Source of the DNA: Rickettsiales bacterium
Lineage (GTDB): Bacteria; Pseudomonadota; Alphaproteobacteria; Rickettsiales; UBA3002
Direction of reading: 5' to 3'
NCBI GenBank assembly: GCA_049314715.1
Contig: JBMOEL010000002.1
Coordinates: 1 to 38,874, forward strand
DNA length: 38,874 nucleotides
Of the stretch, positions 1 through 38,874 are shown piece by piece. The notes beneath the pieces were generated by a model, which was not told the origin of the DNA, ran no database searches, and saw only the letters and a program-made list of their open reading frames with translations. Position 1 is the first letter of the stretch; the number at the start of each line of letters is the position of its first letter. The translations under genes were made by a program, and so were the position numbers.

Positions 1-123
1 GCCATTCCGGTAACCGATGGATTGAAAACCATGCAGGCCGTGGCAAACCTTAAAAAGGCCTATGCTGATAAAGGAAAAGAGGTGGTGCTCAGCATTGAGA
101 AAGGAATCGTGCTGGGCATGATT
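1..123 (+). other. SecA-like internal fragment (Bacteroidota-type), probable chimeric or foreign end
   Basis: Frame 1 reads AIPVTDGLKTMQAVANLKKAYADKGKEVVLSIEKGIVLGMI. From memory this resembles the Bacteroidota SecA segment just before the 'ID..WKEHL' helix. The resemblance stops at ~123, where the reverse-strand virB6 sequence takes over. Confidence 0.6.
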
Positions 124-539
124 TGTAGAAATCCGATGACAAAAGCAATTTTAATGACCAGCAGCATCCCGCGCTGTGCAACTTGTCCCTCACCTTGTAA
201 TATCTTCACACCGAAAAAGGTAATGACTAGTACGAGGAACGCCATGATGGTTGGCTGCAGTAAATCTACGAACGCAATCGCCATTTGCTCACCTGCAGTC
301 TCGACAGTGTACATGACGCACGGCACAATCGCACCCGTGAGTGTGCCATAATCACTGCAAGATTTTCGTGCGCCATTCGCATCAACGGTTTCCATAGCAC
401 CAGAGATTGCAGGATTACCGCCACCACCCGCAGCGCCTGGTGGTGTTAAACCTAGAGCCGCAGCGTCCAGCGCATAGCTAGGCGCTGCTTGCACCAGCAG
501 GAACATAACGAGAGCTAACTGTAACAAAGCGCGCACCAT
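60..539 (-). CDS. virB6: VirB6/TrbL-family T4SS inner-membrane protein, second paralog (N-terminal part only, apparently truncated at ~123)
   Basis: Signal peptide, Cys pair (CSDYG...PCV) and hydrophobic segments parallel the N-terminus of the upstream VirB6. It starts 4 nt after that gene ends. At 159 aa it is far too short for VirB6. Confidence 0.75.
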   Translation of the reverse strand: MVRALLQLALVMFLLVQAAPSYALDAAALGLTPPGAAGGGGNPAISGAMETVDANGARKSCSDYGTLTGAIVPCVMYTVETAGEQMAIAFVDLLQPTIMAFLVLVITFFGVKILQGEGQVAQRGMLLVIKIAFVIGFLQIMPSTIPFSMLSTTSFPLSA

Positions 540-543
540 GATT

Positions 544-2115
544 TTAAGTTCCCTGTCGCCGTGTCGTCATCGCGCTACTCATTTGCCTACCCATTTGGCC
601 AGACATAGCGCTTTGCCATTTCCATCCGCCCGCCAGACCAAAGACGTTCGGCGTGGTGCGGAAGCTACCCACCAAGTCGTTGGCGATTTGTGGCACGACT
701 TTCATCAGCGCGTTCACGATAAATGACATCACCATCATCAGAATGGCCGAGGCCATCAGCTCATCCATGAATGCTTTTTCTATAGGATCGGTAGTATCTT
801 CATCCTCTAAGAAGCCTTCCCCAGCGTCAGTTGGCGGAACGACTTCGGGTCTGCGTGCATGAGCCAGCTTATTCCAATCAATCTCACGGATAGTGACACC
901 AACCACCCAACCTTGCGCACAGTTTTGTGCAGCCTCAACACTCTCGGTGCATTCGGAATCAAAATAAGGGACGACGCCCGGTCTATTCTCGCCCTCTGGC
1001 GCTTCACCGTTTGATCCTTGGGCTTTCAATTCCGGCCCTTCAACTCTTTTGCCATAGCCGTCTTTACTTTGAATATATGCATTGAGATTAAACCCGCTCG
1101 CTTTCGCTTCATCACCCGCGATAGTACGTACAAAGGATTGGTCGCCTGAAAATACCGTTACATCCAACGCGGCGCACGCAAAACTTACGAAGGTAACAAC
1201 AATGACGGGCTGCAAAGCGAATGATACGACCAGCCCCACCCAGTTATCAAAATACTGCTTGGTTTGACGGAACATGACGAGTGGTATGAAGAGCGGGCCA
1301 ATCAGCATCATGAATAGAATACCAATATAGGACATGAGGAATACGAATACGACTTTCACCAAGAAGAACAGCATGGTGTAAAGGAAACCTAATCCGATGA
1401 TGCCGATGATAAAACCCGGAACAGATGAAAAAATCGCCGAACCAAAAAAGGCAAATAAACCACGCGCTAGGCCAACTCCCGTAAGCTTTATGTTTGTTGT
1501 TTCGGTACCGCCTTCACCCATATCAATACCGAACGTTGTATCCATCAAACAATCCAAGCGCTGCCAGATGGTATCTTGTCCCTCCATGCAGCCAGATGCG
1601 GTGGGGTGATTGATATTTGAAAAACTGAACATCGACGCGGAAAGCGCATCCATCGAGTCGACGACCCAATGATAGAGCATGTCCGTATTCTGCACGAAAT
1701 AAACGACAAAACTTAGCTTGATAAGCATTACCATGGTATCGCGCGCAACGTTTTCGACCATACCGCCCGCGAGCATCACACCGTAGAAAATCACTGTTAG
1801 CGTAAGGAATCCCATGACGATGCCCGTTAGCATCGGCGTGAATTGCTCAAAAAACGCTTCACTTGCATTTTCGAGCGTGTCACGCACACACATGACGATA
1901 CGATTAGCAATACCATCATACTCGTCACATTGCGCGACCATGCCATTGCCTGTAGGTGCGGCTGCTGCTGCATTAAAATTCAAATTTAAATTCAAATCTA
2001 AATCCACTGCGTAGGCGGCATGAAGCGGGGCAAACAACAGCCAAACCGCCATACATAATGAAGCAACGACACAAAGCTTTTTGAGAATTTGCGTTGCGCC
2101 AATTGTCATGCTCAC
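544..2115 (-). CDS. virB6: VirB6/TrbL-family type IV secretion protein
   Basis: 523-aa polytopic membrane protein with 'IGPLFIPLVMFRQTKQYFDNW...SFALQP', typical of VirB6/TrbL. Overlaps the virB4 stop. Confidence 0.9.
   Translation of the reverse strand: MSMTIGATQILKKLCVVASLCMAVWLLFAPLHAAYAVDLDLNLNLNFNAAAAAPTGNGMVAQCDEYDGIANRIVMCVRDTLENASEAFFEQFTPMLTGIVMGFLTLTVIFYGVMLAGGMVENVARDTMVMLIKLSFVVYFVQNTDMLYHWVVDSMDALSASMFSFSNINHPTASGCMEGQDTIWQRLDCLMDTTFGIDMGEGGTETTNIKLTGVGLARGLFAFFGSAIFSSVPGFIIGIIGLGFLYTMLFFLVKVVFVFLMSYIGILFMMLIGPLFIPLVMFRQTKQYFDNWVGLVVSFALQPVIVVTFVSFACAALDVTVFSGDQSFVRTIAGDEAKASGFNLNAYIQSKDGYGKRVEGPELKAQGSNGEAPEGENRPGVVPYFDSECTESVEAAQNCAQGWVVGVTIREIDWNKLAHARRPEVVPPTDAGEGFLEDEDTTDPIEKAFMDELMASAILMMVMSFIVNALMKVVPQIANDLVGSFRTTPNVFGLAGGWKWQSAMSGQMGRQMSSAMTTRRQGT
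1976..2005. repeat. Five imperfect 6-bp tandem repeats (AAATYY) encoding DLDLNLNLNF in VirB6
   Basis: aaattc aaattt aaattc aaatct aaatcc. Confidence 0.7.
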
Positions 2116-4508
2116 ACCTCTTTCACACGTTTGGTGAAAATTGGTAGCCAGACTTCAGGATCATCCCCCACCTGCTTGCGGATTTCATCTAGCAATCCGA
2201 CCGTCTCTGCGCGACCAGAGAGCACGCTAATCACATCATCCATACCACTTAAATCAATGCGCGCCACGACGACGTCTTTGCCTTGTTTGACCAAGAAATA
2301 GCGCGTACCAGGGTCGGTGTTCTTCAGAAGATTAAACTCACGTTCCGATAACATGAATGCTTTACGATACGCGTCTGTTGCTTTGGGGTTGGGCAAGAAA
2401 ATTTGCGTGGCGGTTTGTTGAATCAACGTGTCCGAAATATCAGAATTCACCGCATCTTCCACCGACTGGGTTGCGAACACCACCATACCGTTGAGTTTTC
2501 GCAGCGTCTTCAACCAATCTTTAATTTTGCTAGCAAACACCTTGTTATCAATCAGCGCCCATGCCTCATCGAGAATGATCATGGTCGGTGTACCGTCCAG
2601 CGCTAACTGGATGCGGTGGAAAAGATAAAGCAGCACGGGAATTAGGCACACGCGATTACTGAGCACATCGCCCATCTCAAACCCAAAAACGGTACTGGAG
2701 CGAAAATCCATCACGTCTTCTACATGGTCGAAAATTTGCGCATAGCGCCCGTCGGAATGCCATGGCTTGAGACGCGTGGCGAGTGTGCCTGGGCCTTCCA
2801 AACCAAAGAACGCCGCGAGATTATGCAAGACGCGATCGCCCTTATTGAGCTTATAAAGCCCTTCAATCGCGCGCTGGATAATTTCATAATCCTCGGCTGT
2901 GACGGGCTCATCATTCACAGAAACCAATGCGCTTAACCATTCGGCAATGAAGCTACGATTCTCCATCGTATCGTCGAGTTGTAATGGATTGAAGTAGCAA
3001 CGTCTGCCTGGATCAATATGCGTATACTTTCCGCCAAGCGCACGCACGAAAATATCAACACCACGGTCTTTATCGAACATGAACATGCGACAATTATATT
3101 TTTGTGCCTGCGCGCAGAGGAAGTTCATGAGCACGGTTTTACCAGCACCAGTGGGCCCGATGATGGTGGTATGCCCCACATCGCGCGCGTGGAAATTAAA
3201 GTAAAATGGCGTGCCCGATGTGGTATCAAATACGGTGACCGCATCACCCCAATGATTGTCGGTTGCTTTACCAACAGGGTAGTTATGCATGGCGGCGAAG
3301 CCCGCAATATTGAGCGTGTTGATTTTCGCCTTACGGCCAACAAAATCAAAATTCGCGGGCAGTTGCGCCCAATAACATTGCTCAAGAATCATCTTCTCGC
3401 GAATCGGGTTGATGCCGACATTCACCATTTCCGCAATCACCATCGAAAGCGCGCCTTCTAGCGCGGCCAGCGAATCCTCGATGCAGGTAACCGTCAAATG
3501 ATGCTCACCGAATGCGATATGGCCGGACATCGCCATATCCAGTGCGTCGGAGATTTCGCGCACCTGCGATACCGCAACGTCCTGTGAGTTAGACATGCGG
3601 CGTTGTTGCAATTGCATGGCGCCAATATTCGTTTGGCGATTTAGAAACTGATAAGACTGCGCTACAATAAATTCGAATGGCAACTGTAAGAACGCGTCCA
3701 TAATGCCTGCCGCTGTGGCGGGCGAGTATTCCTTGATGCTGATAATCCCCGCATATTTCACGCCTGTTGGGGTGCGAATCTCAATGGCACGATTACCGAA
3801 ATAAAGGCGATTCATGGGGATATACTGCGAAATGGGCATAGAAGGCACGAGCATGGGCTGTGAATCACCGCCATTTACCAACCGTCCTAAAAATTCGAGC
3901 GGTTCGGAGATGGGGCCAAACTCCGTTTGCTTAGTGGTGAGTACGCGCGCGCCATAATCCTTAAAGGTGGCGAGCACGCGGTAGACTGCTTCTTTCAGCT
4001 CTTTATGTGCCTCACGTAACTGCACCGCTTCGGATTCTTTGTCCGCCTTGCTTTCAATTTTTTGGAACATCGTCTCAAATTTCGCGACGCCCTTCGTGTC
4101 TTGCTTGCGAACAATGGTGATATAAAGCTCATTCACAAAACTCGATTTTGAGTGGTGTTTTTGCTTCCACCTGTCATCCAGTGTTTTGGCGAAACCTTTG
4201 GGCATTTCACCACCAGGATAGCCCGTTTGCCTACGGCGCACCATGTGGAACCACATGGAAAACGTGCCCTCCGCCATCGACTTGTAGAGCGAGTTACGCA
4301 CCATTTTTTTCATATCGACAACGTCATCATCTGCCGTTTCGAAAGAGAAACCATCTACCTTGATGATCTGTAGCAGTTCTTTGTTTTTGGTGATGATGGT
4401 GTCTTTGTCCCAATGATAATCATAAGGAATGAACGTCGCGGCAGAAACCTCACGCTTGGAGACGCGCGCTTTCGAGACCGTACGTTTTTTCAACTGACCA
4501 AGCAGCAT
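2112..4508 (-). CDS. virB4: VirB4 type IV secretion ATPase
   Basis: 798 aa; Walker A GPTGAGKT, FDKDRG, Walker B IILDEAW, LRKLNG, FATQS. Confidence 0.97.
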   Translation of the reverse strand: MLLGQLKKRTVSKARVSKREVSAATFIPYDYHWDKDTIITKNKELLQIIKVDGFSFETADDDVVDMKKMVRNSLYKSMAEGTFSMWFHMVRRRQTGYPGGEMPKGFAKTLDDRWKQKHHSKSSFVNELYITIVRKQDTKGVAKFETMFQKIESKADKESEAVQLREAHKELKEAVYRVLATFKDYGARVLTTKQTEFGPISEPLEFLGRLVNGGDSQPMLVPSMPISQYIPMNRLYFGNRAIEIRTPTGVKYAGIISIKEYSPATAAGIMDAFLQLPFEFIVAQSYQFLNRQTNIGAMQLQQRRMSNSQDVAVSQVREISDALDMAMSGHIAFGEHHLTVTCIEDSLAALEGALSMVIAEMVNVGINPIREKMILEQCYWAQLPANFDFVGRKAKINTLNIAGFAAMHNYPVGKATDNHWGDAVTVFDTTSGTPFYFNFHARDVGHTTIIGPTGAGKTVLMNFLCAQAQKYNCRMFMFDKDRGVDIFVRALGGKYTHIDPGRRCYFNPLQLDDTMENRSFIAEWLSALVSVNDEPVTAEDYEIIQRAIEGLYKLNKGDRVLHNLAAFFGLEGPGTLATRLKPWHSDGRYAQIFDHVEDVMDFRSSTVFGFEMGDVLSNRVCLIPVLLYLFHRIQLALDGTPTMIILDEAWALIDNKVFASKIKDWLKTLRKLNGMVVFATQSVEDAVNSDISDTLIQQTATQIFLPNPKATDAYRKAFMLSEREFNLLKNTDPGTRYFLVKQGKDVVVARIDLSGMDDVISVLSGRAETVGLLDEIRKQVGDDPEVWLPIFTKRVKEV

Positions 4509-4804
4509 CAGAACACGTCATACGAGTTAGTGTGATGGTGATAACCGCGATTCCACGTGAGGAAGCCTTTGCTTAGACGCAGCATCCACAGTTCCACTGC
4601 ACGCGGCTCTTTCATACAAAGCAAATAGCCGAAGCCGTGAATGAATACGCCGTAGAAGAACGAGGTGAAGTCCGCCGTGTTGATGAACATGCTCATCGTG
4701 ATCATCGCGTTGACCACGAAATACATGTAGCTCACGCCCGCAATCATGGGCGGTCTAGCAAGACCTTGGAATAACGGATCGGCTTTGAGTCGGCCACCGG
4801 CCAT
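4508..4804 (-). CDS. virB3: VirB3 type IV secretion protein
   Basis: 'DPLFQGLARPPMIAGV' motif and C-terminal NSY; TGATG overlap with virB4. The ATG at 4804 follows a G-rich SD. Confidence 0.93.
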   Translation of the reverse strand: MAGGRLKADPLFQGLARPPMIAGVSYMYFVVNAMITMSMFINTADFTSFFYGVFIHGFGYLLCMKEPRAVELWMLRLSKGFLTWNRGYHHHTNSYDVF

Positions 4805-4877
4805 GGTACCACCCCTTTTTGCCCGCAAATTGTTTTGAATTTCTTAGTGTTAGCGAGCACGCTAGCATTTTATGAAA

Positions 4878-4909
4878 ATTCTACCAAGGAATACTTAAGT
4901 TTTGGTTAA
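4878..4909 (-). promoter_or_regulatory. virB3 promoter with TTAA-N7-TTAA (CtrA-type) site
   Basis: Minus strand TTAA-CCAAAAC-TTAAG (4909-4894), 10 nt, then TAGAAT (4883-4878) as the -10. Confidence 0.65.
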
Positions 4910-4957
4910 GAGAGGGGGATGGTTGTTAGTAGTTTTGTGGCATTTTTGTTATGAGAA

Positions 4958-5027
4958 CCTGCGTAGCGCCGTAGCTGCGCGAGCCGCTTGCGGCGGGGGA
5001 GTCGCGAGGGGGTAAGACCCCCTCGAA
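4958..5027. repeat. GC-rich REP-like palindromic element at the ftsY 3' end
   Basis: Hairpins GCCGC-tt-GCGGC (4983-4994) and perfect CGAGGGGGT-aag-ACCCCCTCG (5005-5025); no adjacent U-tract. Confidence 0.55.
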
Positions 5028-6017
5028 CTAAGATTTTACACCGACCAGAGCCTTGGCAAATGCTTCTGCGTCAAAGGCTTGCAAATCGGCGACGCCCTCA
5101 CCCACCCCAATCGCGTGAATCGGCAGGCCAAATTGTTCGGCCAATGCCACGACGACACCTGCTTTTGCTGTACCGTCGAGCTTGGTGACGATAAGCCCTG
5201 TCACCCCTGCAGTATCCTTGAATGCTGCGACTTGCGAAAGCGCGTTTTGGCCAGTCGTTGCGTCAAGCACCTGAATCACGGCGCTGGGTGCGGTACCATC
5301 TATTTTTTGAATGGAACGGATGATTTTTTGTAGCTCGGCCATGAGGTTGTCTTTGGTGTGCAACCGCCCTGCGGTATCGATGAATAACAGATCGATATGT
5401 TCGTGCTTCGCCTGCTCCATTGCGCGGTAAGCAACTGCCGCAGGGTCTGAGTTTTCTGCACCTGTAATACACGGCACATCGGCGCGTTTTGCCCATTCCA
5501 AAAGCTGCTCCACTGCGGCGGCGCGGAAGGTGTCAGCGGCCGCCAACATCACCTTTTTACCTTGTGATTTATAGTGCGAGGCGAGCTTACCAATGGTCGT
5601 TGTTTTACCGTTACCATTCACGCCGACGACGAGAATACATATAGGTTTGTCCGCTACTCCCTCCCCCACAGGGGGAGGGTTGGGGTGGGGGCATAAGGGC
5701 ACGTTCAACGTATCCATAAGCCCCCCTCCTAACCTCCCCCCCCCTCCTAACCTCCCCCCTGCGGGGGGAGGAACAGCCACTACTAATCGCCTTGCAATCG
5801 CCTCGGCAAGTAGGTTTTTTATTTCATCTTCGGTAATATCCTTATCGACGCGACCTTGCGAAATTTCGGCAACGATGCTCGCTGCAGCCTTGGCGCCCAC
5901 ATCGCTCATGATGAGCAGTTCTTCTAACTCCTCTAATGTCGCTGCATCTAATTTTTTATGGGTAAAAATTTCTGCGAAGCGCGAGGAAGTTTTGAAAAGT
6001 CCAGAGAAAAGACTCAT
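5028..6017 (-). CDS. ftsY: Signal recognition particle receptor FtsY (short NG-type) with in-frame repeat insertion
   Basis: [32 protein letters not shown]; ~40-aa Gly/Pro-rich insert between the N and G domains. Confidence 0.97.
5656..5774. mobile_element. Bipartite palindromic repeat (REP/RPE-like) inserted in frame in ftsY
   Basis: Two 9-bp hairpins, CCCTCCCCC-aca-GGGGGAGGG (5659-5679) and CCTCCCCCC-tgc-GGGGGGAGG (5751-5771), lie in mutually inverted arms. An 18-bp tandem duplication encodes GGRLGG twice. Confidence 0.8.
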
Positions 6018-6020
6018 GGC

Positions 6021-7259
6021 TCAGGCCGCAAATAGCATGTTGGGTGATGCACTCGCCACACTGACAGCACAAAGCGAACCGACAGGCATTTCATGAGTGA
6101 GTGTCACGGGCGCGAAGGTTTCGCTATGTCCTGTTTTGCCGCCCTGCTCGACCACGATATTGATGGTTTTACCTACACACGTTTGTAGATATATCGTGAC
6201 TTGCTTTTCACCTGCTTCGCGCAAACGCGCAGCGCGTTCTTTGCGCAAGGCCATCGCAACTTGCGGCATTTTCGCAGCGGGCGTGCCCGCGCGCGCGGAG
6301 TATGGGAAAACGTGCAGATACGTCAGATTCGCTTCCTCCACCAAACGCAAAGTGTTCTCGAACATTGCATCCGTCTCGGTTGGGAAGCCCGCAATAATAT
6401 CTGCGCCGTACACCATATCAGGGCGCAACTGACGCACTTTTTCACAAAACTCGACGATATCTTTGCGTAAGTGGCGGCGCTTCATGCGCTTCAACACCAT
6501 GTCATCACCCGCTTGCAAACTGACATGCAGATGGGGCATCAAGCGCGGCTCTTCCGCGATAAGTCGATAGAGATCATCATCCACTTCCACTGCATCAATC
6601 GACGAAAGGCGCAGGCGTTTTAGCTCCGGCACTTGCGCCAATACACGGCGCATCATTTGGCCGAGTGTTGGCTCGCCCGGCAAATCCTTGCCGTAATCGG
6701 AAACATCTACACCCGTAAACACGACTTCATTGTAGCCATTCTCAACCAGCGTGCGCACTTGCGCGACGATTTCGCCGATAGGAACGGAACGCGAATTACC
6801 GCGACCATAGGGAATAATACAAAACGTGCAGCGATGGTTGCAGCCATTCTGCACTTGAATGAAGGCACGTGCACGACCATCGAACGACGCAACGAGATGC
6901 GATGCGGTTTCTTTCACCGACATAATATCATTCACCTGCGCGCGCTCAGTATCCACGCTCAAATACGGCGCAGCCTTCATCTTCTCATCATTGCCGAGAA
7001 CAGCGTTCACCTCGGGCATTGCTTTGAAATCTTCGGCGTGTACTTGCGCTGCACAGCCCGTAACAATGATACGCGCATTGGGGTTCTCGCGCCGCGCACG
7101 ACGAATCGACTGGCGCGCTTGTTTCTCGGCTTCCGCTGTCACCGCGCAGGTATTGAAAATAATGGTGTCTTTCAGCCCCGCCGCTTCGGCGTGAGTCTTC
7201 ATCACTTCGCTTTCGTAAGTGTTCAGGCGGCAACCAAATGTGACAACATTAACCGACAT
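6021..7259 (-). CDS. mtaB: tRNA t6A37 methylthiotransferase MtaB (radical SAM)
   Basis: TFGCRLNTYES, NTCAVT, VTGC, CNHRCTFC; conserved dapF-mtaB-ftsY order. Confidence 0.95.
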   Translation of the reverse strand: MSVNVVTFGCRLNTYESEVMKTHAEAAGLKDTIIFNTCAVTAEAEKQARQSIRRARRENPNARIIVTGCAAQVHAEDFKAMPEVNAVLGNDEKMKAAPYLSVDTERAQVNDIMSVKETASHLVASFDGRARAFIQVQNGCNHRCTFCIIPYGRGNSRSVPIGEIVAQVRTLVENGYNEVVFTGVDVSDYGKDLPGEPTLGQMMRRVLAQVPELKRLRLSSIDAVEVDDDLYRLIAEEPRLMPHLHVSLQAGDDMVLKRMKRRHLRKDIVEFCEKVRQLRPDMVYGADIIAGFPTETDAMFENTLRLVEEANLTYLHVFPYSARAGTPAAKMPQVAMALRKERAARLREAGEKQVTIYLQTCVGKTINIVVEQGGKTGHSETFAPVTLTHEMPVGSLCAVSVASASPNMLFAA

Positions 7260-8073
7260 ATTCGCCCTTGAATACGTAGGCCACGGGCCCCGTCATCAAG
7301 ACACGACCATTACCTTCGCCTTGTATCCATTCAATCTCCAGCGTACCACCCGGAAGTTCCACGCTTACTTTACGCGCGCAGAGTTCGCGGCGCACAGCGG
7401 CAACCACCGCAGCACAGGCAGCGGAACCACAGGCGAGCGTTTCACCCGTACCGCGTTCCCACACTTTCATGCGTAGACGATTCGCATCAAGCACTTGCAC
7501 GGCGCTGATATTGGCGCGCTCAGGGAAGAGTGGATTCACTTCCAACTTTTTGCCCCACTCACCCATACGCACGAAGTTGGTATCGCGCACGAAGAAAATC
7601 GCGTGTGGGTTGCCCATGTTCACGGCGACAGGGTCCATCAACCCGCCTTCTTCTAAACCGAGGTGCAGCGTATTGCGCGATTCGCTGAGCGGAATCTGCT
7701 GCCAGTCCCATTTTGGTTCGCCCATATCGACTTGAACCAAGTCTGCACCGATACGCGTTGCATTAACTACGCCAGCACCTGTTTCGATAGTTACCTTATC
7801 TTTCTTTAATTCGCGCATCAGCATGTCGCCCACGCAACGCGACGCATTGCCGCAGGTCGAAATTTTCGACCCATCACAGTTATATATATGCATGTAAGCA
7901 TCAGCGGTTTTGGAATTGTCGATGACCACCAGTTGATCGCAACCAATACCCAAGCGCCTGTCAGCGAGATGCTTCGCCAAGGCTTCGTCGATTTTCAATG
8001 CATGTTTACGCACATCAATGACTACAAAGTCATTGCCGGTGCCGTGCATTTTTTGGAATGGTATGTTGCTCAT
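7249..8073 (-). CDS. dapF: Diaminopimelate epimerase
   Basis: KMHGTGNDF, CGNASRC, MGNPH, WERGTGETLACGS. Confidence 0.97.
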   Translation of the reverse strand: MSNIPFQKMHGTGNDFVVIDVRKHALKIDEALAKHLADRRLGIGCDQLVVIDNSKTADAYMHIYNCDGSKISTCGNASRCVGDMLMRELKKDKVTIETGAGVVNATRIGADLVQVDMGEPKWDWQQIPLSESRNTLHLGLEEGGLMDPVAVNMGNPHAIFFVRDTNFVRMGEWGKKLEVNPLFPERANISAVQVLDANRLRMKVWERGTGETLACGSAACAAVVAAVRRELCARKVSVELPGGTLEIEWIQGEGNGRVLMTGPVAYVFKGEYVG

Positions 8074-8181
8074 AGTCCGCGCTTATAGCGCAGCCAAAGG
8101 CTTAAGCGCCATTAAAAAATAACCCACGCTTGGACGGCCGTTGAGGCCGAAAGCCCCAGCGGCGCTTGAGCGCACTAAATA

Positions 8182-8637
8182 CTAAAACGGAATCTCATCA
8201 TCGAGCGAGGCTTCGGCCACCTTTGAACGCTGATAGCCACCAGCAGCCGGAGCGTCATAACCACCTGCTCCTTCCTCGCGGTCGCGCTTGTCAAGCATGG
8301 TGAGGTTGCCGTTATAGCCCTGCAACACCACTTCGGTGCTGTATTTGTCTTGGCCGGATTCTTTGTCCTGCCATTTGCGGGTTTGGAGCTGGCCTTCAAT
8401 ATAGACTTTCGCGCCTTTTTTCAGGTAATTCTTCGCGACGGTCACCAAATTATCGTTGAAAATCACCACACGGTGCCACTCGGTCTTTTCTTTGCGCTCG
8501 CCCGTGTTCTTATCTTTCCATGTATCGGACGTTGCAATCGTAAGGTTGCAGATTTCGCGCCCGTCTTGGGTTGCGCGTACTTCAGGGTCTTTGCCCAGAT
8601 TACCGACTAAAATTACTTTGTTGATGCTGCCAGCCAT
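8182..8637 (-). CDS. ssb: Single-stranded DNA-binding protein
   Basis: [19 protein letters not shown] ... C-terminal DDEIPF. Confidence 0.98.
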
Positions 8638-8708
8638 TGTCGTCACTCCGTTTGGTTTTGTAGAGCGTCACTATACGGTCTATTTGCGGCCATGCAACGG
8701 CTTTCCCA

Positions 8709-8738
8709 TTGACCTGTGGAGAGAATGCCCCTTATAGT
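8709..8738 (+). promoter_or_regulatory. Sigma70-type promoter for uvrA
   Basis: TTGACC-N18-TATAGT, 23 nt before the ATG. Confidence 0.55.
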
Positions 8739-8761
8739 GCCCGACCCTCCGAAAGGCTTTT

Positions 8762-11644
8762 ATGACAGAATTCATCTCCATCCGCGGCGCAAAACAGCAT
8801 AATCTTAAAAACGTCGACCTCGATATTCCCAAGAATAAACTGGTAGTTATTACGGGGCTTTCTGGCTCGGGTAAGTCCAGCTTGGCCTTTGATACGCTCT
8901 ATGCCGAAGGTCAGCGCCGCTATGTGGAATCACTCTCCGCCTATGCGCGCCAGTTTTTGAATATCCATGACAAGCCCGATGTGGAGAGCATCGAAGGCCT
9001 CTCGCCCGCGATTGCGATTGACCAGAAAACTACCAGCAAAAACCCGCGCTCGACCGTGGGTACTGTTACGGAAATCTACGACTATCTGCGTTTGCTGTAT
9101 GCGCGCATCGGCGTGCCCTACTCGCCCGCGACGGGTTTGCCGATTGAATCGCAGACCGTGACGCAAATGGTCGATGTAATTAAAGCATTGCCCGAAGGCA
9201 CGAAGCTTTATCTGCTTGCGCCCATTACGCGCGGGCAAAAGGGTGAACACCGCAAAGAACTGCTCGCCATGCAGAAAAAGGGCTTCACCCGCGCGAAGAT
9301 TGATGGGTCGTTTTACGAGATGCATGAGCTGCCTACGCTCGATAAAAACAAAAAGCATGACATTTCGATTGTAGTCGACCGTATCAAGGTATCGAGTGAG
9401 CTTGGCAATCGTTTAGCGGATTCGATTGAGACGGCGTTGAATATTGGCAATGGTCTCATCATGATAGAAATCGCCAGCGTCGCGGATGGTAAAAAGAAAG
9501 CGGCGCATAAAGAAGGTGATATCATCACCTTGTCGTCACAATTCGCTTGCCCTGTTTCGGGCTTTACGCTCGCTGAAATCGAGCCGCGTATTTTCTCCTT
9601 CAACTCGCCGTTTGGCGCCTGCCCAACCTGCGACGGCCTCGGCACCCAAATGTATTTCGACGAAGCATTGATTGTGCCAGACCCTAGTTTATCACTCGCC
9701 AATGGTGCCATTGCGCCGTGGAATTCGGGGCATGCAAAATTCTACCAGCAAGCACTTGAAGGTGTGGCCAAGCATTTCAAATTCAGCATGCTCACTGCGT
9801 TTAGAGAATTACCAGAAGACATCCAACACATCGTGCTGCATGGCTCAGACGAGCCCGTGAAAATCGCTTATTTTGATGGGTCACGTACCTTCCATAGCCA
9901 CAAGCCGTTTGAAGGCGTGATTGGCAATATGAAGCGCCGCTATATGGAGACGGATTCCGATTGGTCGCGCGAGGATATGGAAAAATACCAGTCCTTCTCG
10001 CCGTGTGAATCCTGCCATGGCGCGCGTCTGAAGCCAGAGGCTCTGTGCGTCAAAATCGCTGAGCATGATATTTCGCAAGTCTGCGAGATGACCATTGAGG
10101 CCGCAGGCAAATGGTTCGCCGCACTACCTAAGAAACTTAACGCGAAGAATAATAAAATTGCTGAGAAAGTACTCAAAGAAATTCGCGAGCGTTTAGGTTT
10201 CTTGGAAAATGTCGGCTTGGATTATCTCACGCTTAAGCGCGAATCAGGTACACTTTCGGGCGGTGAGGCGCAGCGCATTCGCCTTGCCTCACAAATCGGC
10301 TCAGGCCTTTCAGGTGTTGTCTACGTGCTCGATGAGCCCTCGATTGGTTTGCACCAGTGCGACAATGACCGCTTGCTTTCTACCCTTCAGCATCTGCGTG
10401 ATTTGGGCAATACAGTGATTGTGGTAGAGCATGACGAAGATACGATGCGTCGTGCCGATTACCTGATCGATATGGGACTCGGCGCAGGGATTCATGGCGG
10501 CAAGGTGATCGCGCAAGGTACACCGAAGCAAGTCGAGAACACCAAAGAATCGATTACGGGACAATATTTGTCGGGCGTGCGGACAATTGATGTGCCGAGT
10601 GAACGTCGCCAAGGTTATAAACTGAAATCGATTCGCATCAAAGGCGCGCGCGCGAATAACTTAAAATCTATCAATGTTGAGTTCCCGCTTGGCTTATTCA
10701 CGTGTGTGACGGGCGTTTCGGGCGGCGGCAAATCGTCGCTGGTGATTGAGACGCTTTATAAAGCCGTAACCAAGCGTTTACATGGCACCAAAGTCACCCC
10801 AGGTGCGCATGATAAAATCGAGGGCTTGGAATTCATCGATAAGATTATTGAGATTGACCAATCACCGATTGGCCGCACGCCGCGCTCGAATCCTGTGACG
10901 TATACGGGCGCATTCCAGCCGATTCGCGATTGGTTTGCAGGCTTGCCAGAATCCAAATCACGTGGCTATGCACCGGGGCGTTTCAGCTTCAATGTGAAGG
11001 GCGGACGTTGCGAAGCCTGCCAAGGTGACGGCATGATCAAAATCGAAATGCACTTCCTGCCGGATGTGTATGTGACCTGTGATCAATGTAAAGGCATGCG
11101 CTATAACCGCGAGACGATGGAAGTGAAGTATAAAGACAAATCGATTGCCGATGTACTGAACATGACCGTGGATGAAGCAGCAGAGTATTTCACCGCGCAC
11201 CCAAGCATCCGCGAAAAACTCCTCGCGCTCAAAGAAGTGGGCTTGGGGTATATTCGCCTTGGCCAATCCGCGACGACCTTGTCGGGTGGTGAGGCGCAGC
11301 GCATTAAGCTTGCCAAAGAACTTTCCAAACGCGCCACTGGCAAAACGCTCTATATCCTCGATGAGCCGACGACTGGTCTGCATAGCGACGATATTAAAAA
11401 GCTGCTCGGCGTGCTTCACAAGCTGGTCGATTCGGGCAATACGCTGGTGGTCATCGAGCATAATCTCGACGTCATTAAGACAGCGGATTATATTGTCGAT
11501 ATCGGCCCTGCGGGTGGCCATAAAGGTGGGCAAGTTGTGGCAACAGGAACACCTGAAGAAGTCGCCACGAATGCCAAAAGCATCACAGGTCAATATCTGA
11601 AGCCGTTATTGGTGAAGAAAGAAAAGCCAAAGAAGCGCGCGTAG
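8762..11644 (+). CDS. uvrA: Excinuclease ABC subunit A
   Basis: Two ABC ATPase modules ([24 protein letters not shown] x2) and Zn fingers; divergent from ssb. Confidence 0.98.
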
Positions 11645-11732
11645 TTTTTTAATGCTCCGGACATCGTCATACTGACTAGTCCTACGCGCCGCTTCGCGGG
11701 CTCATGGCTGACTCGCGCCTACTGCGCTCGAA

Positions 11733-12479
11733 TCACGGGATAATGCCCCTCACCGCATAAATTAGGAATTCAACATTGCCTTTTGGCCCCGTGATGGGGC
11801 TGGTGGTGATGCCTTGTACTTCCCAACCTTGCTCGACAATCCAATGGCGAATGTCTTCACACACCGTGTGATGAATCGCTGCGTCGCGCACCACGCCTTT
11901 ACCACGGCTAACAATTTCTTTACCCACTTCAAATTGTGGTTTGATAAGGGCGATGAGTTTTGCCTTTGGCTTGGCGAGTGCCATGACTGCGGGCAGAACT
12001 TTTTTGAGCGAGATGAAACTCGCATCACAGACGATGCTGTCGAGCACATCGGGAATCTGCTCGCTTGTCAGATTCCGCGCATTGGTTTCTTCCATCACGA
12101 CCACACGACTATCATGGCGCAATTTTACATCGAGCTGTCCATGCCCCACATCCACCGCATAGACTTTGGCAGCACCGTGATGGAGCAACACATCGGTAAA
12201 TCCGCCAGTGCTGGAGCCAATGTCCGCCACCACCTCATCTTTTACCTTAAGTTTAAAATGGTCGATAGCGTGGGCTAGTTTCATTCCCCCGCGCGATACC
12301 CACGGGTGTTCTTTGCCGCGCACGTTCAGTTCGATTTCATCATCGAATTGCTGGCCTGCTTTATCGAGTTTTTTCTCACCCTGATAGACCAGCCCCGCCA
12401 TAATCAGCGCCTGCGCTTTCGTGCGCGTCTCAGCGAGTCCGCGTTCGACAAGTAATTGGTCTAATCTGGATTTGCTCAC
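11733..12479 (-). CDS. tlyA: TlyA-family rRNA 2'-O-methyltransferase
   Basis: S4 domain (RLDQLLVERGL), WVSRGGMKL, DIGSSTGGFTD, LIKPQFE, SPITGPKGNVEF; GTG start overlaps the ispA stop. Confidence 0.95.
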   Translation of the reverse strand: MSKSRLDQLLVERGLAETRTKAQALIMAGLVYQGEKKLDKAGQQFDDEIELNVRGKEHPWVSRGGMKLAHAIDHFKLKVKDEVVADIGSSTGGFTDVLLHHGAAKVYAVDVGHGQLDVKLRHDSRVVVMEETNARNLTSEQIPDVLDSIVCDASFISLKKVLPAVMALAKPKAKLIALIKPQFEVGKEIVSRGKGVVRDAAIHHTVCEDIRHWIVEQGWEVQGITTSPITGPKGNVEFLIYAVRGIIP

Positions 12480-13438
12480 TAGCTCTTACGAGTGACAACG
12501 TAGCTTGCTAATGCACGCAGCGAATCAGCGCGGTTATCGAATGGCGAGAGGTGCTCGATTGCTTGTTTGGCCAGCGTGTTGGCTTGTTCGCGCGCGCGTT
12601 CAATACCAAGCGCGCTAATCAAGGTGGCTTTGCCTTTAGCTGCGTCTTTCTTCACGCCTTTGCCCGTGCTGGTGCGTGTGCCCTCAACGTCCAGCAAGTC
12701 GTCGGTAATTTGGAAGGCTAAGCCCATATCATGCGCATAGCGCGAGAGGCGTGAACGCATCGCGTCTGGCGCTTTGCCCAAAATCGCGCCGACTTCGCAC
12801 GACACGGCGAAGAGTTCACCCGTTTTGAGGCGCTGGAGGCGAATCACTTCATCCACCGACATGGTTTGATGCTCAGCATCCAGATCCATCATCTGCCCGC
12901 CGACCATACCGCGCACGCCCGATGCGCGTGCCAGCGAACGAATCAACTCGCAGCGCACGTTGGCGTCCGCATGCACGCTGGGGTGCGAGAGCACTTCGAA
13001 TGCGTAGGTAAGAAGCGCGTCACCCGCGAGAATCGCTGCGGCTTCGCCGAATTGTTTATGACAGCTTGGTTTGCCGCGACGGAAATCGTCATTATCCATG
13101 GCGGGCAAATCGTCATGCACTAGTGAGTAAGTGTGCACGAATTCAATCGCTGCGGCGGTCATCATCGCCGCGTCGGGATTCACGCCGAAGAGGTTCGCAC
13201 TTTCCACGGTGAGGAATGGGCGCAAACGTTTACCACCCGCAAGCGCGCTATAACGCATCGCCTCCATCACTTTGGTTTCACCGCGCATTTCCACTTCGCC
13301 CGTGTCACTTTCGGTTTCGCGGCTATGCAGCGAGATGACCTTATTCGCCATTGCCAGATTGCTTGGCAGTAAATCGTCCATCACGCGGTCGAGCTTTTCG
13401 GAAATTTCGGCTAATGATTTTTGTAAATTGGCTGACAT
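12479..13438 (-). CDS. ispA: Farnesyl-diphosphate synthase (geranyltranstransferase)
   Basis: GGKRLRP, HDDLPAMDNDDFRRGKPS, FQITDDLLD. Confidence 0.96.
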   Translation of the reverse strand: MSANLQKSLAEISEKLDRVMDDLLPSNLAMANKVISLHSRETESDTGEVEMRGETKVMEAMRYSALAGGKRLRPFLTVESANLFGVNPDAAMMTAAAIEFVHTYSLVHDDLPAMDNDDFRRGKPSCHKQFGEAAAILAGDALLTYAFEVLSHPSVHADANVRCELIRSLARASGVRGMVGGQMMDLDAEHQTMSVDEVIRLQRLKTGELFAVSCEVGAILGKAPDAMRSRLSRYAHDMGLAFQITDDLLDVEGTRTSTGKGVKKDAAKGKATLISALGIERAREQANTLAKQAIEHLSPFDNRADSLRALASYVVTRKS

Positions 13439-13440
13439 GA

Positions 13441-13701
13441 TTATTCCTTTGAATCAAATTCACTGACACCCAACGCGCCATCCGCACCTTTGGTGATTTT
13501 CTCGACTTTCAATTTCGCCTCGTTCAGTTTTTTGAGGCAGTGGTCGCGCAATTGCGCACCGCGTGTGTAGTCGGTAATCGACTTTTCCAAATCGGTCTGC
13601 CCAGACTCCAGCCCGCGCACGATTGTTTCCAGCTCCTTGAGGGCTTGCTCAAAGCTGAGGTCTTTCAACGCATCGGGGGATTCAGCGGCGGCTTTAGCCA
13701 T
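13441..13701 (-). CDS. xseB: Exodeoxyribonuclease VII small subunit
   Basis: SFEQALKELETIVRGLESG...LE; upstream of ispA. Confidence 0.95.
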   Translation of the reverse strand: MAKAAAESPDALKDLSFEQALKELETIVRGLESGQTDLEKSITDYTRGAQLRDHCLKKLNEAKLKVEKITKGADGALGVSEFDSKE

Positions 13702-13828
13702 GGATTTCCTTATATTTAAGAGCGGCTAATATACGTATTTTTCGTTTTTAATCAACGGGGATAGTGGTGGTATCCACATACAGCCAATACTAGAATTATC
13801 GAATAAATACAATCTATTAAAATTCTAC

Positions 13829-13857
13829 TTGCAACTCATTATTACTTGCAATACATC
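13829..13857 (+). promoter_or_regulatory. Promoter overlapped by a Fur-box-like inverted repeat
   Basis: TTGCAA-CTCATTATTAC-TTGCAA (13829-13851) is an imperfect palindrome. TTGCAA-N17-TACATC fits -35/-10. Confidence 0.55.
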
Positions 13858-13863
13858 TTCCGC

Positions 13864-13919
13864 TATCAATTCTGTGTCTCTTATACGCCCTGCGCTTTCA
13901 CTAGCGCGGGGCTTTTTTT
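13864..13919 (+). ncRNA. Candidate small regulatory RNA (~55 nt)
   Basis: Lies between the predicted promoter and an intrinsic terminator, with no ORF. CAATTCTGTG (13867-13876) is complementary to the sdhC RBS. Confidence 0.5.
13887..13919 (+). terminator. Rho-independent terminator
   Basis: GCCCTGCGCT-ttcact-AGCGCGGGGC (10 bp, one G.U) followed by T7. Confidence 0.75.
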
Positions 13920-13936
13920 ATGCTACATAGCCCGCC

Positions 13937-15289
13937 ATGTTTGATTCACTTTCAAAACGTCTGAGCGCATCCTTTGACAAACTTCGTAGTCGCGGCACCT
14001 TGAGTGAAGCGGATGTGGATGCAGCGTTGCGCGATATTCGCATGGCGTTGATTGAGGCGGATGTCGCCTTGCCCGTTGCCAAAGAATTCATCGCCAGCCT
14101 CAAAGAAAAAATCGTCGGTGAGAAAATCGTTGCGAGTGTTTCACCCGGTCAGATGGTTGTGAAGCTGGTGCATGATGCGCTGGTGCAATTGCTTGGCAGT
14201 GAGACCGCAGAAATTAATTTGCACACCTCCCCACCTGCAGTGATTTTGATGTGCGGTTTGCAAGGTTCGGGCAAAACCACCAGCACGGGTAAACTCGCCA
14301 AACGCCTCAAAGAAAAGCAGCGCAAGAAAGTATTGGTCGCCTCGCTCGATATTTACCGCCCTGCCGCACAGGAGCAGCTGGCAACCGTTGCGAAGGCGGC
14401 GGATGTAACGTCGCTGCCGATTGTTGTAGGCGAAAAACCTGAAACTATCACTATGCGCGCGCTGCAGATGGCGCGCACCGAAGGTTACGACGTGCTGCTA
14501 CTCGATACCGCAGGTCGTTTGCATATTGATGATGTCTTGATGGACGAGCTGAAGGCCGTGCGCGATTTGGCAAAACCAATCGAGACATTGTTGGTTGCGG
14601 ATTCGTTGACGGGACAAGATGCGGTGAATATCGCCAAGGCGTTTCATGAGTCGATTGGTGTGACGGGTATTATTCTCACACGTCTGGATGGTGATGGGCG
14701 TGGTGGTGCGGCACTGTCGATGAAACATATTACCGGTCAGCCAATTAAATTCGCCGGTATGGGCGAGAAGCTGGATGAGTTTGAAGTTTTCCACCCCGAG
14801 CGCATTGCCAGCCGCATTCTCGATATGGGTGACGTGGTGAGCTTCGTAGAAAAAGCTGCCGAGAATTTTAGCGAGCAAGACGCCAAAGCAGCAATGGAAA
14901 AAATGCAGTCGGGCAAGTTCGATATGAACGACATGCTGCAGCAGATGAAACAAATCCAGAAAATGGGTGGCATGGGCGCGATGCTCAATATGCTGCCGGG
15001 TGCTGCTAAAATTCAAGAAGCGATGAAAGGCCAAAGCATCGATGAAAAACGCATCAAGCATCAAGAGGCGATGATTTTGTCTATGACCAAGGCAGAGCGC
15101 GCTAACCCGAATTTACTTAATGCTTCCCGCCGCCGCCGCATCGCGATTGGTGCAGGGCGCACGGTGCAGGAGTTGAACCAGCTCATCAAGCAGTACCAGC
15201 AAATGGAAACCATGATGAAGCAAATGAAGAAAATGGGCATGAAAGGCTTGGCCAACCCAGCGAATCTCAAGCGATTATTTGGGGGTTAG
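13937..15289 (+). CDS. ffh: Signal recognition particle protein Ffh
   Basis: GLQGSGKTT, DIYRPAA, DTAGR, RLDGDGRGG and Met-rich M domain. Confidence 0.98.
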   Translation: MFDSLSKRLSASFDKLRSRGTLSEADVDAALRDIRMALIEADVALPVAKEFIASLKEKIVGEKIVASVSPGQMVVKLVHDALVQLLGSETAEINLHTSPPAVILMCGLQGSGKTTSTGKLAKRLKEKQRKKVLVASLDIYRPAAQEQLATVAKAADVTSLPIVVGEKPETITMRALQMARTEGYDVLLLDTAGRLHIDDVLMDELKAVRDLAKPIETLLVADSLTGQDAVNIAKAFHESIGVTGIILTRLDGDGRGGAALSMKHITGQPIKFAGMGEKLDEFEVFHPERIASRILDMGDVVSFVEKAAENFSEQDAKAAMEKMQSGKFDMNDMLQQMKQIQKMGGMGAMLNMLPGAAKIQEAMKGQSIDEKRIKHQEAMILSMTKAERANPNLLNASRRRRIAIGAGRTVQELNQLIKQYQQMETMMKQMKKMGMKGLANPANLKRLFGG

Positions 15290-16092
15290 TGAATGGTTTC
15301 GCCAGTTCCATTACCACCACGCGCCCAACCTTCTCCGCTCGGCGGCTTTATACGAGGCTCAAATAAACCGTTAATTCTATCCCACTCCGTATTCATCAAA
15401 GTAGCCATTTCACGACACACGTCAGATGCTCTAAGATATCCTATCGCCTCCATTACCTGAGGCATGGTGTCTGTAATTTCATTTTGCGTCGTTGCTGGTA
15501 ACTTATCCCAAGTTAAGCGAAACCGATCAAGTAACGTCTTGGCTTCTTTTGGATTATTTGCTAAATTTTCACCTTCGCGGAACCAGTCATACACATCTTG
15601 CATCTGAACTGCCAGAGGATGTGAAATACGCTCTAAATCATTCATGTCTTTCATGTCTGCTTCAAGTGCTGATTGCATGTTTTCTGACGTCAGTTCACTC
15701 AAATACGCCGTTTGTTGCGAACGTAAGTTCTGCGCGCAGAAATGAAACCACTCTTGTCTATTAATCGCTCCGGGATGTGCTGATGGGGTAGACTTCACCA
15801 TTCGTGATAACACTAGTGGCGCCATTTTTTTAAGTGTTTCAATTGGTGTTATTTCACCTTCAAGGACATGGCCTTTGCTCATCAAAAAATCACGCGACTG
15901 AATTGCCATCTCTGTGAAATGTTCAAATGTTTCCCGTCTATCTTCATTATTGAAATTAACACTACTCTCCGTAGGCTCTGCATCTAATACAGGAAACGCA
16001 TCCTTCATGTTTCCCCTTGCCGCTTCCAACCTATCGGCAAAGGCGAACATGTCTATTATGAGGGGTTCTTGGGGCTGTTCCATTCTGTCCAT
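15286..16092 (-). CDS. Hypothetical protein (orphan, helical, acidic)
   Basis: 268-aa ORF filling the ffh-rpsP gap and visibly AT-richer than its neighbours; no family recognised. Confidence 0.75.
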   Translation of the reverse strand: MDRMEQPQEPLIIDMFAFADRLEAARGNMKDAFPVLDAEPTESSVNFNNEDRRETFEHFTEMAIQSRDFLMSKGHVLEGEITPIETLKKMAPLVLSRMVKSTPSAHPGAINRQEWFHFCAQNLRSQQTAYLSELTSENMQSALEADMKDMNDLERISHPLAVQMQDVYDWFREGENLANNPKEAKTLLDRFRLTWDKLPATTQNEITDTMPQVMEAIGYLRASDVCREMATLMNTEWDRINGLFEPRIKPPSGEGWARGGNGTGETIH

Positions 16093-16125
16093 ATCATTAT
16101 CTTACCATAACCTATTGAAATAGTT

Positions 16126-16141
16126 GTGAAGATTTTGTTAC
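16126..16141 (-). promoter_or_regulatory. Shared direct-repeat motif GTAA-N7-TTCAC
   Basis: GTAACAAAATCTTCAC, 33 nt before the ATG at 16092. Confidence 0.55.
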
Positions 16142-16249
16142 AACATATGGGGTAGAAAAACACTGGATTTTCGTGAGAAAGCGCGTATAACCCCCCACTC
16201 TTCTTGGGTACATGGGCAATTCAGCCCAACCGAAAGATGGAGTTTACAT

Positions 16250-16687
16250 ATGCCTACAGTTATTCGTTTATCCCGTGGTGGCGCAAAAAAACGCCCATTC
16301 TACCGTATCGTCGTTGCTGACAGCCGCAAACCCCGCGATGGTGATTTCATTGAGCGTTTGGGTACCTTCAACCCCCTACTTGCCAAAGATAATAAAGACC
16401 GCCTCGTTATTAACAACGAGCGTGCTGGTCACTGGATCAAAGTTGGTGCACAGCCTTCCGAGCGCGTCGCGCGCATTTTGGCGGACTTGGGCATCACCAA
16501 AAAGCCTGACGTTGCTGGCAAGCCTGCCAAGCCACGCAAAAAGGCTGACAAGCTGACCCGTAAAGAGAAAGCGGCTGCCGCAGAACTCGAAGCAAAAGCA
16601 CAAGCAGAAGCTGAAAAAGCTGCTGCCGCTGAAGCGCCTGCTGCTCCTGAAGCTGCTCCTGCTGCTGAAGAAGCGCCGGCAGCGTAA
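16250..16687 (+). CDS. rpsP: 30S ribosomal protein S16 (Ala/Glu/Lys-rich C-terminal extension)
   Basis: [27 protein letters not shown]. Confidence 0.98.
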
Positions 16688-16695
16688 GGAACCCC

Positions 16696-16767
16696 ATGGA
16701 AATCGCCGTCGCAATTGCAGGCGTGATTCTTGGAGTGTTCGGAATTATCGAACATTTCGGGCTCTAA
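16696..16767 (+). CDS. Candidate 23-aa single-pass small membrane protein
   Basis: MEIAVAIAGVILGVFGIIEHFGL; TAAGGA SD 5 nt upstream; fills the rpsP-rimM gap and ends 3 nt before the rimM ATG. Confidence 0.6.
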   Translation: MEIAVAIAGVILGVFGIIEHFGL

Positions 16768-16770
16768 GCA

Positions 16771-17289
16771 ATGATTTCTGATGATTTTGTTGAACTTGCG
16801 GTGGTGACCTCCCCGCATGGGGTGAGTGGTCGCGTCAAAATCAAATCCTTTGCCAGCCCACCAGAATCCTTCGCGGTTCCTGAATTGACGGATGCATCGG
16901 GCAATCCTGTGCGCCTCAAAATCACGGGTGGTGAGGGTACCGTATTCATTGCCGCGATTGAGGGATTGAGACGCCGCGAAGACGCGGAGTTATGGCGTGG
17001 CAAAAAACTTGGCGTGTCGCGCAGCGCATTGGTAGACACACGCAAAGAAGGTGAATTTTTCGTAACAGATATGATTGGTATTCCCGTCTCTTTGGAAACT
17101 GGTGAGAATTTTGGTGTTATCAAAGCAGTCTATAATTTCGGTGCGGGCGATATATTAGAGATTACAAAAACCGATGGTAGCGATGAGATGTTCTCATTCA
17201 ATACAGCTACCTTCCCTACTATTGATGTCGCGGCGAAACGCATTGTGATTATGCCACCCGAAATTATCCGTGGAGAGGAACATGACTAA
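16771..17289 (+). CDS. rimM: Ribosome maturation factor RimM
   Basis: PHGVSGRVK, EGEFF, NFGAGDILEI; rpsP-rimM-trmD-rplS synteny. Confidence 0.95.
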   Translation: MISDDFVELAVVTSPHGVSGRVKIKSFASPPESFAVPELTDASGNPVRLKITGGEGTVFIAAIEGLRRREDAELWRGKKLGVSRSALVDTRKEGEFFVTDMIGIPVSLETGENFGVIKAVYNFGAGDILEITKTDGSDEMFSFNTATFPTIDVAAKRIVIMPPEIIRGEEHD

Positions 17290-17992
17290 GCCGTGGGAAG
17301 TGGCCGTCATTACCCTGATGCCTGATATGTATCCTGGGCCGCTGGGGCATTCACTCATCGGTGATGCGCTGGAAAATGGCACGTGGAAACTCACGACTAT
17401 TAACTTACGTGACTATGGTATTGGTAAACATCAGGTGGTGGATGATTCACCCTATGGCGGCGGTGCGGGCATGGTGATTAAGCCCGATGTCATGGATACT
17501 GCGATTACGGAAGCGAAAAAACGCGTGCCCGACGCGCTGCTTGTGCACCTCACCCCACGCGGTGAGCGCCTTACGCAGCCCATGCTAAAAGAGTTTACCA
17601 ATCAACCACTCATTCTTATCTGTGGGCGCTATGAGGCGATTGATGAGCGGGTTATCGAAAAACATGCGCCGCGCGAAGTATCATTGGGCGATTTTGTGCT
17701 CACGGGCGGCGACATCCCAGCCATGGCGATTATTGAGGGTACCGTGCGCCTGCTGCCGGATGTGGTTGGCGACGTAGCCAGTTTAGGCGAGGAAAGCTTC
17801 GGACTACATGAGGAATATCAATATCTTCTAGAATATCCGCATTATACCAAACCTGCCGAATGGGACGGAAAAACCGTGCCAGATGTGTTGGTGAGCGGCC
17901 ATCACAAGAATATTGATGCCTGGCGCAAGGCGCAGGCCGAGGCTATGACCCAGAAAAACCGCCCTGATTTATGGGAAAAGTATAAAAAATAG
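17282..17992 (+). CDS. trmD: tRNA (guanine-N1)-methyltransferase
   Basis: [41 protein letters not shown]. Confidence 0.97.
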
Positions 17993-18069
17993 CGAAGCGC
18001 TTGACATACGAGTCAAAATACCCCAATAAGCCCTTCCCGCGCGGCAGACGCGCCCGAAAGAGAGCTATT

Positions 18070-18474
18070 ATGAATATTGTACAGCAATTAGAAGCCGAGC
18101 AACTGGCAAAAGCAACCGCAGGCAAGCGCATTGATGCGTTTGAAGCAGGCGACATCGTGCGCGTGAACGTGCGCATTATCGAGGGTAGCAACGAGCGTAT
18201 TCAGGCGTTCGAAGGCCTCGTGATTGCAAAGAAAAATGCTGGCATTAACTCATCCGTTACCGTGCGTAAAGTAAGCCACGGTGAAGGTGTAGAGCGTATT
18301 TTCCCGACCTTCTCACCACGTCTGGATTCGATTGAAAAAATCCGTGGCGGGGAAGTGCGTCGTGCGAAATTGTACTACCTGCGTGGTCTTACCGGCCGTG
18401 CAGCACGTATTAAAGAAAAGCGTTCGGTGGTTGTTCCGGGTGCAGATAACGCTGGCAGCGAAGCCCAAGCGTAA
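18070..18474 (+). CDS. rplS: 50S ribosomal protein L19
   Basis: [27 protein letters not shown]; start set at MNIVQQ. Confidence 0.97.
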
Positions 18475-18513
18475 TCACGTCTTTCACGATTTTGATGATT
18501 GGAAAGTCTTCGC

Positions 18514-19926
18514 ATGAGCGCAAGACCACGTACAGTTTTTGATAAAATTTTTGATGCACATCTCGTCCATGAGGCAGAGGACGGCACGTGCCTGCTTTAT
18601 ATCGACCGTCACTTGGTGCATGAAGTCACCAGCCCTCAAGCCTTCGAAGGGTTGCGCACTGCGGGTCGTAAAGTACATAAGCCCGAAGCAACGTTGGCGG
18701 TGGCTGATCATAACGTACCCACGACGAGCGACCGCCTGCAAGGCATCAAAGACGAAACGTCGCGCATTCAAGTTCAAACGCTTGAAGACAACACCAAAGA
18801 ATTCGGCGTGCAGTATTTCAAGATGGACGATCTGCGCCAAGGCGTTGTGCATATTGTTGGGCCTGAGCAAGGCTTCACCCTTCCCGGTGCGACGATTGTG
18901 TGCGGCGACTCACACACCTCGACGCATGGTGCGTTTGGCGCACTTGCATTCGGTATTGGCACGAGTGAAGTCGAGCATGTGCTGGCCACCCAAACACTAA
19001 TTCAAAAGCGTGCGAAGAACATGCGCGTCACCGTCGATGGCACCTTGCCTATCGGCGTGACCGCGAAAGATATTACGCTCGCCATCATCGGTAAAATTGG
19101 TACGGCTGGCGGCACAGGCTATGTGATTGAGTATGCAGGGTCGGCGATTCGTGAACTCAGCATGGAAGGTCGCATGACCGTGTGCAACATGAGCATCGAG
19201 GCAGGTGCGCGTGCGGGTCTGATTGCGCCGGACGAGAAAACATTCGAATACCTCAAAGGCCGCCCAATGGCGCCAAAAGGTGAGTTGTGGGACAAGGCCG
19301 TTGCATGGTGGAAAACCCTGCCAAGCGATGCGGATGCGAAGTTTGACGCGGAAATCACGCTCAATGCGGCTGACATACTTCCGCAAGTTACGTGGGGCAC
19401 CAGCCCGCAGGATGTTCTGCCGATTAATGGCAAAGTCCCCTCACCTACGGATTTCGAAGAAGCACGCCGCGAGACGATTGCGCGTTCGCTTGAATATATG
19501 GGTCTTACCGCAGGTACACCACTTACCGACATCGCCATTGATAAAGTGTTCATTGGTTCATGCACCAATGGCCGTATCGAAGATTTGCGCGCTGCTGCAA
19601 AAATCGTCGACGGAAAGAAAGTCGCAAGCTCCGTGAAACTTGCCATGATTGTTCCGGGCTCTGGCCTTGTGAAGCAACAAGCCGAGCAAGAAGGCTTGGA
19701 TAAAATTTTCATCGCTGCCGGATTTGAATGGCGCGAAGCAGGCTGCTCGATGTGCCTTGCTATGAATAATGACCGCTTGTCACCTGGCGAACGTTGCGCC
19801 GCGACCAGCAATCGAAATTTCGAAGGTAGGCAAGGCCGTGGTGGCCGCACCCATCTGATGAGTCCCGCCATGGCCGCTGCCGCCGCGATTACGGGAAAAC
19901 TGGCAGATGTAAGGAATTTCCAATGA
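18514..19926 (+). CDS. leuC: 3-isopropylmalate dehydratase large subunit
   Basis: [43 protein letters not shown]. Confidence 0.98.
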
Positions 19927-20804
19927 GTACCGATCCCCTAAAGACCGCTGCCATCGGCACGGCGCGTGACTACCAGAACCTGCCAGCGTGGCAGAAATCG
20001 ATGATGCTTGCCGAGCAAGTATTCGAGCAAACCGAAAAATTCCCTGCGCGTGAGCATGCAGGTTTGGCTGCACAACTGCGCCAAACGGCAACCTACGTCG
20101 CCAGCGCGATTGCCGCGGCAAGCGCAGCGAGCGACAGCTTGGAAATCATCGAGTTCTACCGTGAAGCGCAATCAGCACTCGCTGAACTTTCAACCCAACT
20201 TCAACTCGCTGAGCGTTTGAAATACATCGAAGCTTCAGACGTGCAAGACGAGATTGATGCGATCACCCGCTTGCTAATTGGTATGCAGCATGGGCTGAAA
20301 ATCGCCGCGCGCGATGCAGAACGTGCCGAGCAAGTGGCACAGCGTGAAGAGCGCAGCAAAGCACGCGAAGAGCGTGGTGGTGACCGCCCCTTCAAAAAAC
20401 CTTACGAAAAGCGTGAAGGTGCTGAAGACCGTCCACGTCGTGAATTCAAGCCACGTGACCGTGATGACCGCCCATCGCGTGATGGTGGTGATCGCCCTTA
20501 CAAAAAGCCGTACCAGAAGCGCGAAGGTGGTGAAGACCGCCCACGTCGTGATTTCAAACGCGATGACGCGCGCGGTGGTGACCGTCCTTACAAAAAGCCT
20601 TATCAAAAACGTGAAGATGGTGATGCGCCGCGCCGCGAATACAAGCCGCGTGACCGCGATGCACGCCCAGCGCGTGATGGTGGCGACCGTCCATACAAAA
20701 AGCGTGAGGACACGCGCGGCGACCGTCAAGGATACGGCGGCAGCAAGAAGCCATATGTGAAGCGTGACTTCGGCGGCAAACCTAAACCACGTAGCCGCGA
20801 CTAG
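19923..20804 (+). CDS. Four-helix-bundle (23S rRNA IVP-like) protein fused to a repetitive charged tail
   Basis: N-terminal [11 protein letters not shown]...[14 protein letters not shown]...[10 protein letters not shown] pattern; ~150-aa tail of GGDRP(Y/F)KKPY(Q/E)KRE..RPRR repeats; ATGA overlap with leuC. Confidence 0.8.
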
Positions 20805-20806
20805 TC

Positions 20807-20953
20807 ATGAACTTGTTCTCTGAAATCGCTGCCATATTCAAAAGCATCTTCACTAAGAAGCGCGACGATGAATGGGCAGCGCGTTTCACCAACCCGCCTA
20901 CACGTCGTGATGGCAAATTACCGCTCATGCCGGGTGAATCGGAGTTAAGCTAA
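20807..20953 (+). CDS. Candidate 48-aa small protein
   Basis: [48 protein letters not shown]; starts 2 nt after the previous stop; TAATG overlap with leuD. Confidence 0.6.
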
Positions 20954-21552
20954 TGCAAAAGTTCACCAGTATTTCTGCAATCGCTGCCCCGCTCCCGTTG
21001 CAAAACGTGGATACGGATATGATTATCCCGAAGCAGTTCCTGAAAACCATTAAGCGCACGGGTCTCAAAGAAGGCCTGTTTTACGAAATGCGCTATACGG
21101 TCGAAGGCAAAAAGATTGAGGATTTCGTATTGCACCGCGAGCCTTACACGGCAGCGGAAGTGCTGGTGTCGTTTGATAATTTCGGCTGCGGTTCCAGCCG
21201 CGAGCACGCGCCATGGGCGCTGCTAGATTTCGGCATTCGCTGCGTGATTGCGCCGTCATTTGCCGATATTTTCTATAATAACTGCTTCAAAAACGGCATT
21301 CTGCCCATCGTGCTGCCGCGCGATCAGGTGGAATCGCTGATGCAGCATGCGCAATCGTCGACCAACAAAATTACCGTTGATTTGCCGTCGCAGACCATCA
21401 AAGCTGGAAACCATGAATTCCGCTTCGATGTGGACGCATTCCGCAAGCATTGCCTGCTCAACGGGCTCGATGATATCGGCTTAACACTTGAGAAAAAGGC
21501 TAATATCGCCAGCTTTGAGGCGCAGCGTAGCCAAGCATTTCCTTGGCTTTAA
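20953..21552 (+). CDS. leuD: 3-isopropylmalate dehydratase small subunit
   Basis: [40 protein letters not shown]. Confidence 0.98.
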
Positions 21553-21597
21553 CGGGTTTTTCTTTCCATTCCCGCCATTATCAACTAATAGTAGCGC

Positions 21598-22020
21598 ATG
21601 GATAGCCGCTACATAGACACATTATTGAACGTCTCCCCCGTTGCCGTCGTGCTCAGCGCCGTGGCAATGATGGTGGTTGGCTCGCTTTGGTACTCGAGCT
21701 TCTTTTTCGGCAAGGCGTGGATGCGACTTTCTGGCATTCGCATGAGCGACATCCATCAAGATGATGCACGCAGAGGCTATATATTTGCCACCTTCTTCTC
21801 GCTACTGATTGCGTATTTGTTGGGCGTTGTCGCGAGCCACGCGGTTGCGCATCCCACTGCGTTATTCAGTTCAGTGGTAGCGATTTGGATTTTCGTGATG
21901 GCCGAACAAGCTAATGGGTTCATTTGGGAGAAGCAGCCCTTCGCACTTTTCCTACTTCAGGCTTTTCGAAGCCTGTTTTCTCTGCTAGCAGGCGCTACCG
22001 TATTCTTGTTCTGGAGTTAG
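21598..22020 (+). CDS. DUF1761-like small integral membrane protein
   Basis: Four hydrophobic segments and the '[15 protein letters not shown]' motif. Confidence 0.75.
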
Positions 22021-22024
22021 CGTC

Positions 22025-23143
22025 ATGACAAAGACCGTCCTATTACTGCCCGGTGATGGCATCGGCCCTGAAGTGGTCGCTCAAGCAAAACGCGTGCTCG
22101 AATGGGCTGCCAGCGCAGCAGGCACTTCGTTTGTTTTTGATGAAGCATTGCTTGGTGGCTCGGCATATGACGCAGTGGGCACTCCCTACCCTGCTGAAAC
22201 ACTCGAGAAAGCCAAGAAGGCAGATGCGATTTTATTGGGTGCCGTTGGTGGCCCGAAATGGGAATCATTGGATTATGCCGTGCGCCCAGAGCGCGGCTTG
22301 CTCGGTATTCGCAAAGACCTCGATTTGTTTGCGAATCTGCGCCCTGCCATGTGCTTCCCTGCACTGGCGGATGCTTCGACACTCAAAGCAGATGTCATTT
22401 CGGGTCTGGATATTCTCATCGTGCGCGAACTGACGGGTGATATTTATTTTGGTCAACCACGTGGTGTTACCGTTGAAAACGGTCATCGCGTTGGTCGCAA
22501 CACCATGATTTATGCTGATTGGGAAGTCACGCGCATTGGCCGCGTAGCGCTGGAGCTTGCGCGTAAGCGTAACAAAAAACTCTGCTCGGTGGATAAAGCG
22601 AACGTGCTTGAGACCACCGAAATGTGGCGCGAAGAAGTGCAAAAACTGCGCGACGGCGAGTATACCGATATCGAGCTGAGCCATATGTATGTTGATAATG
22701 CGGCCATGCAATTGGTGCGCAATCCAAAGCAATTTGACGTGATGGTGACGGGCAATATCTTTGGCGATATTCTCTCCGATTGCGCGGCGATGCTTACTGG
22801 GTCATTAGGTATGCTTCCATCCGCATCTTTGGGCTCTGAAAATGAATTGGGTCATCGCAACGCGCTCTACGAACCTGTGCATGGTTCGGCGCCTGATATT
22901 GCGGGCAAAGGCATTGCCAACCCGATTGCTACGATTCTTTCAGTGAGCATGATGCTGCGTTATTCATTCAATATGCTGCGCGAAGCAGATCTCGTCGATA
23001 AAGCCATTGCAGACGTGCTGGAGCAAGGCTTACGCACGGGCGATATTATGCAAGACGGCAAGAAAAAAGTCGGCACTAGTGAGATGGGCGACGCTGTTCT
23101 TTATGCCCTTGCGCGTCTACACGCAGAGCACAGGGTTGCTTAA
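22025..23143 (+). CDS. leuB: 3-isopropylmalate dehydrogenase
   Basis: [35 protein letters not shown]. Confidence 0.98.
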
Positions 23144-24212
23144 TCGCCACAATTTCTTGCGCAATCACATCATACTGTTGGGAAATCATTTCCCTAAAAT
23201 CATATTGTTGATGCGGCGGGGCGAAAGGTGGCGTAGGCAATGCGCGTACTTTAAGCGGCAACTCCATTTGTTCGCCAATTATATTCGCCATCACTTCTTT
23301 CGGATTACTGCTGCGCTTGGCCTCAATCACCTCCTGCACCACACGCACCATTTCACCTAGACTCATGATGTAATCAGGCTGGATTTTATACTCGCGAAAA
23401 CCTGGAGATGGCGATTGTTCGAAACAAGACAAGATATCGTTAATCAGATTCTGACGATGAACAATCTCAACACGTCTCTTCATCACATCAGGTGAATACA
23501 GTTTTCTTTGTTCACAATACGCATTCATGTCAGGAAGGTTACCCCCACTATCCGGTGTCTGCGCTACGCGCAGCATCTGCGAAATCAGAGGCCTACTGGG
23601 GGTAATATCCTGTATTTGGGTTGGATACGAAGTGCTGATATCCAAATTTTTAAGACCAGATGATGGGTCTTTCAGGAAATGTACCGCCTCGAATTTATGC
23701 TGAGCATAAATCTCACGTGGAAATACCGGATGCGTTATTGATGCCGGATCATATTCGTACTGCAATGTCATGTCCGAAGCCACCATGTGGAAACTAATGG
23801 TTGATGACTTGCTTTCTGCTAGGCTTTGTGCCGCGCGCGCCAATATTCTTACAGCCTCTACATTATCTGCATACGCACGCTTTATCGATGCTTCTTCGCG
23901 CGTAAAATCAGCCGCAACCGCTGTATGCAACACCGCATCAACCTCTGGGTGGCGTTCAAATAGTTCCTGAACATCCGCTTCATCTGAAAAATTGGCAGAA
24001 GTAACCGCTAGCCGATCGCGATAGCGTTCCTTCAATCGCTTGAGTAAATGCGTGAGTTCATCCTTGCGTTCGGGATGACGGTTCAATACCGCCACGACGC
24101 ACCACCCCTCAGCCAGCGCCCGTTCAACAGCTCCACTACCCAAAGAACCACCCGCACCCGTAATCAACAAGGTCCGCCGGCCATTTACGGTTGGCTGTAT
24201 TTCTGTTTCCAT
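23076..24212 (-). CDS. Divergent extended SDR / NAD-dependent epimerase-like protein
   Basis: [11 protein letters not shown] Rossmann motif, [13 protein letters not shown] (YxxxK); C-terminal half unrecognised; 68-bp convergent overlap with leuB. Confidence 0.75.
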
Positions 24213-24246
24213 CGCTGCATTATGCTGGATTTCACTAGACTTGAGT

Positions 24247-24262
24247 GTGAAGTTTTGTTTAC
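24247..24262 (-). promoter_or_regulatory. Shared direct-repeat motif GTAA-N7-TTCAC
   Basis: GTAAACAAAACTTCAC, then 22 nt, then CATAAT; the motif ends 34 nt before the ATG. Confidence 0.55.
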
Positions 24263-24329
24263 AATGCGACCCCTTTATCGAAAAATAAGCATTTGGTTTA
24301 TTTGAAAATTAGTCGGGTAGTACTAGGTC

Positions 24330-25370
24330 ATGTCATATAAAATTGCAGTAGTGGGCGCGACGGGAAATGTCGGCCGTGAAATTCTGGCGCTTCTGGATGA
24401 ACGTAAATTCCCAGTATCCGAGGTGGTGGCACTTGCGTCGCGCAACAGCATCGGCAAACAAGTGAGCTTTGGCGACACGAAAGTGCTCGATATCAAAGTC
24501 CTTGATGATTATGATTTTACGGGCACAGACATTGCCCTTTTCTCACCGGGTTCTGCGGTTTCAAAAATCCATGCACCACGCGCTGCGGCACAAGGTTGCG
24601 TAGTCATCGACAACACCTCCTATTTCCGTATGGAGCAGGATATTCCGCTCGTGGTGCCGGAAGTAAATGCGCATGCGCTCAAAGACTTTGGCAAGCGCAA
24701 CATCATTGCGAACCCTAATTGCTCAACCATTCAAATGGTCGTGGCGCTTAAGCCATTGCACGCGGTGAACCCTATCAAACGCATTGTAGTCTCGACCTAC
24801 CAATCCGTTTCGGGCGCAGGTAAAGAGGCGATGGATGAATTGTATGACCAAACCAAAGCGCTTTATGTGCATGACCATAAAGACCCTAAAAAATTCACCA
24901 AGCGCATCGCCTTCAACGTGATTCCGCACATTGACTCGTTCATGGAAAATGGCATGACGAAGGAAGAATGGAAAATGGTGGAAGAGACCAAAAAAATTCT
25001 CGACCCGAATATTTTGGTGAGCGCGACCTGCGTGCGTGTTCCGGTATTTGTTGGTCACTCGGAATCTATCAACATAGAATTCACTAACCCGATTTCGGTC
25101 AAAGAAATTTACGATATTTATGAAGAACATTCCGAGGGTGTGACGTTGATGGATCGCCGCGAAGATGGTGGCTATATGACGCCCGCAGAATGTGGCGGCG
25201 AAGATAACGTGTTCGTGTCGCGCGTGCGCAAAGACCCGACCATTGCTAATGGTATCAATATGTGGGTGGTGTCGGATAATCTGCGTAAAGGTGCCGCACT
25301 CAATGCCGTGCAAATCGCGGAGACATTGATTGAGCAATATGGGCTGAAGGCTAAATCCGTCGCGGCTTAG
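24330..25370 (+). CDS. asd: Aspartate-semialdehyde dehydrogenase
   Basis: VVGATGNVG, IANPNCSTIQ, CVRVPVFVGHSE, DNLRKGAALNAVQIAE. Confidence 0.98.
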   Translation: MSYKIAVVGATGNVGREILALLDERKFPVSEVVALASRNSIGKQVSFGDTKVLDIKVLDDYDFTGTDIALFSPGSAVSKIHAPRAAAQGCVVIDNTSYFRMEQDIPLVVPEVNAHALKDFGKRNIIANPNCSTIQMVVALKPLHAVNPIKRIVVSTYQSVSGAGKEAMDELYDQTKALYVHDHKDPKKFTKRIAFNVIPHIDSFMENGMTKEEWKMVEETKKILDPNILVSATCVRVPVFVGHSESINIEFTNPISVKEIYDIYEEHSEGVTLMDRREDGGYMTPAECGGEDNVFVSRVRKDPTIANGINMWVVSDNLRKGAALNAVQIAETLIEQYGLKAKSVAA

Positions 25371-25372
25371 TG

Positions 25373-26047
25373 TTAGAAATTAGGTAGTACACTTCCAGGA
25401 TTTTCGATTGCCTTTCTTACCGCACCCAATGCTTCTGGATTCAGCGCTTTATGATCAACATCATCAAGACGGCACGGCAAAAGCCCTACTAATTTATCTG
25501 CATTTCGATACTTAGCTACCTCTGCGAACATGCTGGCGGGAGGCTTATTATTATCGCCGATTCCGTTGAAATTGACCCATAGCTTAGCCTTTGGAAATAG
25601 GTGCGACGGGCGAGTGAAGGCTAACAACTCGTCTACTGTTTTTTGACCGCTATCATTCAGCGTCAGGTGACTGCCCACGATGATGGCTTTAATTTCACCA
25701 CCCTTGGGAAGTCTTTCGGACTCTTCACGAAGCGCATCCCAGCATTCTGGTATATCGTTTATATTTGTAATCCGAGCCTTATATCGCACGCCTGCGCTGT
25801 GGCCTTCAACAGCTTTTGCACCCTTATCTTTGAGCGCTGCTTTAAAGGACTCTCTATCTTCCTCTTGTTGATTGGCTAATTCTGCTTGCAGGCCATTTTC
25901 AGTCACCGCAACGGCCAATACTTTGTAACCCTGCTCCTTGAGCAGCGGTTTCAATTCTGCTACGCGGCTTGGAATATCAATCAGAACTAGAGTCTGATTG
26001 ACACCCGAGTGTCCATTTTTGCCGTTTCTACCATTAGTGCTTTTCAT
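25373..26047 (-). CDS. Hypothetical protein with degenerate receiver-like N-terminus
   Basis: Start taken at MKSTNG (26047). 'LVLIDIP...LKPLLKEQGYKVLAVA' resembles beta1-alpha1-beta2 of a REC domain but lacks the acidic pair. Confidence 0.7.
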   Translation of the reverse strand: MKSTNGRNGKNGHSGVNQTLVLIDIPSRVAELKPLLKEQGYKVLAVAVTENGLQAELANQQEEDRESFKAALKDKGAKAVEGHSAGVRYKARITNINDIPECWDALREESERLPKGGEIKAIIVGSHLTLNDSGQKTVDELLAFTRPSHLFPKAKLWVNFNGIGDNNKPPASMFAEVAKYRNADKLVGLLPCRLDDVDHKALNPEALGAVRKAIENPGSVLPNF

Positions 26048-26083
26048 AAGATTCAATCTACCAGACAAGTTGCTTGGTTTACC

Positions 26084-26099
26084 GTGACAATTACGTGAC
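26084..26099 (-). promoter_or_regulatory. Shared direct-repeat motif GTCAC-N6-GTCAC
   Basis: GTCACGTAATTGTCAC, then 23 nt, then TAGATT; the motif ends 36 nt before the ATG at 26047. Confidence 0.55.
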
Positions 26100-26146
26100 A
26101 AAACCGTTTCCGTTTTGTGAACGCTGTGTGCAATGCAATGGGGGGT

Positions 26147-26175
26147 TTGACAAGCATCTGGCAACACCGTAAAAC
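26147..26175 (+). promoter_or_regulatory. Sigma70 promoter for the sdh operon
   Basis: TTGACA-N17-TAAAAC. Confidence 0.6.
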
Positions 26176-26211
26176 CATGGAAAATATTAAAAAATATATC
26201 ACAGGATTGTC

Positions 26212-26586
26212 ATGAACGAGCGCCCTCTCTCGCCCCATCTACAAATCTATCGCCCGCAGATTTCCTCCGTCACCTCCATTTTCCATCGCATCAGCGGAAT
26301 TGTTCTTTCCATCGGCGCGGCCTTTATGGTCGCGTGGCTGTGGGCTGCGGCCTATGACTCTAGCTATTTTGTGATGTGGCGCGGGTTTTTCGGCTCTATT
26401 CTTGGGCAAATCATGCTGGTTGGCTGGTCGGCGGCGTTTTTCTACCATCTGGGTAATGGCCTGCGCCATCTCTGGTGGGATACAGGTCATGGGTTTGACC
26501 TCAAAACTGCCGATAAAACGGGCTATCTCGTTTTTGGATTCACGGCACTAGCCACCGTTATCACGTGGCTCATTATCTGGAGTTAA
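26212..26586 (+). CDS. sdhC: Succinate dehydrogenase cytochrome b556 subunit
   Basis: RPLSPHLQIY, SIFHRISG, HLGNGLRHLWWD. Confidence 0.97.
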   Translation: MNERPLSPHLQIYRPQISSVTSIFHRISGIVLSIGAAFMVAWLWAAAYDSSYFVMWRGFFGSILGQIMLVGWSAAFFYHLGNGLRHLWWDTGHGFDLKTADKTGYLVFGFTALATVITWLIIWS

Positions 26587-26587
26587 T

Positions 26588-26986
26588 ATGAAATCCACTT
26601 CTAAACTGACCTCTGCGATTGCACGTGCACGCGGGCTTGGCTCGGCCAAAGACGGTGTGCATCATTGGTGGATGCAGCGCCTCACTGCCGTGTTGCTGGT
26701 GCCGCTTTCCATTTGGTTTATCGTAGCCTTAGTGGGCGAACTTGCCGGTGCGAACCGCGTAGAAGTTGCGGCGTGGCTGGAAAACCCGCTGGTCGCCGTT
26801 GCACTTGCGGGGATGTTGGTTTCCGGTCTGTGGCACGCGAAGTTGGGTATTCAGGTGGTGATTGAGGATTATATCCACCATGAATGGATTAAGTTCGCGG
26901 CGTTATTTGCCAATAGTTTCGCGTTCTGGGCGATGGGGATTTTAAGCCTGTTCGCTGTCATTAAACTTCATTTCTTCGGGATATAA
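26588..26986 (+). CDS. sdhD: Succinate dehydrogenase membrane anchor subunit
   Basis: [32 protein letters not shown]. Confidence 0.97.
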
Positions 26987-26987
26987 T

Positions 26988-28775
26988 ATGACCTACAACA
27001 TTACCGACCACTATTATGACGTGATTGTTGTGGGTGCTGGTGGCGCAGGTTTGCGTGCCACCTTCGGCATGGCAGCAGAAGGCTTATCTACCGCGTGTAT
27101 CACGAAAGTATTCCCCACCCGTTCGCACACGGTAGCGGCGCAGGGCGGTATTTCCGCAGCGCTGGGTAATATGGGGCCAGATGATTGGCGCTGGCATATG
27201 TATGACACCATCAAAGGTTCCGACTGGCTGGGCGATCAGGACGCGATTGAATATATGTGCCGCGAAGCGCCAGCTGCGATTATCGAGCTGGAGCATTATG
27301 GTGTGCCGTTCTCGCGCACGAAAGAAGGCAAAATCTATCAACGTCCGTTTGGTGGAATGACCACGAATTATGGCGAAGGTCCTGCTGCGCAGCGTACTTG
27401 CGCTGCGGCGGATCGCACGGGTCATGCGATTTTGCATACGCTTTATACGCAAGCACTGAAGCATTCAGCGAAGTTCTTCATCGAGTATTTCGCGATTGAT
27501 TTGCTGATGGATGAGGAAGGCAAATGCTGCGGAGTGATGGCATGGAATCTCGATGACGGCACGCTGCATCGCTTCTACGGTCATCAAACCGTGCTGGCCA
27601 CGGGCGGTTATGGCCGCGCCTATTTCTCGGCCACCTCGGCGCACACCTGCACCGGTGATGGTGGCGGCATGGCGGCGCGCGCGGGCGTTCCACTTCAGGA
27701 TATGGAATTCGTGCAATTTCACCCCACGGGCATTTACGGCTCCGGCTGCTTGATTACCGAAGGCGCTCGCGGTGAAGGCGGTTACCTTGTGAATAGCAAG
27801 GGTGAGCGCTTTATGGAGCGTTATGCACCTTCGGCAAAAGATTTGGCCTCGCGCGATGTCGTGTCGCGCTCGATGACGATGGAAATCCGCGAAGGTCGCG
27901 GTGTTGGTACGGAGGGCGATCATATCTTCCTGCATCTTGACCATCTCGACCCTGCGGTGCTGCATGCGCGCTTACCAGGCATTTCCGAAACCGCGCAAAT
28001 CTTCGCGGGCGTGGATGTGACCAAGCAACCTATTCCCGTCATTCCCACCGTGCATTACAACATGGGCGGCGTGCCGACCAATTATCATGGTGAAGTGGTG
28101 ACGCTCAAAAATGGCAACCCCGACGCGGTCGTTGAAGGCTTGATGGCGATTGGTGAAGCGGGCTGCGTTTCCGTCCATGGGGCGAATCGCCTTGGTTCAA
28201 ACTCGCTGCTCGACCTCGTGGTATTTGGCCGTGCGGCAGCGCATCGTGCACGTGATATTGTGAAGAAAGGCGCGCGCGTGAAAGCAGCGCCGCAAGCTGC
28301 AACTGACAAAGTGCTGTCGCGTCTAGATGCCATTCGCCATGCAAAAGGCAGCACACGTACCTCAACCATTCGTAAGGCGATGCAGCGTGTCATGCAAAAT
28401 CACGCCGCCGTATTCCGCACATCAGAATCGCTCAAAGAAGGCGTTAGCAAAATGAAGGCGGTCTATGATTCGTTTGATGATTTAGTGATTTCTGACCGCG
28501 GCATGATTTTCAACTCCGACCTCGTTGAAGCGCTGGAGCTGGATAACCTACGCGCCCAAGCGCTGGTGACGGTGGTTTCTGCCGAGAATCGCAAAGAAAG
28601 TCGCGGCGCGCACGCGCATGAAGATTTCCCAGATCGTAACGACGAGCAATGGATGAAACATTCCATTTGCTGGATCGACGAAAAAGGAAACACCAAAATG
28701 GATTATCGCCCCGTGCATATGAATGTGCTGAGCGACGACGTAAAACCCATTCCACCAAAGAAGCGCGTCTATTAA
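26988..28775 (+). CDS. sdhA: Succinate dehydrogenase flavoprotein subunit
   Basis: [32 protein letters not shown]. Confidence 0.99.
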
Positions 28776-29608
28776 TGAATCTATCGCGTCACATTGTTAT
28801 TGCTTCTGCCGCATTACTAGTGGTTTCGGCCTGCGCCAAACCAACAACGCAGCGCCCTGTTTCCAGCAAAGAAGAAATTCAGCGCGAACAGCAACTTCAG
28901 GCGCAAGCGGCCAAACAAGCCAACATGCATTTCAACGATAAAAAGAAGTATAGCGCTGAAGATATCAAGATAATGGCGGGGCGTTTGGGCGTGATTTCGG
29001 GACCGATTGAGCAAGCATCTGGCCAGCTTTGCATGGAGCTGACGAACGGTAAGGGAAAATGCACGTTTGAAGTTATTTTGGATGCAGATGAGAAAGGCTT
29101 AAACGCCCATGCGGATGGACAGAATGTGGTCGTCTATCCTGCGATGATTGATTTCGCGCGAAATGATAGCCAACTTGCCTTCGTCATTGCGCATGAATTC
29201 GCCCATAACATCATGGGGCATCAACAAGCCCTGATGCGTAACGTAACTATCGGCGCCGTATTAGGAACGCTGGTTGATGTGGCAGCTTCCTCGCAAGGTG
29301 CAAACACGCAAGGGCAATTCGGCCAACTCGGCGCGCAGCAGGGGCAGCTCAGCTACAGCTCGGAATTTGAGCATGAGGCGGACTATGTGGGGTTATACAT
29401 ACTGGCTCGTGCTGGTTTCAAAATTGAAGACGCACCTAATTTCTGGCGTGAAATGTCACTGGCCGAGCCTGATGCGATTTATATCAGCACCACCCACCCC
29501 AATAATCCTCAGCGCACCATTGAGATGGATAAAGTCGTGAAAGAGATTCGTGCCAAGCAGCAGCAAGGTCTGCCGCTACTACCCAACATTAAAGTGAAGA
29601 AATCCTGA
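28775..29608 (+). CDS. M48-family Zn metalloprotease lipoprotein
   Basis: Start MNLSR (TAATG overlap with sdhA), lipobox VSAC, LNAHA, HEFAH, YSSEFEHEAD, THP. Confidence 0.9.
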   Translation: MNLSRHIVIASAALLVVSACAKPTTQRPVSSKEEIQREQQLQAQAAKQANMHFNDKKKYSAEDIKIMAGRLGVISGPIEQASGQLCMELTNGKGKCTFEVILDADEKGLNAHADGQNVVVYPAMIDFARNDSQLAFVIAHEFAHNIMGHQQALMRNVTIGAVLGTLVDVAASSQGANTQGQFGQLGAQQGQLSYSSEFEHEADYVGLYILARAGFKIEDAPNFWREMSLAEPDAIYISTTHPNNPQRTIEMDKVVKEIRAKQQQGLPLLPNIKVKKS

Positions 29609-29617
29609 GGAGCATGT

Positions 29618-30421
29618 ATGGCTGAGTTTGCACTTCCAAAAAATTCCAAAATCAATAAGGACGGCAAGAAGTTCGCCGCGAAGGCTGGCGCGAAGAATGT
29701 GAAGAAATTCAATATCTACCGCTACGATCCTGAAGATAAAAATGAACAGGGCGAGGCGAAAAATCCGCGCCTTGATACGTATGAAATTGATATGGATGAG
29801 TGCGCACCCATGGTGCTGGATGCGCTCATCAAAATCAAAGACGAGGTGGACTCGACCGTGACCTTCCGCCGCTCCTGCCGCGAGGGGATTTGCGGGAGCT
29901 GCGCGATGAATATTGATGGTACAAACACCCTTGCCTGCCTCAAGCCAATTTGCGACGTGAAGGGCGACGTGAACATCTACCCACTGCCTCACATGAGCGT
30001 AGTGAAGGACCTCGTGCCTGATATGACACATTTTTATGCGCAATATGAGTCGATCAAACCATGGCTGATGACCGAATCCCGCGCGCCGCAAGGTAAAGAG
30101 CGCCTACAATCGCCTGAAGACCGCGCCAAGCTGGACGGGCTTTATGAGTGTATCTTATGCGCCTGCTGCTCGACCAGTTGCCCCAGCTATTGGTGGAATT
30201 CGGACCGTTATTTGGGCCCAGCCATTTTGCTGCATGCTTATCGTTGGATTATTGATTCGCGCGATGAAATGACCGGCGAACGTCTTGATAACCTTGAGGA
30301 TCCGTTCCGAGTCTATCGCTGCCATACCATCATGAACTGTGCGAAAACATGCCCAAAAGGCTTAAATCCGGCCAAAGCGATTGCGGAAATCAAGAAAATG
30401 CTACTGGCACGCAAAGTTTAG
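29618..30421 (+). CDS. sdhB: Succinate dehydrogenase iron-sulfur subunit
   Basis: [29 protein letters not shown]. Confidence 0.99.
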
Positions 30422-30457
30422 TGCTATAGTTTCACGAATTATTATAGGAGTCTTCTC

Positions 30458-31210
30458 ATGCACAATGCGTCTCGTGGTTTCTCGCTGGTTGAACTTTCCA
30501 TCGTTCTCGTGATTCTAGGCCTGCTTACAGGCGGTATTTTGGCTGGCCAATCCCTTATTCGTGCAGCTGAGCTGCGCGCGGTTAGCACTGAACAACAGCG
30601 CTATACAGCAGCGATTGGAACGTTCCGCGACAAATACTTCGCGATTCCCGGTGATATGATTAACGCCACCAGCTTTGGTGCTGGCACGTGGATTGGTAAC
30701 GGCGACGGCGACGGAACAGTCGAAACCACGGGTACAGCAACTACCAATGAGATATCCTTATTTTGGGTACATTTAGCGGCAGCAGGATTGATTGAAGGAT
30801 CTTACACTAACGTTTCTGGTACCGCGATGACTGCGGGCACCAATAATCCACGCTCAAAACTCAGTAATTCGGGTTGGAATGTTGGGGGTATCGGAGCAAT
30901 TGCCACAACCCCTACCACGGACTACTTTGAAGGTTCTTACGGTAACGCCTTCTTATTTGGTGGTGGCACGAGTGCGACCTTACCTCTTGAAGCATTAAAG
31001 CCTGAAGAAGCTTGGAACATTGACACTAAAGCAGATGATGGTAAACCCGCCACCGGCGCCATCGTTACCTTAGAGCGTGATGCGCTTGCCGCTGCAAGCG
31101 CTGCTGGCTGCAGTAGCCCTGTTGCAGCAACAACGACTCTCGCTGCTTCTATCTATCAGCTTGACCAGACAGGCACGAACTGCTCGCTGGTGATTAAAAC
31201 GGGCTACTAG
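30458..31210 (+). CDS. Type IV pilin / pseudopilin-like protein
   Basis: Class III signal G|FSLVE plus hydrophobic helix; IPGD and PEEAWNIDTKADDG motifs; C-terminal Cys pair; AGGAG SD. Confidence 0.9.
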   Translation: MHNASRGFSLVELSIVLVILGLLTGGILAGQSLIRAAELRAVSTEQQRYTAAIGTFRDKYFAIPGDMINATSFGAGTWIGNGDGDGTVETTGTATTNEISLFWVHLAAAGLIEGSYTNVSGTAMTAGTNNPRSKLSNSGWNVGGIGAIATTPTTDYFEGSYGNAFLFGGGTSATLPLEALKPEEAWNIDTKADDGKPATGAIVTLERDALAAASAAGCSSPVAATTTLAASIYQLDQTGTNCSLVIKTGY

Positions 31211-31230
31211 TTCTACCTTAACACTTCATT

Positions 31231-31262
31231 AAAAAACCCCGCGACTTTCATCGCGGGGTTTT
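31231..31262. terminator. Bidirectional intrinsic terminator
   Basis: AAAACCCCGCGA-ctttca-TCGCGGGGTTTT between the convergent pilin and carD genes. Confidence 0.85.
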
Positions 31263-31285
31263 CGTTTTGCCATACGCTCTTATTA

Positions 31286-32044
31286 TTAAGCGGCTTGCTT
31301 GCGCAATACCTTCAGCAGCTTGTCATGTGCAGATTTTACATCCACACGCTCCGACGCAGCAACTTCACCCACCAAACGGTGCATGGCGGTCTCATAAATC
31401 ATACGCTCTGAATACGAACGTTCTGATTGGTCAACGTTCTTATGCAGGTCACGCACGACTTCCGCGATCTGAACCAGATTGCCAGAATTGATTTTTGCTT
31501 CATATTCCTGCGCACGACGGCTCCACATACCACGGGCGATTTTCGCACGGCCTTTAAGGGTCGTGATCGCACGTGAAATCTGGTCGTTTGGCGAAATCGA
31601 ACGGAGGCCCGCCGCTTCCGCGCGGTTCAATGGCACGCGCAGCGTCATCTTGTCTTTTTCGAAGTTGATGACGAATACTTTCAGTTCGTATTCACCGATC
31701 TTCTCGGCCTCGATGCCCATAATGCGGCCAACACCGTGCGTTGGGTACACCACGTACTCACCGACTGCGAAACCTTTTTTTGCTGCTGGAGCAGCCACTG
31801 CCACAGGCGCACTCATCACTGGCTTGGGAGCAACCACTGCCATTGGCTTTTTCACTTCTACTTTTTTGCTACCTGGTTTTACGGTCGACTTCACGGCCGC
31901 TTTCACATTCGCTTTTTTCACGAGTGTTTTCTTCGCTACGACTTTCTTAGCAGCTGCTTTCTTTGCCGCAGGCTTTTTCGCTACGGTTTTTTTCGCCGTT
32001 AATTTTTTGGACATTACTTTTTTTGATTTTGTCTTGGTCGCCAT
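31286..32044 (-). CDS. carD: CarD/CdnL transcription regulator with Lys/Ala-rich N-terminal extension
   Basis: VVYPTHGVG, WSRRAQEYEAKINSG, AEVVRDL, SYSER; ~90-aa AKK-rich leader. Confidence 0.95.
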   Translation of the reverse strand: MATKTKSKKVMSKKLTAKKTVAKKPAAKKAAAKKVVAKKTLVKKANVKAAVKSTVKPGSKKVEVKKPMAVVAPKPVMSAPVAVAAPAAKKGFAVGEYVVYPTHGVGRIMGIEAEKIGEYELKVFVINFEKDKMTLRVPLNRAEAAGLRSISPNDQISRAITTLKGRAKIARGMWSRRAQEYEAKINSGNLVQIAEVVRDLHKNVDQSERSYSERMIYETAMHRLVGEVAASERVDVKSAHDKLLKVLRKQAA

Positions 32045-32290
32045 GTTTTGTTACCCCTTTAGTGACAGAACGCTGCCTCGGTTACACAACTCAACTCACT
32101 ACAACATCCCTTGGACATCTGCCTCAGGCAGTTGCCTCAACACGTAATTAGTGTCTTGGGAATCCTCTCTCACTGAGGATGGCAGGGTTATAGCACAAAA
32201 TTTGGGCAAATAGAATGGTAAAAATTTAGTTAATTACCGAATAAATCTATTGCGAAAATTATTTCACTATAAAAATCAATTACTTAACTG

Positions 32291-32626
32291 TCAATCACCT
32301 GTGCCTGCTTCGGGGCTAAACAGGGTTTCGAACTTGTTTTCGACTGTTTTAAAGTCGTCTGCATCGGCTGGGGCGGGCTTCTTTTTGGTAATCACGGGCC
32401 ATTTCATCGCATATTCGCGGTTAATCTCGACCCACTTTATCAAATCCTCCGCTTCAGGCTTGATGGCCTCGACTGGACATTCAGGCTCGCACACGCCGCA
32501 ATCAATACATTCATCGGGGTGGATGACGAGCATGTTCTCGCCCTCGTAGAAACAATCCACGGGGCAGACTTCTACGCAGTCCATATACTTACAACGGACA
32601 CAGGCATCGGTAACAACGAAGGTCAT
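32291..32626 (-). CDS. fdxA: Ferredoxin FdxA (7Fe-type)
   Basis: [30 protein letters not shown]. Confidence 0.96.
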
Positions 32627-33357
32627 GCGCGCGATTTATGACTAATCTTAGAAATTTGCAAGCGTCGGATTTTTTGTTCGTTGAGTGCGGCACCTGTTCG
32701 CAGCAATAGAATCGCAAGTACAAGCAGGGTTGCGCCCACCAGCATGATGAGCAGTGGAATACGCATGCTTGGGTCAATCGCTGACGTACCATCAAAACGT
32801 AAAAGACCTGCGGGTTGGTGCAGCGTGTTCCACCATTCCACCGAGAATTTAATGATTGGAAGATTAATCGCGCCGACAATACAAAGCCACGCAGCGGCGA
32901 TTCGTCCCTTCTCGCTCTGCTGGCCAGCATTAGCAACGGCGAGATAGCCTGCGTAAAGAAAGAGTTGAATGAGCATGCTGGTCAAACGCGCATCCCACAC
33001 CCAATAGGCGCCCCACATGGGTTTACCCCAGAGCATTCCTGTTGCGAGCGTGATGGCAGTCAGCGTTAAACCAATGGCGGCTGCTTCGCGCGCAATGACA
33101 TTGGCCAGCGTATGGCGCCAAATCAGATAGCTAATCGACAGCGCGGCCATGATGCCATAAAGCGCTGATGCCAGCATCGCTGCAGGCACATGAATATACA
33201 TGATACGGACGCTGATGCCCTGCTGGTAATCGGGTGGTGCGACATGGAATACGAGATAGAGCGCATAGCTGATAAGCAACAGCGCCAGCACCGCTGCGAC
33301 AGGCAGCAGCACCTTACTCATGCGGGCAAAACGCGCTGGGTTGGCAAAACGATGCAT
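32623..33357 (-). CDS. ccmC: Heme exporter / cytochrome c biogenesis protein CcmC
   Basis: [30 protein letters not shown]. Confidence 0.96.
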
Positions 33358-33431
33358 GAGGGCTATATGTCACCCAAACATTCAGGAATCAAGCATAACC
33401 AGTCGCTTGTTGGCCGTACTCAGGGCGCAGC

Positions 33432-33463
33432 GTCATAAATTCTTAACATTTCTGGGCTATACT
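33432..33463 (+). promoter_or_regulatory. Shared direct-repeat motif plus -10 box
   Basis: GTCA-TAAATTC-TTAAC, 10 nt, then TATACT; same spacing as at virB3. Confidence 0.6.
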
Positions 33464-33477
33464 GAGACTGAGGTATT

Positions 33478-34233
33478 ATGCCAACAAGACTGCAAAATAT
33501 TATCGGCCCTATCACAACTCATGAGCCAAATTCAACTCCAGTGGCCCAATCCACTATTGATGTTGTTACGCCAGTTATTAATTTCGCCACCTTAGGAGCA
33601 AACCAAACCATTACAAGCGCTGGCAATGGCGATATCCCAGGGTCCGCTGCAAATGGAGCAGCTACTGTCTATAATGGTGCAAACGCTGCAAATACTGTTC
33701 GCGCTTTTGGAGCTACTGGTACAATTGCTGCGGAAGGGTTTTCTTTTTCTGGACTGCTTGAATCCGCATTGAATCCATTGGGTTTAATAGCGTTTGGGTC
33801 GCTCGCATACTACAACATGGGCGCAAATGAACATTACAAGCACCAAGCTGGAATACAGCGTATCGATGAAGTGCTGGCACAACACCCTGAAGCAGTACGA
33901 TACATGGCTAGTCTTGTACCTGCATTGGACAGCAGTCATCATCTATCGGATCCTCGGCTCGATAGCATCGCCCATACGCGACATGCGTTATCACGTTACG
34001 GTGACAGCTATACGCACGAATGGTGGCCTCCACACATGGGTGAAGGCTATTATGCACCCATAGTTGAACAAGGCAGTCGTAGCCGTGATATGAATCATGC
34101 CATCGCACAGTACTTCTTGGATAATCCTGAAGATCTAGTAGTTGCAGAAGCTGAATTAGGGGCTGCTCAAGAAGCATCAAGGCTTGCAGCTTACCGCCCT
34201 AGAATTCCTGGCCAACCTTACGAAAGATTCTAG
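33478..34233 (+). CDS. Hypothetical protein (Ala/Gly/Asn-rich N-half, hydrophobic central segment)
   Basis: 251-aa ORF with GAGG SD and its own promoter; no family recognised. Confidence 0.75.
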   Translation: MPTRLQNIIGPITTHEPNSTPVAQSTIDVVTPVINFATLGANQTITSAGNGDIPGSAANGAATVYNGANAANTVRAFGATGTIAAEGFSFSGLLESALNPLGLIAFGSLAYYNMGANEHYKHQAGIQRIDEVLAQHPEAVRYMASLVPALDSSHHLSDPRLDSIAHTRHALSRYGDSYTHEWWPPHMGEGYYAPIVEQGSRSRDMNHAIAQYFLDNPEDLVVAEAELGAAQEASRLAAYRPRIPGQPYERF

Positions 34234-34274
34234 CCCCCATTGCGTCAGCGTTTTGCTTCGACTAGGCTGTGCGC

Positions 34275-35048
34275 ATGGAACATACCAAGAAACTTCTCAA
34301 TATCATGGCCAAGCTGCGTAACCCCAACGGTGGTTGCCCGTGGGACTTGGAACAGAACTTTAAAACCATCGCGCCTTACACGATTGAAGAAGCCTATGAG
34401 GTAGCGGATGCGATTGCGCGCGGCGATATGGATGGCCTCAAAGAAGAGCTGGGCGATTTGTTACTGCAAGTGGTATTTCATTCGCAAATGGCTGCCGAGG
34501 AAAATCTCTTCACCTTTGAAGATGTCGCGCAGATTATTGGCGAAAAAATGGAGCGCCGCCACCCGCATGTGTTTGGTGACGCCACCATCAAAGACGCCGA
34601 AGCGCAGACCGAGAATTGGGAAAATATCAAAGCCGAAGAACGGAAGCGAAAATCAGGCGATAGTATATTAGCGGATGTGCCCGCCGCCCTGCCCGCCCTC
34701 ATGCGCGCCGAGAAACTGCAAAAACGTGCCGCGCGCGTCGGCTTCGATTGGCCAGACACACGCGGTGTGCGCGATAAAATTTTAGAAGAGCTGAGCGAGT
34801 GTGATGAAGCCATTGCATCTGGCGATAAGGCACATATGCAAGAAGAAATTGGTGATTTGTTATTTGCCGTGACGAACCTTGCGCGCTTTCATGGCATCGA
34901 CCCCGAGGAGGCGCTGCGCCAGACCATTGCGAAATTCGTAAAACGTTTTCAATTCATCGAAGCCGCGCTGAAAACGCAGAATAAGAAATGGGAAGAGACT
35001 AACTTGGACGAAATGGAAGCACTTTGGCAAAAGGCGAAGACAGCTTAA
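34275..35048 (+). CDS. mazG: Nucleoside triphosphate pyrophosphohydrolase MazG
   Basis: GCPWD, EEAYEV, EELGDLLLQVVFH, RRHPHVF and a second domain with EEIGDLLF; alternative GTG start at 34269. Confidence 0.97.
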   Translation: MEHTKKLLNIMAKLRNPNGGCPWDLEQNFKTIAPYTIEEAYEVADAIARGDMDGLKEELGDLLLQVVFHSQMAAEENLFTFEDVAQIIGEKMERRHPHVFGDATIKDAEAQTENWENIKAEERKRKSGDSILADVPAALPALMRAEKLQKRAARVGFDWPDTRGVRDKILEELSECDEAIASGDKAHMQEEIGDLLFAVTNLARFHGIDPEEALRQTIAKFVKRFQFIEAALKTQNKKWEETNLDEMEALWQKAKTA

Positions 35049-35051
35049 ATT

Positions 35052-35067
35052 GTCATTAAACCTTCAA
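35052..35067 (+). promoter_or_regulatory. Shared direct-repeat motif GTCA-N7-TTCAA
   Basis: GTCATTAAACCTTCAA, then 22 nt, then TAAATT; the motif ends 34 nt before the ATG at 35102. Confidence 0.5.
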
Positions 35068-35101
35068 AATATGTCTTTTTTTTATGTGCTAAATTACAAG
35101 C

Positions 35102-35743
35102 ATGAGCCAGCCATTCCAATCCGTATTAGTGGGTATTTCCACCGCATTACCAGCATCAAGCTACGCGCAAGAGCAATTACAGCGTGCAGCAAATGCCGGT
35201 TTTAAATGGCCAAAAGCCGAGATGGTAGTTGGTAAAATCGAAGAAGAATTACGTGAAGTGCGTGAAGCAGAAGCCGAAGGTAACAAGGAGCATCTGGCAG
35301 AAGAAATCGGCGACCTGCTTCATGCCATCCATACCTTAATAGTATTCCATAAGGTGGATGCGCAGGAAGTTTTGTATATTGCCCAGGCTTTACCAACTCA
35401 AAATACGATGCCAACTCTTGAAGACAGGCTATCCCAATTACGTCCGTGGTTGACGGCCAATACTTCATCAAAAATGAACCGTTTGACAAATTTTCCTTCA
35501 TCAATGGTTCGTTCATCTATCGGTCTGCTACTGAAAGAAGTGCATGCATTCGCTGAGCAACATGGTATTGACCCTGAAGCTGCCTTGGAAAGCACAAATG
35601 CTAAATTCGCCTATCGTTTTACGCGAATGGAAGAACGTCTGAGCACAGAAGGCAGCACCATCGCTGATACAATTGCCAGTAAAGGCCTCAAACATTTGGT
35701 CGTGAATTATTGGAATACAGAAAAAGCTGGCACAGAACGTTAA
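35102..35743 (+). CDS. MazG C-terminal-domain-like paralog with internal insertion
   Basis: Aligns by eye to the C-half of adjacent MazG (LPA...LQRAANAGFKWP...KIEEELRE...EEIGDLL...GIDPEAAL...KFAYRF...W). Confidence 0.85.
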   Translation: MSQPFQSVLVGISTALPASSYAQEQLQRAANAGFKWPKAEMVVGKIEEELREVREAEAEGNKEHLAEEIGDLLHAIHTLIVFHKVDAQEVLYIAQALPTQNTMPTLEDRLSQLRPWLTANTSSKMNRLTNFPSSMVRSSIGLLLKEVHAFAEQHGIDPEAALESTNAKFAYRFTRMEERLSTEGSTIADTIASKGLKHLVVNYWNTEKAGTER

Positions 35744-35761
35744 TCACGTTAATCTGCTCCC

Positions 35762-36496
35762 ATGACAACCATTCTCATCACCGGCGCATCATCAGGCATT
35801 GGCAAGGCGTGTGCATTGGCGCTTAAGGGCAAAGGCGTGCATTTGATTTTGACTGGGCGGCGCGCCAAGGAATTGCAAAAAGTCGCAGCAAAATGCAAAC
35901 CCGCAAAAGTGACCACGCTAGTATTTGATATCCAAGACCAGAAGGCAACGATTGCCGCGCTCAAGAATCTGAAGGTTGATATTCTGATCAATAATGCGGG
36001 CTTGTCGCTCGACTTGTCGCCCGCGGATGAAACTAGTCTTGAGGATTGGAACACGATGGTGGACACGAACATCAAAGGGCTGATGACGGCAACGCGTGTC
36101 CTGCTGCCAGCTATGCGCAAACGCAAGCGCGGCCATATTATCAACATCAGTTCGATTGCGGGTTCCTATGCGTATTTTGGCTCAAATGTTTACGGTGCTA
36201 CCAAAGCATTTGTGACCTATTTCTCGCAAGCACTACGCGCTGATTTACTGGGTAGCCCGATTCGCGTGACGAACATTGAACCTGGTATGACTGAAACCGA
36301 ATTTTCTGAAGTACGCTTTAAGGGTGATAGCAAACGCGCCGAGGCGGTCTATAAAGGACTTACCCCACTATCTGCCGAAGACATCGCCGAAACCGTGCGC
36401 TGGGCCATCGCCCAGCCACCGCATGTAAATATCAACCGCATTGAGGTAATGCCCGTGATGCAAGCGCTGGGTGGACCGCAAGTGAGCAGGAAATAG
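35762..36496 (+). CDS. Short-chain dehydrogenase/reductase (YdfG-like)
   Basis: TGASSGIG, NNAG, YGATK, IEPGMTETEFSEVRF, PPHVNIN. Confidence 0.92.
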   Translation: MTTILITGASSGIGKACALALKGKGVHLILTGRRAKELQKVAAKCKPAKVTTLVFDIQDQKATIAALKNLKVDILINNAGLSLDLSPADETSLEDWNTMVDTNIKGLMTATRVLLPAMRKRKRGHIINISSIAGSYAYFGSNVYGATKAFVTYFSQALRADLLGSPIRVTNIEPGMTETEFSEVRFKGDSKRAEAVYKGLTPLSAEDIAETVRWAIAQPPHVNINRIEVMPVMQALGGPQVSRK

Positions 36497-36505
36497 GAGA
36501 GATTT

Positions 36506-37210
36506 ATGAAAATTGAATTATTATTTAGCGATCAAACAAATGATAACTATCCAGATGAGATGAATATCTTACTGAACTTTATAAAATCTTCCAACCTGTA
36601 TCCTATATTAGTGCATGGGGATATTGACCCAGAAACATCAGATGGCTTTCCTTTCGTAGGCAGCATTACGGAATACATTTCCGCATTAAAAAATGCTGGC
36701 TCTAAAAATGTTTATGTTTTTATAGAATTATTCGAAGAAACAAGCTTCTTGCTTAAAAATACTTTTTGCCCAGAAGAGTTCACCGCAGATGAAGAAGACT
36801 GTGTTGATTTAAGAAAAATGGATTCGAAGTTTAAAAATTTTGTAAATAAAATTGGTGAAGTATGCAGATTCAAACTTAGCTCATCTCTCGAAGACGTTAG
36901 TCTTGATTTTTATTACACAAAAGACTGGTGGTTTAATTATGTAGTATCAGTGACGGAGTGTGTTACAAAATTAGAAGAAGCTGAAATCGAGGCAGACGAA
37001 GAATCTGAAGAAATTCAGAGAAATCAATCAAGAGATATAATCAAAAAAATCTCGAAACTAGCTAATGAACCTCAATTCAATAAACTTCGCACTCAAAGAG
37101 CTATGATGGCTTATGTTTTAGAGAAAATACCTGAAACTTCGACTATACCCCAACAAATGCTAAAAATGGAAATTCAGAGAATTTTTGATAAAATAAAATA
37201 CGGAGTTTAA
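36506..37210 (+). CDS. Hypothetical acidic protein, very AT-rich
   Basis: 234-aa ORF with AGGAG SD; a hand-counted sample line (36541-36600) is 18/60 G+C. Confidence 0.75.
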   Translation: MKIELLFSDQTNDNYPDEMNILLNFIKSSNLYPILVHGDIDPETSDGFPFVGSITEYISALKNAGSKNVYVFIELFEETSFLLKNTFCPEEFTADEEDCVDLRKMDSKFKNFVNKIGEVCRFKLSSSLEDVSLDFYYTKDWWFNYVVSVTECVTKLEEAEIEADEESEEIQRNQSRDIIKKISKLANEPQFNKLRTQRAMMAYVLEKIPETSTIPQQMLKMEIQRIFDKIKYGV

Positions 37211-38160
37211 CGAATCGGGACCGATTTGGGTTTGCCGTAGGGGTTCGCCTTCGTATCGGGATTGGATTGCTCGGTAATAATATCCAAATTATTCCACGCA
37301 CGCTCGTAATAGGTTGGGCTGTTCGAAAGCGCCATGTTCAGATAGGTTTTCGCCAGCTCATCATTTTTCGCCAAATGCGCGTATAGACCCAAATTATTAT
37401 CGAGCGTTGCGCCAGTTAAGTGTTTTTCTGCCATGGCGCGGGCGGAATCCAAATCGCCGCTGATGCCATATACCAGCGCTAAATTAAGCTCTATCTGCTT
37501 TTTGCGCTCATCATTTGCGCTCATTTTTGCGGCTTGCTGCAACGTCTCAATGGCGCGCGGATAGTTACGGTCAATCGCGCGCGCAAGGCCAACATTGTTC
37601 AAAATCGCTGGATTGTCCGCGCTCACGCGCAACCCTTCAGTGAAGTATTCCACGGCTTCGGGAATCATATTTTTGGTGACGAATAAAATCCCCAGCGCGT
37701 TCAGCGTGCGCCAGCGCTTACCGTCTTTGTCGAGGACTTTGGAAAGCGTGCGCCCAGCATCCGCCGACCTGCCCAGCGCCATTTCTGAAAGTCCCTTGCC
37801 CTCGAGCGCGTCGATATTATTCGCGTCGGCTTTCAACACGGTATCAAATGCTTTGAGCGCTTTTTCATATTGGCCAGTGCGGCGAAGCATATCGCCCATC
37901 ATGGCACGATAGCGCAGCTTATCTTTGGCGGGGGGCGCTTTTGAGTCAATCATCTGCTCATAAAATGCACTGGCGCGCGCAAAATCACCTTTTTGTATAG
38001 CCGTCTCTGCCTGTTTTTCTAGGGTGGATTGCACGGTTGGCACGTCGGGCTGGCCGAGTTTTGAAAAGGTTTTATCAGGGTTCGCCCATTGCTCGGCGAT
38101 GCTACCTTTTTCACAGGCAGTCAGCAGTAGCGGAATAAGTATGAGGGGCAGTATTTTCAT
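37207..38160 (-). CDS. TPR-repeat lipoprotein (TadD-like)
   Basis: Lipobox LLTAC; TPR helices with WRTLNALG, LNNVGL, NLALVYG, NNLG. Confidence 0.85.
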   Translation of the reverse strand: MKILPLILIPLLLTACEKGSIAEQWANPDKTFSKLGQPDVPTVQSTLEKQAETAIQKGDFARASAFYEQMIDSKAPPAKDKLRYRAMMGDMLRRTGQYEKALKAFDTVLKADANNIDALEGKGLSEMALGRSADAGRTLSKVLDKDGKRWRTLNALGILFVTKNMIPEAVEYFTEGLRVSADNPAILNNVGLARAIDRNYPRAIETLQQAAKMSANDERKKQIELNLALVYGISGDLDSARAMAEKHLTGATLDNNLGLYAHLAKNDELAKTYLNMALSNSPTYYERAWNNLDIITEQSNPDTKANPYGKPKSVPIR

Positions 38161-38257
38161 GGAAACGATGAGTTAGCACAGCTTGGAAAAAGAATAAAGC
38201 AACTCTATTGTGCTTTTTTGCTGGCCTTTTGCGCCTGTTTCGCTATCAGTTGCGCTC

Positions 38258-38874
38258 ATGCCCTTATCTGCGCGCAAAACGGCTCTTGATACGGCCTTCC
38301 CCAGACACCTGCTTGGAATGGAAGGTATTAGCGCTTCTACCATCACCGCAATTCTCGATAAGGCGGAAACCTATGTCAAGAAGAACCGCCAGATTGATAA
38401 GAAATCCAAGAGCCTGACGGGTCGTACACTCATAAACCTGTTTTTTGAAAATTCTACCCGCACCCGCACGTCATTTGAACTCGCGGGGAAACGTTTGGGG
38501 ATGGATGTGATTAATATCAGCGCCAGCACCTCTTCTACCAGCAAAGGTGAAACCCTGCTCGATACGGCGATGACGCTCAATGCCATGCAGGCGGATGCGA
38601 TTGTGGTGCGTCACCCCTCCGCTGGCGCGGTGCAACTGATTGCCGAGAAAACCAATGCCCACATCATCAATGCGGGTGATGGCGCACATGAGCACCCCAC
38701 CCAAGCACTGCTTGATGCGCTCACCATTCGGCGCAAGCTTGGCAAACTCAAAGGCCTCAACGTCGCGATTTGTGGTGACATTGCCAATAGCCGCGTGGCG
38801 CGCTCGAACATTTATCTGCTCAAAACCATGGGTGCGGAAGTGACATTGGTAGCGACCCCGATATTGATGCCGAC
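38258..38874 (+). CDS. pyrB: Aspartate carbamoyltransferase catalytic subunit (partial, runs off the window)
   Basis: Translated by hand: RHLLGMEG...[16 protein letters not shown]...KGETLLDT...VVRH...[17 protein letters not shown]...[12 protein letters not shown]. Confidence 0.97.

Follow-up and report, generated by a model that had tools for sequence, protein, structure and literature searches.

A 38,874-nt stretch of a Rickettsiales genome (the window) was previously described as having one direct repeat, KTMA-N7-KTMA, that links a T4SS promoter to five scattered genes. We find that this pattern is two motifs and not one: a Pho-box-like repeat with KTCA half-sites (the KTCA box) and a CtrA-type TTAA box. 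The KTCA box is found much more often before lineage-specific genes than before core genes. In our best explanation, which we hold with a probability of about 0.7, it defines a Pho-box-like regulon with PhoB as the probable regulator, connected to the T4SS by a cascade running from CtrA to PhoB and on to the orphans and virB2.

All six sites of the preliminary description are present as written, and its distances from the 16-nt motif to the five ATGs (33, 34, 36, 30, and 34 nt) and to the -10 boxes are correct; Table 1 counts the latter from the 15-mer. We counted motifs in 870 upstream intergenic stretches of at most 200 nt each, 106 kb in total from a genome of 1.78 Mb, with genes and starts taken from our own crude ORF caller. 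At spacer 7, KTMA-N7-KTMA matches 183 times in the direction of the gene and 128 times in the reverse direction; pairs at spacers 2-6 and 8-15 yield 27-58 matches. The comparison with shuffled DNA that had been proposed as a test favors the motif genome-wide: 200 shuffles of the intergenic DNA give 35.5 +/- 5.4 matches with a maximum of 51. Taken by itself, the window shows a modest excess, 28 matches compared to 17.6 +/- 4.3 (28 or more in 1 of 100 shuffles), as might be seen if the sites were chance matches in AT-rich intergenic DNA.

Several observations make a chance origin exceedingly improbable. The 5-fold excess over shuffled intergenic DNA is restricted to spacer 7. The strict pattern KTCAYNNAANNKTCAYA matches 66 times in this genome and 20-117 times in each of the 24 other family genomes searched (24/24); reversed-pattern controls give 0-2 matches. 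A position weight matrix (PWM) trained on the KTCA sites of the scanned genome itself finds 99 matches of at least 18 bits, 88 of them within the intergenic 8% of the genome. In co-directional intergenic regions, the KTCA box is oriented with the downstream gene 50 times and against it 9 times. The distance to the -10 is likewise fixed; TANNNT lies 22-23 nt 3' of the box in 59% of 98 sites, and a distance of 11 nt is a minor geometry found at 11% of KTCA sites. We rejected a chance origin on the basis of the spacer-specific excess, the reversed-pattern controls, and the fixed -10 distance. The KTCA box is a cis-element that has a direction, a constrained position, and an 11-bp period, properties to be expected of a site for an OmpR-family response regulator and in line with the original suggestion for the repeat.

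The two classes separate when half-sites are counted in the upstream regions: KTCA-N7-KTCA occurs 94 times (about 8 expected), TTAA-N7-TTAA 43 times (about 6 expected), and the four TTAA/KTCA hybrid combinations sum to 17 (about 8.5 expected). The KTCA consensus is A-A-T-[CT]-[GT]TCA-[CT]-[CA]AAA-[CT][CT]-[GT]TCA-[CT]-A with an 11-bp period, or in short [CT][GT]TCA[CT], an AAA-rich linker, and [GT]TCA[CT]A, with the -10 usually 22-23 nt further on; all five orphan sites of the window fall into this class. In the TTAA class, the -10 lies 11-12 nt from the box. This class resembles the alphaproteobacterial CtrA box: a CtrA equivalog is encoded (412.9 bits against a cut-off of 350), two TTAA-N7-TTAA boxes lie upstream of ctrA, and others precede phoB, gene-transfer-agent (GTA) terminase and tail genes, lon, and the gene for a DUF1465 protein. 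The virB3 site is a perfect TTAA-N7-TTAA and, judged by its half-sites and geometry, is CtrA-type. Unlike a CtrA box, however, it has TTAG as its second half-site in the four closest relatives and is not TTAA at all in other genera, and its linker here is atypical for the TTAA class.

A rival reading, that of the preliminary description, is a single regulator reading one degenerate motif, with TTAA and KTCA as weak and strong variants of the half-site. The orthologous virB3 boxes of other genera keep the 11-nt position and a conserved CAAAAC linker, with half-sites that read GTCA/GTCA (L090, 23.0 bits), GTAA/GTCA, GCCA/GTAA, or GCCA/GCAA. When the half-sites are masked, what is left of the virB3 site (linker and flanks) gives an LLR of +0.6, between the leave-one-out class means of +4.9 (KTCA) and -5.6 (TTAA), and the 33478 site combines GTCA with TTAA at the 11-nt position. 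Yet the virB3 site scores only 3.9 bits on the KTCA PWM, compared to 14.6-22.0 bits for the five window orphan sites; the enrichment is 7- to 11-fold for pure pairs but about 2-fold for hybrids; the TTAA class has a geometry and targets of its own; and the recognition helices of CtrA and PhoB differ. We therefore regard a single motif as unlikely, and the grouping of virB3 with the orphans under one motif is not supported in the form proposed.

Table 1 Boxes, promoters, and genes in the window.
Feature	Position	Strand	Details
TTAA-CCAAAAC-TTAA box, 5' of virB3	4895..4909	-	KTCA PWM 3.9 bits; LLR +0.6, ambiguous
-10 box TAGAAT for virB3	4883-4878	-	11 nt 3' of box
T4SS operon virB3-virB4-virB6	544..4828	-	Pfam VirB3, CagE_TrbE_VirB, TrbL
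KTCA-class box GTAA-CAAAATC-TTCA, 5' of orphan 15286-16092	16127..16141	-	PWM 17.9 bits, LLR +5.0
-10 box TAAGAT for 16092 orphan	16104-16099	-	22 nt 3' of box
Orphan gene, 268 aa	15286..16092	-	no Pfam family
KTCA-class box GTAA-ACAAAAC-TTCA, 5' of SDR/epimerase-like gene	24248..24262	-	PWM 15.6 bits, LLR +9.3
-10 box CATAAT for 24212 gene	24224-24219	-	23 nt 3' of box
Diverged NAD-dependent epimerase/SDR-like gene, 378 aa	23076..24212	-	Pfam Epimerase, E 5.5e-13
KTCA-class box GTCA-CGTAATT-GTCA, 5' of orphan ATG 26047	26085..26099	-	PWM 15.8 bits, LLR +2.2
-10 box TAGATT for 26047 orphan	26060-26055	-	24 nt 3' of box
Orphan gene, 224 aa from ATG 26047	25373..26047	-	no Pfam family
Hybrid box GTCA-TAAATTC-TTAA, 5' of orphan 33478	33432..33446	+	PWM 14.6 bits, LLR +3.5
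-10 box TATACT for 33478 orphan	33458-33463	+	11 nt 3' of box, minor geometry
Orphan gene, 251 aa	33478..34233	+	no Pfam family; low codon-usage score
KTCA-class box GTCA-TTAAACC-TTCA, 5' of MazG paralog	35052..35066	+	PWM 22.0 bits, LLR +7.6
-10 box TAAATT for MazG paralog	35090-35095	+	23 nt 3' of box
Diverged MazG/PRA-PH-like paralog, 213 aa	35102..35743	+	Pfam

In the earlier description the motif had not been noticed before housekeeping genes, and this is correct for the window, where just three other PWM matches reach 12 bits: one inside uvrA (9520), one on the opposite strand (36493), and one that overlaps the 16092 site (16113). The four orphans 15286-16092, 23076-24212 (the SDR-like protein, at E<=1e-10), 25373-26047, and 33478-34233 have no homolog in 30 family genomes; the box itself is family-wide. 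In G003, a complete genome of the same genus, rpsP directly follows ffh and the 15286-16092 orphan is absent between them; this protein also has no usable ESM Atlas match. The MazG paralog adjoins the housekeeping mazG (34269-35048), with 44% identity between the two, and searches with it in relatives matched mostly housekeeping MazG. The 26047 product had been called REC-like, a label that is weakly supported: 8 of 10 rows for its ESM Atlas model are Response_reg clusters, but at TM 0.46-0.50 all fall below the tool's bar and the structural support is weak. The remaining rows are one cREC_REC and the top row, Peptidase_C11 at TM 0.53, also below the bar. A CheY-like alpha/beta fold is possible for this model.

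Genome-wide, the KTCA box precedes at least 109 genes, a lower bound. As predicted for orphans versus core genes, 93 of the 109 targets have no Pfam family, compared to 24 of 110 control genes (Fisher p = 3e-22), and in two sister families 17 of 21 ORFs 3' of boxes also lack one. The targets are almost all mutually unrelated. The proposal that several derive from housekeeping folds is upheld by the MazG paralog, the SDR/epimerase-like protein, HAD hydrolases, an inositol monophosphatase, and a chorismate mutase. An N-terminal hydrophobic core is found in 10% of targets and in 21-25% of other genes; the C-terminal 30 aa of targets are more hydrophilic (-0.61 vs -0.24, p = 1e-9), and their last 25 aa are not biased in charge. 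Ankyrin-repeat proteins are a classic effector type, and at least three in this genome have no box.

The link between the KTCA box and the T4SS is real, but here it lies at the virB2/virB4-II locus rather than at virB3. The virB2 pilin gene, with virB4-II after it, has a KTCA box on its 5' side. Such virB2 boxes, of 14.8-26.8 bits, occur both here and in 10 of the 12 assessable relatives, sister family f11 among them. Thus the claim that the T4SS shares the orphan motif is not supported for virB3 in this genome, where the site belongs to the TTAA class, and stands for virB2 and for virB3 in other genera, where the boxes are KTCA-type. Members of the family are uncultured; their genomes are labelled Rickettsiales or Alphaproteobacteria and carry two VirB4 copies.

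Which regulator reads the KTCA box? Five OmpR-family response regulators are encoded, and the most likely candidate is the PhoB ortholog (335.6 bits against the equivalog cut-off of 296.2). In the Protein Data Bank, its DNA-binding domain matches E. coli PhoB (1GXP) best, and the recognition helix, RTVDVHIRRLRKAL, is identical in the two; the helices of the other four regulators differ. Among genomes outside the family, those with 9 or more strict sites all have a PhoB equivalog. Two site-rich family genomes show no PhoB equivalog, and both are incomplete (80% and 86%). Like the Pho box of E. coli and other proteobacteria, the KTCA box consists of 11-bp direct repeats with a TGTCA-like core and an A-rich 4-nt linker, and the promoters have a -10 but no -35 box. 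In the classical pho box consensus, the site lies about 10 nt from the -10. In the T4SS promoters and at the sites of sister family G034 the spacing is classical (about 11 nt), and some carry tandem arrays of 3-4 half-sites. Unlike in the PhoB regulon, most sites here are shifted upstream by a further helical turn, half-site position 1 has G and T in about equal proportion, and about 100 promoters, nearly all of orphans, carry the box. No KTCA box of at least 8 bits was found before pstS-pstC, the phoR-like/pstB locus, phoB, or any other of the five regulator genes; therefore, the canonical Pho regulon and autoregulation are not seen. A PhoR-like kinase, PstS, PstC, and PstB are all encoded; PhoU was not found in this genome, which is only 86% complete.

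The missing boxes at pstS and phoR/pstB, together with the 22-23 nt geometry, unusual for PhoB, could mean that PhoB keeps an ordinary small phosphate regulon and that another protein reads the KTCA box. Candidates among the three further OmpR-family regulators are two KdpE/MtrA-like paralogs and an OmpR-like protein with an EnvZ-like kinase; a protein outside the OmpR family could also be responsible, and G025 and G036 have a PhoB equivalog and zero strict sites. We consider this rather unlikely, given that PhoB alone carries the E. coli-type helix, identical over 14 residues. In E. coli, the corresponding helix reads TGTCA. The KTCA consensus, including its A-rich linker, agrees with the pho box, and in our spacer and half-site counts no alternative TGTCA-type motif is enriched that PhoB might use. 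Conversely, PhoB could drive an ordinary phosphate-starvation regulon in which the orphans are scavenging or stress proteins not exported by the T4SS and the virB2 box is incidental. The pho-box-like motif, the encoded kinase and Pst proteins, and the phosphatase-type families in 3 of 16 annotated targets (two HAD hydrolases and one inositol monophosphatase) would fit such a role. We doubt it: the 109 targets include no classical Pho gene, about 100 unrelated proteins turning over at the species level are unlike a nutrient regulon, and the virB2 box is kept in most assessable relatives. Moreover, 90% of the targets have no N-terminal hydrophobic core and are therefore not Sec-exported scavengers.

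A regulon of scattered genes under one response regulator has precedents. One account of Legionella (PMC6989116) describes two-component winged-helix response regulators that directly control dozens of scattered effector genes, about 40 for PmrAB and about 30, together with icm/dot genes, for CpxRA. As in those regulons, the box here stands before many functionally uncharacterized genes that are scattered and unrelated, and before a T4SS component gene as well. Unlike them, the T4SS is a P-type virB/rvh system with two VirB4 copies and not Icm/Dot, the half-site differs, and the targets are putative substrates. The PmrA effector regulon is also found in Coxiella. No PmrA equivalog is present here; all five regulators score 106-175 bits on the PmrA model, against a cut-off of 330.

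In our preferred reading, with PhoB as the predicted regulator, a dimer of a winged-helix (OmpR-family) response regulator would bind the KTCA direct repeat and activate sigma-70-type promoters that lack a -35 box. The regulon would comprise at least about 100 promoters plus virB2 upstream of virB4-II, and its products would be fast-turnover, species-specific proteins, mostly without signal peptides. The second element would be the CtrA-type box at virB3, ctrA, and, family-wide, phoB, where 10 of 13 family genomes carry TTAA(CCAT)-N7-TTAA/TTTA 11-12 nt 5' of TATAAC. On this view, the CtrA-PhoB cascade and not one common site would connect the T4SS with the orphans. Our data show the motif with its geometry and conservation, the class of genes it precedes, and the set of regulators encoded; from these we infer the binding of PhoB and CtrA, activation, and secretion of the orphans. 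As anticipated, the KTCA box enumerates a gene repertoire genome-wide and across the family; because it precedes about 100 species-specific genes and one secretion operon, it may list the proteins exported by that machinery.

The preliminary description had joined the virB3 promoter of a T4SS to five orphan genes (16092, 24212, which is SDR/epimerase-like, 26047, 33478, and 35102, a MazG paralog) through one direct-repeat motif, KTMA-N7-KTMA. On inspection of the sequence, all six strings are correctly located, and the distances given from them to the ATGs and -10 boxes hold. In the window alone the pattern shows a mild excess, with 28 matches compared to 17.6 ± 4.3 in shuffles. For a genome-wide test we turned to the source draft genome (1.78 Mb in 194 contigs, 50% G+C, 86% completeness, 4% contamination; the window is all of contig C2), calling genes with a crude ORF picker based on codon usage (1823 genes, 92% coding, with starts that are crude too) and collecting 870 upstream intergenic stretches. 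On the gene strand these hold 183 matches at a spacer of 7 and 27-58 at other spacers; the same stretches, shuffled, yield 35.5 ± 5.4 at the spacer of 7. The suspicion that shuffled AT-rich intergenic sequence would contain the motif just as often is thus clearly set aside, and the motif is real.

The notion of a single motif did not survive this analysis. The excess at spacer 7 falls into two classes: TTCA/GTCA pairs, a pho-box-like repeat that we call KTCA (94 versus about 8), and TTAA/TTAA pairs of the CtrA type (43 versus about 6). TTAA/KTCA hybrids are enriched only about 2-fold. Pairs containing GTAA, the weaker first half in two of the five orphan sites, are also enriched (GTAA/TTCA, 6 versus 1.3; GTCA/GTAA, 8 versus 1.5). 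The 94 KTCA sites share the extended consensus aAT[CT][GT]TCA[CT][CA]AAA[CT][CT][GT]TCA[CT]A. A 22-nt PWM built from KTCA sites finds 99 matches of at least 18 bits in the whole genome, the source of its own training sites, and 88 of these are intergenic; between co-directional genes, 50 sites are oriented with the downstream gene and 9 against it. The spacing of one or two helical turns to the -10 box noted in the preliminary description is indeed seen, and it now sorts by class: TANNNT follows the second TCA at 22-23 nt in 59% and at 11 nt in 11% of 98 KTCA sites; for the TTAA class, the distance is 11-12 nt in 39% of 28 sites. With the KTCA PWM, scores of 14.6-22.0 bits are reached by the five orphan sites, compared to 3.9 bits for the virB3 site. 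When the half-sites are masked and only linker and flanks are scored, the orphan sites still fall on the KTCA side (log-likelihood ratio +2.2 to +9.3), and the virB3 site is intermediate (+0.6). The window contains two more TTAA-N7-TTAA sites, both palindrome-like (see the table).

Coordinates of features in the window (contig C2) and on other contigs of the source genome
Feature	Contig	Position	Strand	Remark
virB6-virB4-virB3	C2	544-4828	minus	identified by Pfam
Orphan gene 16092	C2	15286-16092
leuC	C2	18499-19926
23S rRNA intervening-sequence protein domain gene (PF05635)	C2	19923-20804		between leuC and leuD
leuD	C2	20953-21552
leuB / box-bearing SDR-like gene	C2	23076-23143		convergent 3' ends overlap by 68 nt
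M48 peptidase gene	C2	28775-29608		within succinate dehydrogenase cluster, between sdhA and sdhB
TTAA-N7-TTAA site	C2	31218-31232		convergent gap, pilin-like gene / carD
CarD homolog	C2	31286-32044		N-terminal extension matches histone H1-like HC2 family PF07382, below its cut-off
TTAA-N7-TTAA site	C2	35045-35059		at mazG end, overlapping 35052 box
Island of four adjacent orphan genes	C4	2743-8303		each with its own 22-27 bit KTCA box
G+C-rich hairpin and T run	C12	1700-1811		directly after virB2, before second VirB4 gene (also locus L016)
virB2	C12	1812-2183	minus	followed by second VirB4 gene (virB4-II)
AAAA-N3-TTGAC-N-TGCAAG-like stretch	C12	22049-22111		between phoB -10 box and phoB start
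Target with C-terminal motif	C44	6381-7301
Target with C-terminal motif	C53	2670-3716
Target with C-terminal motif	C98	3531-4379

We next asked what kind of gene stands behind a KTCA box. The 120 matches of at least 16 bits lead to 109 distinct downstream genes, of which only 16 (5 of 55 plus 11 of 54) have a Pfam family at E<=1e-4. Among 110 random control genes from the same contigs, chosen to have no KTCA match and an upstream intergenic stretch of 50 nt or more, 86 have one (Fisher p = 3e-22); the lack of a Pfam family is a proxy for orphan status only. We are nearly certain that the motif is genuine and that it defines a regulon of orphan genes. The annotated targets comprise an M23 peptidase, an M48 peptidase, two HAD hydrolases, an inositol monophosphatase, a class-3 lipase, a chorismate mutase, an asparaginase-like protein, a cell-wall hydrolase with a peptidoglycan-binding domain, an RTX protein, the MazG paralog, UPF0262, DUF1150, weak lectin and GNAT matches, and the VirB2 pilin. 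Other M48-like genes of the source genome have KTCA or TTAA boxes upstream. Besides the C4 island, contig C98 carries two more adjacent box-bearing orphans and, about 770 nt beyond them, another gene with a box. In the window, a few genes lack a Pfam family; its many housekeeping genes include ftsY, dapF, ssb, uvrA, ffh, rpsP-rimM-trmD-rplS, leuCDB, asd, sdhCDAB, carD, and mazG, and elsewhere the genome encodes flagellar and gene-transfer-agent (GTA) genes, a PHB regulator, and ankyrin-repeat proteins.

The targets are mostly without kinship to one another. Their G+C content is slightly lower (47.6% versus 50.4%), an N-terminal hydrophobic core is found in 10% of them versus 21-25%, and their last 30 residues are hydrophilic with few aromatics; the last 25 residues show no net-charge bias. 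In about 10-20 targets, three of them in the table, we observed a short C-terminal motif like [ST]-H-x-E-R-[LV] that starts 16-23 residues before the C-terminus. The expression [HWYF]x[ED]R[LVI], defined after inspecting the target tails, occurs in the last 45 residues of 9 of 102 targets versus 11 of 1655 other proteins, and an HMM made from 12 seeds recovered its own seeds only. As a putative C-terminal signal, this motif is a lead only.

The genes behind the boxes turn over rapidly. A search of 30 further family genomes, three of them of the same genus, found no homologs of four window orphans (16092, 24212, 26047, 33478), and the MazG paralog matched mostly housekeeping MazG in relatives; for these reasons, orthologous footprinting of the window orphans is impossible. 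A search of the ESM Atlas gave no usable match for the 16092 protein. In a complete genome of the same genus (G003), rpsP directly follows ffh, showing that orphan 16092 and its promoter are an insertion. The strict pattern KTCAYNNAANNKTCAYA, in turn, has 66 matches in the source genome and 20-117 in each of 24 other family genomes from 13 genera, counts that are not independent since these genomes are kin; the reversed pattern, as a control, has 0-2. In 16 genomes from 16 other families of the order the strict pattern has 0-19 matches. Two sister-family genomes (G034 and G031) have 22 sites before 21 ORFs, 17 of them without a Pfam family, and these sites mostly lie 11 nt from the -10 box. 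Since the pattern is kept across the family while its target genes are replaced, the cis-code is old and stable and the genes behind it turn over.

How far does the regulon extend to the T4SS? VirB4 is present in 41 of 41 genomes sampled from the order, in two copies in most; the relatives recovered through it are uncultured metagenome-assembled genomes titled 'Rickettsiales bacterium', 'Alphaproteobacteria bacterium', and similar. The virB2 promoter of the source genome reads GTCA-N7-GTAA-N7-GTAA, with the first pair scoring 16.5 bits and the last half-site 11 nt before TAGTAC. We fetched the virB2 locus from 15 relatives; virB2 is present in 13, with upstream sequence in 12, and in 10 of these 12, including one from the sister family f11, boxes of 14.8-26.8 bits precede the gene, often as arrays of three or four half-sites. 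The other two (G011 and G016) have no box of at least 10 bits there. Several relatives have an extra box between virB2 and virB4-II, and in other genera virB4-II has its own. The hairpin and T run found between these two genes suggest that they are perhaps only partly co-transcribed.

At virB3, a 4-N7-4 direct repeat, read by eye, ends exactly 11 nt before the -10 box in 13 of 14 relatives' loci. The half-sites are TTAA..TTAG (L099, L087, L093) or TTTA..TTAG (L088) in close relatives, and TTAA..CTAA at L089. They are non-TTAA at seven other loci; in other genera they read GTCA/GTCA (L090, 23.0 bits), GTAA/GTCA, GCCA/GTAA, and GCCA/GCAA or GCAA/GCAA. In the source genome the virB3 box is of the TTAA type, 11 nt before TAGAAT; the virB3 site of this genus appears to have shifted into the TTAA class, or to have been captured by it. 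The virB6-virB8-B9-B10-B11-virD4 operon on C91, a contig that begins within the operon region, has no match of either class. Together, the virB2 boxes of the relatives and the virB3 repeats indicate that the T4SS is a conserved member of the regulon, to which virB2 very probably belongs. The proposed box common to the T4SS and the orphans stands at virB2, here and in 10 of the 12 relatives, and is not supported at the virB3 promoter of the source genome, from which it had been proposed.

The source genome encodes five OmpR-family regulators that could read these boxes: equivalogs of PhoB and CtrA, two KdpE/MtrA-like paralogs, and an OmpR-like protein whose gene adjoins that of an EnvZ-like kinase. 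The classical pho box, CTGTCAT-N4-CTGTCAY, takes the place of the -35 element, with its end about 10 nt upstream of the -10 box. Like it, the KTCA box consists of two TGTCA-type units, repeated directly with a period of 11 bp and separated by a 4-nt linker rich in A/T, according to the 94-site consensus and the excess confined to spacer 7. Its dominant distance to the -10 box, in contrast, is one helical turn longer; the classical spacing fits at the virB2 promoters and the sister-family sites. PhoB is clearly encoded (TIGR02154, 335.6 bits versus a cut-off of 296.2), and the best solved-structure match of its effector domain is E. coli PhoB (1GXP), with an identical helix; the segment RTVDVHIRRLRKAL, which we take to be the DNA-contacting residues, is the same in both, and the other four regulators differ there. 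A PhoR-like kinase gene with pstB, and pstS-pstC, are also present. Unlike in a classical Pho regulon, the canonical Pho genes lack a KTCA box: matches of at least 8 bits are absent upstream of pstS-pstC (C102) and from the phoB contig C12, those of at least 7 bits from the stretch upstream of phoB, and those of at least 9 bits from the phoR-like/pstB contig C53. A PhoU domain (PF01895) was not found in this 86% complete genome. Beyond the family, strict sites number 0-3 in genomes that lack a PhoB equivalog, and counts of at least 9 are confined to genomes that encode one, although two PhoB-encoding genomes have no strict site; this co-occurrence is weak evidence because the genomes are kin. 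On balance, the box sequence and the protein make PhoB the probable binder of the KTCA boxes.

Regulation of the PmrA type would resemble the present case in placing one box before virB2, here and in 10 of 12 relatives, and 108 other genes, whose products are candidate substrates with few signal-peptide-like N-termini and hydrophilic C-termini. It differs in that there is no PmrA ortholog, as all five regulators score 106-175 bits with PRK10643 against a cut-off of 330. For the TTAA class, the likeness is to the CtrA box: TTAA-N7-TTAA lies over the -35 region at virB3, the class-wide offset is 11-12 nt, and CtrA is encoded (NF045991, 412.9 bits versus a cut-off of 350) with two such boxes before its own gene on C101. 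Other targets of this class are GTA terminase and tail genes, lon, a DUF1465 protein (presumably RcdA), DUF2336, hfq, RTX genes, some orphans, virB3, and phoB, where a TTAACCAT-type box lies 11-12 nt before TATAAC in 10 of 13 family genomes (four by strict regex, six by eye). Many family genomes (phoB upstream loci L154-L166) share the conserved stretch downstream of this -10 box that is listed in the table; it could be the -35 box of a second promoter or a leader element. As for autoregulation, which we considered and rejected, four of the five response-regulator genes have no KTCA match of at least 7 bits before them, and the single match at ctrA (7.5 bits) is inside the coding sequence, not upstream.

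Together these observations suggest a cascade. CtrA would activate phoB and, in the window's genus, virB3-B4-B6; PhoB, once phosphorylated (presumably upon a signal relayed by the PhoR-like kinase and Pst), would bind KTCA boxes at about -49 to -35 and recruit RNA polymerase to promoters having only a -10 box; virB2 and about 100 orphan proteins would thereby be switched on, and many of the latter may be exported through the T4SS. That the orphans are T4SS substrates is a tentative reading to which we give slightly less than even odds. A look-up of RNA data sets covering positions 26001-36000 of the window listed none. To the reading as a whole we assign a probability of about 0.35: PhoB would have been rewired from phosphate uptake to virB2 promoters (in some genera also virB3 and virB4-II) and to 50-150 rapidly replaced orphans per genome, with the box as an effector label and the CtrA-type phoB box as a gate set by the cell cycle.

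A full-text literature search found no report of the KTCA motif. The main text of PMC11077975 mentions neither promoter, PhoB, regulon, nor CtrA, and the word 'motif' is absent from the main texts of PMC9352585 and PMC10847448. Schön et al. (PMC9352585) could assign no verified effector to the rvh-type T4SS in basal, possibly free-living Rickettsiales, and discuss proteins of the M23 and peptidoglycan-binding kinds as candidate effectors that might kill bacteria; the KTCA targets include an M23 peptidase as well as a cell-wall hydrolase that has a peptidoglycan-binding domain. A box that a T4SS operon has in common with about 100 orphans per genome, in at least 13 genera, offers a homology-independent list of candidates for organisms that remain uncultured. 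The rewired-PhoB reading would cover the whole of this uncultured family, which has two VirB4 copies and resembles basal Rickettsiales; if true, a programme of secretion or interaction has co-opted a textbook nutrient regulator there, its targets turning over at an extreme rate under a stable cis-code.

Follow-up and report, generated by a model that had tools for sequence, protein, structure and literature searches.

The window analysed here is a 38,874-nt stretch of a 1.78-Mb genome (G000). Two divergent genes in it, xseB and ffh, are separated by a 235-nt spacer that holds the whole of a compact element at 13829-13919: a promoter overlapped by a palindrome, about 25 nt without stable structure, and a hairpin followed by a run of T (Table 1). 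The 11-nt centre of the palindrome, CTCATTATTAC, occupies 13835-13845 and its second TTGCAA arm 13846-13851; the TTGCAA-N11-TTGCAA palindrome overlapping a TTGCAA-N17-TACATC promoter, to which a first-pass annotation had drawn attention, is where it was said to be. Transcription would start near 13863 (± 2 nt). The hairpin has ten pairs, eight of them G-C, and precedes seven T residues; the predicted fold of the 58-nt RNA has a free energy of -22.1 kcal/mol (z = -5.45). Since xseB lies on the minus strand, no plus-strand gene terminates at this hairpin, and the earlier description of a strong terminator pointing away from xseB with nothing to terminate holds.

Table 1. Features of the xseB-ffh spacer and of the candidate sdhC target, in coordinates of the 38,874-nt window
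Feature	Position	Strand	Remarks
xseB	13441-13701	minus	PF02609
Promoter: -35 TTGCAA 13829-13834, 17-nt spacer, -10 TACATC 13852-13857	13829-13857	plus	read from sequence
Palindromic operator, 21 bp, 9-3-9, putative Fur-alpha-type box over -35 and spacer	13830-13850		matrix score 20.6 bits
Predicted small RNA, ~57 nt	13863-13919	plus	R2 model 64.9 bits, E = 4e-12
Seed region	13867-13881	plus	invariant core CUGUGUCUC 13872-13880; genus-specific 5' part CAAUU 13867-13871
Intrinsic terminator, hairpin 13887-13912 and U7 13913-13919	13887-13919	plus	fold and covariation
ffh	13937-15289	plus	SRP54 domains
Candidate sdhC mRNA target site CACAGGAUUG	26200-26209	plus	10 bp with 13867-13876 CAAUUCUGUG, one G.U
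sdhC, cytochrome b556 subunit, first of sdhCDA(B)	26212-26586	plus	TIGR02970, 122.5 bits vs cut-off 52.3

At the gathering threshold, Rfam models gave no match in the whole window; at E values up to 10 the locus gave only sub-threshold matches driven by the terminator, the best reaching 25.7 bits where the gathering score is 50. A tRNA and tmRNA search found none. Two ORFs of 32 and 33 aa cross the terminator; a peptide reading was rejected because the pairing of the hairpin is kept and its sequence is not conserved. Metatranscriptome contigs from two runs of the same study gave no hit over 13400-14400, which counts neither for nor against transcription. Immediately before the operator, within 13790-13828, A/T-rich sequence is enclosed by an inverted repeat, AGAATTAT ... 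AAAATTCT; the close relative G003 keeps the two arms, and the middle is variable. On the minus strand a scanner predicted a promoter, TTGCAA-18-TAGAAT, at 13822-13851, the -35 of which is the second palindrome arm; its use would place the divergent xseB-ispA operon under the same Fur operator as the small RNA.

The only close relative with a finished genome, G003, is 85% identical over the spacer. The promoter with its palindrome, the stretch AUCAAUUCUGUGUCUCU and the hairpin through the ffh AUG are identical in the two genomes; they differ in the 5 nt that follow the -10 and in the 5 nt that precede the hairpin. A covariance model built from these two sequences (R1) added four copies from other genera, each close to ffh, and 40 family genomes were then searched with a model of six sequences (R2). 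The best full-length R2 match was inspected in 21 genomes, of which 15 contained the 9-mer CUGUGUCUC and six did not; nine further genomes gave only partial, terminator-type matches. By the covariance models, the element is present in 15 of the 40 genomes and in 8 of 13 genera, and the other 25 genomes have no convincing copy. The core CUGUGUCUC is identical in all 15 homologues, mostly inside AUUCUGUGUCUCUC; the hairpin after it, unrelated in sequence from copy to copy, leads into a run of U. The 10-nt seed that had been put forward earlier is conserved in part: its CUGUG lies in the invariant core, and its CAAUU part is genus-specific. All 15 homologues are preceded by a promoter of the geometry TTGCRA, 17-18 nt, TAnnnn. 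The -10 hexamers are weak; a generic promoter scanner passed over the plus-strand promoter of the element because it demands a T at the sixth position of the -10. In 13 of the 15 loci the divergent upstream neighbour is xseB, which was not found in those of G017 and G012.

R2 found a single copy in G000 and no paralogue. In a sample of 151 genomes from across the order, none of the 143 outside the family carries the element, and the two model matches there lack the core. Second-tier model matches (eight in the family, two outside) proved to be ordinary gene terminators without it. A scan of the contig collection for the seed plus a T-run was also made; among the 80 matches listed, three were confirmed by the covariance model. 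Three weak model matches, L049 (G050), L054 (G021) and L062 (G048), have in common AACG..GAT(T/C)T..GTCTCGC followed by a terminator. They share a gene context that is not that of the sRNA, with no Fur-type operator and neither xseB nor ffh nearby, and may represent an unrelated small RNA or a far-diverged cousin.

In a model-guided alignment of the 15 homologues, nine of nine stem pairs vary on both sides and 97.7% of the cells are paired. None of 500 shuffles reached the covariation score or the percentage paired, eight of 500 reached the number of pairs changed on both sides, and the covariation signal disappeared when the partner columns were slid. The rows are all distinct, so the homologues are not assembly duplicates of one sequence. 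An alignment of this kind leans to the structure of its own model, and because it is fitted in this way the covariation mainly shows that each copy has a good terminator of its own. MAFFT followed by RNAalifold on 14 homologues predicted no pairs, which we attribute to misalignment of the divergent hairpins. Folded singly, all 15 sequences give one strong 3' hairpin and a largely open 5' part. The seed core is predicted to be mostly unpaired, with weak helices of 3-5 bp that are not conserved.

A 21-bp palindrome of the form 9-3-9 starts at the -35 in all 15 homologues. We built an operator matrix from the sRNA promoters of 13 more distant relatives, outside the genus of G000 (symmetrised consensus TGCAAATGATAATCATTTGCA), and scanned G000 with it. 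Among 129 sites of at least 9 bits, the palindrome of the window ranks second. The top site, at contig 133:1898 (20.8 bits), lies upstream of a gene for a 67-aa DUF2061 membrane protein; the third and fourth (20.0 and 18.1 bits) overlap one another on contig 18 and stop 8 nt short of feoA-feoB, genes identified by Pfam. At the feoB loci of relatives, the best site scores 17.6-26.1 bits and is located 253-303 nt before feoB, just before feoA; the operator is present at feoA in eight of the nine relatives' loci that include upstream sequence. Since a matrix made from sRNA promoters also matches feoA promoters, the palindrome is, as judged by motif, the Fur box of this family. Its consensus includes the AATGATAAT..ATT core that has been reported for Fur sites (PMC1698941), and feoAB is described among the Fe-Fur-repressed genes of Caulobacter (PMC3751524). 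Other leading sites in G000 precede genes of obscure role, such as those for the DUF2061 protein and an ankyrin-repeat protein. An 813-aa ORF on contig 18 (15219-17663), divergent from the Fur-boxed feoAB, has no Pfam match. The genome has one FUR-family gene (contig 56, 3369-3728), the best NCBIfam match of which is the ferric uptake regulator (101 bits, below the cut-off of 146), and it encodes hfq (PF17209, 102.7 bits); both genes, whose presence had been named as a check in the first-pass annotation, are there. The element thus combines a putative Fur operator over its promoter with a terminator and U-tail in a genome that encodes hfq, as do the proteobacterial iron-sparing sRNAs.

Possible mRNA targets were ranked within G000, where gene starts were called crudely. 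Of the 1762 ORFs called, 1681 had sufficient upstream sequence and were scored by the longest uninterrupted duplex that the 19-nt seed region forms with positions -30 to +15, a single G.U being allowed. Sixty start regions pair over at least 8 bp, 13 over at least 9 bp and seven over at least 10 bp. These seven are hemA, sdhC, ctaD, sucB, mreC and two ORFs of 130 and 90 aa, and the earlier caution that a 10-mer match by itself can occur by chance was well placed. The hemA start pairs over 11 bp, with ACACGGAAUUG abutting the AUG; the gene encodes 5-aminolevulinate synthase (TIGR01821, 646 bits vs a cut-off of 339). The sdhC duplex previously described, 10 bp with one G.U, is confirmed; its target site covers the AGGA 6-9 nt before the AUG and ends 2 nt before the AUG at 26212, and sdhD and sdhA lie downstream. 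Ranked by duplex energy in 45-nt windows among the 1681 start regions, sucB is first, ctaD second, a 2Fe-2S ferredoxin (fdx) fourth, hemA 24th and sdhC 61st; in 170-nt windows sdhC ranks 171st of 1762. In G000 alone, sdhC is a good target and not an outstanding one. The ctaD gene, for cytochrome c oxidase subunit I (contig 17, from 13774 downward), begins with a His/Asp-rich N-terminal extension, MTHHDHHDDHHDH, and His-rich ctaD starts are also seen in relatives.

For the comparative analysis, orthologues of six candidates were taken from the 14 other sRNA-bearing genomes, their starts were anchored by homology, and each window from -60 to +25 was scored against the seed of its own genome. As a control, one random permutation of the 19 seed positions was applied to all genomes, and this was repeated 1000 times. 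Pairing of at least 8 bp was found for hemA in 12 of 14 genomes, a count reached by none of the 1000 permuted seeds (mean 1.2 genomes), and for sdhC in 9 of 15, again reached by none (mean 1.0 genomes); in 8 of the 14 relatives the sdhC start region holds an 8-11-bp complement to the genome's own seed. hemA is the best-supported of the predicted targets, ahead of sdhC. For the original proposal this means that the core of the seed is conserved in relatives along with its complementarity to the sdhC ribosome-binding region, and that sdhC outperforms permuted seeds across genomes in spite of its modest energy rank in G000; the place of first target passes to hemA. The element thus has a conserved seed, predicted to be mostly unpaired, that is complementary to the mRNA starts of genes for iron-using proteins, sdh among them.

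The other candidates did not behave as conserved targets. ctaD reached 8 bp in 3 of 15 genomes, as did 185 of the 1000 permuted seeds, which is not significant; sucB did so in 1 of 12 (803 of 1000), its site being lost even in G003; and fdx was marginal, with 2 of 14 genomes (514 of 1000 permuted seeds reached this count and 53 of 1000 the summed length). Because sucB, ctaD and fdx fail the comparative test, either the conserved regulon is small or the scan misses some of its members. Among 136 unrelated ORFs of the same loci, 11 paired over at least 8 bp, and three of these are ctaC. This gene (COX2, first of the cytochrome oxidase operon) has start-codon complements of 11, 10 and 8 bp in G004, G041 and G006 (regions L099, L104 and L102), and several genomes of genus g9 start ctaC with AUGACACAG. 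It is a possible third target, seen in 3 of 15 genomes as the best of several candidate starts and without a permutation control.

The hemA and sdhC sites vary among genera in their offsets and in the parts of the seed that they use. For sdhC, G000 and G003 have the site CACAGGAUUG, which the 5' half of the seed matches; other genera have GAGGCACA(GAA) or GGGAGACACA across the Shine-Dalgarno region, and there the invariant core is the pairing partner. In genus g9, hemA starts with AUGCAGAAU.. and its site tracks the seed flank, UGAUUCUGU pairing with GCAGAAUCA in G047 and G042 and GAAUUCUGU with GCAGAAUUC in G041. Among 21 family genomes without a convincing sRNA, hemA pairs over at least 8 bp in six, a figure inflated by taking the best of all 15 seeds. 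This contrast between genomes with and without the sRNA is suggestive; the genomes are kin and the events not independent, and as a consequence of this relatedness the counts overstate independence.

Taken together, these observations make it probable that 13863-13919 is the gene of a trans-acting sRNA, about 57 nt long, that works by base pairing; its promoter would be occluded by the Fur operator of the family, and its targets would be hemA and sdhC. When iron is plentiful, Fe-Fur would sit on 13830-13850 and the RNA would not be made; when iron is scarce, it would be transcribed. The product would consist of an unstructured 5' seed (..AUUCUGUGUCUCU..) followed by the terminator hairpin and U-tail, the usual handle for Hfq. 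The seed would pair with the ribosome-binding or start-codon region of the mRNA for hemA, the first step of heme synthesis, and also with that for sdhC, the heme-b subunit and first gene of the succinate dehydrogenase operon. Such pairing would block the initiation of translation and so spare iron. The transcription start, Fur binding and the iron response, the use of Hfq and repression by pairing are all predictions from sequence.

The position of the element raises another explanation, already considered in the first-pass annotation, in which the RNA is a cis-acting leader or attenuator and transcription begun at the Fur-box promoter continues into ffh whenever the hairpin fails to stop it. 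Close spacing would suit it: 17 nt separate the U-tract from the ffh AUG in G000 and G003, ffh has no obvious Shine-Dalgarno sequence, and the distance between the sRNA and ffh is at most 66 nt in seven of the 15 genomes (15, 15, 33, 51, 52, 54 and 66 nt). In five others, however, it is 235, 250, 750, 789 and 1113 nt, and in three ffh lies outside the examined locus, one of these being uninformative because of a contig end. Neither an obligate 5' UTR position nor a competing structure was found; no anti-terminator or competing fold is predicted or conserved in the 15 homologues, and their conserved part is instead an unpaired stretch of 9-14 nt, typical of a seed. Complementarity to the seed occurs at none of 13 ffh starts, which served as a control for which permutation is not informative. 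A -10-like TGcTACATA 7 nt before the ffh AUG could moreover give ffh a leaderless transcript of its own. We consider a role as ffh leader very unlikely. Still less credible, to the point of being nearly negligible, is a chance conjunction in which an ordinary terminator or insulator without any RNA function happens to lie beside a palindrome. Terminator-like sites are no more frequent at 13000-15000 than in shuffled sequence (3 vs 2.9 expected), and 10-bp matches do arise randomly, as the seven start regions in G000 illustrate. Chance would nevertheless have to account for a 9-mer that is invariant over eight genera beside a hairpin that drifts with compensation, for an operator that ranks second genome-wide by an independent matrix, for target complementarity above that of all 1000 permuted seeds, and for 15 homologue rows that are all distinct and not assembly duplicates.

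A third explanation keeps the sRNA and its Fur-family operator and changes the signal (manganese, as for Mur, or peroxide or zinc) or the main job, with the pairing to hemA and sdhC secondary; we hold it to be unlikely, with more to be said for it than for the other two. The Fur-alpha box resembles the Mur box, and in some alphaproteobacteria 'Fur' is described as a manganese regulator (PMC1698941); the Fur protein of G000 falls below its NCBIfam cut-off, and the top operators in this genome other than that of feoAB precede genes of obscure role. Against this, the iron-uptake operon feoAB bears the operator in G000 and in eight of nine relatives and belongs to the Fe-Fur-repressed set described for Caulobacter (PMC3751524), and the conserved predicted targets are a heme-synthesis gene and the gene of a heme/Fe-S enzyme. 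Iron rather than manganese as the probable signal is argued for here only by the association with feoAB.

Several observations concern the start of ffh itself. The sequence TGcTACATA at 13921-13929, ending 7 nt before the AUG, resembles an extended -10. In G010, TTGACA-N17-TATCAC overlaps the U-tract of the sRNA and likewise stops 7 nt short of the ffh start codon. A promoter embedded in the terminator of the sRNA may give rise to a leaderless ffh mRNA. In three genomes without the sRNA, the region upstream of ffh (L008, L013 and L015) contains 3-4 spaced copies of (A)TGACA(A/G) within 50 nt of the AUG.

Our preferred reading of the predicted trans-acting sRNA is that it is a new member, specific to its lineage, of the class of Fur-repressed iron-sparing sRNAs, with hemA and sdhC as conserved predicted targets. 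The comparative evidence from 15 genomes, the operator at feoAB and the sdhC pairing in 9 of 15 support, at the level of sequence, the parts of the earlier suggestion of an independently evolved RNA of this class acting on sdhC. With RyhB, PrrF1/2, NrrF and FsrA as they are described (PMC11005374, PMC3751524), it shares a Fur-box promoter, a small size, an intrinsic terminator with a U-tail and a genome that has hfq; and, as with the RyhB-type sRNAs, its seed spans the sdhC ribosome-binding site. Unlike the RyhB group, it has no sequence or structure match in Rfam, forms one hairpin in about 57 nt, is confined to one alphaproteobacterial family and has hemA, the ALA synthase gene, as its best conserved target. 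To our knowledge, enterobacteria are without ALA synthase. Independent origins of iron-sparing sRNAs are on record for gamma- and beta-proteobacteria, Firmicutes and cyanobacteria. IsrR of Staphylococcus, described as iron-repressed, and the iron-repressed IsaR1 of cyanobacteria are likewise independently evolved iron-sparing sRNAs; they differ from the present RNA in coming from unrelated lineages and having unrelated sequences, and IsrR is not known to need Hfq.

Within the Alphaproteobacteria, RusT of Caulobacter crescentus is also induced by iron starvation and associated with Hfq (PMC11005374). It differs in its length of 118 nt, its four stem-loops and its lolA-xth locus, and it is described as controlled by NtrYX, with no Fur site and with mostly TonB-dependent receptors as targets (PMC11005374). 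Compared with RusT by its description only, the new RNA does not belong with it, having about 57 nt, one hairpin, the xseB-ffh locus and a Fur-type operator. That no sRNA is known in the Fur regulon of Caulobacter is 'intriguing' in the words of the RusT authors (PMC11005374). In the searchable literature, outside which many subscription papers lie, RusT was the only iron-responsive alphaproteobacterial sRNA found, and it is not Fur-controlled; the same literature yielded nothing relevant on a Fur-regulated sRNA in Rhodospirillales or Alphaproteobacteria, or on an iron-sparing sRNA with ALA synthase as target. Irr, a Fur-family protein of Rhizobiales, also ties iron status to iron-using enzymes (PMC1698941) and to heme synthesis. 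It differs in being a protein repressor that acts on DNA, the new element being a predicted RNA. With one FUR-family gene in G000, the sRNA could fill the role of Irr post-transcriptionally.

The further-reaching claim, that this is the first sRNA in an alphaproteobacterial Fur regulon, that its main conserved job is to shut down hemA together with succinate dehydrogenase, and that it serves as an RNA substitute for Irr, seems to us evenly poised between right and wrong. If true, it would supply the 'negative arm' of the Fur regulon that was sought without success in Caulobacter. A Fur-box sRNA in Alphaproteobacteria would extend the list of RNAs that have converged on sdh, and the addition of ALA synthase as a target would tie iron sensing directly to heme synthesis without Irr. 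With a 57-nt RNA, a 21-bp operator and two short target sites, the system is easily testable and suited to heterologous reporters. Its hosts, from a freshwater habitat, are known mainly from metagenome assemblies, and the depositors' labels on the records that bear the element are loose: 'Rickettsiales bacterium', the name attached to the genome analysed here, is one of several, and others are given as 'Azospirillum sp.' or as 'Azospirillum brasilense' MAGs.
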